Part shown: positions 1-52,934 of the stretch, piece by piece
Numbering within the stretch: position 1 is the stretch's first letter
How the letters are laid out: each line of letters opens with the position of its first letter
Assembly: GCA_026395895.1 (NCBI GenBank)
Contig: JAPLXV010000022.1
Location: 1 to 52,934 of the forward strand
Direction of reading: 5' to 3'
DNA: 52,934 bases
Origin: Candidatus Nomurabacteria bacterium
GTDB lineage: Bacteria > Patescibacteriota > Minisyncoccia > Phycocordibacterales > UBA9973
Made by a program: the position numbers and the translations under genes
The notes under the pieces: model-generated
Told to the model about the DNA's origin: nothing
Database searches by the model: none
What the model saw: only the letters and a program-made list of their open reading frames with translations

Positions 1-134
1 GAACAGATTTTGCTACTATATCAAATGAAATGATTTCTCGTATTGAATATATACTTAATACGAGACCAAGAAAGCGTCTGGGTTGGAAGACGCCATTAGA
101 AGTTTTTAATGAAAGTGTTGCACTTCAATGTTGA
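1..134 (+). mobile_element. IS30-family transposase, C-terminal fragment (truncated by window start)
   Basis: Frame from nt 3 reads TDFATISNEMISRIEYILNTRPRKRLGWKTPLEVFNESVALQC*; LNxRPRKxLGxxTP is the typical IS30 C-terminal motif. Confidence 0.9.
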
Positions 135-141
135 ATGTACT
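116..141 (+). repeat. Right terminal inverted repeat of IS30 element
   Basis: tgttgcacttcaatgttgaatgtact overlaps the transposase stop and resembles IS30-family ends (TGTTGC...TTGAAT.TAC); the left IR is outside the window. Confidence 0.7.
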
Positions 142-212
142 GATTCATTTTATGACCTAAATCAGAATTTGTGCTATAATGAGTTCATTATAAGTTTAAT
201 CTTTTATTTTTT

Positions 213-653
213 ATGAAAAAAACATTCGTAATTATTGTAATATTAGTAGTAATTATAGTTGGGATTTATTTGGTTACCTCAAATAATAATTCAAATGTGA
301 CTCCGATAGACACTTCTCAAACGACTGCGCCAGTCACACAGTCACAAACTACGACTACTACCACTTCGACGACCGTTACTCCTAACACTTCTACAGCTGC
401 TAGTGTTTCTGTGGATATTAGAAATTTCTCTTTTAGTCCAGCTACACTAACAATTAAATCAGGGACAAAAGTAACATGGGTTAATAATGACACAGTAGCT
501 CATACAATCACATCAGATTCTGGTAATCTGCTTAATTCTCCAATTATTTCCTCAGGGCAATCATTTGATTTCACTTTTACCACTGTTGGTTCTGTGAGTT
601 ATCATTGTGCTATTCATCCTTCAATGAAGGGGACAGTTACAGTGGAGAAATAG
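213..653 (+). CDS. Membrane-anchored cupredoxin (plastocyanin/azurin family)
   Basis: N-terminal TM helix, Thr-rich linker, type-1 copper ligands H (AHTIT) and C-x2-H-x2-M (CAIHPSM). Confidence 0.85.
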   Translation: MKKTFVIIVILVVIIVGIYLVTSNNNSNVTPIDTSQTTAPVTQSQTTTTTTSTTVTPNTSTAASVSVDIRNFSFSPATLTIKSGTKVTWVNNDTVAHTITSDSGNLLNSPIISSGQSFDFTFTTVGSVSYHCAIHPSMKGTVTVEK

Positions 654-707
654 AAAATCCTACTTTTACTTTTTATTTTGCATAAAAAAATGCTATATTT
701 TTTGTAT

Positions 708-779
708 GGCCCTATCGTCTAACGGCTAGGACGTATCCTTCTCAAGGATAAAATCAGAGTCCGATTCTCTGTAGGGTCA
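708..779 (+). tRNA. tRNA-Glu(CTC)
   Basis: Acceptor ggcccta/tagggtc, anticodon arm tatcc-ttCTCaa-ggata, T arm cagag-tccgatt-ctctg; no encoded CCA. Confidence 0.93.
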
Positions 780-791
780 CAAAAACAAACG

Positions 792-829
792 GCGCATACC
801 TTTAAAGAATATGCGCTTCGTTTTCTTTT
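792..829. terminator. Probable hairpin terminator between convergent tRNA-Glu and small ORF
   Basis: gcgcata...tatgcgc stem with T-rich run downstream and A-rich run upstream. Confidence 0.5.
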
Positions 830-1013
830 AGACAAGAAACAAAATCTTTCTGGGGTCCGAACCTTTCAAGTTCAGACTTGCGTGATTTACTTCATGTCCG
901 GCTTCCCGTAATTTTCTTTCTGCTATACTTAAATTGTTTTTTTCTTCCCTCCGTTTGATTTTCTTTTCGTTTAATTTTTGTCTTTTTATTCTTAGAATTT
1001 TGTGAACACACAT
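828..1013 (-). CDS. Small basic hypothetical protein (61 aa)
   Basis: Has its own TTGACT-17-TATACT promoter (1098..1070) and AAGGAG SD 6 nt before ATG. Confidence 0.6.
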   Translation of the reverse strand: MCVHKILRIKRQKLNEKKIKRREEKNNLSIAERKLREAGHEVNHASLNLKGSDPRKILFLV

Positions 1014-1126
1014 AAGACACTCCTTAAATTTATTAGAAAAAATTAATTAAAAGAACCACTAAGCTTTGTAGTATATATCTAATTTATATAAAAGTCAATC
1101 AAAATTGTGGAAAACTCTTTATTTAT

Positions 1127-2170
1127 CTAGTCTTCCAATTTTGGTTTTTCTAAAGAAAGAGTGGAAAGTTCCGGTGAAGTGCCAGCGATGCGAAGCACAT
1201 CTTTGTCGACTTTCCCCCATTCTTTTTTGGAAGTATTATAATGATTTACCACAGTACCGAGAGCATTGCCAAGTTTATCGTGATATTCATCAAAAGATTT
1301 TAAATGTTTTGTTAATTCGCCAACTCTTTTTATTATTTCTTTTGTTTTTTCCTCTATATGCATAGCCCTCAATCCTTGAAGGACAGTTTGCAAATAAGCC
1401 AGAAAAGAAGTAGGGGAAGTGATGATGACTTTGTATTTTCCAGCAGCCCGTTGAATTAAATTTTCATTATCTTCTCCCGCTCCAACTTTGTTTGTCAGAA
1501 GATCGTAATAAATAGCCTCATGCGGGATAAACATAAAAGCAAAATCAGTCGTATCTTTTTCAGGTTGTATATATTTTGCAGTTTCAGTAATTCTATTTTT
1601 TAAATCATTTACAAAAACTGTTTCCAGTCTTTTCTTTTCAGCTGGGTTATTTTCTTCTACCATTTTGTTGTAGTTTTCCAAAGAAAATTTTGAATCTATT
1701 GGAATAATTTTATCTTTGACAAATACTACAGCATCCACAATGGTACCATCAGGAAATGGATATTGCATTTGGTAGCTTTCAGGGGGAAGAACATTTTTCA
1801 AAACTGTTTCTAAATAATATTCACCCAGTATTCCACGTTGTTTTGGATTTTTTAAAATATCTTGCAAACTTTGAAGCTGGTCAGCAAAAGAGATAACTTG
1901 CTTATTGGTTTCGTCTAATCTTGTCAGTCTTTCTGTTACATCCCGAATTATTTCATTTGATTGAGAAGAATGAAATTTTAAGCTTTCCTGTACTTGTTTA
2001 TGAGATTCACCGAGTTTGTTGTCTACTGTTCTTGATAATTCATTTAGTTGCTGGAGTATGAGTTGAAGTCCTGTATCATTTTCAGGTTTTTTATCTTTTT
2101 TCCCAAACAAAAAATAAGCAATAATGCCTCCAACCAAAACTGCAATGATAATTATTAAAATAATTTCCAT
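1127..2170 (-). CDS. rmuC: DNA recombination protein RmuC
   Basis: N-terminal TM, coiled coil, K.RG.LGE, IDSKF, DFAFMFIP.E, SPTSFLA motifs. Confidence 0.92.
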   Translation of the reverse strand: MEIILIIIIAVLVGGIIAYFLFGKKDKKPENDTGLQLILQQLNELSRTVDNKLGESHKQVQESLKFHSSQSNEIIRDVTERLTRLDETNKQVISFADQLQSLQDILKNPKQRGILGEYYLETVLKNVLPPESYQMQYPFPDGTIVDAVVFVKDKIIPIDSKFSLENYNKMVEENNPAEKKRLETVFVNDLKNRITETAKYIQPEKDTTDFAFMFIPHEAIYYDLLTNKVGAGEDNENLIQRAAGKYKVIITSPTSFLAYLQTVLQGLRAMHIEEKTKEIIKRVGELTKHLKSFDEYHDKLGNALGTVVNHYNTSKKEWGKVDKDVLRIAGTSPELSTLSLEKPKLED

Positions 2171-2174
2171 ATAA

Positions 2175-2891
2175 TTATTTCCCTAAATAATGTTTTAAAG
2201 TGTAAATCCAATCTTCGTCAATTTGATCGCCTTCGATTTTTTGGGCTAATAGCCATTCCAAATATCCACGGTCAGTACGCATTATTTCTTCTATACTTTT
2301 GCCGTTATGTTTTCCGAACCTGATTGATTTAAAAAGCGATGGATGAGAAGAGATCTCTATCATTTTTTGTATTGCTTTGTTTTCATCTATTTTTTCTTGT
2401 TCTATTAATTTTTTCTTTAATCTTTCATAAAGTTTTTCCAATACCAAGACATCTCCAAGAGCATCATGAGCGGCAGCATTTATTTCAATATCTAAAAAGT
2501 ATCGTAAATATTGCAAATTGTATTTCTCTATCTTTTCATCCGGATCTAAATATCTGGAAAGTCTTAAAGTGCAAATAAAATTTGTAGGAGTAATGTCTTC
2601 CTTTTTTATAATCATCAAATCAAAAGGGGCATTATGGGCCACCACTACCGAATTTTTATTTTCAAAAAGCTCTTTGATTTTTGGTAAATCACTGCTTTCA
2701 CTAAAAGCAGGTTTATCTTCTAACATTTTATTTGAAATATGATGTACAGCCGAAGCTTCTGGAGGAACTTTTATTGGGGGTTTATAAAGGCCAACAAAAG
2801 TATCATTACCACTTTTATAGGCGATTTGGCATAAAAAATCCTTTTCTGTATTACCAGTAGTCTCCGTATCAAAAAAGATGATATTTGGCAT
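2175..2891 (-). CDS. DEDDh 3'-5' exonuclease (DnaQ/ExoX-like) with C-terminal FGKH domain
   Basis: FFDTETTG, VAHNAPFD, HDALGD; C-terminal FGKHNG...YLEWL. Confidence 0.88.
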   Translation of the reverse strand: MPNIIFFDTETTGNTEKDFLCQIAYKSGNDTFVGLYKPPIKVPPEASAVHHISNKMLEDKPAFSESSDLPKIKELFENKNSVVVAHNAPFDLMIIKKEDITPTNFICTLRLSRYLDPDEKIEKYNLQYLRYFLDIEINAAAHDALGDVLVLEKLYERLKKKLIEQEKIDENKAIQKMIEISSHPSLFKSIRFGKHNGKSIEEIMRTDRGYLEWLLAQKIEGDQIDEDWIYTLKHYLGK

Positions 2892-2923
2892 TAGTATATT
2901 TTAACATATTTTGTTATAATTTA

Positions 2924-3063
2924 GGAAGAATATTGTTTTTAGAAAGCCTTGCGCAGGAGCTTAGAAAATAAAGGAGGTAATCTGACTATTATTTTCTTGA
3001 GCGACGAGCAGTTCGCTGGCAAAGCTTTGCCAGATAGATTGCTTTATAAAAATAATATTTTCC
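2924..3063. repeat. Structured intergenic element with terminal inverted repeats and internal palindrome
   Basis: ggaagaatattgttttt ... aaaaataatattttcc ends; internal perfect palindrome ctggcaaagctttgccag (3016-3033). Confidence 0.65.
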
Positions 3064-3072
3064 ATAAATTAT

Positions 3073-3522
3073 ATGTTACATGAACAAATCAAAAATAGTA
3101 TAAAAGAAGCGATGTTGGCAAAAAATACCGTTTTACTTGAGACTTTGCGAAGTATGGTAGCCGCCTTTACTAATGAACTTGTTTCAAAAGGAAAAAAGCC
3201 GAATGAAATGCTAGATGATGAAGGAGCACTTGCTGTCATTACTCGTCTTTCAAAACAAAGAAAAGATTCGATAGAACAATTCAAAAAGGGGAATCGAGAA
3301 GATTTAGTAAAAGTAGAAGAAGCGCAATTAGCTATTTTGGAAACTTATTTACCGAAACTAATGGAGAAAAGTGAAATTGAAAAAATCGCGAAAGAGAAAA
3401 AAGAGGAATTAAATATTACAGATGCAACCAAAAAAGGAATGTTAATGTCCGCATTAATGAAAGATTTAAAAGGTAAGGCAGACGGGGGGATTGTTAAAGA
3501 GGTGGTAGATAGTCTTTTTTAA
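3073..3522 (+). CDS. GatB/YqeY domain protein
   Basis: AMLAK...KQRKDSIEQF..G.REDL...E..IL..YLP, G.LM..L.GKADG. Confidence 0.92.
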   Translation: MLHEQIKNSIKEAMLAKNTVLLETLRSMVAAFTNELVSKGKKPNEMLDDEGALAVITRLSKQRKDSIEQFKKGNREDLVKVEEAQLAILETYLPKLMEKSEIEKIAKEKKEELNITDATKKGMLMSALMKDLKGKADGGIVKEVVDSLF

Positions 3523-3528
3523 TACTTT

Positions 3529-4158
3529 ATGTATACAGTCAAATTTTTAACTACTTTAGTGGAGCAGCATCAAATACTAGCTTATGGTGCTATTTTTCTT
3601 GGCCTCATTTTTGAGGGGGAAGTAGTTGTTATTACCACCGGAGTTTTAGCTTATCTTGGAGCTTTAGATTTTACCTTATCGCTTGTTCTTATTTTTACTG
3701 GAAGTTTTGTAAAAACTTTTGTTTTGTATTATTTAGGAGAAGTAGTAAATAAAAAATTTAGTCATAGCAAGTTTTTTCAATTCATTGAAAAAAGAGTGCT
3801 CTTTTTTATGCCCAGATTTAAACAAAAACCATTTTGGTCTATCTTTCTTTCAAAATTTATTATGGGAACGAATTACTTAGTTATTTTATTTTCAGGATAT
3901 ATTAAAATTAATTTGAAAACTTTTTTAAAAGCAGAAGTCATTTCCACGATTATTTGGGCACCCCTTCTTTTATCTCTTGGATTTTTCTTTAGTCAAACGG
4001 CTATTTCAATAAGTAAAGAAATAGGTAAATTTTCTTTAATTATTTTCGCTTTTGTTATAGTCTTTTTGCTTTTTGATAAGATTGTTTCTTCTATTTATAC
4101 TTTCTTTGAATATTTTAAAAATGGAGTTAATGGAAACGGAAATGGAGACAAAGAGTAA
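3529..4158 (+). CDS. DedA/VTT family membrane protein
   Basis: Multi-TM; FEGE, LSKFI.G and G-rich pattern of DedA proteins. Confidence 0.75.
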   Translation: MYTVKFLTTLVEQHQILAYGAIFLGLIFEGEVVVITTGVLAYLGALDFTLSLVLIFTGSFVKTFVLYYLGEVVNKKFSHSKFFQFIEKRVLFFMPRFKQKPFWSIFLSKFIMGTNYLVILFSGYIKINLKTFLKAEVISTIIWAPLLLSLGFFFSQTAISISKEIGKFSLIIFAFVIVFLLFDKIVSSIYTFFEYFKNGVNGNGNGDKE

Positions 4159-5098
4159 AACAATACATTCGAATACCTCAGTACCTATGGTCAAATTGGT
4201 TACACATAATGGATCTTTTCACGCGGACGATGTTTTTGCTGCGGCCACACTTTCTTTAATGTTAGAAAAAAAGGGAGAAAGTTTTGAAATAATTCGCACT
4301 CGCAATCATGAAATAATAAAAGAGGGGGACTATGTTTTTGATGTGGGTGGCACATACGATGCAGATGCTAATAGATTTGATCATCATCAAATAGGAGGAG
4401 CAGGAAAAAGACCAGTTCTACCAAGTTTAGGTGGGGAAAACGGTATAGAATATGCTTCTTTTGGTCTTGTTTGGAAAAAATTTGGTAAAGAATTAACTGG
4501 ATCAGATAAAATAGTTGAATTGATAGATAAACATATTGCTATTCCCATAGACGCATCAGATAATGGTTTTGATTTAGTTGAAAGTAAATATAATGCTTTA
4601 CCTTATTCCATTCAACATTTTTTTGAGTCAATGAGTCCTACTTGGCGTGAAACTAATATAACTGATGATGAAATATTTTTAAAATGTATAGAAATTGCAA
4701 AAATAGTTTTGTCTAGGGAAATTATTCAAGCTAGAGATTCTATTTTGGCAGAAGAAAAAGTTATATCAATTTATCAAAAAGCGACAGATAAAAGAATAAT
4801 CGTTTTAGATGAAAATTATCCATACCAAGATATTTTAGATAATTTAAAAGAATTGCTTTTTATTATTTATCCTAGGACCAATGATAATCTTTGGGGAGTA
4901 AAAGCAGCTAGAAAAAATAAAACAACTTTTAAAAATAGGAAAGATTTTCCAAAAAGTTGGGCAGGGCTTCGAGATGAAGAATTACAGAAAGTAACGGGAG
5001 TATCTGATGCTGTGTTTTGTCATAAAGCACTTTTCTTAGCTGTTGCGAAAAGTAAAGAAGGAGCAATCAAATTAGCAGAATTAGCACTTTCGGTGTAA
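4142..5098 (+). CDS. MYG1 family exonuclease (DHH-like)
   Basis: THNGSFHADD, DVGG.YD, FDHHQ, FP..WAGL, FCH...F; start codon uncertain (ORF open from 4073). Confidence 0.9.
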   Translation: METKSKTIHSNTSVPMVKLVTHNGSFHADDVFAAATLSLMLEKKGESFEIIRTRNHEIIKEGDYVFDVGGTYDADANRFDHHQIGGAGKRPVLPSLGGENGIEYASFGLVWKKFGKELTGSDKIVELIDKHIAIPIDASDNGFDLVESKYNALPYSIQHFFESMSPTWRETNITDDEIFLKCIEIAKIVLSREIIQARDSILAEEKVISIYQKATDKRIIVLDENYPYQDILDNLKELLFIIYPRTNDNLWGVKAARKNKTTFKNRKDFPKSWAGLRDEELQKVTGVSDAVFCHKALFLAVAKSKEGAIKLAELALSV

Positions 5099-5191
5099 AA
5101 TTAAGAAAATCAAAAATTTCTGAGCCTTCGCCCTCGGAGTCATAAGGACAGGGGATCCACGACTCTTAAAATTTTTATTTTCTTAATTTTA
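5096..5191. repeat. MITE-like hairpin element with ~23 bp AT-rich terminal inverted repeats
   Basis: taaaattaagaaaat(c)aaaaattt / aaatttttattttcttaatttta around a GC-rich core; fills the whole intergenic gap. Confidence 0.75.
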
Positions 5192-5192
5192 T

Positions 5193-6191
5193 ATGGCCTT
5201 CATTGATGAAATAAAAATATATGCAGAAGCTGGACGCGGTGGAGACGGTGTGGTTCGTTGGCGTCAGGAAAAATTTATACCGAAAGGCGGACCAGCCGGA
5301 GGAGATGGTGGGCGCGGCGGAGATTTTTACGTGCAAGCTGTGCGTGATATTCACATACTTTCAAAATACAAAGCGAAAAAAAGTTTTAGCGCTGAGCGCG
5401 GGGAAGATGGTGGCAAAAAAAGTTTGCATGGAAAAAAAGGGGATGATTTTGTTTTAGAATTACCGATTGGTTCCATCATTACTAATTTAGAAACTGATGA
5501 AAAATGGCAATTATTAAAAGAGGAAGAAAAGGTTTTGCTTTTGAAGGGCGGATATGGAGGATATGGTAATGAACATTTTAAAAGTTCCACTAATACCACT
5601 CCAAAAGAAAATAAACCAGGGGTAGATGGAGAGCATGGTAATTTTCATATTGAACTGGAACTTTTTGCTGATATTGGGCTAGTTGGGCTACCAAATGCCG
5701 GTAAATCGTCCTTATTGAACGCTATAACCAATGCTGACGCCAAGGTGGGAGATTATGAGTTTACGACCTTAGATCCGAATTTAGGGGATTTTTACGGATA
5801 CACTATTGCGGACATTCCAGGACTGATAGAAGGAGCGAATACAGGCAAAGGTTTGGGGGTAAAATTTTTGCGACATATTAAACGTACAAAAATGATTGCG
5901 CATTTAGTTTCTTTCGAAAATGCTAATATGGTTAAAAGATATAAAGAAATTCGAAAGGAGTTAGAAAAATATGATAAAAATTTAGGTTTAGGCGAAGAAG
6001 GATTGTCAAAAAAAGATGAAATAATTGTTTTGACTAAGTCAGATGTGGTAGAAGATAATAAATTTATAGAAAAAAAGAAAAAAGAATTTGAAAAATTAAG
6101 CAAAAAAGTTTTTGTTCTCTCCTTATATAATGATAAATCAGTAAAAACTTTTCGAGACGAATTAGTGAAAATTCTAGGAAAAAAGGTATAA
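5193..6191 (+). CDS. obgE: GTPase ObgE
   Basis: Gly-rich Obg fold, GLPNAGKS, FTTL.P, DIPG. Confidence 0.97.
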   Translation: MAFIDEIKIYAEAGRGGDGVVRWRQEKFIPKGGPAGGDGGRGGDFYVQAVRDIHILSKYKAKKSFSAERGEDGGKKSLHGKKGDDFVLELPIGSIITNLETDEKWQLLKEEEKVLLLKGGYGGYGNEHFKSSTNTTPKENKPGVDGEHGNFHIELELFADIGLVGLPNAGKSSLLNAITNADAKVGDYEFTTLDPNLGDFYGYTIADIPGLIEGANTGKGLGVKFLRHIKRTKMIAHLVSFENANMVKRYKEIRKELEKYDKNLGLGEEGLSKKDEIIVLTKSDVVEDNKFIEKKKKEFEKLSKKVFVLSLYNDKSVKTFRDELVKILGKKV

Positions 6192-6229
6192 CCCCGTAGT
6201 AGAACTTTAAAAAAATTTCACTACAGGGT
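6191..6229. repeat. Intergenic palindrome, ccccgtagt...actacgggg family
   Basis: accccgtagt-agaa...ttc-actacagggt; related copies at 12351 and 34321. Confidence 0.7.
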
Positions 6230-6240
6230 ATAATAAAGTT

Positions 6241-7722
6241 ATGGGAAAGAAATATTACCCGACAATTGGGCTTGAAATACACGCTGAGTTGAAGACAAAC
6301 ACGAAAATGTTTTGTAGTTGCAAGAATGACCCTGATGAAAAAAAACCGAATGTAAATATTTGTCCTGTTTGCATGGCGCATCCGGGAGCTTTGCCAGTCA
6401 TTAATAAAAAAGCTATCGAAAATGTTATCAAAGTTGGTTTGGCGATAGAAGGGAAAATTGCTGATTTTACAGAATTTGATAGAAAAAATTATTTTTATCC
6501 AGATATACCGAAAGGTTATCAGATTTCTCAATATAAATATCCGATAGTTTCCGGGGGGCATTTGGCAGATTTTGACGTCACTCGAGTGCATTTAGAAGAA
6601 GATACGGCTAATAATAAACATTTCCCCGAAGCCCAGCTTAGGGGAGTTGGAGTTTCCCCTAAGCTGGGCTTCGGGGAAGAAGGATACTCTTTAATCGATT
6701 TCAATCGCGCTGGGGTTCCTTTGATGGAACTCGTGACAGAGCCGGTGACTTTCGAAGATGCTGAAAAAGCTGCCAAGAGCGCTTCTTCGTTTGCAAAAGA
6801 ACTCCAGTTAATACTTTGGTATCTTGGAGTGTCCGAAGCGAATATGGAAAAAGGAGAAATGAGAGTGGAGGCAAATATTTCGGTTTCTGAAAATAAGAAA
6901 AAATTAGGTACGAAAGTGGAAGTAAAAAATTTGAACTCTTTTAAGAGTGTAGAAAAAGCCATCAAATTTGAATTAGATAGAATGATAAAACTTTCTGAGG
7001 ATGGTAAAGATCAAGAAATAGTACAAGAAACTCGAGGTTGGGATGAAGGAGGACAAAAGACATTTTCACAGAGAAAAAAAGAATCTAGTCATGACTACAG
7101 ATATTTTCCAGAACCAGATTTACCAAAAATGAAACTTCACGAAGCTTTTGATTTGGAAAAAATGAAAAAAGAATTACCAGAATTGCCTCAGGCAAAAAGA
7201 TTGAGATATAAAAAAGATTTTGGGATTAAAGATGAAGACATAGAAAGTTATATTAATGATTTTGAGCTAGGAAAATGGTTTGAAGAAATTGCGATATTTT
7301 TAAAAAATCCTGAGGAAGTTAAAATAGCTTCAAACTATATTACTTCTGATTATTTGGGAATCAAAAAAACGCAGACGGAAGCAAGGCTTCCGTCTGCGGG
7401 AAACTTTGCAGAACTTATAAATTTGGTTGCAGATAATAAAATTTCTTCGCGTGTGGCGAAAGACATTTTAGCTATGATTGTTTTGAAAGATGAATCTCCG
7501 CTTAAAATCGCGACAGAAAAAAGTTTATTGCAGAAAAACGACGAGAAAGAAGTAAAAACTATCGTAGAGAAAATAGTTAAAGAAAATCCAGAAGTTGTGG
7601 CTACTTATAAGGCTGGTAAAGAAAACGCCATAATGTCCTTGGTTGGGAAAGTGATAAAAGAAAGTAAAGGTAGTGCCAATCCACAAATTGTTATCAAAAT
7701 GTTGAAGGATTTGCTAAAATAG
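6241..7722 (+). CDS. gatB: Asp/Glu-tRNA amidotransferase subunit B
   Basis: IGLEIHAEL, FDRKNYFYPD, HLEED, DFNRAGVPLME, YRYFPEPDL. Confidence 0.97.
   Translation: MGKKYYPTIGLEIHAELKTNTKMFCSCKNDPDEKKPNVNICPVCMAHPGALPVINKKAIENVIKVGLAIEGKIADFTEFDRKNYFYPDIPKGYQISQYKYPIVSGGHLADFDVTRVHLEEDTANNKHFPEAQLRGVGVSPKLGFGEEGYSLIDFNRAGVPLMELVTEPVTFEDAEKAAKSASSFAKELQLILWYLGVSEANMEKGEMRVEANISVSENKKKLGTKVEVKNLNSFKSVEKAIKFELDRMIKLSEDGKDQEIVQETRGWDEGGQKTFSQRKKESSHDYRYFPEPDLPKMKLHEAFDLEKMKKELPELPQAKRLRYKKDFGIKDEDIESYINDFELGKWFEEIAIFLKNPEEVKIASNYITSDYLGIKKTQTEARLPSAGNFAELINLVADNKISSRVAKDILAMIVLKDESPLKIATEKSLLQKNDEKEVKTIVEKIVKENPEVVATYKAGKENAIMSLVGKVIKESKGSANPQIVIKMLKDLLK
6622..6678. repeat. In-frame palindromic element in gatB
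   Basis: Perfect 24-bp IR ttccccgaagcccagcttagggga, 9-nt loop; 57 nt encoding FPEAQLRGVGVSPKLGFGE. Confidence 0.92.
7370..7398. repeat. Second in-frame palindrome in gatB
   Basis: cgcagacggaagc-aag-gcttccgtctgcg, perfect 13-bp stem. Confidence 0.8.
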
Positions 7723-7726
7723 AAGG

Positions 7727-8587
7727 ATGAAAACATTACGTGAATACATAAAAGAAGCGGAAGAAAAAGGAGTGGCTATCGGCCATTTTAATATTTCTAA
7801 TCTAGAAGGGTTACATGGGATTTATAATGCCGCGAAAAAATTGAGTTTACCTATTGTAATCGGTCTTTCAGAAGGGGAAGAAAATTTTGTTGGCAGAGAA
7901 GAAGCAGTAGCTCTTATTCAGGCTATTCGTCAGAGAGATAATTATCCAATATTTTTAAATGCTGATCATCATTATAATTTTGAATCGGTAAAATTAGCGC
8001 TGGATGCGGGTTATGACTCTGCTATTATTGATGCTGTAAAATTACCTCTTGAAGAAAATATCATACTTACTAAAAAATGTGTGGATTATGCGAAAAGTTT
8101 AAACAGAGAAGTGCTTATAGAAGCTGAACTTGGTTTTATTGGAACTTCTTCAAAATTGTTAGACGAAATTCCAGAAGGAATTTCGGAAGCAACAATGACT
8201 AAACCTGAAGACGCGAAATATTTTGTAGAAAAAACTAGTATTGATTTACTTGCACCATCTGTGGGGAATGTGCATGGAATGGTCAAAGGAGGAAATCCGA
8301 GATTAGATATCGAAAGAATAAAAAAGATTCGTGAAGCTTGTGGTGTGCCTTTAGTCTTACATGGTGGTTCCGGAATTTCTGATGAAGATTTTACTGATGC
8401 TATAAAAGCGGGGATTTCTATGATTCACATAAATACTGAAATACGTGTAGCTTATAGAGAAGCTCTAGAAAAATATTTGAAAGAAAATCCAAAAGAAGTT
8501 GCGCCTTATAAAACATTACAACCAGCCGTGGAAACCATAGAAAAAGTAGTCGAAGCTCGATTGAAACTTTTTAATCATATAAAATAA
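7727..8587 (+). CDS. fba: Class II fructose-bisphosphate aldolase
   Basis: DH motif (NADHH), EAELG, GNVHG, LVLHGGSG, INT. Confidence 0.92.
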   Translation: MKTLREYIKEAEEKGVAIGHFNISNLEGLHGIYNAAKKLSLPIVIGLSEGEENFVGREEAVALIQAIRQRDNYPIFLNADHHYNFESVKLALDAGYDSAIIDAVKLPLEENIILTKKCVDYAKSLNREVLIEAELGFIGTSSKLLDEIPEGISEATMTKPEDAKYFVEKTSIDLLAPSVGNVHGMVKGGNPRLDIERIKKIREACGVPLVLHGGSGISDEDFTDAIKAGISMIHINTEIRVAYREALEKYLKENPKEVAPYKTLQPAVETIEKVVEARLKLFNHIK

Positions 8588-8666
8588 AAATGTATTCACA
8601 GCTTTTCGAAACAATTAGAAACTTTTTGCACTGGATTCAAATTTTTTTTGACTAATATAAATTTAT

Positions 8667-9197
8667 ATGGAATATTTAGATATATGTGATAGTGAAGGAA
8701 ATTTGTTAGGAATAAAGAAAACTAAAAAAGAAGCTCATGACAAAGGACTTTGGCATAGAGCAGTTCATGTTTGGATTATTAATTCAAAGAAAGAAGTATT
8801 GATTCAAAAACGTTCTCATTTAGTGGAAAATCATCCAAATCTATGGGATATTTCAGCAGCTGGACATGTTTCTGCTGGAGAAGATTATATAACTTCAGTT
8901 TTAAGAGAAACAGAAGAAGAAATTGGTTTAAAACTTAAACCAGAAGATTTTATCCGAATTGGAATAGTAAAAAATATATCTGCGAGGAGGGGGTATATCA
9001 ACAATGAAGTAGACCCAGTTTACATTGTAAAAATGGATTTAGAAGTAAATAAGATAAAAAAACAAGAAGAAGAAGTTTCTGAAATAAAATTTATATCATA
9101 CAAAAAACTTGAACAAATTATTAAAAGCAATGACCCGACTTTTGTGCAACATCCAGAGGAATATAAATTACTCTTTGATTATATTAGTAAAAATTAA
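8667..9197 (+). CDS. NUDIX hydrolase (IPP isomerase-like)
   Basis: H..GLWHRAVH, Nudix box GHVSAGE...RETEEEIG. Confidence 0.88.
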   Translation: MEYLDICDSEGNLLGIKKTKKEAHDKGLWHRAVHVWIINSKKEVLIQKRSHLVENHPNLWDISAAGHVSAGEDYITSVLRETEEEIGLKLKPEDFIRIGIVKNISARRGYINNEVDPVYIVKMDLEVNKIKKQEEEVSEIKFISYKKLEQIIKSNDPTFVQHPEEYKLLFDYISKN

Positions 9198-9760
9198 AGT
9201 TTTAGTTTATTTTCTAAATACGATTCAGGGTAGCCTTTTTTGATTCGTTTATTTTCTATATCTATAATCCCAAGATTTTCTAAAAATTTTATGCATTCTT
9301 CTTTTGCTTCTTTTTCATCCTTAAAATCTCCTTTGGCTTCTGCTTCTATAAAATAGCCTAACCCTGTGACGTTATCTAACGCGACTTCAATATCACTACA
9401 CATCCAGTATTCTCTGTATTTTTCTATAGTCACAGATTTTTTAAAATCTAAGAACCCCAAGATTTTTTCTAATTCACTTTTGTCTGAAACTTCTGTCTCA
9501 TATTCTTCTGCATAATCATAATCTCCATCTTCTCTCTGATTTACAGATCTAGTGTATTCCCAAACAACCTTATCTGGATCGGTTCTTATGCGGAGCCATT
9601 CTACTGGGTGAGGTTTTCTTGCAAAAAAATCTCTGTGACTGGGAACATAATAATCATCAATTTGTTTTATGGATTTTATCAATTTTCCTATTTTTGAGAC
9701 TTTTTCTTTAATTTCTTCAAAATTGTCTATTTTTACTTTTATTTCAACTTCTATATTCAT
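9194..9760 (-). CDS. CYTH domain protein (class IV adenylate cyclase-like)
   Basis: ExExK at N-terminus, Q.D.YY, LRIR, E.ET, K.RE, D.V.GLG.FIE.E; start reassigned to MNIEVEIK. Confidence 0.88.
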   Translation of the reverse strand: MNIEVEIKVKIDNFEEIKEKVSKIGKLIKSIKQIDDYYVPSHRDFFARKPHPVEWLRIRTDPDKVVWEYTRSVNQREDGDYDYAEEYETEVSDKSELEKILGFLDFKKSVTIEKYREYWMCSDIEVALDNVTGLGYFIEAEAKGDFKDEKEAKEECIKFLENLGIIDIENKRIKKGYPESYLENKLKL

Positions 9761-9799
9761 GTTTTTATTATAGCAGAAAATGTTATAATAATAAAATAG

Positions 9800-11614
9800 A
9801 TGAAAGAAGAAATACAAAGATTTTTTAAAGGGGAAGTGGAAGATAGTGATGAAACACTTTCAAAATATTCTCGGGATGCGAGTATTTTTGAGGTAAGACC
9901 AAAATTAGTGCTTTTCCCGAAAGATTCAAAAGATGTTCAAAATTTAGTGAAATGGGTTTCTGAAAATAAAAATAAATATGCAGACCCGGAGAAAAATAAG
10001 GATTGGAAAAATCTTTCTATTACCGCTCGTTGTGCGGGGACAGATATGTCTGGTGGGGCAATAGGGGAGTCTTTAGTTTTAGATTTTACTCGGCATATGA
10101 ATAAGTTAGTGGCATTTCCCCCCTCTACTTTACAAGGAGAGGGTCGGGGTGAGGTGGATAAAATTACCGTCCAGCCCGGTATGTTCTATCGAGATTTTGA
10201 AAAAATAACTTTAGAAAAAGGATTGATTTTGCCTTGCTATACCGCTTCCAAAAGTATCAATGCTATGGGAGGAATGTTTGGCAATAATTCTGCTGGAGAA
10301 CGAACTCTTAAATATGGAAAAACAGAAGATTATATTTTAGAAGCAAAAGTTGTTTTTTCTGATGGTAATGAGTATGTCATTAAACCGCTTTTTCAAGATG
10401 AATTAACGAAAAAAATCGCACAATCGAATTTTGAAGGGGAAATTTATAAAAATGTTTATAATCTGATAAATAAAAATAAAGAAGAAATAAGTCAGGCAAA
10501 ACCACAAGTCAGTAAAAATTCTGCCGGCTATTACATCTGGAATGTCCTAGAAAACAAAAACCAGAATCTAAAAAATTTTTCAGGTCCTCGGATCTCCGGG
10601 GCCCCGAACCCCGGCCAGACCATTCAAAATCTTTCAAATTTTAGTTTTTTTGATTTAAACAAGCTTCTGGTGGGTTCGCAGGGGACTTTAGGTATAGCCA
10701 CAGAAATTACCTTTAAACTCGTTCCCAACCCTAAATATTCTAAACTAGTAGTTGTTTTTATGAATAATTTGGAACCCTTAGGACGTCTGGTGGATGAGAT
10801 TTTAGTATTTAATCCAGAAACATTAGAAGCTTATGATGACAAGACGATGAAGTTAGCGGTTAAGTTCTTTCCAGATTTTCTAAAAAACAAAGGTTTTATC
10901 GGTATGATTAAATTTATGTGGAGTTTTTTACCAGAATTAAAAATGATGCTCACCGGAGGTTTTCCTAAATTAATTCTTCTAGCTGAATTTGCGGGAGATG
11001 ATGAAATTTTGGTGGATAAACAATGTGTTCTTCTAAAAGAGAGAATAAAAGGTTTTAAATTGAAAGTTCATATTACTAAATCAGAAATTGAAGCAAATAA
11101 ATATTGGGATATTAGAAGAGAGAGTTTTGCTCTTTTACGAAAACATGTTGCCGGTCTTCATACCGCTCCATTCATAGACGACATCATAGTTCGTCCAGAA
11201 TTTTTGCCAAAATTTATTCCAGAACTTAATCAAATTCTTAAACAATATAATTTAACTTACACCATAGCAGGGCATGCTGGAGACGGTAATTTTCATATTA
11301 TTCCTTTGATGGATTTTTCGCGTCCTGATACGGTAAAAATTATCATTGAACTTTCGGAAAAAGTTTACGACCTTGTTTTAAAATATCATGGCTCAATTAC
11401 TGCTGAACATAACGATGGTATTATTCGCACTCCTTTTTTGAAGAAAATGTATGGGGAGAATATTGTTGCTCTTTTTAAAGAAATAAAAAATATTTTTGAC
11501 CCTAAAGATGTTTTTAATCCAGGTAAAAAAGTTACTTTGGAAGATGGAAGTGGCACAAAAGAATATATGACTAAACATATTGTCTTGGAACATAATATCA
11601 TTCACAGAGTTTAG
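9800..11614 (+). CDS. FAD-linked oxidoreductase (GlcD/D-lactate dehydrogenase family)
   Basis: AGTDMSGG, GG...NNS.G, GSQGTLG, GHAGDGNFH, AEHNDG, FDP..VFNPGK. Confidence 0.9.
   Translation: MKEEIQRFFKGEVEDSDETLSKYSRDASIFEVRPKLVLFPKDSKDVQNLVKWVSENKNKYADPEKNKDWKNLSITARCAGTDMSGGAIGESLVLDFTRHMNKLVAFPPSTLQGEGRGEVDKITVQPGMFYRDFEKITLEKGLILPCYTASKSINAMGGMFGNNSAGERTLKYGKTEDYILEAKVVFSDGNEYVIKPLFQDELTKKIAQSNFEGEIYKNVYNLINKNKEEISQAKPQVSKNSAGYYIWNVLENKNQNLKNFSGPRISGAPNPGQTIQNLSNFSFFDLNKLLVGSQGTLGIATEITFKLVPNPKYSKLVVVFMNNLEPLGRLVDEILVFNPETLEAYDDKTMKLAVKFFPDFLKNKGFIGMIKFMWSFLPELKMMLTGGFPKLILLAEFAGDDEILVDKQCVLLKERIKGFKLKVHITKSEIEANKYWDIRRESFALLRKHVAGLHTAPFIDDIIVRPEFLPKFIPELNQILKQYNLTYTIAGHAGDGNFHIIPLMDFSRPDTVKIIIELSEKVYDLVLKYHGSITAEHNDGIIRTPFLKKMYGENIVALFKEIKNIFDPKDVFNPGKKVTLEDGSGTKEYMTKHIVLEHNIIHRV
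10118..10155. repeat. In-frame palindromic remnant in oxidoreductase
   Basis: ccctct..ctt/aag..agaggg plus ggggtgaggt tail shared with 45808-45829; encodes PPSTLQGEGRGEV. Confidence 0.65.
10556..10650. repeat. In-frame MITE-like insertion in oxidoreductase
   Basis: Imperfect 24-nt AT-rich IR around a very GC-rich core; encodes NQNLKNFSGPRISGAPNPGQTIQNLSNFSF between conserved AGYYIW and DL..L.VGSQGTLG. Confidence 0.6.
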
Positions 11615-11651
11615 ATTTGCTTTTTGGCTTTTTTTATATATAATGATGACT

Positions 11652-12350
11652 ATGTTTGTAATTAAGGCTAAAAAGAGAAATGAAAGTGTTAACGTAGATA
11701 CTTTAAGAAAAACGGGAGAAATTCCGGCTGTTTTTTATGGAGCAGGAAAAACTTCTACTTCTATCTCTCTTTCAATTATTGATTTTAAAAAAATCTGGCG
11801 AGAAGCCGGAGAATCTTCCACTGTCAAAATATCAATGGGTGATAATAATATTGATGTGCTTATTCACGAAGTGCAAGTTCATCCAGTAACCGAAGAGCCA
11901 ATTCATGTAGACTTTTTGGTTATAGATATGAACAAGAAGATAAAAGTTAATGTACCGCTTGAATTTATTGGAGTCTCAAATGCAGTCAAAAATGGATTAG
12001 GAAACCTTGTGAAAGTGCTTCATGAAGTAGAAATTGAAGCTTTGCCAAAAGATCTTCCTCATAATCTTGAAGTTGATATTTCTAAACTTGAAACAGTAGA
12101 TGACCAAGTTTTTGTTTCTGATATAAAATTACCGACCGGAGTTGTTGTTATTGAAAATGAACATGATGTTGTGGCTTCTATCGTTCTTCAGGTAGAAGAA
12201 AAAGAAGAAGTTGTAGTACCTGTTGATTTGTCTGCAATTGAGGTTGAAAAGAAAGGCAAGAAAGAGGAAGCTCCGACGCTCGAAGAGGTCGGAGTCCCGA
12301 TCTCTGACGATAGTCAGAGCGTCGGGAAAGGTAAGGAGGAAAAAAAATAA
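11652..12350 (+). CDS. rplY: 50S ribosomal protein bL25 (Ctc form)
   Basis: IPAVFYG, Q.HPV...PIHVDF, LP.DLP..LEVDIS.L; start reassigned 7 nt after TATAAT. Confidence 0.93.
   Translation: MFVIKAKKRNESVNVDTLRKTGEIPAVFYGAGKTSTSISLSIIDFKKIWREAGESSTVKISMGDNNIDVLIHEVQVHPVTEEPIHVDFLVIDMNKKIKVNVPLEFIGVSNAVKNGLGNLVKVLHEVEIEALPKDLPHNLEVDISKLETVDDQVFVSDIKLPTGVVVIENEHDVVASIVLQVEEKEEVVVPVDLSAIEVEKKGKKEEAPTLEEVGVPISDDSQSVGKGKEEKK
12271..12327. repeat. In-frame double-hairpin element in rplY tail
   Basis: ctccgac..gtcggag followed by tcccga.ctctgac-gata-gtcagag..tcggga; 57 nt within the Glu/Lys-rich tail. Confidence 0.8.
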
Positions 12351-12386
12351 CCCCAGTAGTAGAGCAAAGCTCACTACGGGGCAGGG
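12351..12386. repeat. Intergenic palindrome, ccccgtagt...actacgggg family
   Basis: cccc(a)gtagt-agagc-aaa-gctc-actacggggcaggg directly after the rplY stop. Confidence 0.75.
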
Positions 12387-12416
12387 AATTTATTCAATTA
12401 TGATATAATAAAGACT

Positions 12417-13772
12417 ATGGTAAAGAAATTTTCCATAGTTTTTATTTTTATACTTTCAATATTGATTTTCCCGACGCATAAATCGTATGCTGTTTTTGAT
12501 TGTTTGACTTTAAATAACTCTTCTTCCCAAACTGATAAAGATTTTTGTAAAAATGAACTTGCTCAAATAGAAGCTCAACTTACTGATTTGTTAAATAAAC
12601 AAGCAGAACAACAAAAACAATCAGGCACCTTGAAAGGCGATGTATTAGCATTAACTGCTCAAATCAATGCTCTGAAAACAAAAATTAAAGCTAGAGCTTT
12701 AAAAATTGCGCAACTGAAGGTTGATATAAATGATAAAGTTAAACAAATTACAACCTTATCTGAGAAAATAAGTCGTGAACATGAATCTCTTGCTCAACTA
12801 TTACGCAACACGAATGATTTTGATAACCAAGATTTTATTTATTTAATATTTTCGGATGAAAGTCTCTCTGCTTTCTATAGCGACCTAGAATCCTATAATT
12901 CAATTAAACAAGCAATAAAAAATTCTGTTGATATAATTAATGGAGTAAAAGCGCAAACTGAAGTTACCAAAACTGGTTTAGAAAAACAACAAAACGCAGA
13001 AACTGATGCTAAAGCTGAATTAGAAAGCGCCCAAAAACAAGTTGCCAAATCTGAAGCGGATAAAAAACAACTGCTTGCCATTTCTAAAAACAAAGAAGCA
13101 GAGTATCAAAAACTAGCGGCCCAAAAGAAAGCTCAAGCTGATAAAATTCGTAGCGCCTTGTTCGCTTTGGCTGGTATTTCTCAGAAAATAGAATTCGGTA
13201 CTGCTCTTCAATATGCCAATGAAGCTAAAACTAAATTTGGTATTGATCCAGCGTTTCTGCTTGCTGTTCTTACACAGGAAAGTAATTTAGGAGCAAATGT
13301 TGGACAATGTTATTTAACAAATCCGGATACAGGGGCGGGAGTCGGAAAAAATACAGGAGTAGTATTTTCAAATGTAATGAAACCAACACGTGATGTGACT
13401 CCATTTTTAGAAATTACTACTGCTCTTAGTTTTAATGCATATCAAACTGCTGTCTCTTGTCCAATCGCTGGTGTGTCAGGCTGGGGTGGAGCGATGGGTC
13501 CAGCCCAATTTATTCCATCAACTTGGAAATTATTTGAAGATAGGTTGCAAAGTATTCTAGGATATTTTGCTAATCCTTGGTCTCCACGAGACGCTTTTAT
13601 GGCTTCAGCTATGTATCTAACTGACCTCGGAGCAGTAGGTAATAGTGCCAGTGCGCAAAATAAAGCAGCTTGCAGATATTATGGTTCTAGTGGATCAACC
13701 TGTTCTTATAGTCGCAGTGTTATGAAATATAAATCTACCATTCAAAGTAATATAAATTTGCTTTCAAGCTAA
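12417..13772 (+). CDS. Secreted coiled-coil protein with C-terminal lytic transglycosylase domain
   Basis: Signal peptide, long coiled coil, catalytic QES, GAMGPAQFIPSTW, A..YL. Confidence 0.85.
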   Translation: MVKKFSIVFIFILSILIFPTHKSYAVFDCLTLNNSSSQTDKDFCKNELAQIEAQLTDLLNKQAEQQKQSGTLKGDVLALTAQINALKTKIKARALKIAQLKVDINDKVKQITTLSEKISREHESLAQLLRNTNDFDNQDFIYLIFSDESLSAFYSDLESYNSIKQAIKNSVDIINGVKAQTEVTKTGLEKQQNAETDAKAELESAQKQVAKSEADKKQLLAISKNKEAEYQKLAAQKKAQADKIRSALFALAGISQKIEFGTALQYANEAKTKFGIDPAFLLAVLTQESNLGANVGQCYLTNPDTGAGVGKNTGVVFSNVMKPTRDVTPFLEITTALSFNAYQTAVSCPIAGVSGWGGAMGPAQFIPSTWKLFEDRLQSILGYFANPWSPRDAFMASAMYLTDLGAVGNSASAQNKAACRYYGSSGSTCSYSRSVMKYKSTIQSNINLLSS

Positions 13773-13795
13773 AATTGTGATAATCTGATTCAGTT

Positions 13796-14014
13796 ATGAA
13801 AAAAGACATTCACCCAAAATATAATATAAAAACTAAAGCTACCTGCGCTTGTGGAGCTGTTTTTGAAGTCGGTTCCACTATGCCTGAAATTAAAATGGAA
13901 ATTTGTAGTCATTGCCATCCTTTTTATACTGGTAATGATAAAGTTATGGATACTGCTGGGCGCGTAGAACGTTTTAATAAGCGTCGAGCTCTATCAGCTA
14001 AAGTTAAGAAGTAA
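13796..14014 (+). CDS. rpmE: 50S ribosomal protein bL31 (Zn-binding type)
   Basis: [29 protein letters not shown]. Confidence 0.97.
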
Positions 14015-14100
14015 AATTCTCCTCTTGAGGAGTACCCTTTAGGGGGAGGTGGAAATAATATCCACCCCGACGCAAGCGTCACCCCTCAAGGAGGGGAATT
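14015..14100. repeat. Multi-branched palindromic intergenic element
   Basis: aattctcctcttgagg ... cctcaaggaggggaatt ends; internal ggtgga/tccacc and gacgc/gcgtc stems. Confidence 0.75.
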
Positions 14101-14104
14101 AAAC

Positions 14105-15073
14105 ATGAACTTCAATTTAGATGAACTAAAAAAGAATCACAACACGAGCTACTTGGCCAGTATTTTGGAGCGCTTGGATAAGGAAGAAATTGAAGTAAGA
14201 GAAATGCTTACGAAAGATGATTCTTTAAAAGAAATGGTAGATGGGGAATTAAAATCTATTCAGGAGCAAAGAGAGGCGACAGAAAAACAAATTCAAGATA
14301 TTTTGGACAAAGATGTTCAAGAAGAAGAAATGGCTAATGAAGTAGTGCTGGAAGTAAGAGCCGGAGCCGGAGGAGACGAAGCTTCTCTTTTTGCTTGGGA
14401 GTTAGCGCATATGTATGAATTATTTTCTACCGTCAAAGGTTGGCAGTGGAAAACAAATTACGAATCAAAAAGTGAATTGGGTGGATACAAAGAAGCCAGT
14501 TTTGAAATAAAAGGAAAAGATATTTATAATCAATTACGTTATGAAACTGGCGTGCATCGAGTGCAACGTATTCCGGCTACGGAAAAAAATGGCCGAGTGC
14601 ATACTTCCACCGCCTCAGTGGCTGTGCTTCCAATTCGCAAAAAAGTTTTATTTGAAATCAATCCTGCTGATTTAGAAATGGAATATTCTCGTTCTGGTGG
14701 AAAGGGCGGACAGAATGTAAATAAAGTGGAAACAGCTGTGCGATTAATTCATAAACCAACAGGCCTGGATGTGCGTTCTACTAACGAAAGAAGCCAGCTG
14801 GCTAATCGCGAAAAGGCATTGATGATTTTGACTGCCAAACTTCAGCAACTAAAAGAAGAAGAGGAAGCAAAAAAATATGCTGGTGTTCGCAAAGATCAAA
14901 TTGGAACAGGTGATCGTTCCGAAAAAATTCGCACCTATAATTTTTCACAAGATCGCGTAACCGACCATCGCATTAAAAAATCTTGGCACAATTTGCCAAA
15001 AATAATGGCAGGATATATTGAAGAAATAGTTGAAGCATTGCAGTCTGGTGAGACGGGAGATGAAGAGGAATAA
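14105..15073 (+). CDS. prfA: Peptide chain release factor 1
   Basis: GGDEA, GVHRVQR, PxT recognition motif (PAT), GGQ, IRTYN. Confidence 0.95.
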
Positions 15074-15120
15074 AATTTAGTATTACTTGCTAGGTTTTAA
15101 TGTTGTAGTATAATTTATAT

Positions 15121-15330
15121 ATGAGTAAAAAAATAGACAAAACATCCAGTAATTTCAATAAAATAATGAGATCTTTTAAAGATAAATGGGTAGCTGTATC
15201 CCCAGACTATTCTAAGGTTTTTGCTAGTGCCAATACACTAAGTGGTGTTATGAATAAGATTGAAAAAGATGCAAAATTAAAAATATTTAAAGTAGTATCT
15301 TTAAATATGATTTATTCTCCTTTTAACTAA
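15121..15330 (+). CDS. Small hypothetical protein (DUF5678-like)
   Basis: KWVAV motif; 69 aa directly upstream of an aspartyl protease; TATAAT 6 nt before ATG. Confidence 0.6.
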   Translation: MSKKIDKTSSNFNKIMRSFKDKWVAVSPDYSKVFASANTLSGVMNKIEKDAKLKIFKVVSLNMIYSPFN

Positions 15331-15333
15331 AAT

Positions 15334-15744
15334 ATGAAGTATCAATATCTCACTGTTTTAAATGGAGATCCAAATGGTAAACATTTTCGTCGTCCTGCAG
15401 TAGATGTTGAAATTTTTGGTCCAGACAGAAGTTTGAATACTTTTGCTCTTTTAGATTCCGGGGCAGACAATTGTCTTTTCCAGTTTGAATTTGCGGAAGC
15501 TATAGGTATAGATTTAACCAAATGTAAAAAATCTATGACTATAGGAGTAGAAGGGAATGGAGCTGAAATTTATTTAACGGATATTGAAATAAAAGTAAAA
15601 GGTTTAGAAAAGATAAAAGTTCCAGTTGGATTTATAAAAAGCAAATCTGTAAATGGGCTTCTTGGTCAAATTGGTTTTTTTGATTTGAATCGTATTAAAT
15701 TTGAACGAGATCACAATATTTTTGAAATTAATCCTATTAAATAA
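15334..15744 (+). CDS. Retropepsin-like (clan AA) aspartyl protease
   Basis: ALLDSGAD catalytic motif, GLLG..GFF C-terminal motif. Confidence 0.85.
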   Translation: MKYQYLTVLNGDPNGKHFRRPAVDVEIFGPDRSLNTFALLDSGADNCLFQFEFAEAIGIDLTKCKKSMTIGVEGNGAEIYLTDIEIKVKGLEKIKVPVGFIKSKSVNGLLGQIGFFDLNRIKFERDHNIFEINPIK

Positions 15745-15754
15745 ATTAATATAA

Positions 15755-16555
15755 GTGAAACAACATCCAACAAAAATAGATATAGCAGTATTAATAGGAT
15801 TGCCAGTTATTTCCTTAATCTTATCTCTTCTGTTTCGCTCGCCTTATCATGTTTTTACAACTTTATTTTTTTATGGTTTACCGTCGCTATATTTAATATT
15901 TCGTTACAAAGAGTATTTCTATGCTTTTAAAGGTTTAATTTATGTGCTTATAGTAGCAACACCAATTGCCATCATTGTTGATTATATAGGCATATCAAGT
16001 GGATTATGGTTTGACCCATATAGCATTTTTGTAAATAGGTTTTTGGGAGTAATTCCCTTGGAGGATTTGATTTGGATGTATTCAGCTACTTATTTGATAA
16101 TGATTTTTTATCAAACATTTCTTGATATTGGAAAGAAAGAACTTATTAATAAAAAAATTATAAAATTCATAATTCCAGCGCTTATTGCGTTAGCTATTTT
16201 CTTTGTTTTGGTTTTAACCAATAATTCTCAAATTTTCTTTTGGCATAGCAAATATACATATACGATTCTTTGCACTATTTTCTTTTTACTACCTTCTATT
16301 ATTTTTTTATTATTTTTTCCACACTTTCTCAAAAAATCTTTAAGCATAACAGTTTATTTTTTCTATGTTACCACTTTCCTAGAATTGACTACCACATACC
16401 TTAATCAATGGGTTTTTAAGGGAGAATACATAATCAAACCTTTTTCTTTGTTTGGTTTTGGACTTGTTTCATTTGAAGAACTTTTCTTTGTTGGTATCGT
16501 GGGTCCAATTGCTGCTATTGCCTTTTATGAATTTTTTGATGATGATTTAGTGTGA
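15755..16555 (+). CDS. Polytopic membrane protein, lycopene-cyclase-domain-like repeat
   Basis: Two repeats ending W.F...G.IPLED and W.F...G..SFEE; highly hydrophobic. Confidence 0.6.
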   Translation: MKQHPTKIDIAVLIGLPVISLILSLLFRSPYHVFTTLFFYGLPSLYLIFRYKEYFYAFKGLIYVLIVATPIAIIVDYIGISSGLWFDPYSIFVNRFLGVIPLEDLIWMYSATYLIMIFYQTFLDIGKKELINKKIIKFIIPALIALAIFFVLVLTNNSQIFFWHSKYTYTILCTIFFLLPSIIFLLFFPHFLKKSLSITVYFFYVTTFLELTTTYLNQWVFKGEYIIKPFSLFGFGLVSFEELFFVGIVGPIAAIAFYEFFDDDLV

Positions 16556-16578
16556 AAAATTTAAGTCTATTAACAAAA

Positions 16579-16679
16579 TAAAAAATCTTGGCACAATTTG
16601 CCCAAAATAATGACGGGGTATATAGAAGAAATTGTGGACGCTCTTCAATCTGGCGAGACGGGAGAGGAAGAGGAATAAA
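16579..16679 (+). pseudogene. Diverged duplicate of the prfA 3' end (32 codons + stop)
   Basis: 87/101 identical to 14974-15074; reads [32 protein letters not shown]. Confidence 0.92.
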
Positions 16680-16681
16680 GC

Positions 16682-16710
16682 TTGACAAATTATGTAAAGT
16701 CTGCTATACT
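16682..16710 (+). promoter_or_regulatory. Consensus sigma70 promoter
   Basis: TTGACA-17 nt-TATACT with TG extension. Confidence 0.75.
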
Positions 16711-16765
16711 CTACGCAGATGTTACTTAAATCATAATAATTAATCACAATTTCTCGGAGGAGAAA

Positions 16766-17218
16766 ATGAAAAATTCAAGTGTAGTATTTTTAAGATGGCT
16801 TCGTTTAGCTTTCTATAGTTTTTTTTGTGTTGTTGTGACTTATTTTGTTTTTAATTGGTCTCTTCGGTCATTTTCAGAAGGGAGTATTATTGAAGGGATT
16901 GTACGTCTTTTAATTGCATTAACTTGGTTATTAACGGCCGGAGGAGCTCAATTTAGAAACGGAAGAGGTCTTGCCGCAGAGCTTTCGGGAAGAATTCCTT
17001 GTGGTATACCATTAAAAGTGCAATACAGAAGGGAAATTACAAGATATTCCAACGGACAAGGCTGTGAAAAAATTATTCTTATTTTGAAAGACGAGAAAGA
17101 TAAGTTTCTTTTCTTTGAATTATCAAAAACAAAATTTTCAACAACGGATTTTCCTCCACTTTTCTTTTTAGAAAAAGATGAAGAAAGAAACTTTATTGTT
17201 CATGAAATTAAGGCTTAG
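16766..17218 (+). CDS. Hypothetical membrane protein
   Basis: Two TM segments; GGAGG SD, own promoter and terminator. Confidence 0.7.
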   Translation: MKNSSVVFLRWLRLAFYSFFCVVVTYFVFNWSLRSFSEGSIIEGIVRLLIALTWLLTAGGAQFRNGRGLAAELSGRIPCGIPLKVQYRREITRYSNGQGCEKIILILKDEKDKFLFFELSKTKFSTTDFPPLFFLEKDEERNFIVHEIKA

Positions 17219-17229
17219 TTAAAGCCCAT

Positions 17230-17260
17230 AAAAAGCCCATAAGCTTTTGGTGGGCTTTTT
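17230..17260 (+). terminator. Intrinsic terminator
   Basis: aaaaagccca...tgggcttttt. Confidence 0.75.
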
Positions 17261-17458
17261 ATGTTTTTACCAATTTTTTGCTTTTATTTTATTTTTATGT
17301 AATACTTATTGTGTAGTTTCTCGTAGAAGTTTAAGTTTTCGTTAAAGAGATTTGAGCGACAAGAGTATCTACGTTCGTCAAAAGCGGAATTTATTCGCCT
17401 CTGGCGGGCATTATAATTATTTTTTGCTCGTTTTTTAAAAATGAGAGAAGTATAAAAT

Positions 17459-17797
17459 ATGGCTACAAAGCTATATGTAGGGGGACTCCCTTACAGTGTT
17501 CAAGAAGATGCGTTGAAAGACCTCTTCGCACAAGCTGGTAATGTTACATCAGCTGTGATTATTATGGATAAGATGTCAGGTCGCTCAAAGGGTTTTGGAT
17601 TCGTGGAAATGGCAACAGCCGAGGAAGCAGCAAGTGCTATCTCAATGTTTAATGACCAAGAATTTGAAGGACGCAAGCTTACAGTAAATGAGGCTCGTCC
17701 AATGGAAGCTCGACCACCTCGCACAGGAGGTAATGGCGGATACGGCGGAGGAAATGGCGGTTACGGCGGTGGAAATCGCGGACGTCGAGAATACTAA
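17459..17797 (+). CDS. RRM RNA-binding protein with Gly-rich tail
   Basis: RNP2 KLYVGGL, RNP1 KGFGFVEM, GGNGGY repeats. Confidence 0.95.
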   Translation: MATKLYVGGLPYSVQEDALKDLFAQAGNVTSAVIIMDKMSGRSKGFGFVEMATAEEAASAISMFNDQEFEGRKLTVNEARPMEARPPRTGGNGGYGGGNGGYGGGNRGRREY

Positions 17798-17811
17798 TCT
17801 ATAATTAGTGC

Positions 17812-17842
17812 GCAAAAATCGCCCTTAGGGCGATTTTTGTTT
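17812..17842 (+). terminator. Intrinsic terminator
   Basis: caaaaatcgccc-tta-gggcgatttttg followed by T residues. Confidence 0.75.
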
Positions 17843-17877
17843 GCAGATAAAACATATATGTGATATAGTCTTTTCAG

Positions 17878-17929
17878 GGGCGTGTAGTTCAGTTCCGCCA
17901 GAGGCGGATAAAGTCCGAATGCTGTCCTG
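17878..17929 (+). pseudogene. Duplicated 5' half of tRNA-Ile with palindrome in the D-loop
   Basis: gggcgtgtagttcagt identical to tRNA 5' end, then tccgccagaggcgga, then gaatgctgtcctg (tRNA: gaacgctgtcctg). Confidence 0.85.
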
Positions 17930-17942
17930 TGAGTTTTTAAAA

Positions 17943-18014
17943 GGGCGTGTAGTTCAGTGGTAGAACGCTGTCCTGATAAGACAGAGGCCGTAGGTCCGAT
18001 TCCTACCACGCCCA
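17943..18014 (+). tRNA. tRNA-Ile(GAT)
   Basis: Acceptor gggcgtg/cacgccc, anticodon arm ctgtc-ctGATaa-gacag, T arm gtagg-tccgatt-cctac. Confidence 0.93.
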
Positions 18015-18015
18015 C

Positions 18016-18279
18016 ATGGCGGAAATTGAAAATAATAAAAGACAAACAGGCCCTTGGTGGAAACCAGCAGTTGAAATATTTAGTGAAATTTCTACGTGGA
18101 TTATTGTACCCATAGTGTTGGCATTGGTTGGAGGCAAAGCCTTGGATGCGCATTACGGGACAAAACCGATTATTTTTCTTTCATTGGCAGGATTTGGATT
18201 TCTGATTACATGTTTTGGTATATTTCGGATTGTGAAGAATTATATGAAAAAATTGAAAGAAATAGAAAAGAAAAATTAG
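18016..18279 (+). CDS. AtpZ/AtpI family protein
   Basis: Two TM helices, G..LD...GT.P motif, first gene of the atp operon. Confidence 0.8.
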   Translation: MAEIENNKRQTGPWWKPAVEIFSEISTWIIVPIVLALVGGKALDAHYGTKPIIFLSLAGFGFLITCFGIFRIVKNYMKKLKEIEKKN

Positions 18280-18282
18280 TTT

Positions 18283-19173
18283 ATGGAAACACAAATACAA
18301 CAAGAACAGATTAGTCATGAGACAACTCTTTTTGCAGAGCCAGTTTTTCATTTTCAAAATTTTGCTATCACCAATGCTCTTTTGACTAGTTGGATTGCTG
18401 TCATTGTCATTATTATTTTATCTTTTGTTCTTCGTTCTAAACTGAAAGAAATCCCTGGTAAGATTCAAAATTTTTTTGAAATGGTTATTGAAGGCGCGCT
18501 TTCTATGTGTGATCAAGTGACAAATGACAGAGCTCTTTCTATGAAAATTTTTCCGATTGCTATTTCGGTTTTCTTTTTTATTTTAGTAAATAATTGGTTT
18601 GGTATACTTCCTTTGGGTGGTTTCGGACTTTTAGAGAGAGGAAAGGAAGGACTTTCTTTTGTCCCATTCCTGCGCGGAGGCACGGCGGATATAAACACCA
18701 CTATTGCTTTGGCTACTATGGCCGTGATCGGAGCCAATATTTTCGGTGTTTTTTCGATTGGTATCTGGAAAACTTTCAATAAATATGTTAATCTAAAAGT
18801 AATTGGACAAATAGGAAAAAAAATACGCAAAGATCCTACTGTTATTATTGTTGCTCCAATTACGTTCTTTGTTGGATTAATTGAAATTGTAGGCGAATTC
18901 GCCAAAATTGCTTCTCTCTCTTTTCGTCTCTTCGGAAACGTATTTGCTGGAGAAGTTTTACTTGTTTCCATGGCGGCCTTGGTTGGATATATTGTGCCAA
19001 TACCTTTTCTTTTTCTAGAAATATTGGTAGGAGTAATTCAAGCGCTTATTTTTTCAATTTTACTGGTTGTTTATTTTACTATTGCATCCACTGATCATGA
19101 TGAACATGATGAGCATGAAAAAAAACCTGCCTCGTCAAGTCAAGGCGGGCATGAGGTCGTTATTATTAATTAA
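18283..19173 (+). CDS. atpB: ATP synthase Fo subunit a
   Basis: TADINTT, SLSFRLFGNVFAGE, IQALIF. Confidence 0.96.
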   Translation: METQIQQEQISHETTLFAEPVFHFQNFAITNALLTSWIAVIVIIILSFVLRSKLKEIPGKIQNFFEMVIEGALSMCDQVTNDRALSMKIFPIAISVFFFILVNNWFGILPLGGFGLLERGKEGLSFVPFLRGGTADINTTIALATMAVIGANIFGVFSIGIWKTFNKYVNLKVIGQIGKKIRKDPTVIIVAPITFFVGLIEIVGEFAKIASLSFRLFGNVFAGEVLLVSMAALVGYIVPIPFLFLEILVGVIQALIFSILLVVYFTIASTDHDEHDEHEKKPASSSQGGHEVVIIN

Positions 19174-19395
<222 letters not shown>

Positions 19396-19407
19396 GTGAA
19401 AATTAAT

Positions 19408-19514
19408 GAACGGAGTGAATATAATTTTCCTTACCCTGTTAAATAAATTTTGCGGAGCAAAATTTGTCCTGCAGGACATTTAACAGGGTGGAAATTTATA
19501 TAGTCGCTCTGCTC
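19408..19514. repeat. Nested palindromic intergenic element
   Basis: accctgttaaat/atttaacagggt stem enclosing aaattttgc-gga-gcaaaattt and tgtcctgcaggaca, inside a longer imperfect hairpin. Confidence 0.8.
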
Positions 19515-19528
19515 TTTATAAATTAACC

Positions 19529-20020
19529 ATGGATTCAATCATCAACACATTTCACATAGACTTTAAAATTATTATTGCCCAAATTTTTAATTTTGGGATT
19601 GTTTTTGTAGTTTTATATATTTATGCCCTGAAGCCTTTAAATAAATTAATGAAGGAACGTTCAGAAAAAATAGCTAAAGGGGTGGATGATGCAAAATCAA
19701 ATGCTCAGATTCTAAATAATACCAAAGCTGAGTACGAAGAAGCTTTAACTAAAGCGCGCAAGGAAGCAGATAAAATATTTCAAGAAGGTAAAAAAGAAGC
19801 AGAAACCAAAAAAGCTTTAATGTTGGAAAAAGCAAAAGATGAAGTGGCTTTAATGATTGAAAGCGGAAAAAAGAATTTGGAAAATGAAAAAATAAAAATG
19901 GTGGCTGAAGCCAAAGAAGAAATTACTTCCTTGTCTGTAAAAATAGCAGAAAAAATATTAGGTAAAAATATTGATGGACATTTTGATCAGAAAACAATAA
20001 AAGAATTGGATAATATTTAA
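19529..20020 (+). CDS. atpF: ATP synthase Fo subunit b
   Basis: QIFNF TM, KPL...M.ER...I, coiled coil. Confidence 0.93.
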   Translation: MDSIINTFHIDFKIIIAQIFNFGIVFVVLYIYALKPLNKLMKERSEKIAKGVDDAKSNAQILNNTKAEYEEALTKARKEADKIFQEGKKEAETKKALMLEKAKDEVALMIESGKKNLENEKIKMVAEAKEEITSLSVKIAEKILGKNIDGHFDQKTIKELDNI

Positions 20021-20024
20021 AACC

Positions 20025-20435
20025 ATGGCAACTTTATTAAACAATGACATAGCCCGCGCGATTTACTTGGTTTCAAAAGATAAAACGCATACCGAACTTC
20101 ATGATGTAAATAAAAAAGTGATGGAATTTCTAGCTCGCAGACGATTACTATCAAAAACTCCTGACATATTAGAAAGATTAGATAAAATAATAAATTATGA
20201 AAGTGAAAAAATTGTAGTAAAAGTATCAAGTGCTCGAAAATTGAAAGAAGAACTGAAAAAAGAACTCATATTTTTTTTAAAGAAACGTTATAAAGTGAAA
20301 GAAGTTGTCCTCACCGAAACATTGGATGAAAAATTATTAGGAGGAATGAGATTAGAAATAAATGACGAGATAATTGATTTAACAGTAAAAAATAAAATTA
20401 AAAAATTACAAGAACATTTAATAAGAAAAATATGA
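20025..20435 (+). CDS. atpH: ATP synthase F1 subunit delta (short)
   Basis: V.SA..L, D..LLGG....I.D..ID; operon position. Confidence 0.88.
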
Positions 20436-21934
20436 GCACCAATTATATAGTAGAAAATTTAAAAAAAGATATAGATAATTTTTCATCACAGATAAAAGCC
20501 GAAAAAGTTGGTCATGTCTTGGAAGTTTTTGACGGTATCGCAAAAATATCTGGACTTTCGGATATAAAATCGTCTGAAATGGTTACTTTTCCTAATGGTG
20601 AAATGGGTGTGGCTCTCAACCTAGAAGAGGATACTGTGGGAGTTATCATTTTTGATGATTTTTCAAAAATAAAAGAAGGGGATGAAGTGAAAGCTACTGG
20701 AAAAATTTTGGAAGTTCCGGTTTCAGACAATATTATAGGAAGAGTAGTAAATGCTTTAGGTGTAGAAATTGATGGAAAAGGAGTAATCAAAGCAGACAAA
20801 ACCTATCCGATTGAAAAAGTTGCTCCGGGAGTTATTACTCGTCTTTCTGTGGACAAGCCAGTGGCTACAGGGATTAAAGTCATTGATGCAATTATTCCTA
20901 TCGGTCGTGGACAGCGTGAACTTATCATCGGTGACCGTCAAACTGGTAAAACTGCTATTGCTGTGGATACGATTTTAAATCAAAAAGGTCAAAACATGAT
21001 TTGTGTTTATGTTTCTATCGGCCAGAAAGATTCTAAACTTCGCAAAATTCAAACTCGTTTAGAAAAGGGTGGCGCTATGGCTTACACTATTATTGTATCT
21101 GCGGGATCTTCAGAACCGGCTCCATTGTCTTATATTGCTCCATATACCGGAGTTTCTATCGCGGAATATTTTATGGATCAAGGAAAAGATGTTTTAATAA
21201 TTTATGATGACCTTTCTAAACATGCCGTAGCATATCGTGAAATTTCTCTTTTACTCCGACGTCCACCAGGCCGTGAAGCATTTCCTGGAGATGTTTTTTA
21301 TTTGCACTCTCGTTTACTTGAACGCGCTTGCCGAAGAAATCAGGAATATGGAGGTGGTTCCATTACTGCTTTACCAATAGTGGAAACCCAAGCCGGAGAC
21401 GTGACTGCTTATATTCCAACCAATGTTATTTCCATTACGGATGGGCAAATCTTTCTTGAAACAGATCTTTTTTATAAAGGTATTCGTCCAGCGGTGAACG
21501 TCGGTCTCTCAGTTTCTCGCGTAGGGTCAAAAGCACAAATTAAAGCAATGAAAAAAGTAGCCGGAACTTTGAAATTAGACTTGGCCCAATATCGCGAACT
21601 TGAAGCTTTTGCTCAATTTGGTTCTGACCTTGATAATGCCACCAAACAACAACTTGAACGTGGTAAGCGCGCAGTGGAAGTGTTAAAACAACCCCAATAT
21701 GCCCCGATGGCCGTAGAACGCCAAGTAGCAATACTTTATGCTTTGACTAAAGGTTATTTGGATGATGTGCCGGTAGATAAAATTAAAGAATTTGAAGAAG
21801 GTTTAATAAATTATACAGAAAATAAAACTAAAAAGTTTTATAAAGAAATTACTGAAACAAATATGTGGACCGATACAGGCGAAGCAGAATTAAAAAAAGC
21901 GATAGAAGATTTTAAGACAAGTTTTGTGAAATAA
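20432..21934 (+). CDS. atpA: ATP synthase F1 subunit alpha
   Basis: [29 protein letters not shown]. Confidence 0.98.
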
Positions 21935-21935
21935 A

Positions 21936-22253
21936 ATGCTTGGAAAATCATCACAAATTAATAATGATTTTTGGGAAGAGTCTTCAGAATTTGAACTTAA
22001 AATGGGACATTTTTTAAATGGAAGAATGAACAAAGACGAAGCTGAAGATTTTGTTAATGAATGTTTGGAGGATAAAAAGAAATTAGAAGATCTTATAGAT
22101 TCTCAAAGAATTCATAATATATTACAAAAATTAATAAATGATTCAGATTTTTTAGATAAAATTAAAAAAATGGATATTGAGCATCAAAGACAAGAAAAAG
22201 TAAAAAAAATATTGAAAGATATTTATGGTGTTGATTTTAATAACCTTAATTAA
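21936..22253 (+). CDS. Hypothetical protein inserted in atp operon
   Basis: 105-aa acidic ORF tightly packed between atpA and the Bro-N gene; no recognisable motif. Confidence 0.6.
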   Translation: MLGKSSQINNDFWEESSEFELKMGHFLNGRMNKDEAEDFVNECLEDKKKLEDLIDSQRIHNILQKLINDSDFLDKIKKMDIEHQRQEKVKKILKDIYGVDFNNLN

Positions 22254-22256
22254 TCT

Positions 22257-23096
22257 ATGGCAAGTACTAAAGAAAAAATTAAAAATATTGCATTATTTGA
22301 AGGAAATAAAGTCCGTCGTGTTTGGTATGAAAACAAATGGTTTTTTGTTATTTCCGATATTGTTTTTGTGTTAACTGAATCAAATGATGTAAAACAATAT
22401 GTTAAAAAAATGAGAGTAAGAGATCCAGAGCTTTCTGTCAAGTGGGGTACAATTTGTACCCCACTTCCAGTTGTTTCAAGGGACGGGAAACAGAGAGAAG
22501 AATTAACGGCTGATTTGGAGGATATTTTTCGTATTATTCAATCCATCCCATCCCCAAAAGCTGAACCATTCAAACAATGGCTTGCGAAAGTCGGAAAGGA
22601 AAGAGTAGATGAAATCCAAAATCCAGAACTTGCCATGGAACGAATGAAAAGTTTATATGAACAAAAAGGTTATCCCAATGATTGGGTTGCAAAAAGGATG
22701 CGTGGTATCGCTGTTCGTAATACCTTGACGGATGAATGGGATAAGCGGGGACTTAAAAAAGGAATTGAGTACGCAATTTTGACTAATGAGATAATACAAG
22801 GAACTTTTGATATGAAAGTGGATGATTATAAAAAACATAAAAATCTTTTTGTCCAACATAATTTGCGCGACCATATGGGAGATATTGAGCTTATATTGAC
22901 CATGCTTGCCGAAGCAACAACAACCAAGCTTTCTGTGGACCGTGATTCAAAAGGTTTTAATAAGTTACATAATGATGCAAAAGAAGGAGGAGAAATAGCA
23001 GGAGAAACACGCAGAAAAATAGAAAATCGTTCTGGTAAAAAAATATCAACAAAAAATAATTTTTTAAATATTAAAAATAAGAAGAGATTAAAATAA
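22257..23096 (+). CDS. Bro-N domain protein (phage antirepressor-like)
   Basis: VRRVW...W.F.I.D.V..LT, RIIQSIPSPKAEPFK.WLA, LTDEW, NLRDHM. Confidence 0.88.
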   Translation: MASTKEKIKNIALFEGNKVRRVWYENKWFFVISDIVFVLTESNDVKQYVKKMRVRDPELSVKWGTICTPLPVVSRDGKQREELTADLEDIFRIIQSIPSPKAEPFKQWLAKVGKERVDEIQNPELAMERMKSLYEQKGYPNDWVAKRMRGIAVRNTLTDEWDKRGLKKGIEYAILTNEIIQGTFDMKVDDYKKHKNLFVQHNLRDHMGDIELILTMLAEATTTKLSVDRDSKGFNKLHNDAKEGGEIAGETRRKIENRSGKKISTKNNFLNIKNKKRLK

Positions 23097-23115
23097 AATA
23101 TGTTAATATAATTTT

Positions 23116-24066
23116 ATGGCATCAACCAAAGAAATTAAAAGAAGAATAAAGAGTGTGAAGAGCACAAAGAAAATCACTAAAGCGATGGAACTTGTGGCTG
23201 CTTCCAAAATGAAGAGAGCAGTCTCTTCAACTCTGGCTTCACGTTTGTATGCGGAATATTCTTGGGAAGTTTTAACTTCCATTGCTAAAAATACAGAAAA
23301 GATAACTCATCCACTTTTTGTAGAACGTGAAGTAAAAAATATTTTACTTCTTCTCATTACTTCCAATCGTGGACTCTGCGGTGCATATAATACGCAGGTT
23401 ATTAAAAAAGTTTTGGCTTTTCTTCAAAATTCCCAAAAGACGGTCTTTGGGGAAGAATCCAAAAGACCGTCTTTTGGGATTGATATTGTGGCTATCGGCA
23501 AAAAAGGAGACGTAATGATGCGTCGGGTAGGCAAAAATATTATTGCTAGTTTTTTTGAATTGCCAAGCAATGTTTCTCTTTTTGATATTATTCCAATATC
23601 TGAATTGGCGGTCAATGAATACAATCTTTTAAATTATGACAAAGTTTTGGTTGCTTATACTGATTTTGTTTCTGCTCTTTCCCAAAAACCAAATATTAAA
23701 CAAATCATTCCAGTTTCTAAAACAGATTTGAAAGAATTAATTGAAAAAGTTGCGGAAGCCGGTCTTCCGCGAGAAGAACGCGGAAGACCGGCTTCCGCAG
23801 AGAAACCAGTAGATTATTTATTCGAAGGAGATCAAGAAGCACTTATTGGTTCATTAGCAGAAAAAATAACTCGTATGCAAATATATCAAATGTTTCTTGA
23901 ATCTAACGCTTCCGAACAATCTTCTCGAATGGTCGCTATGAAGAATGCTTCAGATGCTGCAGGAGAAATGATAGATGATTTAACATTAGTATTTAACAAA
24001 GCTCGCCAGAGTAATATTACCAGAGAAATTTCGGAAATAAGTGCTGGTATGGCGAGTGTGAATTAG
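23116..24066 (+). CDS. atpG: ATP synthase F1 subunit gamma
   Basis: KITKAMELVAASK, RGLCGAYN, SEQSSRMVAM, RQ..IT.EI.EI. Confidence 0.97.
   Translation: MASTKEIKRRIKSVKSTKKITKAMELVAASKMKRAVSSTLASRLYAEYSWEVLTSIAKNTEKITHPLFVEREVKNILLLLITSNRGLCGAYNTQVIKKVLAFLQNSQKTVFGEESKRPSFGIDIVAIGKKGDVMMRRVGKNIIASFFELPSNVSLFDIIPISELAVNEYNLLNYDKVLVAYTDFVSALSQKPNIKQIIPVSKTDLKELIEKVAEAGLPREERGRPASAEKPVDYLFEGDQEALIGSLAEKITRMQIYQMFLESNASEQSSRMVAMKNASDAAGEMIDDLTLVFNKARQSNITREISEISAGMASVN
23431..23479. repeat. In-frame palindromic doublet in atpG
   Basis: Perfect 18-bp IR tcccaaaagacggtcttt / aaagaccgtcttttggga; encodes SQKTVFGEESKRPSFG. Confidence 0.88.
23751..23799. repeat. Second in-frame palindromic doublet in atpG
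   Basis: Perfect 21-bp IR tgcggaagccggtcttccgcg, 7-nt loop; encodes AEAGLPREERGRPASA. Confidence 0.92.
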
Positions 24067-24074
24067 AGCGGGAA

Positions 24075-24112
24075 AAGGCCTTGCCTTAAAAGGAGCCCAA
24101 AGGCAAGGCCTT
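24075..24112. repeat. Intergenic palindromic doublet (copy 1, before atpD)
   Basis: aaggccttgcctt-12 nt-aaggcaaggcctt. Confidence 0.85.
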
Positions 24113-24159
24113 AAAGAGCTAAAAATTATTATTAATATTATAAAAATAACAAAAAGTAA

Positions 24160-25515
<1,356 letters not shown>

Positions 25516-25530
25516 AAATTTAAAATAGCT

Positions 25531-25567
25531 AGACCTTGCCTTAAAGGGAACCCAAAGGCAAGGCCTT
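25531..25567. repeat. Intergenic palindromic doublet (copy 2, after atpD)
   Basis: 34/37 identical to 24076-24112. Confidence 0.85.
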
Positions 25568-25593
25568 GAGGAGAAAATTTTAGAAATAAATTT

Positions 25594-26037
25594 ATGAAAC
25601 AATTAAAATTAAAAATAATAACACCAGAAAGATTAATCCTTGAAGAAATGGTAGATCAAGTAAGTTTACCGACTACTCTCGGCGAAATTACTGTTTTGCC
25701 GGACCATATTCCACTAATTACTGGACTTACTTCTGGTGATGTGGTGGCTTTAGTAAATGGTGAACATGTACCGATGGCCGTTGTTGGTGGATTTTTGGAA
25801 GTAAAACAGGATGAGAATGGAATTACCAATGTGGCTGTTTTGGCTGATTTTGCTGAACATATGTCAGAACTTTCTGATGAAGCGATAGAAAAAGCCAAAG
25901 CTCGTGCCGAAGAACTCAGGAAACAAATGGAAAATAAAGAAGTTGTTGATTACGAACATTTTGCTGCAGAACTTGAACGCTCTCTCACTCGGGTAAAAAT
26001 CGCCGACAAGTGGAGAACAAAGAAATATAGAAAATAA
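25594..26037 (+). CDS. atpC: ATP synthase F1 subunit epsilon
   Basis: IITPE, GEITVLPDHIP, GGFLEV. Confidence 0.95.
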   Translation: MKQLKLKIITPERLILEEMVDQVSLPTTLGEITVLPDHIPLITGLTSGDVVALVNGEHVPMAVVGGFLEVKQDENGITNVAVLADFAEHMSELSDEAIEKAKARAEELRKQMENKEVVDYEHFAAELERSLTRVKIADKWRTKKYRK

Positions 26038-26038
26038 G

Positions 26039-26749
26039 ATGAGTAAATTTTATGTAGTGGCGACGCCAATAGGGAATATGGGAGACATCACTCTTCGGGC
26101 TATTGAGACGCTCAAGGAGGTGGATTTGATATTGTGCGAAGATACTCGAGAAACAAAAAAAATTTTACAGAAATATAATATAAATACTCCGACCATGAGT
26201 TATCATAGTCAAAGTAAATTAAATAAAGTAGATAAAATTTTTGCATTATTAGAGGAAGGAAAAAATTTAGCTTTAGTTTCGGATGCTGGTACTCCCACTA
26301 TTTCTGATCCAGGGGCAATGCTAATCGCAAAAATCAAAGAAGTTTCCCCGAAGCCCAGCTTAGGGGAATTTCCCCTAAGCTGGGCTTCGAGGATAGAGGT
26401 TATACCCATTCCCGGTGCTACAGCTGTCATCGCTGCACTTTCGGCTTCGGGATTACCAACACATGAATTTACTTTTCTTGGTTTTCTTCCGCACAAAAAA
26501 GGGAGAGAAACTTTATTTAAAGAAATTGCCGAATCAAAACGTACCATGGTTTTTTATGAATCTCCACATCGTATTTTGAAAACATTAAAATCCCTACAAA
26601 AATTTTGTCCCAACAAAAAAGTCTGTTTGGCTCGTGAAATTACTAAAATTTATGAAGAATTCAAAACCGGTTCTCCATCTGAACTCCTAGAATACCTAAC
26701 CCAAAATCCTATTCACCAAAAAGGGGAGTTTACGGTGCTAGTTTCCTAA
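26039..26749 (+). CDS. rsmI: 16S rRNA C1402 2'-O-methyltransferase
   Basis: VATPIGN..DIT.RA, CEDTR, SDAGTP.ISDPG, YESPHR, REITK.YEE. Confidence 0.95.
   Translation: MSKFYVVATPIGNMGDITLRAIETLKEVDLILCEDTRETKKILQKYNINTPTMSYHSQSKLNKVDKIFALLEEGKNLALVSDAGTPTISDPGAMLIAKIKEVSPKPSLGEFPLSWASRIEVIPIPGATAVIAALSASGLPTHEFTFLGFLPHKKGRETLFKEIAESKRTMVFYESPHRILKTLKSLQKFCPNKKVCLAREITKIYEEFKTGSPSELLEYLTQNPIHQKGEFTVLVS
26343..26393. repeat. In-frame palindromic element in rsmI (same family as gatB 6622)
   Basis: 25-nt arm tttccccgaagcccagcttagggga identical to gatB 6621-6645, read in a different frame (SPKPSLGEFPLSWASR). Confidence 0.92.
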
Positions 26750-26751
26750 TT

Positions 26752-28734
26752 TTACAACAAATCTTCTGGGTCTACGAAAACTTCGTAGGAAGGAGGTAAA
26801 GAAGACAACAAATTAAATAAATTTTGGTCTATTGAGGAATTATGAGAAAGTTCGGGCAAAGACCATTTTTGTGAGTCTAATTTTATTAGAGCATTGGTAA
26901 CGTATTGATTTTTATTTTTGGGGATAAATCCACTAAAAATCTCAGGAGCATATTCTTTAAAAACTTCTCGTAATGCTTTTTTAGCTTCTATTGAACCTTC
27001 TTTATCTCCTAAATAAGTAATTTTAATAAAACGTTTATAGGGTGGATAATTTAAATTTTTTCTATCTTCCAATTCTTCTCGCACAAAAGAAAGCAGATTT
27101 TCTGATTTAATGGCCAGAAGGGCAGGGTCGTTTTTATTTTTAGTCTGAATAATTATTTTCTTTTCTGTTTTTGAAATGATAGAAAGCAAAAGCTGAATTA
27201 TCTTTTCACTCATTTTGTAATTTGGAATACTCCACAAAGAATCAAATGAAGCAATAATAGACAAATCAACTTTTTCTTTGAGATAAAAGAAAGCCATTTC
27301 CGTACCCACTAAAATAGAACCAGAATTTTTCTCGAACTCCTTTAAAATTTTTTCTGCCTCTTTGTTTGTTTTTACGGATTCCCTGTCTAATTTAAAAATC
27401 TTGATTTTTGGAAATTTACTTTTTATTTCTTCAAAAACAGTATCGGTGCCAATTCCTAAAGGCATTAAATTCCAGCCTCCGCAATTGGAACATTTAGTTT
27501 CAGGGTCTTTTTCGGTATTACATTTATTACAAACAAACATTCTTTTTTTGCCATCACGAGAAAGGTAAAGAACGACCGGAGCCAAACATTTTTCACAGTT
27601 TATAGTTTCATTACAATCTTTACATATAGTGTAGGTAGCTAATCCCTTGCGAAGCGAAAAGATAAAAACATTTTTTTTATTTTTTAATGAATGTTCTATT
27701 TCCTCGATACTTTTTTCAGAGAATATTTTAAACTTGGAGGCCTTGTTTTCGCTTTGAGAAAGTAAGGTCTCTTTTGGATTTGGATTTATGATACTTATCA
27801 TTGTCTCGTCAAAATTGGTCCTAAAAGACAAAGGATAAACTTCACTTAAGCCATCTATTTCTTTTCTAGCGATAGTTTCATAACGCAACAATGTGTCAGC
27901 CAATATAAATTTTGCATTAATTTTTGCAGCAAAAACTTCTGCAAAAATTCTTAAATCAAAATGAGGCCTAGGAAACATTTTATAAGCATATGAATTTTCA
28001 TGTTCTACAATGATAGCCCCTAAATCAGCGCGAGGAATAGATAAATATTGTGCGGTTCCTAGTATTAATACCCCGTGTGGAGAATTTATTATTTGTTCAT
28101 AATCCTCAATGATTTTTTTAGTCCTTAATCCTCCATGCATAACAAAAGTAAAGTTTTCAATACCTTTTGAAAGCGCTTGTTGAAATATTTCTATATCATA
28201 TTCTGTCGGTAAGACTATAAAAACAGATTTTTTGAGAGCAAAATATCCACGAATTAAAGTTTTATAAAAAGAAATACGATCTTCCAATTGAGCTTGCAGA
28301 AGTAATTTTTCAGTTTTTACCAAAGGACGGTCCTTAAGAGAGTTTCCCCAAGGGCCGTCCTTAAGAAATTCGTTATTCGTAAATTTTTCTATCACATCAT
28401 ATTTTTCTCGGAAGATAGCTGGAATAAAAGAAATGACTCCGCTATTTTTTTTAGAAACAAAATAGGAACTTAATTCAAAAGCAGATTCAATAAGTTCGTT
28501 TCTAAAAATAGAATGTTCTTTTATTTCAGTTATTTTTTTTAATTTGAAGGACATATCTTTTATGCCCGATTTAACATTACTCACATCTTGGCAGGAGACA
28601 ACTAAACCCAAAATTTTTTTACTGCGTATTGGAATACTGACAATACTTCCATTTTTAATATCTTTGGCGGTAAAATAAGTCAAATCTGTCTTGAAGGCCC
28701 CTTTTTCTAGTGGTATGACTGTCACAATTTTCAT
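26752..28734 (-). CDS. priA: Primosomal protein N' (PriA), degenerate helicase motifs
   Basis: N-terminal LTY..G..V.IP, RKG...CxxC..CxxC..CxxC..CxxC, G.GT, ILVGT, YPPY; Walker A and DEEH absent. Confidence 0.85.
   Translation of the reverse strand: MKIVTVIPLEKGAFKTDLTYFTAKDIKNGSIVSIPIRSKKILGLVVSCQDVSNVKSGIKDMSFKLKKITEIKEHSIFRNELIESAFELSSYFVSKKNSGVISFIPAIFREKYDVIEKFTNNEFLKDGPWGNSLKDRPLVKTEKLLLQAQLEDRISFYKTLIRGYFALKKSVFIVLPTEYDIEIFQQALSKGIENFTFVMHGGLRTKKIIEDYEQIINSPHGVLILGTAQYLSIPRADLGAIIVEHENSYAYKMFPRPHFDLRIFAEVFAAKINAKFILADTLLRYETIARKEIDGLSEVYPLSFRTNFDETMISIINPNPKETLLSQSENKASKFKIFSEKSIEEIEHSLKNKKNVFIFSLRKGLATYTICKDCNETINCEKCLAPVVLYLSRDGKKRMFVCNKCNTEKDPETKCSNCGGWNLMPLGIGTDTVFEEIKSKFPKIKIFKLDRESVKTNKEAEKILKEFEKNSGSILVGTEMAFFYLKEKVDLSIIASFDSLWSIPNYKMSEKIIQLLLSIISKTEKKIIIQTKNKNDPALLAIKSENLLSFVREELEDRKNLNYPPYKRFIKITYLGDKEGSIEAKKALREVFKEYAPEIFSGFIPKNKNQYVTNALIKLDSQKWSLPELSHNSSIDQNLFNLLSSLPPSYEVFVDPEDLL
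28323..28362. repeat. In-frame palindromic doublet in priA
   Basis: aaggacggtcctt-14 nt-aagggccgtcctt (12/13 IR); encodes KDGPWGNSLKDRP. Confidence 0.75.
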
Positions 28735-28771
28735 CTTTTCATTCTATCATAATTTGTGATATATTAACGAG

Positions 28772-29785
28772 ATGAGAATGTTTTCAAGAAAATTAGGCAT
28801 AGATTTAGGTACAGCCAACACTTTGGTGTTTTTGCCTGGGAAAGGAGTGGTTTTAAACGAGCCTTCAGTGGTAGCGGTTTCAGAGCAAGACAATAAAATC
28901 CTAGCTATTGGTTTTGAGGCTAAAGATATGATTGGAAAAACGCCAGATTCTATCATAACTTATTGCCCAATGAAAGATGGAGTGATTGCAGATTATCGAG
29001 TGACCGAAGCGATGCTCCGTTATTTTATTAACAAAGCACTTGGGAAATTTAATCTTTTTAAACCAGACGTAATGGTTTCAGTACCGGCTGGAGTTACTTC
29101 TACCGAACGCAGAGCGGTGGTGGAGGCAGCTATACGGGCAGGTGCAAAAAATGCTTATGTAGTGAAAGAACCTATTTTAGCCGCCATTGGTGCTGGTATT
29201 CCAATTTACGAATCAAAAGGATATATGGTAGTTGATATTGGCGGAGGTACAACAGATGTAGCTGTTATTTCTCTTGGTGGAATAGTTTCTTCTACTTCAG
29301 TAAAGTGCGCAGGAAATAAAATTGATCAGGCTATTGCTGATTACATTAAAAAAACTTTTAATTTAGCCATAGGGGATAGAACAGCCGAAGAAGTAAAAAT
29401 AAAAATAGGCGCAGCCGTTCCACTTGAAGAAGAATTGAGAGTAACCATTAAGGGACGCGATTTTATTCAAGGTTTGCCTCGTTCTGCTCAAGTTGGCACT
29501 AATGAAATAGTCAAAGCCATAGATGGAGAATTAAAACAAATAATAAAAGCGATAAAAGATGTATTGCAAGAAACTCCTCCCGAGCTCGCTTCTGATATTA
29601 TGGATTATGGAATTATTATGACCGGTGGTTCATCACAATTACGAAATTTTGCGGATTTAGTTTATAGAAAAACTGGAGTGAAAGCTACTGTAGCTGAAGA
29701 TGCTCTTTTTTGTGTAGTAAAAGGCACAGGTATTGCGCTGGAACATTTGGATGTGTATAAGAAAACTGTTTTAAGTAAAAAATAA
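28772..29785 (+). CDS. mreB: Rod shape-determining protein MreB
   Basis: GIDLGTANT, EPSVVA, DIGGGTT, PPELA.DI. Confidence 0.97.
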   Translation: MRMFSRKLGIDLGTANTLVFLPGKGVVLNEPSVVAVSEQDNKILAIGFEAKDMIGKTPDSIITYCPMKDGVIADYRVTEAMLRYFINKALGKFNLFKPDVMVSVPAGVTSTERRAVVEAAIRAGAKNAYVVKEPILAAIGAGIPIYESKGYMVVDIGGGTTDVAVISLGGIVSSTSVKCAGNKIDQAIADYIKKTFNLAIGDRTAEEVKIKIGAAVPLEEELRVTIKGRDFIQGLPRSAQVGTNEIVKAIDGELKQIIKAIKDVLQETPPELASDIMDYGIIMTGGSSQLRNFADLVYRKTGVKATVAEDALFCVVKGTGIALEHLDVYKKTVLSKK

Positions 29786-30486
29786 TGGAAATTTTAGCTA
29801 ATTTAGATAAAGACAATTTGCATCATGCATATTTGATAGAAGGTGCACAAGAAGAAATTGTACCAGAAATTTTTAAGTTTATAGAAAGTTTAGGAATTAA
29901 AACTTCTGGCAATCCTGATTTTTGTCATATGTCTTTTGATTCTTTTAAGATGGATGATGCTCGCGATTTGAAATCTGTAGAATATGAAAAAGGATTTGGG
30001 ATAGGGAAGAAAATATTCTTGATTTCTGCTAATAATATTTTATTAGAAGCGCAAAATACCTTACTTAAAATATTTGAAGAACCGATAGAAAATACACATT
30101 TTTTTATTATTGTGCCGAATACGGATACTCTTTTGAAAACTCTTGTTTCCAGATTTTATCTGATTAAAACAAAACCAGAATTGGCAGAAGAATTAAAAAA
30201 TGCAGAAAAATTTATTATGATGTCTACCAAGAACAGAATTGATTTTATTAAAGAAATGCTTGTGGAAGGAGAAGAAGATGGTGAAATTGTTTCTATTAAT
30301 TCTTCCAGATCTAAAGCTCTGAAATTTTTAAATGCACTAGAAATTGTTTTGCATAAAAAATTTCTAAAAAATTCTTTGCAAGCTTGCTTTGCGCAGATTT
30401 TCAAAGTTCGTGAGTTTTTGAGTCAACCTGGTTCATCCGCAAAAAACTTGATGGAATCAATAGCCTTGATTGTGCCGAGTTTTTAA
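29785..30486 (+). CDS. holB: DNA polymerase III delta'-like subunit
   Basis: HHAYLI.G, NPD, AQN.LLK.FEEP, TL.SR. Confidence 0.75.
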   Translation: MEILANLDKDNLHHAYLIEGAQEEIVPEIFKFIESLGIKTSGNPDFCHMSFDSFKMDDARDLKSVEYEKGFGIGKKIFLISANNILLEAQNTLLKIFEEPIENTHFFIIVPNTDTLLKTLVSRFYLIKTKPELAEELKNAEKFIMMSTKNRIDFIKEMLVEGEEDGEIVSINSSRSKALKFLNALEIVLHKKFLKNSLQACFAQIFKVREFLSQPGSSAKNLMESIALIVPSF

Positions 30487-30502
30487 TGCTATAATTCAGT
30501 AT

Positions 30503-31054
30503 ATGCAATATAACTTTTCTAATTTTAAAATAGAAATTAACAAAATAGCTGAATATTTAAACAAAGAATATAATCAGCTTAACATAGGCCGAGCTTCTCC
30601 TATGATTTTAGATGGTGTTTCCATAGAATCTTATGGAGCGCGCGTGCCGTTAAAAAACGTGGCTTCGGTTTCTATTGAAGATCCTAAAACTTTACGCATC
30701 GCGCCTTGGGATAAAAATCAGATAAAAGATATTGAAAAAGCTATTGTGGCTTCAAATTTGGGATTATCGGTAGCGGTGGATACAGCTGGTATTCGAGTTA
30801 TTTTTCCACAATTAACAACCGAAACAAGACAAACTTTGGTGAAAGTATTAAAAGAAAAATTAGAAGAAAGTCGCATAACTGTCCGCAAAGAACGTGAGCG
30901 AATTTGGGATGAAGTTCAGAAATTAGAAAAAGAAGGTAAAGTGACAGAAGATGAAAGATTTAGAGCTAAAGATGATTTGCAAAAAGTGATAGACGAAATA
31001 AATCAAAAATTAGAAAGTATTTTTGAAAAGAAAGAAAAAGAAATAATGGGCTAA
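30503..31054 (+). CDS. frr: Ribosome recycling factor
   Basis: GRASP..LD, YG..VPL, I.PWD, IRV.FP.LT.E.R; start reassigned. Confidence 0.95.
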   Translation: MQYNFSNFKIEINKIAEYLNKEYNQLNIGRASPMILDGVSIESYGARVPLKNVASVSIEDPKTLRIAPWDKNQIKDIEKAIVASNLGLSVAVDTAGIRVIFPQLTTETRQTLVKVLKEKLEESRITVRKERERIWDEVQKLEKEGKVTEDERFRAKDDLQKVIDEINQKLESIFEKKEKEIMG

Positions 31055-31058
31055 ATTT

Positions 31059-32198
31059 ATGAATATCTTAATTTTTATAATAATTTTATTGGTGTTAGTT
31101 TTAGTCCACGAGTTTGGACATTTTTTTGCAGCAAAAAGATTCGGCATTAGGGTAGATGAATTTGGTTTTGGTTTTCCTCCAAAATTATTTAGTTTTAAGA
31201 AAGGGGAGACAGAGTATAGTTTTAATCTTTTGCCGATTGGAGGATTTGTCAAAATTTTTGGTGAAAATATGGAAGAGGCGGATTTTGTAGAGGTTGGATT
31301 TTTAGATAAAGAAAAAACTGCTGAAAAAACTGAGTTAGCAAAAAGAAGTTTAATAAATAAACCAAAATATCAGCAGGCCATTGTTCTTTTTGCGGGAGTG
31401 CTTGCTAATTTTTTACTGGCTTGGTTTTTATTTTCTGTTGGTTTTATGTCAGGGCTTCCGACTTCGGTTGGAAATGAACCCAAGGGATATTCTGCTACAG
31501 ACGTTCATTTAGTTTTGGTTTCTGTTTTAGCCAATTCACCAGCTGAAATTTCTGGATTGAAGTCCGGAGATAAGATAGTTTCAATCCAAAGTGGTAATGA
31601 TATAGTCCCAGAAATTAACCCTGACACCCTTAAATCTTTCATAATTTCTCATCCAGATAAAGAAATAAATTTTAGTTATTTACGTGGAAAAGATACGACA
31701 ATAAATATCGCACAAGTAATTCCTGTTAAAAAAACTCCTACTGAAAACCCTAGTGTAGGTATAGCTATGGATGAAATAGGAACCGTCAAATTGCCTGTTT
31801 TTAACGCTTTTTGGGAAGGATTAAAACTAGACTGGTCTGTGACAGAAGGCACTGTTTTAGGGCTTTATAAGCTCATTGCAGAGGGTATAGAGGGTAAAGG
31901 AAGCTTTGCCTCAGTTACTGGACCTGTCGGTATGGTGGGTATCGTGGGCAGTGCCTATCAATTTGGTTTTGTATATTTATTGTCTTTTGCAGCTCTGATT
32001 TCAGTGAATTTAGCCATAATAAATCTTATTCCATTTCCAGCTTTAGATGGGGGACGACTGCTCTTTCTTTTGATTGAAAAAATAAAAGGTTCTCACATAA
32101 ATCCAAAATTTGCAAACGCTGCCAACACAATAGGTTTTGCTATTTTAATCATCTTGATGCTTTTTGTCACTTACCACGATGTGATTAAATTGTTTTAA
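31059..32198 (+). CDS. rseP: RIP metalloprotease RseP (M50, PDZ)
   Basis: HEFGH, PIGGFV, AGV.AN, NLIPFPALDGG. Confidence 0.95.
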   Translation: MNILIFIIILLVLVLVHEFGHFFAAKRFGIRVDEFGFGFPPKLFSFKKGETEYSFNLLPIGGFVKIFGENMEEADFVEVGFLDKEKTAEKTELAKRSLINKPKYQQAIVLFAGVLANFLLAWFLFSVGFMSGLPTSVGNEPKGYSATDVHLVLVSVLANSPAEISGLKSGDKIVSIQSGNDIVPEINPDTLKSFIISHPDKEINFSYLRGKDTTINIAQVIPVKKTPTENPSVGIAMDEIGTVKLPVFNAFWEGLKLDWSVTEGTVLGLYKLIAEGIEGKGSFASVTGPVGMVGIVGSAYQFGFVYLLSFAALISVNLAIINLIPFPALDGGRLLFLLIEKIKGSHINPKFANAANTIGFAILIILMLFVTYHDVIKLF

Positions 32199-32208
32199 AA
32201 AAAGAAAT

Positions 32209-33177
32209 ATGACAAAGAAGAAATTAAAAATTGGAATATTGTTTGGGGGAAAATCAGCTGAACATGAGGTGTCTTTGATCTCGGCAAAAAATGTTATTAA
32301 TGCGCTAGATAAAAATAAATATGAGGCATTTCCTATAAAAATAAAAAAAAGTGGGAAATTTAATTTAGACGTTTTTAAAAAAGTAGATGTCATTTTTCCA
32401 GTACTTCATGGTCCTTATGGAGAGGATGGAAGTATGCAAGGATTATTAAAAATATTTAATTTACCTTTTGTCGGACCGAGTGTATTGGGTTCGGCTGTGA
32501 GTATGGACAAAGACATGATGAAGAGACTTTTAAAAGAAGCTGAAATTCCTATTGGTAAATTTATAACTTTGAAAATAGGTGAAAAAATATCTTTTGAAAA
32601 AGTTAAAAAAACTTTAGGCTTGCCGATATTTATTAAACCCGCAAATATGGGTTCGTCAGTAGGAATAAATAAAGTAAAAAATGAAAAAGAATTTAAAGCG
32701 GGAATTAAAGATGCATTTCAATATGACACAAAAATTGTGATTGAAGAATTTATTAACGGAAGGGAAATAGAATGTGGAGTTTTAGGTAATGAACATCCTC
32801 TAGCTTCTGTTCCGGGAGAAATTATTGCTAATCAAGAATTTTATTCTTACAACGCAAAATATATTGACGATGGATATATTATTGAAATACCAGCAAAAAT
32901 CAGTGAAAAAACGACTAAAAAGATTAAAGAATTAGCTGTAAGAGTATTTGAAGTTTTAGGTTGTGAAGGAATGGGGCGAGTAGATTTTTTTGTTAAAAAA
33001 AATGGAGAAGTAATTGTGAATGAAATAAACACTATTCCAGGGTTCACTTCTATTAGCATGTATCCAAAATTATGGGAAGCGAGCGGTTTGCCTTTAGCAA
33101 AACTATTAGATAAATTGATTAATCTTGCAATAGAGAGATTTAAAAAAGAGCAGAAATTAAAAACTACTGTTGAATAG
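32209..33177 (+). CDS. ddl: D-alanine--D-alanine ligase
   Basis: GGKSAEHEVS, LHGPYGEDG, GSSVG, EINTIPGFT. Confidence 0.96.
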   Translation: MTKKKLKIGILFGGKSAEHEVSLISAKNVINALDKNKYEAFPIKIKKSGKFNLDVFKKVDVIFPVLHGPYGEDGSMQGLLKIFNLPFVGPSVLGSAVSMDKDMMKRLLKEAEIPIGKFITLKIGEKISFEKVKKTLGLPIFIKPANMGSSVGINKVKNEKEFKAGIKDAFQYDTKIVIEEFINGREIECGVLGNEHPLASVPGEIIANQEFYSYNAKYIDDGYIIEIPAKISEKTTKKIKELAVRVFEVLGCEGMGRVDFFVKKNGEVIVNEINTIPGFTSISMYPKLWEASGLPLAKLLDKLINLAIERFKKEQKLKTTVE

Positions 33178-33184
33178 AATTAAT

Positions 33185-34318
33185 ATGAAAAATTCACCTC
33201 TTGCTTATATTGAATTATCAAAGAAAAATTTGATACATAATATCAGACAGTTTAAAACTTTGGCTAAAAAGGGAACTAAAATCGCAGTTGCTCTAAAGGG
33301 GAATGCTTATGGTCATGGACAGAATGAAGTGACAAAGATTTTGGAATCTTATGTAGATTATTTTCAAATAAATAGCGCAGAAGAATTGAGAGTACTTAGG
33401 AAAATAAGTAAGAAAAAAACATTCGTTTTGGGCTACGTACAAAAAGCGGATTTAAAAGAAGCTATTAAACTCGGTTGTATTTTATCAGTTTTTTCTATTG
33501 AAGAATTAAAAAATGTAAATAAAATTGCTAAACAACTAAAAACAAAACAAGAAATACACGTGCCAATAGATGCTTATTTAGGTAGAGAAGGATTTTTAGA
33601 GAAAGAATTGCCAAAGTTTTTTGAAGAATTGAAAAAATGTAAAAATGTAAAACTTACCGGAATTTATGCGCATTTTGCAAACATAGAAGATACAACTAGT
33701 TTTGCTCATGCCCAGAGACAAATTGATAAATATACTCAAGCAATAAAATTAGCGGGAAAGTTTGGTTTCAAAAATTTGCAGACTCATATTTCAGCTACTT
33801 CTGGACTTTTAGTTTATGAAAAAGATAAAGGAATAAATTCTCTTGTGCGTTTAGGTATTGGTGTTTATGGAATGTGGCCATCGGAACACATAAAATATCA
33901 GTATAAAAATAAGTTGGAATTAAAATCAGTACTTTCTTGGAAAACAAAAATTGCTCAAATAAAAACTTTACCGGCTGGAAGTACTATTGGTTATGGATTA
34001 ACTTATATGACTTATGTACCGACTAAGATAGCAATTATACCTCAAGGGTACGCTGATGGTTTAGATAGAGGTTTATCTAATAAAGGAGAAGTTTTAATCA
34101 AAGGTACACGATGCAAAATTTTAGGCAGGGTAGCCATGAATATGTTTGTGGTAAATATTAGCCATTTAAAAAATGTTAAAGCTGAAGACGAAGTTGTAAT
34201 TATCGGTTCTCAAGGTAAGGAACAAATTAGTGCTGAAGAAATAGCAGAAAAAATAGATACTATAAATTATGAAGTGACTACTCGGATTAGTTCGTTATTA
34301 CCAAAGATCATTAAATAA
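33185..34318 (+). CDS. alr: Alanine racemase
   Basis: ALKGNAYGHG PLP-Lys motif, HFA, GYG, GYADG, GRVAM. Confidence 0.95.
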   Translation: MKNSPLAYIELSKKNLIHNIRQFKTLAKKGTKIAVALKGNAYGHGQNEVTKILESYVDYFQINSAEELRVLRKISKKKTFVLGYVQKADLKEAIKLGCILSVFSIEELKNVNKIAKQLKTKQEIHVPIDAYLGREGFLEKELPKFFEELKKCKNVKLTGIYAHFANIEDTTSFAHAQRQIDKYTQAIKLAGKFGFKNLQTHISATSGLLVYEKDKGINSLVRLGIGVYGMWPSEHIKYQYKNKLELKSVLSWKTKIAQIKTLPAGSTIGYGLTYMTYVPTKIAIIPQGYADGLDRGLSNKGEVLIKGTRCKILGRVAMNMFVVNISHLKNVKAEDEVVIIGSQGKEQISAEEIAEKIDTINYEVTTRISSLLPKIIK

Positions 34319-34320
34319 AA

Positions 34321-34356
34321 GCCCTGCCCCGTACCGAACTCGTTCTGGTTCGGGGT
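34321..34356. repeat. Intergenic palindrome, ccccgta family (inverted copy)
   Basis: ccctgccccgta is the exact reverse complement of the tacggggcaggg end of the 12351-12386 element. Confidence 0.7.
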
Positions 34357-34391
34357 TGCAATTTAAAGGATTTTATATTATTCTATATATT

Positions 34392-34550
34392 ATGTCACAA
34401 GAAAGACTTATAAAACTTGCATGCGGGACTTGTAAGAGAATCAATTACTGGTCTAGTAAAAATAAGAAACTCGTTACTAAAAAAATCGAGCTAAAAAAGT
34501 ATTGTAAATGGTGCAGAAAGCAGACTAAGCATAAGGAAATTAAGAAATAA
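34392..34550 (+). CDS. rpmG: 50S ribosomal protein bL33
   Basis: CGTC..NY..KNK, ELKKYCKWCRK.T.HKE. Confidence 0.95.
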   Translation: MSQERLIKLACGTCKRINYWSSKNKKLVTKKIELKKYCKWCRKQTKHKEIKK

Positions 34551-34614
34551 TTTCAATTTTATGTTTAGTCTGATATACTTAAAACTGCAATATAAATTGC
34601 ATGTTTTTTGTTAA

Positions 34615-34685
34615 GGGCGATTAGTTAAGTGGCATAACTTCGGTCTCCAAAACCGATGTCGGGAGTTCGATTCTCTCATCGCCCG
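34615..34685 (+). tRNA. tRNA-Trp(CCA)
   Basis: Acceptor gggcgat/atcgccc, anticodon arm tcggt-ctCCAaa-accga, gttcgatt T loop. Confidence 0.93.
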
Positions 34686-34687
34686 CT

Positions 34688-35560
34688 ATGAGTATAGAAT
34701 CAAAGGAAATAATATCTAAGAGTATGGAAAATACAAATCTAAACAAAAAATTAGAAACTGTTTCTCATGTAAATAAAAAAAATAATTCTATTGAATCAGC
34801 TATAGAAAATATGGATCAAAAACAAAGAGAATCTGATTTGTATATTGGACTACCAAAACTCGCAAGGAAATATAATTTATACAGTAGAATTGATAAATAT
34901 GTAATAGGGCATGAACGTAGCCTCGGTTTTTATAAAATTTTTCCACTAGGAGCAAATGCAATTAAGTCTGTTTTAAAAGATAAAAATTACCCTCATTATT
35001 ATAATGAATTACAAAGTGTTCTTAAAAATAAGTTTGGAGATTATATTACTGTCAAAAGAATATCTGGATATCAAAGTGATGGAAGTGGAGTTAACCTTAA
35101 AAATGAAGAAAAAATTATTTCTGTGTCATTTTTGAGTAATTGGGGCAAAGATAATGAAAAAACTCAAGCGTATGTAATACCAACTGAAGATGTTGTTCTT
35201 GGTGGTGCTGAATGGGAATATGAACTTCTAGTGAGGACAAAAAATATAGTAAATGTAACAGATCAAAAAAAGAGAACAGAGATTCAACAGGAGGATTATA
35301 AAACACTTGCTGATTTTAAGAAAAAATTTAGTCCAGATGATATAAATACATTTCCTACTAAAGAATATGGCTTTATTCCTGAAAGAGTTGCTGATGTGGT
35401 ATATGAAAATTATAGAATAAGAAAAGGACCGATGGTGCCATTAAAACCTCTTGGATTAATAAAAAAATTAGGAGGTTTCTCTACGGAAGAACTTGGATAC
35501 TATAGAAATTGGCGACAATTTGCATCTGAAATCAGAGAAGATAGTGAATTTAAAGAGTAA
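34688..35560 (+). CDS. Hypothetical protein
   Basis: 290-aa open frame, no recognisable motif. Confidence 0.7.
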   Translation: MSIESKEIISKSMENTNLNKKLETVSHVNKKNNSIESAIENMDQKQRESDLYIGLPKLARKYNLYSRIDKYVIGHERSLGFYKIFPLGANAIKSVLKDKNYPHYYNELQSVLKNKFGDYITVKRISGYQSDGSGVNLKNEEKIISVSFLSNWGKDNEKTQAYVIPTEDVVLGGAEWEYELLVRTKNIVNVTDQKKRTEIQQEDYKTLADFKKKFSPDDINTFPTKEYGFIPERVADVVYENYRIRKGPMVPLKPLGLIKKLGGFSTEELGYYRNWRQFASEIREDSEFKE

Positions 35561-36413
35561 TTTTATTTGCATTAAACCACTTTATTTCTTTATCTCTTTT
35601 GAACCAAGTCATTTGGCGTTTGGTGTATTTTATGGTTTCTTTCACCACTTTTTCATAAGTAGGGGAATTGTATTCGAAACCAAACTCTTTTAGTCTTTTT
35701 TCTGAAACCCCACTTTTTTTTAATTTTTTTATTTCATTTAACAAACCATCATTGAACATTTTTTTGACTCTTTTTTCTACTTTCTTTTTTAATTCGTCAG
35801 GTGGAAGATATAAACCAATTTTTATAAAATTACATAGTGACACACTTTCTGCCATGACAGAGTTTGTGTCACTATGTAATTTGGGAACCTTGCCAAGGGT
35901 TTTGGCTATTTCTATAGCTCTGATTAATCTGACTTTATTATTTATTTCATTTTTATTTTTTATATCTTTTGCGCGTCTAGGGTCTAATTTTTTCAAATAC
36001 TCAAATAATGCTATCGCTGATTTTGAGTATAGAGACTTACGGAGTTTTGCATTTGGTGGAACTTCTGGGAAAACCGTTCCTTTAGTAATGGCATCAATAT
36101 AAAATCCCGTGCCTCCACAAATAATCGGAACCTTACTCCTTTTTATAATCTCAGCTATAGCGTAGATTGCTTTTTTTTGATATTCGGCTACAGTAAATTT
36201 TTTCTTTGGACTTACAACATCTATTAAATGATGAGGAATGCCCTTCATTTCTTTTTTACTAATCTTGCCTGTTCCAATATTTAATCCTTTATAAACCTGT
36301 CTGGAATCGGCAGAAATAATTTCACCATTAATTTTTTTAGCGATTTTAACAGCCAAACTGCTTTTACCAGTAGCTGTAGAGCCCAGTATTACTAGCATTT
36401 TTTTTCTTAACAT
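35550..36413 (-). CDS. miaA: tRNA dimethylallyltransferase
   Basis: G.TATGKS, SADSRQVY, GGTGFY, RLIRAIE, KRQMTWF. Confidence 0.95.
   Translation of the reverse strand: MLRKKMLVILGSTATGKSSLAVKIAKKINGEIISADSRQVYKGLNIGTGKISKKEMKGIPHHLIDVVSPKKKFTVAEYQKKAIYAIAEIIKRSKVPIICGGTGFYIDAITKGTVFPEVPPNAKLRKSLYSKSAIALFEYLKKLDPRRAKDIKNKNEINNKVRLIRAIEIAKTLGKVPKLHSDTNSVMAESVSLCNFIKIGLYLPPDELKKKVEKRVKKMFNDGLLNEIKKLKKSGVSEKRLKEFGFEYNSPTYEKVVKETIKYTKRQMTWFKRDKEIKWFNANKITL
35827..35882. repeat. In-frame hairpin element in miaA
   Basis: Perfect 18-bp IR aaattacatagtgacaca / tgtgtcactatgtaattt; encodes KLHSDTNSVMAESVSLCNF. Confidence 0.85.
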
Positions 36414-36417
36414 AAAT

Positions 36418-37749
36418 TTACTTTAAGATTTTAATATCCGCCCCGATGGAATTCAGGCGTTTAGCTATTTCTTCATAACCGCGATTTATCATATAAACAT
36501 TTCGTAAAATAGATGTGCCTTCAGCTGCGAGCATGGAAATTAATATAACCATAGAAGGACGAAGCGCTGGAGGACAAACAACTTGAGCTGGTTTTAATTT
36601 AGTTCCACCTTGAATATAAAGACGATGAGGATCAGCTAATGTTATATTCGCCCCAAGACGATTTAATTCTGTCATATATATGGCACGATTATCATAAACC
36701 CAATCATGAATCATTGTTTGGCCTTTAGCTTTTATAGCGATCGGCACAAAAAATGGCAAATTATCTATGTTGATTCCCGGATATGGATTAGAATGAATTT
36801 TGTCAGCTAAGGCTTTTAATTTGCTCGGAAAAATTTTAATATCTGCCAATTTAGTGCGTTTATTATAAGAAAAATATTTTTTCAGAATTTTATACTTTAA
36901 ATTCATACGATTCAAGTTTTCGAGCTCTAAAGAAAGAAAATCTATCGGACAACGAGTGATAGTGAGTTTTGAATCAGTCACAATACAAGCGGAAATAAAC
37001 ATCATAGATTCAATTGGATCTTCACTATTCCAATATTCTACATTTTTATTTATTTCTTTTATGCCATGAACGGTCAAAGTAGAAGTACCAATGCCATCTA
37101 TTTTTACGCCCAATTTTTCTAAAAAGAAACAGATTTCTTGAACCATGTAATTTGCACTGGCAAAAGAAACAATAGTTTTACCCGGAATTAAAGCAGCGGC
37201 AGTAAGCACATTTTCACAAGCAGTATCTCCGGATTCATACATTACAATTTCTGCCGGTTTTAATTTTTTAGTGCTTATTTGATAACTTGCATTTGTCGTT
37301 TTTATTTTTATTCCAAGATCCTCCAGCGCGTAAGTATGAGCAGCGATGGTGCGTTTACCTAAACTGCAGCCTTGCGCATGAGGAAGAGAAAAAGATTGCA
37401 AATAATGAATCATTGGACCGATTAACATGACAATAGAACGTGTTTTGACAGCTGACTGAACATTAATATTTTCTAACTTAAATTTTTTAGGTGGAATAAT
37501 TTGAACGGAATTTTGACCAAGCCATTTTGCTTGTACTCCAATACTTTCAAGAATTTCTATTACTCGATAAACTTCTTCTATCCGTGCAATACCATGGAGA
37601 GTTGTTGCCCCTTTATTTAAAAGGGAAGCGCAAAGGAGCCCAACAGAACCATTTTTGGAAAAATTTGTTGTAATTTTACCGTGAAGTTTCTTACCTCCGT
37701 TTACTTTAAAATCTATTAATGTATTGTCTGTTTTTTTATTTTTTTTCAT
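36418..37749 (-). CDS. murA: UDP-N-acetylglucosamine 1-carboxyvinyltransferase
   Basis: SKN, GC.LGKR (active-site Cys), D.IE, PYPG..D, RGYE; start moved to MKKNKK because the longer ORF runs through tRNA-Leu. Confidence 0.92.
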   Translation of the reverse strand: MKKNKKTDNTLIDFKVNGGKKLHGKITTNFSKNGSVGLLCASLLNKGATTLHGIARIEEVYRVIEILESIGVQAKWLGQNSVQIIPPKKFKLENINVQSAVKTRSIVMLIGPMIHYLQSFSLPHAQGCSLGKRTIAAHTYALEDLGIKIKTTNASYQISTKKLKPAEIVMYESGDTACENVLTAAALIPGKTIVSFASANYMVQEICFFLEKLGVKIDGIGTSTLTVHGIKEINKNVEYWNSEDPIESMMFISACIVTDSKLTITRCPIDFLSLELENLNRMNLKYKILKKYFSYNKRTKLADIKIFPSKLKALADKIHSNPYPGINIDNLPFFVPIAIKAKGQTMIHDWVYDNRAIYMTELNRLGANITLADPHRLYIQGGTKLKPAQVVCPPALRPSMVILISMLAAEGTSILRNVYMINRGYEEIAKRLNSIGADIKILK

Positions 37750-37754
37750 ATAAG

Positions 37755-37838
37755 TGCCCAGGGAGAGAATCGAACTCTCATGATGTTGCCACCAATAGAT
37801 TTTGAGTCTATCGCGTCTACCAATTCCGCCACCTGGGC
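37755..37838 (-). tRNA. tRNA-Leu(CAA)
   Basis: Reverse complement gcccagg...ataga-ctCAAaa-tctat, long variable arm, gttcgatt, cctgggc-a. Confidence 0.94.
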
Positions 37839-37926
37839 GTTTGTTAATTAGTAATTCACACATTTTACACAAAAAACGCTATAAAATCAATTATTAAAAA
37901 TAAAACCTTTGTGCTAAAATGAATGC

Positions 37927-38919
37927 ATGTCTACTTTATATTCCAACTCAATTTTTTGGATTGACACAGATAAAATTAAACCCAATCCATATCAACCAAG
38001 ACGAGACTTTGATGAAGCTCGTTTGCAAGATTTAGCCGACTCTATTAAGCAATATGGAGTACTTCAACCACTGACAGTTTCTCGAGTGGAGGTAGAAAAA
38101 GAAGACGGAGGTCTTACTACAGAGTATGAACTTATTGCCGGAGAGCGCAGACTTCGTGCAGCCATTTTAGCTGGAGTATCTCAAGTGCCGGTTATCATTC
38201 GTACTGGAGATACTTCTATGATGAAATTGGAATTGGCTATTATAGAAACTTTACAAAGAGAAGATTTAAATTCTGTCGACCGTGCGCGCGCTTTTTTTCG
38301 TTTGGCAAATGAATTTAAATTTACTCATACTGAAATTGCAAAAAAAGTAGGCAGAAGTAGGGAATATGTTTCAAATACTTTGCGTATTTTATCTTTACCG
38401 GAAGAAATATTGAATGCTTTAGCCGAAGGAAAAATAACCGAAGGTCATACCAGGCCATTGCTGATGTTGGTAGATCATCCAGAAGAACAAAATGTTTTGT
38501 TTAAAGAAATTCTATACAAAAAAATAACTGTTCGCGAAGCAGAAAGATTAGCTAGAAAAATAGCAACTGATCGTGTACGTAAAAAAGAATATGTGCCAGA
38601 TCCAGAAATAATAGAACTAGAAGGAGAATTTCAAGATAAATTAGGTACTCGTGTGCATATAAATAGAAGTGAACTAGGCGGACAGATTAAAATAGATTTT
38701 TTTTCGGTTGAAGATTTACGTACAATTTTAGATTCGATAAATAAATCAGAAATAGAAAAGAAACCTGGAGAAATGTTAGAAAATTATATTGCTAAAAATA
38801 CTGAAAATTCTGACATTGGGCTTACGACACCCGAAGAAGTTCCTATGGATGACAGAACAAAAGATGAAATAAAAGAGGATGATACTAAACTTTATGATAT
38901 TTCTAATTTTAGTATTTAA
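37927..38919 (+). CDS. parB: ParB/Spo0J partition protein
   Basis: PNPYQPR..F, G.LQP, IAGERR.RA, HTH, GH.R.LL. Confidence 0.94.
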   Translation: MSTLYSNSIFWIDTDKIKPNPYQPRRDFDEARLQDLADSIKQYGVLQPLTVSRVEVEKEDGGLTTEYELIAGERRLRAAILAGVSQVPVIIRTGDTSMMKLELAIIETLQREDLNSVDRARAFFRLANEFKFTHTEIAKKVGRSREYVSNTLRILSLPEEILNALAEGKITEGHTRPLLMLVDHPEEQNVLFKEILYKKITVREAERLARKIATDRVRKKEYVPDPEIIELEGEFQDKLGTRVHINRSELGGQIKIDFFSVEDLRTILDSINKSEIEKKPGEMLENYIAKNTENSDIGLTTPEEVPMDDRTKDEIKEDDTKLYDISNFSI

Positions 38920-40382
38920 GAACGACCAAAAGATTTTAATTTAGAAAGTAGGCTATTTTTTTCTAGATAGGATCTTATATCTTTTTTGGCGTGATTTGTT
39001 TTGGCATATTCAAGCCACTTAGAAGAAGGATGAGCATCTTTCTTAATTATTATCTCTACGATATCTCCATTTTTTAATGTTGAAAGAATTGGGGCTATTT
39101 TACCGTTTACTTTTGCTCCAGCAGTATGGCTACCAATATCTGTATGTATAGAATAAGCAAAGTCTATTGGGCTAGAATCTTCTGGTAAATCTATGACATC
39201 TCCTTTGGGAGTAAAAATAAAAATACGGTCATTAAAAAAGTCAGTTTTTAAATGTTCTAAATATTTTTGGGGTTCGCTTAATTCATAATTAAAATCTTTT
39301 AATTCTTGGATCCATTTGAAATTAGATTTTTCATCAGAGCCTATTTTTTGTTTTTTCTCTTTATAAGCAAAATGAGCAGCGATACCATAAGCTGCCTCTT
39401 CGTGCATTTTTTTTGTTCTTACTTGAATTTCGGCTACTCCACCTGAACCAGTAAAAATAGTAGTATGGATAGAACGATAACCATTAGGTTTAGGAACAGC
39501 AATATAATCTTTTATTCTACCAGGTAAAGGTTTCCAAATAGAATGAATTATTCCTAAAACTCTATAACAATCTTCTATATTTTCTACCACAATACGAAGT
39601 GCAATTATGTCATGCACTTTCTCTATATCCATTTCACGTTTTAAAAGTTTTTTCCACAGACTATACTTGTGTTTCATTCTGTAATCTATTTCAATCACTT
39701 TGACATTATTCTTTTTTAATTCTTTTTCAAGTTCTCTATGTATTTCTTCTAGATTTTTTTCATATAAATCTTTTTCTTCCTTAATTATTTCTTCTGTCTG
39801 TTTATATTCTTTAGGATAAGCAAAAGGAAAAGCAGCATCTTCTATTTCACCTTTAAGTTTTCCCATTCCTAAACGATTAGCCAGAGGAGCATAAACCTCT
39901 ATTGATTCCGTAGCTATTCTTTTTTGTTTTTCTTCCGGTAAAAACTGAAGGGTATGTAAATTATGTAATCTATCAGCAAATTTTATAATGACTACACGCA
40001 AATCATTAGTTATGGCTACGAAAAATTTTCTCAAGCTTTCTACGTGTCGTTCATGTCCATGATATTTTAATTTTCCTAATTTAGTCACACCATTTACCAA
40101 AAAAACAATCTTTTCTCCAAATTCTTTTTTCATTTCTTCTTCTGTAATTTTGGTATCTTCAAGTACATCGTGCAAAAGCCCAGCCACAATTGTTTGAATA
40201 TCCATTCCTAACCTAGCTAAAGTTTTTGCAGTTTCAAAAACGTGAGTGAAGTATAGTTCTCCACTTAATCTTTTTTGTCCTTGATGGGCATGTTCGGCAA
40301 AATCATAAGCCTTTTTTATAAGCTCTTCATCTTTTTTGTTTAAGCCTTCTATTAGATCTGTTATTTCTTTCACATTTGCCAT
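38916..40382 (-). CDS. RelA/SpoT homolog (HD + synthetase + TGS, no ZFD/ACT)
   Basis: AH.GQ.R.SGE.Y, LHDVLED, ADRLHN, KDYIAVPKPNGYRSIHT, EIQVRT, TGS (FTPKG...DFAY.IHT). Confidence 0.93.
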   Translation of the reverse strand: MANVKEITDLIEGLNKKDEELIKKAYDFAEHAHQGQKRLSGELYFTHVFETAKTLARLGMDIQTIVAGLLHDVLEDTKITEEEMKKEFGEKIVFLVNGVTKLGKLKYHGHERHVESLRKFFVAITNDLRVVIIKFADRLHNLHTLQFLPEEKQKRIATESIEVYAPLANRLGMGKLKGEIEDAAFPFAYPKEYKQTEEIIKEEKDLYEKNLEEIHRELEKELKKNNVKVIEIDYRMKHKYSLWKKLLKREMDIEKVHDIIALRIVVENIEDCYRVLGIIHSIWKPLPGRIKDYIAVPKPNGYRSIHTTIFTGSGGVAEIQVRTKKMHEEAAYGIAAHFAYKEKKQKIGSDEKSNFKWIQELKDFNYELSEPQKYLEHLKTDFFNDRIFIFTPKGDVIDLPEDSSPIDFAYSIHTDIGSHTAGAKVNGKIAPILSTLKNGDIVEIIIKKDAHPSSKWLEYAKTNHAKKDIRSYLEKNSLLSKLKSFGRS

Positions 40383-40408
40383 AAAACTATTATAGCACTA
40401 TCAAAGAA

Positions 40409-42673
40409 TTATTTTATTTTGTTTAATTTATCGGGTCGATAATTTGGACACTTATTATTACTGCATCTTTCTCCTATGGTTTTTGTTCCTTCCATCATTA
40501 AAGAACCACATTTCTCGCATATTTTACCGGTAGGTTTAGCTTTGATGGCGAATTTGCAATCTGGATAATTTGAACAGGAATAAAAAATTCCAAATCGTCC
40601 ACGTCGTTCACTAATATCGCCTTTTTTACAAAGAGGACAAATAACTCCAGTCCTTTTTTTAGCTTCTTGAGCTTCGTCTTTTTTTATAAATTTACATTTT
40701 GGATAACGAGAGCAGGAAATAAAAGTTCCAGAACCGTCGCGTCTTTGGCGTACAATAAGTTTTCCTCCATATACTTTCTTCTTTTTTTCGCCTGCCTGCG
40801 CAGGCAGGCCACATTCTGGACACATTTCTCCAGTTTCTTTTGGACCTTCTAATTCTACGCCGTCCAATTTTAAAGCCCCATCGCAATCTGGATATCTGGA
40901 ACAAGAATAAAATTTACCTCCGCGAGAAAGTTTTATAATCATCTTACCTCCGCACTTTGGACACTTTATATTTTCTGGTGCATCGCCTAAATTGGTCGCT
41001 TTTTCTAATTTTTCTTTTGATTTCACATCTTTGGAAAATGGTCCATAGAAATCTTTTAAAGTTTTCTGATATTCACGTTCACCTCGAGAAATTTCATCTA
41101 GTTCGTCTTCCATTTCTGCGGTAAATGTATCAGAAATATAATTAGCAAAATGTTTTTCCAAAAAATCAGATACCACTTCACCAACATCAGTCGGGAAAAG
41201 AGTTTTGCCTTCTTTCTTAACGTATTCTCGATCTTCTAGAGTTTTCATAATAGAGGCATAAGTAGATGGTCTACCGATATCTCTAGCTTCAAGTTCTTTA
41301 ATCAAACCTGCTTCACTATATCTATTTGGCGGTTCGGTAAATTTTTCTTCTTTAATAAGATTTAGTAATTTTAATTTTTCTCCGACTTTTACTTCTGGTA
41401 ATTCTATATCTTCACCTACGCTATCTTTATATACTTTTAACCATCCAGAGAAAAGAACACGAGAACCAGTAGCAGAAAAATCAGGGAATTTAAATTCTGC
41501 GGAAGACCGGCTTCCGCGTACTGGCGGAAGCCGGTCTTCCGCAAGGACATTTGCGCTTATTTTTGTCTTTAATAATCTTGCATCTGTCATTTGGGATGAA
41601 ACAACCCGTTCCCAAATTAATTTGTAAAGTTTTTGTTGTTCATCGGTACCAGCTCCTAAATTTTCTATGTGAGTTGGACGAATAGCTTCATGCGCTTCTT
41701 GAGCATTTTTTGATTTAGCTTTATAAATTCTTGGTTGAGCATATTCTTTTCCGTATTTTTTTTCAATTAAAGAAACAATTTGCGTTTGAGCAGCTGCAGA
41801 TAAATTAGTACTGTCTGTTCGCATATAGGTAATATGTCCAGCTTCGTAAAGTTTTTGCGCTATTTGCATTGTTCTGGAAGGGGAATAACCAAGTCGTGAA
41901 CTGGCGGTTTGTTGTAAAGTAGAAGTAGTGAAAGGTGCGCGAGGAACTCGTTTTTGTTCTGATTCTTTTACATCTTTAACTAACCAATTTCCTTTTTTAC
42001 CTTCTTCAAGTATTTTTTCAACTAGTTTTTCGTCTCTTGGTTCCTCTGAACAATAAAGAGTTAATTTTCCCTTTTTAATTGTTTCAAAAAGACCCAATAG
42101 TTTCCAATATTTTTCCGGTACGAAAGCACGAATTTCTCTTTCCCGTTCCATTATAATACGAAGCGCAGGGGATTGAACTCGTCCAGCCGAAAGCCCATAA
42201 CGAACCTTTTTCCAAATGAGCCCAGAAAGATCATAACCAACTAGTCTATCAAGAACTCGTCTTGCTTCTTGAGCCCTTACAAGTTTCATGTCAATTTCTT
42301 CTGGATTTTTTAATGCTTCTTTTACTGCTTCTTCGGTTATTTCATAAAATCTAACTCTTTTGACTGGAGCTTTTGTTTTTTTTATTAATTCTTCAATATG
42401 CCAAGCAATCGCTTCTCCTTCGCGATCAGGGTCTGTAGCTAATATTATTTCGTCGGCTTTCTGGGCAAGATTTTGTAATTCATGTACAACTTTTTCTTTA
42501 CCTTTTGAAATTTCATATTTTGGTATAAATCCGCCTTCTATATCTATGGCTTCTTTATTTGATTTTGGCAAGTCGCGAATATGTCCAATAGAAGCACGCA
42601 CTGTGTATGCGCCTTCTAAATATTTTTCAATAGTCTTTGCTTTTGATGGTGATTCAACAATTAATAATTTCAT
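40409..42673 (-). CDS. topA: DNA topoisomerase I
   Basis: IVESPSKAKTI, ATDPDREGE, SAGRVQS, ITYMRTDS, C-terminal Zn ribbons. Confidence 0.97.
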   Translation of the reverse strand: MKLLIVESPSKAKTIEKYLEGAYTVRASIGHIRDLPKSNKEAIDIEGGFIPKYEISKGKEKVVHELQNLAQKADEIILATDPDREGEAIAWHIEELIKKTKAPVKRVRFYEITEEAVKEALKNPEEIDMKLVRAQEARRVLDRLVGYDLSGLIWKKVRYGLSAGRVQSPALRIIMEREREIRAFVPEKYWKLLGLFETIKKGKLTLYCSEEPRDEKLVEKILEEGKKGNWLVKDVKESEQKRVPRAPFTTSTLQQTASSRLGYSPSRTMQIAQKLYEAGHITYMRTDSTNLSAAAQTQIVSLIEKKYGKEYAQPRIYKAKSKNAQEAHEAIRPTHIENLGAGTDEQQKLYKLIWERVVSSQMTDARLLKTKISANVLAEDRLPPVRGSRSSAEFKFPDFSATGSRVLFSGWLKVYKDSVGEDIELPEVKVGEKLKLLNLIKEEKFTEPPNRYSEAGLIKELEARDIGRPSTYASIMKTLEDREYVKKEGKTLFPTDVGEVVSDFLEKHFANYISDTFTAEMEDELDEISRGEREYQKTLKDFYGPFSKDVKSKEKLEKATNLGDAPENIKCPKCGGKMIIKLSRGGKFYSCSRYPDCDGALKLDGVELEGPKETGEMCPECGLPAQAGEKKKKVYGGKLIVRQRRDGSGTFISCSRYPKCKFIKKDEAQEAKKRTGVICPLCKKGDISERRGRFGIFYSCSNYPDCKFAIKAKPTGKICEKCGSLMMEGTKTIGERCSNNKCPNYRPDKLNKIK
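40790..40809. repeat. In-frame perfect 20-bp palindrome in topA Zn ribbon
   Basis: gcctgcctgcgcaggcaggc; encodes GLPAQAG right after CPEC. Confidence 0.8.
41498..41543. repeat. In-frame palindromic doublet in topA (same unit as atpG 23751)
   Basis: Perfect 20-bp IR tgcggaagaccggcttccgc; encodes AEDRLPPVRGSRSSA. Confidence 0.92.
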
Positions 42674-42712
42674 TAAATACAAGTATTACACGAAAAGTAA
42701 TTTTTTTGCAAA

Positions 42713-43576
42713 TCAAGCTAATCTAATTTCTCCTAATTCTTCTTTAATTAATTCTTTTATTTCCATTATAGAAAGAACTGCATTTGCGTTTGGAATCGGC
42801 ATTTTCATGGCGCGAATCAAATCATCACGGGGCATTGGTTCGCGAAGTAGGGCCACTACTTTTTTTTCTTCAGGCGACAAGTCTAAAAATAATTTAGCTT
42901 GTTTTTCTTCGTCTTTTGGTTTTTCAAATCCCAAGGCCTCTAACACATCTTCTGCGCAAGTGACGGGTGTGGCACCTTGCTTGATTAATTTATTTGTTCC
43001 TTTTGAGTTTGAAGAAAAAATTGACCCAGGTACCACTAACAAATCTCTATTATATTCTGTGGTCAAACGTGCGGTAATAAGAGTACCAGATTTTTCTTCG
43101 GCTTCTATAATTAGTACTGCTTTTGAAATGCCGGCCATCAGGCGATTTCGCATCGGAAAACTCCACTGAGTAGCTTTGAAGTCAGGCTCAAATTCGGAGA
43201 TTAAACATCCTCCACTTTCCACTACTTCTCTGATTAATCTCACATTTGTTTTTGGGTAGATTGCTTCATCGGAAAGTCCTGAACCAGGAAATACCACAGT
43301 AATAAGTCCGGTTTGCATTGCTTTTTTGTGAGCGATAGTATCTATGCCCATAGCAAAACCAGAAACTATTACAATGGGATATCCTTTTAATCCGGCAATT
43401 ATTTTTTCGCAAGTTTCTTTTCCATACGAGGTGAATTTACGAGAGCCTACTACACATAAATAAATTAGGTTTTTTTCTTTAGGCAATTCTCCAATAATCC
43501 AAAGATCCTCGGGTGGCTGAGGAATCTCTAAAAGGGCAGGAGGGAATTCTTTTTTGGGCAATTTTTTGATTTCCAT
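42713..43576 (-). CDS. dprA: DNA-processing protein DprA
   Basis: VVGSR..T.YG, VSG.A.GID..AH, FPMRNR, EAEEKSGTLITA; adjacent to topA. Confidence 0.95.
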   Translation of the reverse strand: MEIKKLPKKEFPPALLEIPQPPEDLWIIGELPKEKNLIYLCVVGSRKFTSYGKETCEKIIAGLKGYPIVIVSGFAMGIDTIAHKKAMQTGLITVVFPGSGLSDEAIYPKTNVRLIREVVESGGCLISEFEPDFKATQWSFPMRNRLMAGISKAVLIIEAEEKSGTLITARLTTEYNRDLLVVPGSIFSSNSKGTNKLIKQGATPVTCAEDVLEALGFEKPKDEEKQAKLFLDLSPEEKKVVALLREPMPRDDLIRAMKMPIPNANAVLSIMEIKELIKEELGEIRLA

Positions 43577-43599
43577 AGCTAATAGTATATAATATAAAT

Positions 43600-44865
43600 A
43601 TGTTAGACATCAAATTTATTCGTGAAAACAAAGAAATAGTGCAAGCAGGGGCTAAGAAAAAATTGATAGAAATCGATATTGCAAAATTGATAGAACTTGA
43701 CGACGAACGCTTGAAAGAACTTAAAGAAGTGGAAGATCTTCGAAGCGAGGTAAATAAAGTCTCGAATAGTATTGTTGCCGAAAAAGATCCTAACAAAAGA
43801 AATCAAGCAATAGAAGAGATGCGCGCAGTGAAAGAAGATATCAAAGCAAAAGAAGAAAAATTGAAAACAATAATGGATGAGTGGCAAAAGATGATGTTGC
43901 AAGTGCCAAACGTTCCGGATATGACTGTGCCAAAAGGAAAAGGAGAAGAAGATAATAAAGAAATATTAACTTGGGGAGAAAAGCCTAAGTTTGATTTTAT
44001 ACCCAAAGATCATGTTGAATTGATGATAAAACTTAATATGGTTGATTTTGAAAGAGGGGTAAAAGTTCATGGTTTTAGAGGATATTTTTTACAAAATGAT
44101 GGAGCAGAACTTTCTTGGGCAGTTTGGAATTATGCGCGTGAGTTTTTTAGTAAAAAAAATTTCAAAACTTTTATCGCTCCATCAATTGTACGAAAACAAA
44201 ATTTATTCGGTACCGGACATTTACCGGGAGGAGCAGAAGATATTTATCAAACTCAAGACGGAGATTATTTAGCTGGTACTGCCGAAGTGCCTATGATGGG
44301 TTACCATAGTAACGAAATTATTCCGAAAGAAGAATTGCCGAAACGTTATTTGGCCTTTTCTCCATGTTATAGGAGAGAAGCAGGTGCGCATGGAAAAGAT
44401 GTTAAAGGATTAATTAGAGTGCAAGAATTCTTTAAACTTGAACAATTAATACTTTGTGAAGCTAATCATGAAGAATCAGTTAAATTTCATGAAGAAATAA
44501 ATAGAAATTACGAAGAATTTCTTGAATCGCTTGGTATTCCTTATCGTCGTTTGGAAATCTGTACTGGCGACTTAAAAGCTGCGCATGTAAAGAGTTATGA
44601 CACAGAAGCTTGGATTCCATCACAAAATCAATACCGAGAGCTTTCTAGTGCATCATATTATCACGATTTTCAAACAAGACGTTTTGGTATTCGCTATAAG
44701 GACAAAGAAGGTAAATTACGTTTTGCACACTCCCTGAATTCTACCGCAGCAGCTACACCAAGAATATTAGTGGCTATAGTAGAAAACTATCAACAAGCAG
44801 ATGGTTCAGTAAAAATCCCTGAAGTATTAAAGAAATATATGGGTGGGAAAGATTTGATAAAATAA
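43600..44865 (+). CDS. serS: Serine--tRNA ligase
   Basis: MLDIKFIR, GTAEVP, CYRREAG, GLIRV.EF.K.E, ELSSAS, ENYQ. Confidence 0.97.
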   Translation: MLDIKFIRENKEIVQAGAKKKLIEIDIAKLIELDDERLKELKEVEDLRSEVNKVSNSIVAEKDPNKRNQAIEEMRAVKEDIKAKEEKLKTIMDEWQKMMLQVPNVPDMTVPKGKGEEDNKEILTWGEKPKFDFIPKDHVELMIKLNMVDFERGVKVHGFRGYFLQNDGAELSWAVWNYAREFFSKKNFKTFIAPSIVRKQNLFGTGHLPGGAEDIYQTQDGDYLAGTAEVPMMGYHSNEIIPKEELPKRYLAFSPCYRREAGAHGKDVKGLIRVQEFFKLEQLILCEANHEESVKFHEEINRNYEEFLESLGIPYRRLEICTGDLKAAHVKSYDTEAWIPSQNQYRELSSASYYHDFQTRRFGIRYKDKEGKLRFAHSLNSTAAATPRILVAIVENYQQADGSVKIPEVLKKYMGGKDLIK

Positions 44866-44871
44866 TATGAT

Positions 44872-45714
44872 ATGAAAAATCGAAGTGTTTTAAATTCTCC
44901 GCGTCTTTTGGAACTAAAAAAGAAAAAACACAAAATCTTAAGAAGAAAGATATTTTTTTTAATTTGTTTTTTTATTTTAATCTTGGTTGGTTTATCTTTT
45001 CTTTCCAAATGGGAATATATCAATATAAATAATATTCAGATTACCGGCAACAAAGTGATAGAGACGAAAATGATTGAAAGTGTTATCAAAGAAAAAATCA
45101 CTGGCAATTATCTTTGGTTTTTTCCAAAAACAAATTTTTTACTTTATCCCAGAGGGGAGATAAAAAGAGAATTGGCTGATAAATTTAAAAGACTGAAAGA
45201 TATTTCTTTGAACGTTCAAAACTTTAAAACTTTAAATATTTCTTTAACAGAAAGAACAGCTCTATATACATATTGTGGTCTTGCTCCGGCAGAATTAGAT
45301 GCAAGTAATCAAAAATGCTATTTTATGGATGATGGTGGTTATATTTTTGATGAGGCTCCATATTTTTCTGGAGAAGTATATTTGAAATTTTATGGCAAAT
45401 CTGATTCCTATTTCTTTCAGCCAAATTTTTCTAAATTAATCTCATTTAAAGAAACATTACAAAAAATTGGTGTGAAGCCAGTTGTATTTTTTGTGGAGGA
45501 CAATGGAGATATGAAAGTATTTTTATCTTCCACCACCTCTCAATTAGGTCCATTTATTAACTTAAAAGCGGATGCTGATTTCAATCAGATAGTAGAAAAT
45601 TTACAATCTGTATTAACTACAGAACCTTTAAAAACAGAATTTAAGACAAAATATTCTTCGCTTCTTTATATTGACCTCCGCTTCGGGAATAAGGTATATT
45701 ATAAATTTAGATAG
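44872..45714 (+). CDS. FtsQ/DivIB-like cell division protein
   Basis: Basic N-terminus, single TM, POTRA-like I.I.GN, C-terminal YIDLRFGNKVY. Confidence 0.75.
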   Translation: MKNRSVLNSPRLLELKKKKHKILRRKIFFLICFFILILVGLSFLSKWEYININNIQITGNKVIETKMIESVIKEKITGNYLWFFPKTNFLLYPRGEIKRELADKFKRLKDISLNVQNFKTLNISLTERTALYTYCGLAPAELDASNQKCYFMDDGGYIFDEAPYFSGEVYLKFYGKSDSYFFQPNFSKLISFKETLQKIGVKPVVFFVEDNGDMKVFLSSTTSQLGPFINLKADADFNQIVENLQSVLTTEPLKTEFKTKYSSLLYIDLRFGNKVYYKFR

Positions 45715-45718
45715 AGAT

Positions 45719-45865
45719 AACCCCCTAAATCCCCCTTGTCAGGGGGACTCTACCTCACCCCAATCTGCTTGTTAGCAGATTTTCCCCTCTCCAGAATTAA
45801 AAATTTTGGAGAGGGGTTAGGGGTGAGGTGTTCCTCCCCTGACAAGGGGAGGCTAGGGAGGGGTT
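45719..45865. repeat. Composite nested REP-like element
   Basis: Outer inverted pair ccccttgtcagggg / cccctgacaagggg; inner acctcacccc/ggggtgaggt enclosing two further hairpins. Confidence 0.88.
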
Positions 45866-45877
45866 GTATTAAAAATT

Positions 45878-46957
45878 ATGCAAAATTTCTGGAAAAAATT
45901 AAAGAAACCATTTTTCTGTTTAGCGCCGATGTCGGACGTTACTGATATTGCTTTTCGTCGCATCTTAGCGAAATACAGCAAAAATAGAGAGAACAAAGAC
46001 AGGGTTGTTTTTTGGACAGAATTTGTGGCCACTGATGGTTTATGTAATAAACTGGCCAAGAAAAAACTTTCCCATATATTAAAATACTCCGAAGCCGAAA
46101 GGCCAATCGTGGCTCAAGTTTTTGGCGCCAATCCTGAAAACATGAAAAAGGCTTGTAGTTATATTGCCAGTCTAGGTTTTGATGGCATAGATATAAATAT
46201 GGGTTGTCCTGATAAATCAGTGGTTGCTCAAGGAGCTGGGTCAGCACTGATAAAAACTCCGCAACTTGCCAGAAAAATTATACAAGCGGCTCATGTGGGA
46301 ATAAAATCAGCAGGAACGCATATTCCAGTGTCAGTTAAAACAAGAGTTGGTTTTTCTAAAGAAGAAATAGATACTTGGATACCAGAATTATTAAAAGAAG
46401 ATATTTCCGCTTTGACGATTCATTTGCGTACTGCTAAAGAATTGTCGCTCGTTCCAGCAAATTGGAATTATATTAAAAAAATAAAAGAACTTATAAAAAA
46501 AAGTGGAAAAGATATATTGCTCATTGGTAATGGTGATGTCGCAGATATTGATGACGCTAGGAAGAAGTATAAAGATTTCGGTTGTGATGGAATAATGATA
46601 GGTAGGGGAGTTTTTGGGAATCCATTTTTCTTTGCATTTCAAAAGCCAGGCTTTAGGAATTTAGAAAAGCCTGGCTTTGGAAAACAAAAAAATTTAGACC
46701 CCTCCTCAATCCTCCCCTTCGCAGGGGAGGAAGTAAAAGAAAAGTTAGAAATTCTCATAGAACACACCCAACTTTTTGATAAAGAACTTGCAAAACCTAA
46801 ACATAAAAGTTTTGCTGTAATGAAAAAACATTTCAAAGCGTATGTAAATGATTTTCCGGGGGCAAAAGAATTACGCGCAAAGTTAATGGGAACAGAAAAT
46901 TCAAAAGAAGTGGAAAAGATAATACGAAGTTTCCTGAAATTGACAAACTCTGATTAG
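45878..46957 (+). CDS. tRNA-dihydrouridine synthase
   Basis: LAPM, DINMGCP, GAGSAL, VSVKTR, IHLRT, GNGDV, MIGRG. Confidence 0.93.
   Translation: MQNFWKKLKKPFFCLAPMSDVTDIAFRRILAKYSKNRENKDRVVFWTEFVATDGLCNKLAKKKLSHILKYSEAERPIVAQVFGANPENMKKACSYIASLGFDGIDINMGCPDKSVVAQGAGSALIKTPQLARKIIQAAHVGIKSAGTHIPVSVKTRVGFSKEEIDTWIPELLKEDISALTIHLRTAKELSLVPANWNYIKKIKELIKKSGKDILLIGNGDVADIDDARKKYKDFGCDGIMIGRGVFGNPFFFAFQKPGFRNLEKPGFGKQKNLDPSSILPFAGEEVKEKLEILIEHTQLFDKELAKPKHKSFAVMKKHFKAYVNDFPGAKELRAKLMGTENSKEVEKIIRSFLKLTNSD
46642..46731. repeat. Two adjacent in-frame palindromic elements in dus
   Basis: aaagccaggcttt-11 nt-aaagcctggcttt, then tcctcccct-tcgc-aggggagga; encode KPGFRNLEKPGF and PSSILPFAGEE. Confidence 0.85.
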
Positions 46958-47009
46958 AAGTGTTAGAGTGATAAAAACAGCCATTCATTCATAATTTAAA
47001 GGAGTCAAT

Positions 47010-47333
47010 ATGAAAAAGATTATTATATTTACTTTTTCATCAAGAAAAATAATTCTTTCTGGAAAATTATTTGATATTGGGGTAAATTTAGACTCAGTAT
47101 TAATACTTTCAGATAAAGAAAACCTTGGGGATATATTAAGAGAAACTCGACCTAAAATAATTTTGGTCGACGGAGAATTACCCAATGATCTATTTCTTGA
47201 TTGCATCGATATTGCGGAAAAATCAATTTCTGACTTTGATATGGATACAAAACTCTGTGTCTTTGAAAGAGATCGAAAAACTCCAGGAACAATTTTTATC
47301 ACAGGACTTATAGATTTAAAAAATATTGTTTAA
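47010..47333 (+). CDS. Hypothetical protein (possible degenerate receiver-like fold)
   Basis: P.IILVDG.LP resembles a receiver beta3 loop; TTGACA promoter, AAGGAG SD and terminator. Confidence 0.6.
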   Translation: MKKIIIFTFSSRKIILSGKLFDIGVNLDSVLILSDKENLGDILRETRPKIILVDGELPNDLFLDCIDIAEKSISDFDMDTKLCVFERDRKTPGTIFITGLIDLKNIV

Positions 47334-47350
47334 ATTTATAAGCCAAAATT

Positions 47351-47379
47351 AAAAAGCCCTAATAAACAGGGCTTTTTTT
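47351..47379 (+). terminator. Intrinsic terminator
   Basis: aaaaagccct-aataaac-agggcttttttt. Confidence 0.8.
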
Positions 47380-47407
47380 ATTTTAATTTTTCTGTATAAT
47401 AATGTGT

Positions 47408-48463
47408 ATGCACGATTTGGCATTATATAGAAAATACAGACCTAAAAACTTTAGCGAAGTAAGAGGACAAGACCATATTGTGAAAGTCTTGGAAAGCTCA
47501 GTGGAGACCAATAAAGTTTCGCATGCTTATCTTTTTGTGGGTTCTAGGGGTACAGGTAAAACGTCTGTAGCTCGTATTTTCGCTAAGGAAATCGGGGTCT
47601 CAGAGAATGACCTTTATGAGATAGATGCCGCCTCTAATAGAGGTATAGAAGACATTAGAGCCCTTCGGGACGGCGCTAGAGTCCTTCCTTTTGATTCAAA
47701 ATACAAAGTTTACATAATAGACGAGGTTCATATGCTTTCTAAAGATGCTTGGGGTGCATTGTTGAAGACCTTGGAAGAGCCTCCCAAACATGTCATTTTT
47801 ATTCTGGCTACGACAGAAGTGCACAAAGTTCCAGAAACGATAGTCTCTCGTTGTCAGGTTTTTGTTTTTAGAAAAGCTTCTGATTTGGCTTCTAAAAATA
47901 TGATTCTAGAGGTTGCTAAAAAAGAAGGTTTTGAATTAAATGCTGGTTCAGCAGAGTTGATGGCGATTTTAGGAGATGGTTCATTTCGTGATGCTTTAGG
48001 TACATTACAGAAAGTTTTAAATTTCTCTGTTGATAAAAAAGGAAAAAAAATAAGTAAAATAACCAGAGAAGATGTAGAAAAAATAACTGGCGCACCGAAA
48101 ACACTTTTAGTAAATGACTTTATTTCTGCTATTGCTGAGAAAAATTTAGAAAATGGAATCACAACTGTTCGTAAAGCTGCAGCTGAAAGTATGGATATGA
48201 AACTTTATTTGAAATTAATTATAGAAAAATTTCGAGTAGCGGTGATTTTAAAATATGCTCCGAAATTAGAAAAAGAAATGGTAGGGGATTTAGGCGAAGA
48301 AGATTTAGAATTTTTAAAAGGATTAGTAAAAGAAGATAAAGAAGGGCTCCTTCGTTCAAAAGCTCTATCAATCCTTCTTGAAGCTTACAGCGATATTGAC
48401 CGTGCCTTTGTCTCCGAACTTCCACTCGAACTTGCACTAGTCAAAATTCTTTCAAAAGAGTAA
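47408..48463 (+). CDS. dnaX: DNA polymerase III gamma/tau subunit (short)
   Basis: LYRKYRP..F, G.RGTGKT, EIDAASN, IIDEVHML, LLKTLEEPP, SRC. Confidence 0.95.
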   Translation: MHDLALYRKYRPKNFSEVRGQDHIVKVLESSVETNKVSHAYLFVGSRGTGKTSVARIFAKEIGVSENDLYEIDAASNRGIEDIRALRDGARVLPFDSKYKVYIIDEVHMLSKDAWGALLKTLEEPPKHVIFILATTEVHKVPETIVSRCQVFVFRKASDLASKNMILEVAKKEGFELNAGSAELMAILGDGSFRDALGTLQKVLNFSVDKKGKKISKITREDVEKITGAPKTLLVNDFISAIAEKNLENGITTVRKAAAESMDMKLYLKLIIEKFRVAVILKYAPKLEKEMVGDLGEEDLEFLKGLVKEDKEGLLRSKALSILLEAYSDIDRAFVSELPLELALVKILSKE

Positions 48464-48467
48464 TTGC

Positions 48468-49301
48468 TTATTTTATTGTTTTAGCTACTTTTAAGATATT
48501 GCGAAAAAGCATGGCTATGGTCATTGGACCCACGCCTCCTGGCACAGGTGAGACAAAACCAGCTACATCTTTTACTGATTCTAAATCTACATCGCCCACG
48601 ATCCCAGAATTTAATTCAGAAGTTCCAGCGTCTATAATTATTACCCCATTTTTTATCATATTACCTTTTATATATTGTCCCTTTCCCATTCCTGAAATTA
48701 TGACATCAGCTTTTTTTAATATTTCTTCTTTGTTTTCTGTTTGGCTAGAAATAATTTCTGGAGTTAAGCCACGAAGATGAAGTAGGGCAGAAACTGGTTT
48801 ACCTACTAATTTTCCTTGGCCTAAAACAACTATTTTTTTATCTTTCAAACTTAAGTTAATAGAATCTAAAAGAAAAATACAAGCAAGAGCAGCTGGAAAA
48901 CCTAAAGATAAATCTCCATTATAAAATTTTTCACTTGTAATAGTATTTAAACAATCTACATCTAAACGTGAATCTACTGCATTTAAAATTTTGTCTTGAT
49001 CTAAGTTTTCTGGCAGTGGGAGTTGAACAATAATCCCACACATATTTGGAATTTTATTTAAAACTTCTATTTCTTTCACTAAGTTTTCTGTGGTTATATT
49101 GGAAGGGAAGAAGGCTTCATGAAAATGAATTCCTATTTCTTCAGCTGTATGTTTTTTCATATTTACATACTGACGAGAAATAGAGTTATCTCCAACTAGG
49201 ACATCACAAAAAACTGGTTGAAAAGACAAAGAATTTATTTCCTTTTTTATTTCATCCAGAATTTCTTTACTTATTTTTCTTCCGTCAATTATTGTTGTCA
49301 T
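48468..49301 (-). CDS. folD: Methylene-THF dehydrogenase/cyclohydrolase
   Basis: IDGR, YV..K, GIIVQLPLP, DVD, VG.P, PVPGGVGPMT. Confidence 0.94.
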   Translation of the reverse strand: MTTIIDGRKISKEILDEIKKEINSLSFQPVFCDVLVGDNSISRQYVNMKKHTAEEIGIHFHEAFFPSNITTENLVKEIEVLNKIPNMCGIIVQLPLPENLDQDKILNAVDSRLDVDCLNTITSEKFYNGDLSLGFPAALACIFLLDSINLSLKDKKIVVLGQGKLVGKPVSALLHLRGLTPEIISSQTENKEEILKKADVIISGMGKGQYIKGNMIKNGVIIIDAGTSELNSGIVGDVDLESVKDVAGFVSPVPGGVGPMTIAMLFRNILKVAKTIK

Positions 49302-49396
49302 TGATCTTTATAATACCATATTATCCCCACTTTTAAAATTTGCATAAATAGTTGTGTAAAACATAGATAAGGTGTTATAATACCAATGTCCTACCT

Positions 49397-50092
49397 ATGA
49401 TTGAAAAAAGAGAAGAAAAAGAAAAAGCTATAAATTTACGCAAACAGGGGAAAACTTATTCCGAGATTTTGTCTGTTGTTCCTGTTGCCAAATCAACTTT
49501 AGCTATTTGGCTACAATCTGTAAGTCTAGGTAAAAAACAAAAACAAGTATATACCCTAACAAGAAGATTAGCATCTCTTCGTGGTGGAGAAGCAAAGAAA
49601 AAACAAAGGATAACTAAACAAAATGAGATATTTTTAAAATCTAAAACAGAGATTGAAAGCATTTCTCAAAAAGAATTATTCCTAATAGGGATAATTTTAT
49701 ATTGGGCAGAAGGTGCAAAAGAAAAAGAATACAGACCAGGGTCTCAATTTGAATTTTCTAACATGGACCCAAAAATGATACAGCTTATGATAGTTTGGCT
49801 CTTAAAAATGTGCAAAATTAACAAAAATATGATAATCTTCAATATATTTCTTCACCAGAGCCACAAAGACAGAGTAGAAGAAGTAAGGGGATTTTGGTCT
49901 AAAATTACTGGTTTTCCTATAAATAGTTTTTCTGCTGTTTATTGGAAAAGAAATAAATTGACGACCAATCGTAAAAATACTAATGAAAAATATCATGGAG
50001 TATTAAAAATCAAAGTTAGAACAAGTTCTAGTTTAGTTAGAAAAATAGCAGGTTGGTCAGAAGGTATTTTTGAAAAAGTAGTAAAGAAATAG
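49397..50092 (+). CDS. HTH + LAGLIDADG-like domain protein, tRNA-adjacent
   Basis: N-terminal HTH (A..LR..G.TY.EI...V.VAKSTL..W), GIILYWAEG.K helix, F.NMDP; ends 5 nt before tRNA-Gln. Confidence 0.6.
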   Translation: MIEKREEKEKAINLRKQGKTYSEILSVVPVAKSTLAIWLQSVSLGKKQKQVYTLTRRLASLRGGEAKKKQRITKQNEIFLKSKTEIESISQKELFLIGIILYWAEGAKEKEYRPGSQFEFSNMDPKMIQLMIVWLLKMCKINKNMIIFNIFLHQSHKDRVEEVRGFWSKITGFPINSFSAVYWKRNKLTTNRKNTNEKYHGVLKIKVRTSSSLVRKIAGWSEGIFEKVVKK

Positions 50093-50097
50093 TATAT

Positions 50098-50168
50098 TTG
50101 GGGATCGTCTAACGGTAGGACTTCTCCCTTTGAAGGAGAAAATTTTGGTTCGAGTCCAAATCCCCAAG
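50098..50168 (+). tRNA. tRNA-Gln(TTG)
   Basis: Acceptor ttgggga/tccccaa, anticodon arm tctcc-ctTTGaa-ggaga, T arm tttgg-ttcgagt-ccaaa. Confidence 0.92.
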
Positions 50169-50203
50169 CTAGTGATATTTTATAAAGATGATATAATTAA
50201 AAC

Positions 50204-50563
50204 ATGCCTTCAGACAAATTAATTAAAAAAGAAATAGAAAAACCAAGAAAAGAACTGGTAGATTTCAGAAAAGAAATAACCGGTTATATTAATGGCTATA
50301 AAAGTGGAAGAATAACCGGCACTATGTATGACCTTTCTTTAATTGAGAATGTTGATGAACTCATAGGAGAAGACCTTGATATGTGGAAAAAATTAGAAAA
50401 TTACAAAACAAATCCAATTTCTGAAAGAGACCTAGATATTTATCAAAATCATGTAAAAACTTCGAAAAGTTTATCAAGAGACAACTTTCGTGCATATATT
50501 ATACAAAAAATAACCGCATTTTCTTCGTTAGATATGAATACTGAAGAAAAAAGAAAACTATGA
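50204..50563 (+). CDS. Hypothetical protein
   Basis: 119-aa ORF; TGnTATAAT 6 nt before ATG; overlaps next gene by 4 nt. Confidence 0.65.
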   Translation: MPSDKLIKKEIEKPRKELVDFRKEITGYINGYKSGRITGTMYDLSLIENVDELIGEDLDMWKKLENYKTNPISERDLDIYQNHVKTSKSLSRDNFRAYIIQKITAFSSLDMNTEEKRKL

Positions 50564-50949
50564 TCAGAAACGTAAACAAAGAACATAAAGCAAAATTAAA
50601 TACACTTGATAAAGTGGCAATTTTTATTACCAAAGTTGTTGGCACTATGTGGTGCGCCATCGCTTTTACTATTTTGGCTTTGATTAGTTTACCGGAAGCA
50701 TTAAGTAATGGAACAGCCACCACTATTTCTTGGATTGCCCAAACGTTTTTGCAGTTAGTGTTATTGTCTATCATTATGGTCGGGCAAAATCTTCAAAGCA
50801 AACATTCAGAGCTCCGAGCCGAAGCAGATTATGAAACTGATATGGATGCAAAAAAAGATGTTGAAAATTTATTGAAACGTCTTGATGACATAGAACAAAA
50901 TAAGCTCGATAAAATAATAAAAATTTTAGAAGATGCAAGAAATAAATAA
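50560..50949 (+). CDS. DUF1003-like membrane protein
   Basis: DKVA..IT..VGTM, two TMs, IIMVGQN, A..DY. Confidence 0.75.
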   Translation: MIRNVNKEHKAKLNTLDKVAIFITKVVGTMWCAIAFTILALISLPEALSNGTATTISWIAQTFLQLVLLSIIMVGQNLQSKHSELRAEADYETDMDAKKDVENLLKRLDDIEQNKLDKIIKILEDARNK

Positions 50950-51472
50950 AGATATTCTAATTCGTGCCCAAAAAGGGGATTTAAATGCATTCGAATATAT
51001 TTTATCTTTTTATGAAAAAGCTATTTTTAACTATTGCTTGCGAATAACGAAAAACCCACAAGAAGCAAAAGATATAACTCAAGAGACTTTCATAAAAGTA
51101 TATTCACATCGTAAATCAATTGACCCAGAAAAGAAAATAAAAACTTGGATATTTACCATTGCCACCAATACAACTTATGATTTTTTAAGGAGCAAAAAAC
51201 GAAAAAACGAAACAAGCCTAGACGAAGAAAATGAAACAATTCCTAATTTTGAAGCGTATTATCCAGAAGAGGGTTTAGTTTCTGATGTAGAGAAAGCTTT
51301 AAAAAAGATAAACCCGGAATACAAAAAGGCACTTTTGCTGTTTTATCAACAAGGTTTTAAGTACGAAGAAATAGCTGAAATACTTCTAATGCCTATTAAT
51401 ACAGTGAAGACTCATATCAGCAGAGGGAAGGAAGAATTAAAAGAATTATTAAAAGAATATGGAAAAAATTGA
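50933..51472 (+). CDS. ECF RNA polymerase sigma factor
   Basis: sigma2 (A.DI.QE.FIK, TWIF.IA.N...D..R) and sigma4 (YEEIAEIL..PINTVKT.I.RG). Confidence 0.93.
   Translation: MQEINKDILIRAQKGDLNAFEYILSFYEKAIFNYCLRITKNPQEAKDITQETFIKVYSHRKSIDPEKKIKTWIFTIATNTTYDFLRSKKRKNETSLDEENETIPNFEAYYPEEGLVSDVEKALKKINPEYKKALLLFYQQGFKYEEIAEILLMPINTVKTHISRGKEELKELLKEYGKN
51232..51261 (+). promoter_or_regulatory. Putative ECF promoter inside the sigma gene
   Basis: TGAAAC-17 nt-CGTATTA; same architecture as 51830-51859. Confidence 0.6.
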
Positions 51473-51860
51473 CGAACAACTAAATAATTTATCACTGATA
51501 GAAATTCCGGTTGGAATGCATCAATCTATAATGCATAAGGTTAATTATAAACGTATAAAACCAATACTTTTTTCAGTCTTAGGTTTGCTTGTACTTAATT
51601 TTTTTATAATCGCTTGGCACATAAATGGTAAATTAGTTAATGCAGAATTTAGTGATATGATGAAAGATTTCTTTGAAACTTTTGATTTGAGTTTTTATTT
51701 TGTTGGTACTATTCTAGGAAGTTTCTTTGAGATAGTTTCTCCGGCTATTGTTTTATCTTTGCTACTTAATTTAGGTGGAGCAATCTATGTTGGAAAGAAA
51801 ATTAGGGCGTCAAAAAAAGAATTGGTTTTTGAAACAAATCGACTACCTGTGGCGTATTAG
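51459..51860 (+). CDS. Putative membrane anti-sigma factor
   Basis: Overlaps the sigma stop; short cytoplasmic N-terminus (L...EIP.G....IM) and TM helices. Confidence 0.7.
   Translation: MEKIDEQLNNLSLIEIPVGMHQSIMHKVNYKRIKPILFSVLGLLVLNFFIIAWHINGKLVNAEFSDMMKDFFETFDLSFYFVGTILGSFFEIVSPAIVLSLLLNLGGAIYVGKKIRASKKELVFETNRLPVAY
51830..51859 (+). promoter_or_regulatory. Putative ECF promoter upstream of secreted protein gene
   Basis: TGAAAC-17 nt-CGTATTA, similar to the Bacillus SigW/SigM consensus, about 45 nt before the ATG at 51906. Confidence 0.65.
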
Positions 51861-51905
51861 AGGTAAGGTCGAATTAATACTAATTAATACTAAACTAAAA
51901 TTTAT

Positions 51906-52325
51906 ATGATAAACAAAATGAAATTCATTCTCCCAGTTTTAGCTCTTGGTCTTATGTTCAGTTCAACAGCTTTTGCTCAAACAACTTCAACATCAGATAC
52001 AAGTGGAGGTGCTAGCAGTACAACAACTTCAACTGTTTCTGCTAGAAAATCGTGTTTAGCTGATGCTAAAACTGCTCGTGTTGCCGCTGTAAAAGCAACC
52101 CAAGATGCATACAAGGCCGCTAATTTAGCCGCTAAAACAGCAAAAGCTTCTGCTCTTAAAGATGCAAAAGCTCTTACTAATAAAAAAGCTATGTCCGTTG
52201 CAATAAAAGCAGCTAACACCGCTTATAAATCAGCTGTAAAAGATAATGCTAAAACTCAAACAGCCACAGTAAAAGCAGCTTGGAGTGCTTACACAACAGC
52301 TGTAAAAGCTTGTCCTAAAAAATAA
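51906..52325 (+). CDS. Secreted Ala/Lys-rich helical protein
   Basis: Signal peptide (AFA|Q), Ser/Thr linker, two Cys bracketing an Ala/Lys helix. Confidence 0.8.
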   Translation: MINKMKFILPVLALGLMFSSTAFAQTTSTSDTSGGASSTTTSTVSARKSCLADAKTARVAAVKATQDAYKAANLAAKTAKASALKDAKALTNKKAMSVAIKAANTAYKSAVKDNAKTQTATVKAAWSAYTTAVKACPKK

Positions 52326-52341
52326 TTATTAACAATAATTT

Positions 52342-52374
52342 ATAAAAGACACCACTTTCGACGTGGTGTTTTTT
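52342..52374 (+). terminator. Intrinsic terminator
   Basis: acaccac-tttcgac-gtggtgt followed by T run. Confidence 0.75.
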
Positions 52375-52430
52375 ATATTATTCTTGTCAAACTCTTTATT
52401 TTTGGCACTATTTATGTTATATTGCATTTT

Positions 52431-52934
52431 ATGCAATCATTTTTAAGTAAAGTGCCAAAATTTTTTAAATCTAAATGGACGCTCGGAGCAATAGTATTGA
52501 TTATTCTTGGAGTAGGTGGATATTTTCTCTTTCATAAAAATCCAACATATCAATTTGTAACTGTACAAAATGGTTCTATCACTGAATCGGTTTCTCTGAC
52601 TGGCAATACTATACCCAATCAAAATGTCTCTCTGGCATTCGGTAGCAGCGGCATTGTTTCTCACACTTATTCCGATCTTGGAAAGCAAGTGAACAAAGGA
52701 CAAGTATTGGCGGAATTAAATATGAGTGATCTTTTGGCGCAATTGCACAATGCCCAAGCCAACTATCAAAAAATTATAAATGGTGCGACAGAACCAACTA
52801 TTGATGTTACCAAAGCTTCAGTAAGCGCTGCAGAAGTTAGTCTTGATGGAATAATCAAACAACAAAAATTACTTGTGCAAAATGCATACAATAATCTTCT
52901 TAATTCCACACCCGAAGCATTACCAAGCGGGGGA
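52431..52934 (+). CDS. Efflux periplasmic adaptor (HlyD/MacA family), truncated by window end
   Basis: MQSFLSK...TM...V..GSI.E.VS.TG, L.F..SG.V, G..V.KGQ.LA.L lipoyl-like motif; frame open to the end. Confidence 0.85.
   Translation, partial: MQSFLSKVPKFFKSKWTLGAIVLIILGVGGYFLFHKNPTYQFVTVQNGSITESVSLTGNTIPNQNVSLAFGSSGIVSHTYSDLGKQVNKGQVLAELNMSDLLAQLHNAQANYQKIINGATEPTIDVTKASVSAAEVSLDGIIKQQKLLVQNAYNNLLNSTPEALPSGG

What the first reader, a model, noticed from the sequence alone, without database searches (positions are those of the whole stretch)
6622..46678. A family of REPIN-like palindromic doublets that has invaded essential genes in frame
Seen: GC-rich inverted repeats inside gatB (6622, 7370), atpG (23431, 23751), rsmI (26343), priA (28323), topA (41498) and dus (46642), plus intergenic copies (24075, 25531). 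Their sequences differ, but every arm is itself a hairpin around A(A/G)G-N5-C(C/T)T: aag-cccag-ctt, aag-acggt-ctt, aag-ccggt-ctt, aag-ccagg-ctt, aag-caagg-ctt, agg-acggt-cct, agg-ccttg-cct. Except at 7370 (single unit), two arms face each other across a 3-14 nt spacer. No ORF is broken, and each copy encodes about 10-19 aa that look foreign to the host protein. Known: REP doublets (REPINs) are moved in trans by RAYT HUH transposases and are normally extragenic; Rickettsia palindromic elements are the precedent for in-frame insertion. Inference: a non-autonomous element family with conserved structure and variable sequence is adding peptide loops to the core proteome of a streamlined genome.
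Basis: partly seen in the sequence, partly recalled or inferred. Interest (0 to 1): 0.88.

Follow-up and report, generated by a model that had tools for sequence, protein, structure and literature searches.

The report
Mobile palindromes inside housekeeping genes
A tiny bacterial genome carries families of short GC-rich palindromic repeats, each paired with its own transposase-like gene, and most copies sit in frame inside ordinary housekeeping genes, where they add short loops to the proteins.

Summary
All ten cited GC-rich palindromes are at or within 2 nt of the stated coordinates, against about 0.35 expected by chance genome-wide.

The 672-kb genome encodes six RAYT-like Y1 (HUH) transposase genes, none on the window contig. 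Four are flanked by the same hairpins that are scattered through the genome.

Alignments with up to 26 relatives show lineage-specific in-frame insertions in gatB (6622), atpG (23431), rsmI, priA and topA (two sites). The copies at atpG 23751 and in dus lie in length-variable loops. The gatB hairpin at 7370 adds no length.

AlphaFold models place three inserts in low-confidence loops.

The new point is that congeners carry different palindrome families at the same sites. This fits re-targeting or in-place replacement.

This RAYT clade is widespread in Patescibacteria.

Intragenic REPs are already described (PMC3733652), so this is a new variant of a known kind. Transposition, transcription and translation of the inserts are inferred, not shown.

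The parts
6241..7722 (+). gatB host gene (493 aa)
   Evidence: NCBIfam NF004012 GatB, 530 bits, over the cut-off.
6622..6678 (.). Family A doublet: two inverted CCCCKAAGC-N3-GCTTMGGGG units. It encodes FPEAQLRGVGVSPKLGFGE.
   Evidence: 24-nt arms, 100% complementary. Absent from all 25 orthologues that cover the site; net +17 aa against the nearest relative.
7370..7398 (.). Family C single hairpin (ACGGAAGC-AAG-GCTTCCGT core) in gatB. It encodes TQTEARLPSA.
   Evidence: 13-bp stem. The core is the same as in the hairpins flanking the RAYT-like gene on contig C19. No length change against orthologues. G006, G014 and G015 have different 10-11-bp hairpins at the same codons, and G007 has a 13-aa family-I insert there.
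23116..24066 (+). atpG host gene (316 aa)
   Evidence: TIGR01146, 281 bits, over the cut-off.
23431..23479 (.). Family G doublet (AAGAC-S-GTCTT core) in atpG, residues 106-122
   Evidence: I11. No palindrome in 19 of 20 orthologues. G015 has a different 22-nt-arm palindrome at the same site. The model shows a loop at 109-120 with pLDDT <50 at 112-116.
23751..23799 (.). Family B doublet (GCGGAAG-N5-CTTCCGC) in atpG, residues 212-228
   Evidence: 21-nt arms, 100%. The loop varies in length among orthologues. G006 has a family-F doublet there. The model shows a loop at 216-239 with pLDDT <50 at 216-233.
24075..24112 (.). Family D doublet, intergenic, 9 nt after the atpG stop
   Evidence: G007 has a different doublet in the same slot; no GC-rich palindrome (stem >=8) in the other 13 genus members, two of which show an AT-rich 7-8-bp one.
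25531..25566 (.). Family D doublet, intergenic, 16 nt after the atpD stop
   Evidence: G006 and G012 have different palindromes in the same slot; none (stem >=8) in the other 12.
26039..26749 (+). rsmI host gene (236 aa)
   Evidence: TIGR00096, 239 bits, over the cut-off.
26345..26393 (.). Family A doublet in rsmI, residues 103-119 (SPKPSLGEFPLSWASRI)
   Evidence: 24-nt arms, 96%. 10 of 14 orthologues are empty. G006, G010 and G007 hold other palindrome families at the same site. The model shows a loop between helix 90-101 and strand 119-124 with pLDDT <50 at 104-116.
26752..28734 (-). priA host gene (660 aa)
   Evidence: All best NCBIfam hits are PriA; TIGR00595 scores 200 bits, below the cut-off of 230.
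28323..28362 (.). Family E doublet (AAGGNC-S-GNCCTT) in priA; encodes KDGPWGNSLKDRPL on the minus strand
   Evidence: G009 has the same element at the same site. No GC-rich palindrome in the six other orthologues covering the site, including the two closest (G010 shows an AT-rich 8-bp one).
40409..42682 (-). topA host gene (757 aa)
   Evidence: TIGR01051, 714 bits, over the cut-off.
40788..40811 (.). Loop-less GC palindrome in topA (GLPAQA)
   Evidence: It is a 6-aa insert shared only with G010, out of 20 orthologues.
41498..41543 (.). Family B doublet in topA, residues 380-395
   Evidence: 20-nt arms, 100%. 15 of 20 orthologues show no palindrome (stem >=7) at the insert site. G010, G006, G015 and G008 hold four different palindromes at the same site.
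45723..45858 (.). Intergenic cluster of nested GC-rich hairpins, a different family (CCCCTTGTCAGGGG / CCCCTCTCC...GGAGAGGGG)
   Evidence: (I1). The I2 family has 17 copies genome-wide, 12 of them intergenic.
45878..46957 (+). dus host gene (359 aa)
   Evidence: Best hit is TIGR00737 DusB, 208 bits, below the cut-off of 293.
46628..46692 (.). Family F-like doublet (AAGCC-A-GGCTT) in the variable C-terminal part of dus
   Evidence: (I7). G006 (family I) and G003 (21-nt arms) hold other palindromes in the same region. 10 orthologues were examined.
46710..46731 (.). Additional 9-bp-stem GC hairpin in dus

Best explanation
The palindromes are REP/REPIN-type non-autonomous elements. They are short GC-rich hairpins, often paired as inverted doublets. 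They form several sequence families, and each family is associated with its own RAYT-like Y1 (HUH) tyrosine transposase gene elsewhere in the same genome.

The likely mechanism is inferred from IS200/IS605 and TnpA-REP biochemistry. The RAYT recognises the hairpin on single-stranded DNA and cuts and rejoins it, and so copies or moves units and doublets.

The genome is about 90% coding. Only copies that keep the frame, contain no stop codon and land in tolerant loops survive. The result is 10-19 extra residues in disordered loops of GatB, AtpG, RsmI, PriA, TopA and Dus.

The same loop and intergenic slots hold different families in sister species. This points to re-use of preferred target sites or to replacement of a resident element in place.
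For: Shown:
1. Repeat families. The family A unit occurs 36 times in the genome and 19 times in the nearest relative G006. It occurs 0 times in the 29 other relatives searched, and the reversed-pattern control gives 0.
2. RAYT-like genes. There are six such ORFs (219-237 aa). Five pass the Pfam Y1_Tnp cut-off in the whole-genome search. For all six the best NCBIfam model is NF047646 REP-associated tyrosine transposase (31-63 bits). The two HUH histidines and a Tyr are invariant in the alignment. A profile of the six matches PDB 2xm3 'TRANSPOSASE' across both motifs (E 8e-4).
3. RAYT gene flanked by its own hairpins. The C14 gene is flanked by family A units and has one inside its ORF. The C19 gene is flanked by family C and has one inside. 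The C33 and C16 genes are flanked by their own hairpins. The G006 orthologue is also flanked by family A.
4. Generality. 55 of 63 relatives' RAYT loci from Patescibacteria MAGs share a flank word of 12 nt or more. Mismatched flank pairs give 5 of 63. 42 of the 55 words carry AAG-N5-CTT / AGG-N5-CCT, against 0.36 in shuffled words.
5. Insertions relative to orthologues.
6. Mixed ages. Some family A sites are shared with G006 and others are unique to one genome.
7. Both stop-free frames of family A are used in coding copies. The third frame contains TAG/TAA (frames read from the sequence).
8. Three inserts fall in low-pLDDT loops.
9. At two sites shared with G006 the units differ at 3 of 42 and 4 of 42 positions. 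The coding flanks are only 73-81% identical.

Inferred: catalysis by the RAYTs, single-strand transposition, and translation of the inserts.
Against: - No RAYT lies on the window contig.
- Two RAYT-like genes lack clear matching flanks. C15 has none. For C27 a hairpin was seen only by eye.
- Families B, E, F and G have no RAYT flanked by them in G000. Family G has none among the four G006 RAYT loci examined.
- NCBIfam scores are below the curated cut-off of 80 bits.
- The classical GTAG/CGTC tag is absent: 0 of 36 family A units.
- 67% of family A-G units are intragenic, against the definition of REPs as extragenic.
- The 7370 hairpin replaces an equal length of sequence, which simple insertion does not explain.
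- There is no RNA, protein or population-polymorphism evidence.
- Coding status rests on my own longest-ORF calls (719 ORFs), not on a gene predictor.
Confidence: 0.85

Rival explanations
1. The hairpins arise and are perfected in place by intra-strand template switching (quasi-palindrome correction) during replication. No mobile element or transposase is involved.
For: - gatB 7370 shows no length change. Four species have different perfect hairpins at the same codons.
- The two arms of a doublet are perfectly complementary even where each single hairpin has a mismatch.
Against: - Identical 21-nt units occur at 36 places in the genome and flank a transposase gene.
- The same hairpin types recur in different genes of different genomes, for example CTTGGACAT...ATGTCCAAG in rsmI of G010 and gatB of G014.
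- Insertions of 13-19 aa appear where orthologues have nothing.
- Template switching may still help to keep arms matched.
Confidence: 0.05
2. The palindromes are selected RNA or DNA structures, such as mRNA stabilisers, pause or termination signals or protein-binding sites. They are kept at fixed positions, and their sequence drifts through compensatory change.
For: - The same slots are occupied in several species by different sequences of the same shape.
- The intergenic copies sit 9-16 nt after stop codons, as classical REPs do.
- Units are more conserved than the coding flanks at two shared sites.
Against: - Most orthologues are empty at these sites: 25/25 for gatB 6622, 19/20 for atpG 23431, 10/14 for rsmI and 15/20 for topA. 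The structures are therefore dispensable.
- Neighbouring species differ by whole-family swaps, not stepwise compensatory changes.
- A function of some copies is not excluded and is compatible with the main reading.
Confidence: 0.06
3. The inserts are not translated. They are removed from the mRNA or bypassed by the ribosome, as recalled for byp elements of yeast mitochondria.
For: None directly. No RNA or protein data could be obtained.
Against: - All 38 intragenic palindromes are read through without a stop.
- Family A copies use only its two stop-free frames.
- No split host gene was noticed. Removal or bypass would lift exactly these constraints.
- This check is partly circular, because genes were defined as open frames.
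Confidence: 0.02

Closest known systems
REP / REPIN elements with RAYT (TnpA-REP) tyrosine transposases of Proteobacteria (E. coli, Pseudomonas, Stenotrophomonas)
   Same: - Short GC-rich hairpins, singly and as inverted doublets.
- Family-specific sequences, each with a cognate Y1 HUH transposase gene flanked by the same hairpins.
- Several RAYT-REP pairs in one genome.
- Some copies lie just after stop codons.
- Species-specific families.
   Different: - No GTAG/CGTC tag: 0 of 36 family A units.
- A different apical signature, AAG-N5-CTT / AGG-N5-CCT.
- The RAYTs are longer (219-237 aa) and score below the NCBIfam cut-off.
- Two thirds of units are intragenic and in frame.
- The host is a 672-kb genome whose RAYT relatives are all from Patescibacteria MAGs among the named record titles.
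- Sources: PMC3116915 was seen as a search listing and abstract only; the TnpA-REP biochemistry is recalled.
Intragenic GTAG/CGTC REPs of Opitutus terrae, Rickettsia conorii (RPE-4, RPE-6) and others (Di Nocera et al. 2013, PMC3733652; passages read)
   Same: - REP monomers and dimers inserted within ORFs.
- Dimers encode about 20-30 aa.
- Hosts are often replication and repair genes.
- Some ORFs are hit twice.
   Different: - Those REPs carry GTAG or CGTC tags and, by that paper, are mostly intergenic.
- Here the intragenic location is the majority state.
- The same sites hold different families in sister species, which the passages I read do not describe.
- That paper's supplementary tables, which list the intragenic REPs, could not be seen.
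Rickettsia palindromic elements (RPE-1 type)
   Same: Palindromic repeats inserted in frame into genes for functional proteins. They add peptide segments (as summarised in PMC3733652).
   Different: - RPE-1 elements are longer. The figure of about 100-150 bp is recalled, not from a call.
- No associated transposase is known (recalled).
- No sequence relation was tested here.
IS200/IS605 TnpA (Y1 HUH) single-strand 'peel and paste' transposases, e.g. PDB 2xm3
   Same: A profile of the six RAYT-like proteins matches across the HUH and Tyr motifs. Recognition of subterminal hairpins is the family's known mode of action (recalled).
   Different: - The genes here are not inside an IS with distinct left and right ends.
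- They are flanked by copies of a dispersed hairpin.
- The paralogues are 27-60% identical to the first, so they do not look like copies of one IS.
Double-hairpin elements and GC clusters of fungal mitochondrial genomes (recalled; no call)
   Same: Small GC-rich double-hairpin repeats in an AT-rich compact genome. Some lie inside coding or rRNA regions.
   Different: They occur in organelles, no RAYT is known, and any relationship was not tested. This is an analogy only.

Membership tests
REP/RAYT (REPtron) system | A Y1 HUH tyrosine transposase of the RAYT type | tested here: met
   Six ORFs. The Pfam Y1_Tnp cut-off is passed by five in the genome search and by four as isolated proteins. The best NCBIfam model is NF047646 for all six, but at 31-63 bits, below the cut-off of 80. 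The HUH histidines and the Tyr are invariant. PDB 2xm3 match, E 8e-4.
REP/RAYT (REPtron) system | The RAYT gene is flanked by the same hairpins that are dispersed in the genome | tested here: met
   4 of 6 genes in G000. 55 of 63 relatives' loci against 5 of 63 in the mismatched-flank control.
REP/RAYT (REPtron) system | Short imperfect palindromes in many copies, also as inverted doublets (REPINs) | tested here: met
   36 family A units, including 7 near-identical doublets. 85 units of families A-G.
REP/RAYT (REPtron) system | A conserved GTAG or CGTC tetranucleotide at the foot of the hairpin | tested here: not met
   0 of 36 family A units have GTAG/CTAC/CGTC/GACG within 8 nt outside the hairpin. 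Family C has GACG...CGTC inside its stem (seen in the sequence). The other families were not examined.
REP/RAYT (REPtron) system | Extragenic location | tested here: not met
   57 of 85 family A-G units lie inside ORFs, 25 are intergenic and 3 are at ORF edges (my own ORF calls).
REP/RAYT (REPtron) system | The RAYT cleaves or mobilises its cognate REP | not testable with these tools
   Only association and presence/absence differences between species.
Rickettsia palindromic elements | Sequence membership in an RPE family; longer elements (length recalled) | not tested
   No RPE sequence was compared. The elements here are 29-57 nt.
MITE (IS-derived) | Terminal inverted repeats matching a parent IS, and target-site duplications | tested here: inconclusive
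   No parent IS was seen. No duplication was evident in filled-versus-empty comparisons, but exact boundaries could not be fixed because the loops vary.

The most novel reading that the evidence does not exclude
The in-frame sites act as 'landing pads'. Related REP/REPIN families are repeatedly swapped in register at the same codon positions of housekeeping genes and at the same post-stop slots. Paralogous RAYTs that recognise a common hairpin apex would drive this. The system would then work as a cassette-replacement mechanism that keeps a set of protein loops hypervariable across species of a streamlined lineage, not merely as random insertion followed by selection.
Probability: 0.3. Interest if true: 0.8.

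Novelty: new variant of a known kind. Interest (0 to 1): 0.65.

Why it matters
- REP/RAYT systems have been studied almost only in Proteobacteria and are defined as extragenic.
- Here a divergent, untagged REP/RAYT clade appears to be common in Patescibacteria, which have very small genomes with little intergenic space. It persists mainly inside genes.
- This gives a natural catalogue of insertion-tolerant loops in core proteins such as GatB, the F1 gamma subunit, RsmI, PriA and TopA.
- It is a possible source of lineage-specific protein insertions in this group.
- The recurrent occupation of the same site by different families is a testable clue to how RAYTs choose targets. That question is still open for REPINs (this last statement is from my own knowledge, not from a call).

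Tried and rejected
- **RNA evidence.** The look-up of sequencing runs listed no RNA holder of window 23000-29000. This is no evidence either way.
- **Read laying.** Population polymorphism of the inserts was therefore not examined.
- **Trees.** A TopA-only tree left the genus unresolved: 10 of 18 inner branches open. The concatenated tree was the quick version only. The four test_one_clade runs did not finish and returned nothing. Single versus independent origin of same-site inserts is therefore untested beyond the well-supported clade (G000,(G006,G010)).
- **Cognate RAYT for family G.** I looked at four G006 and two G010 RAYT loci and found none flanked by family G.
- **Copy numbers elsewhere.** One Patescibacteria genome (G031) has only 3 copies of its RAYT-flanking hairpin. 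Another (G032) has 5, and both of its copies away from the RAYT lie inside long ORFs. The expansion in G000 is thus not universal.
- **Other leads dropped.**
  - DnaA-box-like TTATCCACA next to REPs: 1 of 24 boxes is near a family A unit.
  - GTAG/CGTC tags: absent.
  - Target motif or target-site duplication: only a loose T-run / purine-run context was seen by eye. Nothing is claimed.
- **Literature.** Searches for RAYT with Patescibacteria/CPR terms gave no relevant paper. The 27 joint hits are microbiome papers, of which 10 were listed. A search for palindromic + in-frame + CPR gave 4 unrelated papers, 3 listed. This covers the held library only.
- **Assembly artefact.** Rejected, because the same kinds of elements are in independent genomes.

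Full report
**What is in the window**

The window is contig C18 of a 672,149-base, 35-contig genome with 34% G+C. Its completeness is estimated at 97%.

- gatB: 6622-6678 and 7370-7398.
- atpG: 23431-23479 and 23751-23799.
- Intergenic: 24075-24112 and 25531-25566, lying 9 and 16 nt after the atpG and atpD stops.
- rsmI: 26345-26393.
- priA: 28323-28362.
- topA: 41498-41543.
- dus: 46628-46692.

Arms are 13-24 nt and mostly 95-100% complementary. Spacers are 1-14 nt.

NCBIfam confirms the host genes. PriA and DusB are best hits below the curated cut-offs.

- a loop-less palindrome in topA (40788-40811);
- a second hairpin in dus (46710-46731);
- an imperfect element at about 10118-10147;
- a nest of hairpins in the spacer before dus (45723-45858).

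**More than chance**

| Measure | Observed | Null |
|---|---|---|
| GC-rich palindromes, arm >=12, loop <=16 | 58 | 0.35 (first-order Markov sequences; maximum 1 of 20) |
| GC-rich perfect hairpins, stem >=7 | 184 | 24.0 (codon order shuffled in ORFs, bases shuffled between them; maximum 33 of 10) |
| Hairpins with the AAG-N5-CTT / AGG-N5-CCT motif | 42 | 0.1 (same shuffles) |

When codon order alone is shuffled inside ORFs, about 21 GC-rich palindromes remain. These are the unshuffled intergenic ones.

A slower search gave 63 palindromes. Of these, 38 lie inside my ORF calls, 21 are intergenic and 4 straddle an ORF end.

The ORF calls are a greedy longest-ORF set (719 ORFs, 89.8% of bases), not a gene predictor.

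**They are repeat families**

- The family A unit (CCCCKAAGC-N3-GCTTMGGGG) occurs 36 times: 24 in ORFs, 10 intergenic and 2 at ORF edges.
- Seven near-identical family A doublets all lie in ORFs.
- Families A-G together have 85 units: 57 in ORFs, 25 intergenic and 3 at edges.
- Family A has two stop-free frames, giving peptides of the FPEAQLRG...SPKLGFGE kind and the SPKPSLGE...PLSWASGK kind. Both are used. The third frame contains TAG/TAA.

**The predicted transposase exists**

A whole-genome search with Pfam Y1_Tnp found five ORFs over the cut-off and a sixth weaker one. None is on C18.
- For all six the best NCBIfam model is NF047646, REP-associated tyrosine transposase. Scores are 31-63 bits, below the cut-off of 80.
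- In their alignment the two HUH histidines and a tyrosine are invariant.
- A profile of the six matches PDB 2xm3 ('TRANSPOSASE') across both motifs (E 8e-4).

The flanks of the six genes:

| Gene | Flanking hairpins | Copy inside its own ORF |
|---|---|---|
| C14:4205-4918 | family A on both sides | yes, right after the HUH motif |
| C19:12063-12767 | family C, the family of the gatB 7370 hairpin | yes |
| C33 | its own hairpin (ACAGGC-AAG-GCCTGT) | no |
| C16 | its own hairpin (GCGTTAGG-TCTTG-CCTAACGC) | no |
| C15 | no matching flanks | no |
| C27 | a flanking hairpin noticed only by eye | no |

Families B, E, F and G have no RAYT flanked by them in this genome.

**Distribution**

- Y1_Tnp matches occur in 16 of 18 other genomes of the genus (0-11 each) and in 6 of 12 genomes from other families of the order.
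- The family A unit is in G000 (31 hits at <=1 mismatch) and its near relative G006 (19). It is in none of the 29 others, and the reversed-pattern control gave 0.
- A scan of one genome per species found at least 573 loci encoding relatives of these RAYTs.
  - Among the 80 listed, every informative record title is a Patescibacteria/CPR name: Nomurabacteria, Paceibacterota, Adlerbacteria, Yonathbacteria, 'Saccharibacteria' and others.
  - The remaining titles say only 'bacterium'.
I infer that it belongs to this group.
- In 55 of the 63 loci with both flanks present, the flanks share a word of 12 nt or more. The control with mismatched flank pairs gives 5 of 63.
- 42 of these 55 words carry the AAG-N5-CTT / AGG-N5-CCT motif, against 0.36 in shuffled words.
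- In one Nomurabacteria genome (G032) both hairpin copies away from the RAYT lie inside long open frames (591 and 411 aa). Another genome (G031) has only 3 copies in all.

**Insertions or not**

I compared 18 same-genus and 12 same-order genomes.

| Site | Orthologues examined | Result |
|---|---|---|
| gatB 6622 | 25 covering the site | Absent from all; net +17 aa against G006 |
| atpG 23431 | 20 | No palindrome in 19; G015 has a different palindrome with 22-nt arms there |
| rsmI 26345 | 14 | 10 empty; G006, G010 and G007 each hold another family there |
| priA 28323 | 7 covering the site | G009 has the same element at the same site; no GC-rich palindrome in the six others, including the two closest |
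| topA 41498 | 20 | 15 empty; G010, G006, G015 and G008 hold four other palindromes |
| topA 40788 | 20 | Shared only with G010 |
| atpG 23751 and dus 46642 | 20 and 10 | Length-variable regions; G000 is not clearly longer, but G006 and G003 again carry other palindromes |
| gatB 7370 | 26 | No length change; G006, G014 and G015 have different 10-11-bp hairpins at the same codons; G007 has a 13-aa insert of another family |

Four further family A hosts outside the window show the same pattern.

The two intergenic slots after atpG and atpD hold other doublets in G007, G006 and G012.

**Ages and turnover**

- A quick concatenated tree (2,518 columns) supports (G000,(G006,G010)) at SH-aLRT 100.
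- At the rsmI and topA sites all three members of this clade are occupied, each by a different family.
- G000 and G006 share family A copies at four orthologous sites. One of these is the copy inside the RAYT gene. Other copies are unique to one genome.
- At two shared sites the 42 unit positions differ at 3 and 4 places. The coding flanks are only 73-81% identical.
- The units are therefore conserved or refreshed faster than they decay.
- I could not decide between independent hits on a preferred target and replacement in place. The clade tests did not finish.

**Where the peptides sit**

| Protein | Model quality | Insert residues | Position in the model |
|---|---|---|---|
| RsmI | mean pLDDT 73.6 | 103-119 | Between helix 90-101 and strand 119-124; pLDDT <50 at 104-116 |
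| AtpG | mean pLDDT 82.4 | 106-122 | Loop 109-120; pLDDT <50 at 112-116 |
| AtpG | mean pLDDT 82.4 | 212-228 | Loop 216-239; pLDDT <50 at 216-233 |

These are predictions from shallow alignments of 15 and 21 rows.

**Comparison with what is known**

- The arrangement meets the REP/RAYT definition in three respects: the transposase type, the flanking by cognate hairpins, and dispersed single units and doublets.
- It fails two classical features. There is no GTAG/CGTC tag (0 of 36 family A units), and the elements are not extragenic.
- In-frame intragenic REPs have been reported in Opitutus terrae, Rickettsia conorii and others (PMC3733652, passages read). Its supplementary tables could not be seen.
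- Searches of the held library found no paper on RAYTs or REPs in Patescibacteria.

**Verdict**

The corrections concern 7370, 23751 and 46642.
- It is a new variant of a known kind.
- What is shown: the repeat families, the RAYT association, the insertions relative to orthologues, and the re-use of sites.
- What is inferred: RAYT catalysis, the transposition mechanism, and translation of the inserts.

Noticed in passing
window 45723-45858: The spacer before dus is a nest of GC-rich hairpins of other families (CCCCTTGTCAGGGG, CCCCTCTCC...GGAGAGGGG, with outer ACCTCACCCC / GGGGTGAGGT arms). Similar composite elements are inserted in gatB of G007 and dus of G006.
   Followed up: partly
G000 contigs C14:4476-4496 and C19:12249-12281 (outside the window): Two RAYT-like genes carry a copy of their own flanking hairpin in frame inside their ORF. 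One sits directly after the HUH motif. The G006 orthologue has it at the same place with the hairpin loop flipped.
   Followed up: partly
L045 (G017) atp operon: AtpG of G017 is only 36% identical to the window's, whereas other genus members are 55-77% identical. Its RsmI next door is 77% identical. This suggests a replaced or divergent atp operon in that genome.
   Followed up: no
G000 C16, about 17790-17860 (right flank of the RAYT-like gene): A run of about ten GCAAA pentanucleotide repeats lies downstream of the C16 RAYT-like gene.
   Followed up: no
G010 C35 (L210) versus G000 C19: Orthologous RAYT-like genes in two close species are flanked by different hairpins: AACGCCAGGCGTT in G010 and family C in G000. 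The G000 left flank holds both types. This suggests turnover of the cognate hairpin.
   Followed up: no
window 40409-42682 (topA), orthologue in G023: The topA match in G023 contains one in-frame TAA. This was not examined.
   Followed up: no

Follow-up and report, generated by a model that had tools for sequence, protein, structure and literature searches.

Systems made up of a short repeat and a domesticated transposase, such as the REPIN-RAYT systems or REPtrons (E. coli TnpA-REP, Pseudomonas REPINs), have to our knowledge been studied almost only in Proteobacteria and been regarded as extragenic. Palindromes of another kind, the Rickettsia palindromic elements (RPEs), were reportedly described by Ogata et al. 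in 2000. RPE-1 is about 100-150 nt long, and we know of no cognate enzyme for RPEs. Palindromic repeats within genes are already on record: the accessible part of the paper by Di Nocera et al. (2013, PMC3733652) describes intragenic REPs with GTAG and CGTC tags, more than half of them in dimers or groups that encode 20-30 residues; genes for tRNA synthetases and for repair are among those that carry them. According to the same text, such copies make up the smaller part of families that lie mostly outside genes, in large genomes; it identifies RPE-4 and RPE-6 with REPs of the CGTC type and, as far as it extends, names no transposase for that type (PMC3733652). For RAYT groups, a figure of 1.3-1.8 per replicon is given in the accessible text of a second paper (PMC5581495).

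Here we describe a small family of GC-rich hairpins, family A, in a 672-kb genome (34% GC, about 91% coding) assigned to Candidatus Nomurabacteria. The window referred to below is the whole stretch of DNA that was analysed, 52,934 nt of contig JAPLXV010000022.1; features elsewhere in the genome carry a contig prefix.

Results

A 25-mer in gatB recurs without mismatch in rsmI, and in both genes its reverse complement follows on the 3' side (Table 1). At up to three mismatches the window holds four matches to this 25-mer; 100 shuffles that preserved dinucleotide composition gave a mean of 0.00. The shared arm and its inverted partners had been noticed in a sequence-only reading of this DNA and are as it described them, except that the end it gave for the rsmI copy, 26393, falls about 2 bases short of the end of the partner arm. 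The gatB loop region has a predicted fold of -31.9 kcal/mol (DNA parameters). Translation of the gatB doublet gives FPEAQLRGVGVSPKLGFGE and that of the rsmI doublet, one frame off from the gatB copy, SPKPSLGEFPLSWASRI; the peptides previously assigned to the arm, FPEAQLRG in GatB and SPKPSLGE in RsmI, were both reproduced. The claim that the element is free of stops in more than one frame also holds, two of the three frames being open on either strand and the remaining one containing TAG and TAA. An Rfam scan of the window at the gathering score returned five tRNAs only, and the hairpins matched no family.

Table 1. Positions of host genes, hairpins and candidate mobility genes
Feature	Position	Strand	Remarks
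gatB host gene, 493 aa	6241..7722	+	Pfam GatB_N and GatB_Yqey; intact, collinear with orthologues on either side of the insert
Family-A hairpin doublet (REPIN-like) in gatB	6621..6679	.	Arm 6621-6645, 9-nt spacer 6646-6654, arm 6655-6679
Exact 25-mer in gatB	6621-6645	+	Reverse complement at 6655-6679, 1 mismatch
Paired arms of the gatB copy	6622-6645/6655-6678		24 nt, 100% complementary, 9 nt apart
Second, single hairpin in gatB	7370..7398	.	Same hairpin family as at the flanks of the C19 RAYT-like gene
rsmI host gene, 236 aa	26039..26749	+	TP_methylase; intact
Family-A hairpin doublet in rsmI	26343..26395	.	Arm 26343-26367, 3-nt spacer, arm 26371-26395
Exact 25-mer in rsmI	26343-26367	+	Reverse complement at 26371-26395, 2 mismatches
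Paired arms of the rsmI copy	26345-26368/26370-26393		24 nt, 96% complementary
RAYT-like HUH/Y1 transposase gene (P0003), 237 aa	C14:4205-4918		Outside the window
Family-A unit upstream of the C14 gene	C14:4050-4072
Family-A unit within the C14 gene	C14:4475-4497		In frame, right after the HUH motif
Family-A unit over the C14 gene stop codon	C14:4911-4933
GIY-YIG gene	C15:12952-13161		The one clear GIY-YIG gene in the genome

The presence of these doublets in their host genes is lineage-specific. The gatB insert is missing from all 25 GatB orthologues compared, and none of 27 RsmI orthologues has the rsmI doublet sequence, many of them carrying other hairpins at the same place and others none; the peptides are not conserved. 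In the alignment to E. coli RsmI (5HW4), the best solved relative of the rsmI product, the insert corresponds to a gap. Because identical DNA stands in unrelated genes, in two frames, and encodes non-conserved peptides, the earlier proposal of spread at the DNA level rather than protein selection is supported, whereas its description of that mobility as recent needs qualifying. The gatB copy was gained after divergence from relatives with 84-86% identical GatB (the nearest GatB is at 84% among the metagenome scan matches listed and at 86% over the kept tree columns, L128), and the lepA copy is common to three species.

The loops themselves have been used repeatedly, different hairpins occupying the same GatB and RsmI loops in other species. 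In the GatB tree each hairpin-bearing allele stands alone among short ones, with 19 changes for 19 alleles, and the one GatB loop would account for at least 11 separate events. A single ancient insertion with turnover in place was considered for the gatB loop and is ruled out by this tree. For the rsmI loop, which holds at least five hairpin types and where genomes G000 and G006 carry two different doublets with identical boundaries, such an insertion may have taken place. The second gatB hairpin brings no length change relative to orthologues.

The arm is itself a hairpin, which the sequence-only reading had not seen: it amounts to a single unit of family A, a 23-24-nt imperfect palindrome with a 10-bp stem (TCCCC[G/T]AAGC, a 3-nt loop, GCTT[A/C]GGGGA), and the gatB and rsmI copies each consist of two such units, inverted and separated by 3-9 nt. 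A genome-wide count of the kind proposed in the sequence-only reading gave 36 units, which group into 25 elements; with variant copies added, the loci number 27. Twelve of the elements are two-unit doublets (14 with the variant copies tabulated), and in seven doublets the arms are identical or nearly so, the spacer being the main difference. Fourteen of the 27 loci lie within long ORFs, against a coding fraction of about 0.91 (binomial p 1.8e-7), and in-frame copies occur in many housekeeping genes; about half of the loci stand directly 3' of stop codons in a terminator-like position. The pooled flanks of 25 copies contain no target motif beyond T/Y at -1/-2, and a target-site duplication, which the earlier reading had proposed to tabulate, was not seen in them. 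Family A differs from MITEs in this respect and in that the palindrome is the whole element. An apparent likeness of right flanks, GAAGGA 3' of the gatB and lepA copies, occurs in two of eight doublets. Read from the sequence, the main family-A unit contains no GTAG or CGTC tag or its complement; some variant copies and other hairpin families of the genome do.

Five of 121 genus genomes contain the family-A pattern: G000 with 29 units (pattern matches per strand), G075 with 10, G006 with 7, and G053 and G090 with one each. The gatA copy is confined to G000 among the 5 sequences compared. Orthologous copies in lepA and fmt have both arms changed together, and these paired changes keep the long palindrome.

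Elsewhere in the genome, on contig C14, which the sequence-only reading did not cover, three family-A units flank or lie within a gene for a RAYT-like protein of the HUH/Y1 type (Table 1). Its residues His83, His85 and Tyr156 do not vary among 18 relatives, and alignment of a paralogue to 4ER8 points to Tyr156 as the putative catalytic residue. The AF2 model of the protein has a pLDDT of 82.8, falling below 50 in the hairpin-coded loop 93-104. In a Foldseek search with this model the top match was 4er8_A (E 4.7e-7, prob 1.00), the E. coli REP-associated tyrosine transposase bound to a REP hairpin, and ranks 2-40 were ISDra2/IS608/IS200 transposases. By sequence the protein scores 21.2 bits against Pfam Y1_Tnp, under the curated cut-off of 23 bits, and a PDB sequence search with the family profile (A1) returned no chain. 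The three hairpins have the same loop orientation; the REPs that flank classical RAYT genes are inverted.

Relatives of the C14 protein are found in 88 of the 121 genus genomes at E<=1e-20. We inspected 29 related loci. In 27 of them the gene contains a hairpin at one and the same internal place, and in about 20 that hairpin recurs on both sides of the gene; its sequence differs from locus to locus. The G006 orthologue, 78% identical, carries a family-A-like hairpin, and none of the family-A units listed for G075 and G006 adjoins a Y1 gene found there. Although G075 has 10 family-A units, a different hairpin flanks the C14 orthologue that is closest there, at 66% identity.

Five further Y1_Tnp genes bring the number of paralogues to six in 672 kb, and three or four of the five have private hairpins of their own. 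The best NCBIfam match of all five is REP_Tyr_transpos (NF047646), at 31-63 bits against a cut-off of 80, in a scan that covered these five and not the C14 protein. Searched against the PDB by sequence, the paralogue on C15 gave a weak match to 4ER8 (E 0.005) and that on C16 none.

Discussion

Family A resembles the REPIN-RAYT systems in consisting of tens of copies of a short imperfect palindrome, in its inverted doublets able to fold as one long hairpin, in bracketing a Y1/HUH gene with the same palindrome (4ER8 being the best structural match of the model), and in the pairing of each paralogue with its own hairpin. It departs from them in that about half of its copies lie in genes, in frame, rather than outside them, in its untagged main unit, in the six paralogues of so small a genome, in the hairpin copy in frame inside the enzyme's own gene, and in sequence scores below the curated NCBIfam/Pfam cut-offs. 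Published intragenic REPs likewise reside within genes for known proteins, but family A is untagged, accompanied by a flanked Y1 gene and housed in a 0.67-Mb genome. With RPEs it shares palindromes in frame in housekeeping genes of a reduced genome, tolerated as extra loops, and inserts that are absent from orthologues, a likeness of behaviour only; its 23-24-nt unit, its doublet of about 50 nt and the presence of a probable cognate gene set it apart. The HUH/Y1 fold is common to the IS200/IS605 elements (IS608, ISDra2), and from the model single-strand hairpin recognition would be expected here too; unlike in those elements, the gene does not lie within the dispersed repeat, the dispersed copies are gene-less doublets of about 50 nt, and the family-A flanks have no conserved target tetranucleotide.

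As a transposase-like gene elsewhere in the genome has this hairpin on both sides, we regard family A as probably a variant of the known repeat-plus-enzyme arrangement: a REP/REPIN-RAYT system in which two of the three frames are free of stops, so that doublets can persist in permissive loops. As part of this reading, the C14 protein, a RAYT-like HUH/Y1 single-strand DNA transposase, is the likely cognate enzyme. It would recognise the folded hairpin on single-stranded DNA, then cut and rejoin it, dispersing doublets round the chromosome. At about 91% coding, most landings would fall in genes, and the survivors would be copies that keep the frame (24 or 48-51 nt), avoid the stop-bearing frame and sit in tolerant surface loops, where they would be translated as floppy loops. 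The loop positions would then reflect selection rather than targeting, a filter with which the stop-bearing frame and the 14 intragenic loci out of 27 in so densely coding a genome agree.

Alternatively, the repeats might be selfish palindromes of the RPE type that need no enzyme of their own and multiply through recombination, gene conversion or template switching at replication from one hairpin to another; they would then simply have landed in the RAYT-like gene as well. In-frame copies in many housekeeping genes, flanks with neither target motif nor duplication, and a genome (G075) that has family A without a matching flanked gene all agree with such a spread, and inter-arm conversion would give the changes seen in both arms of the lepA and fmt copies. 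We consider it unlikely, however, since three units within 900 bp round and inside one Y1 gene are far from chance at 36 units per 672 kb, and 27 of the 29 related loci show this three-site arrangement, each with a hairpin specific to the locus. Those paired changes could also mean that the hairpins persist because they are useful in themselves, as an RNA or DNA structure (for pausing, mRNA stability or the binding of gyrase or a nucleoid protein) or as a peptide loop, and are not mainly mobile DNA; the recurrence of hairpins in the same GatB and RsmI loops of many species and the terminator-like placement of about half of the loci directly after stop codons point the same way. Against this stand the absence of the insert from all 25 GatB orthologues, the single scattering of hairpin-bearing GatB alleles, a peptide that varies with frame and the lack of an Rfam match, which together make such a function quite improbable.

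Movement of the doublets by a GIY-YIG homing endonuclease cassette was rejected as very improbable: one such gene is present, but contig C15, on which it lies, is without any family-A unit, and family A brackets a Y1 gene instead. That the palindromes were made or misplaced by the assembler is hardly credible. Logan contigs of three studies do break off at the two palindrome centres (6650 and 26374), and false, repeat-induced joints between copies occur in some of them (such as 6679->26344), but k-mer graphs are expected to break at inverted repeats. Contigs from independent runs join one arm to its flank (6650-10622 and 22647-26374 in X1, 25499-26374 in X2), both host genes are in frame and collinear with orthologues on either side, and orthologous copies occur in separately assembled genomes.

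A broader possibility, which we put forward tentatively and hold to be doubtful, is that in ultra-small genomes RAYT-type enzymes and their doublets are a main, unrecognised source of the extra loops in essential proteins, with a few permissive loops hit repeatedly by different enzyme/hairpin lineages. On that view, the in-frame copy of its own hairpin at a fixed site in each enzyme gene of the clade would point to self-recognition, as autoregulation or as a protected master copy. We know of no such self-recognition in classical REP/RAYT systems.

The system described here would offer an explanation for many small lineage-specific inserts in essential proteins of the candidate phyla radiation, by a concrete mechanism with a named candidate enzyme, and would mean that repeat-plus-domesticated-transposase systems can reside largely inside genes where intergenic space is scarce. 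Annotators and phylogeneticists should also take care, since such loops would be mobile DNA and uninformative as protein characters. As the same loops are used repeatedly, they would mark out where GatB, RsmI, LepA, Fmt and other proteins naturally tolerate insertions.

Family A in gatB, rsmI and the rest of the genome

The sequence-only reading had held that an identical 25-nt arm lies in gatB and rsmI, each copy followed by its inverted partner, and that this DNA is translated in different frames. A search of the window bore this out: the 25-mer is exact in both genes, its reverse complement follows each copy, and no matches were expected by chance (100 shuffles). Each copy is a doublet, two inverted 23-24-nt hairpin units in a REPIN-like layout, with 24-nt arms that are 100% (gatB) or 96% (rsmI) complementary. 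The gatB copy lies inside an ORF whose product is GatB both by Pfam (GatB_N, 1.3e-99; GatB_Yqey, 5.9e-30) and by solved relatives (3AL0_B, 2.6e-114); the product of the ORF around the rsmI copy is a TP_methylase protein, with E. coli RsmI (5HW4, 7.5e-51) as its best match among solved structures. The insert peptides, FPEAQLRGVGVSPKLGFGE in GatB and SPKPSLGEFPLSWASRI in RsmI, are read one frame apart. The element is also, as claimed, stop-free in more than one frame: two of three frames are open on either strand, with TAG and TAA in the remaining one.

The arm belongs to a repeat family, family A, and is itself a hairpin (TCCCC[G/T]AAGC, a 3-nt loop, GCTT[A/C]GGGGA). A motif search of the whole genome (G000; 672,149 bases in 35 contigs, 34.4% GC, the window being contig C18) counted 36 units in 25 elements, and variant copies bring the loci to 27. 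Seven doublets share their arms with the window copies, the differences being chiefly in the spacer. Long ORFs contain 14 of the 27 loci; the remaining 13 are intergenic or at ORF edges, often right after a stop codon. Against an estimated coding fraction of 0.909, intragenic loci are strongly depleted (binomial p 1.8e-7), which fits purging of harmful insertions. Hosts assigned by Pfam are a MurD-like ligase, a second Mur ligase, MnmA, a XerC/D-like integrase, an R3H protein, LepA, a DNA-alkylation repair protein, Fmt, RsmH and GatA; the others are GatB, RsmI, a transposase-like gene on contig C14 and one ORF without any Pfam match. Intragenic doublets are 48-57 nt long, all keep the frame, and they split about evenly between the two open frames, read as SPKPSLGE...PLSWAS or PEAQLRG...SPKLGFGE. 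No Rfam family matched the family-A elements.

Positions of the features discussed (window coordinates unless a contig is named)
Feature	Position	Remark
gatB ORF	6241-7722	
25-mer in gatB	6621-6645	
Its reverse complement	6655-6679	1 mismatch
Second gatB hairpin	7370-7398	
Abundant hairpin, two examples	10121-10143, 45784-45816	
ATP synthase gamma subunit ORF	23116-24066	Pfam ATP-synt 2.6e-84
GC-rich doublets in it	23431-23479, 23751-23799	two families, neither family A
ORF between related hairpins	24163-25515	
Hairpins flanking it	24075-24112, 25531-25566	intergenic
rsmI ORF	26039-26749	
25-mer in rsmI	26343-26367	
Its reverse complement	26371-26395	2 mismatches
ORF with TTG start	36418-37872	
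tRNA	37755-37838	minus strand, Rfam 61 bits
Topoisomerase I ORF	40409-42682	minus strand
Palindrome in it	41498-41543	perfect, 20-nt arms
Dus (dihydrouridine synthase) ORF	45878-46957	
Palindrome in it	46628-46692	imperfect, 27-nt arms, 81% complementary
C14 gene	C14:4205-4918	237 aa
Family-A units at C14 gene	C14:4050-4072	upstream
	C14:4475-4497	in frame, directly after PNHFHIYITS
	C14:4911-4933	across stop codon
C19 gene	C19:12042-12819	locus L063
C27 gene	C27:1356-2054	locus L062, 1277-1962

Insertion sites in orthologues

The GatB insert is found in 0 of 25 orthologues (13 genera), in which the ancestral loop is DRGD/DKGD; this supports the earlier argument for DNA-level mobility rather than protein selection. 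Four species of the genus have different short GC-rich hairpins at the site. Of 80 metagenome GatB loci, 79 gave a readable site: the loop has 4-5 residues in 52 of them and 7-24 residues in 27, and many of these long alleles are strong hairpins, single or double, with unrelated sequences. A FastTree phylogeny was built, with the loop removed beforehand, from 102 of 106 sequences (the other four gave no match to the site pattern or no 300-residue frame). Hairpin-bearing alleles, defined by a loop of 7 aa or more and a folding energy of -8 kcal/mol or below, number 19 and required 19 changes on this tree, at least 11 of them forced by well-supported branches; these alleles did not cluster relative to shuffles, and the nearest relatives of the window GatB are short alleles. 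These results make the GatB loop a recurrent landing place and the window copy a lineage-specific gain.

The RsmI site is empty in most of 27 orthologues and is a gap in E. coli RsmI; within the genus, five doublets that differ from one another occupy it (G000, G006, G010, G007, G001), as do several single hairpins (G011, G005, G008, G003, G009). The GatA insert occurs in G000 only, among five sequences compared (G000 and four relatives). The fmt copy is common to G000 and G006, and the lepA copy to G000, G006 and G075, with G004 and G017 empty. Both arms have changed together in lepA of G075 (loop CCA/TGG vs CTG/CAG) and in fmt of G006 (CCCC/GGGG vs CCTC/GAGG); thus, a long palindrome has been kept. 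In G010 (locus L112) the lepA site is occupied not by the doublet but by an AT-rich tandem repeat (TTTCCAGTTTCCAAT...).

RAYT-like genes

A Pfam Y1_Tnp search of G000 found five genes, on contigs C15, C33, C16, C27 and C19, whose best NCBIfam match is REP_Tyr_transpos, in every case under its cut-off. The C16 and C19 genes are each flanked on both sides by their own GC-rich hairpin, which in the C19 gene also occurs twice within the coding sequence. A hairpin of low GC that bears GTAG accompanies the C27 gene upstream, at its 3' end and twice inside, where it is coded as SPTTK-like peptides. A sixth RAYT-like gene, on C14, proposed to encode the cognate enzyme of family A, was not picked up by this search (21.2 bits against Y1_Tnp, cut-off 23). 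H83, H85 and Y156 of its protein are invariant across 18 aligned relatives, and the hairpin-coded stretch is an insertion absent from four paralogues. The AlphaFold model (mean pLDDT 82.8, pTM 0.84; residues 93-104 below 50) has as its best PDB match by Foldseek the REP-associated tyrosine transposase in complex with a REP hairpin (4er8_A; E 4.7e-7, probability 1.00), followed by ISDra2, IS608 and IS200 transposases.

The C14 protein has relatives, often multicopy, in 88 of the 121 genomes of the genus set (E<=1e-20). Thirty loci were fetched and the gene was located by pattern in 29, of which 27 have a hairpin ~270-300 nt into the gene (26/28 without L076, from the unpublished genome G072). 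By a reading of the listing, the same hairpin lies also upstream and downstream in about 20 of the 29, and several others end at contig ends. Its sequence varies from locus to locus: the G006 orthologue (78% identical) has one that resembles family A; at 66-76% identity a C-rich foot (TTCCC or CCCC; mostly TTCCCC...GGGGAA) is retained, with the inner stem altered on both sides; and more distant relatives have other feet. The family-A pattern (at most one mismatch) is present in five of 121 genomes, with 29 units in G000, 10 in G075, 7 in G006 and one each in G053 and G090. A strict one-to-one link between family A and the C14 gene has two observations against it: the closest C14 orthologue of G075 has a different hairpin, and none of the family-A units listed for G075 and G006 adjoins a Y1 gene found in those genomes.

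Other features of the window

The ATP synthase gamma subunit gene contains two more GC-rich palindromic doublets, in frame; the second belongs to the same TGCGGAAG...CTTCCGCA family as the palindrome in the topoisomerase I gene. A further palindrome lies in the Dus gene. The second gatB hairpin belongs to the same family as those flanking the C19 RAYT-like gene and leaves the length equal to that of orthologues; in several species a different one of equal length takes its place, and others have none. Two related hairpins (AAGGCCTTGCCTT...AAGGCAAGGCCTT) flank one ORF; Logan contigs link 24087 to 25555 through them, and a third copy is on contig C3. The hairpin CCCCTCTCC...GGAGAGGGG (and CCTCCCCC...GGGGGAGG) has dozens of copies genome-wide and looks like the intergenic terminator of this genome or another REP family. 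A tRNA overlaps the 5' part of one ORF, so the TTG start of the latter is probably too far upstream.

Discussion

The anatomy and context of family A and the C14 gene fit a REP/REPIN-RAYT system. By analogy with the solved E. coli system and IS200/IS605 biology, the C14 enzyme would act on the doublets. A survival filter on the inserts is supported by the two open frames, the in-frame lengths and the tolerant loops, and their intact frames suggest that the inserts are translated. Intragenic REPs, mostly dimers coding for 20-30 residues, are described from Opitutus terrae, Rickettsia conorii (RPE-4/-6) and others in the available portion of PMC3733652, which makes no mention of a REP within a RAYT gene; the available portion of PMC5581495 gives 1.3-1.8 copies per replicon for RAYT groups. 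Among the full-text matches listed, no paper combines RAYT, REPIN or the enzyme name with any of the taxon names Patescibacteria, candidate phyla radiation and Parcubacteria, and these three names are absent from the main text of PMC6006769. The family-A element is a largely intragenic and untagged variant of the REP/REPIN-RAYT theme, in which several RAYT-like paralogues occur and the candidate enzyme gene contains its own hairpin.
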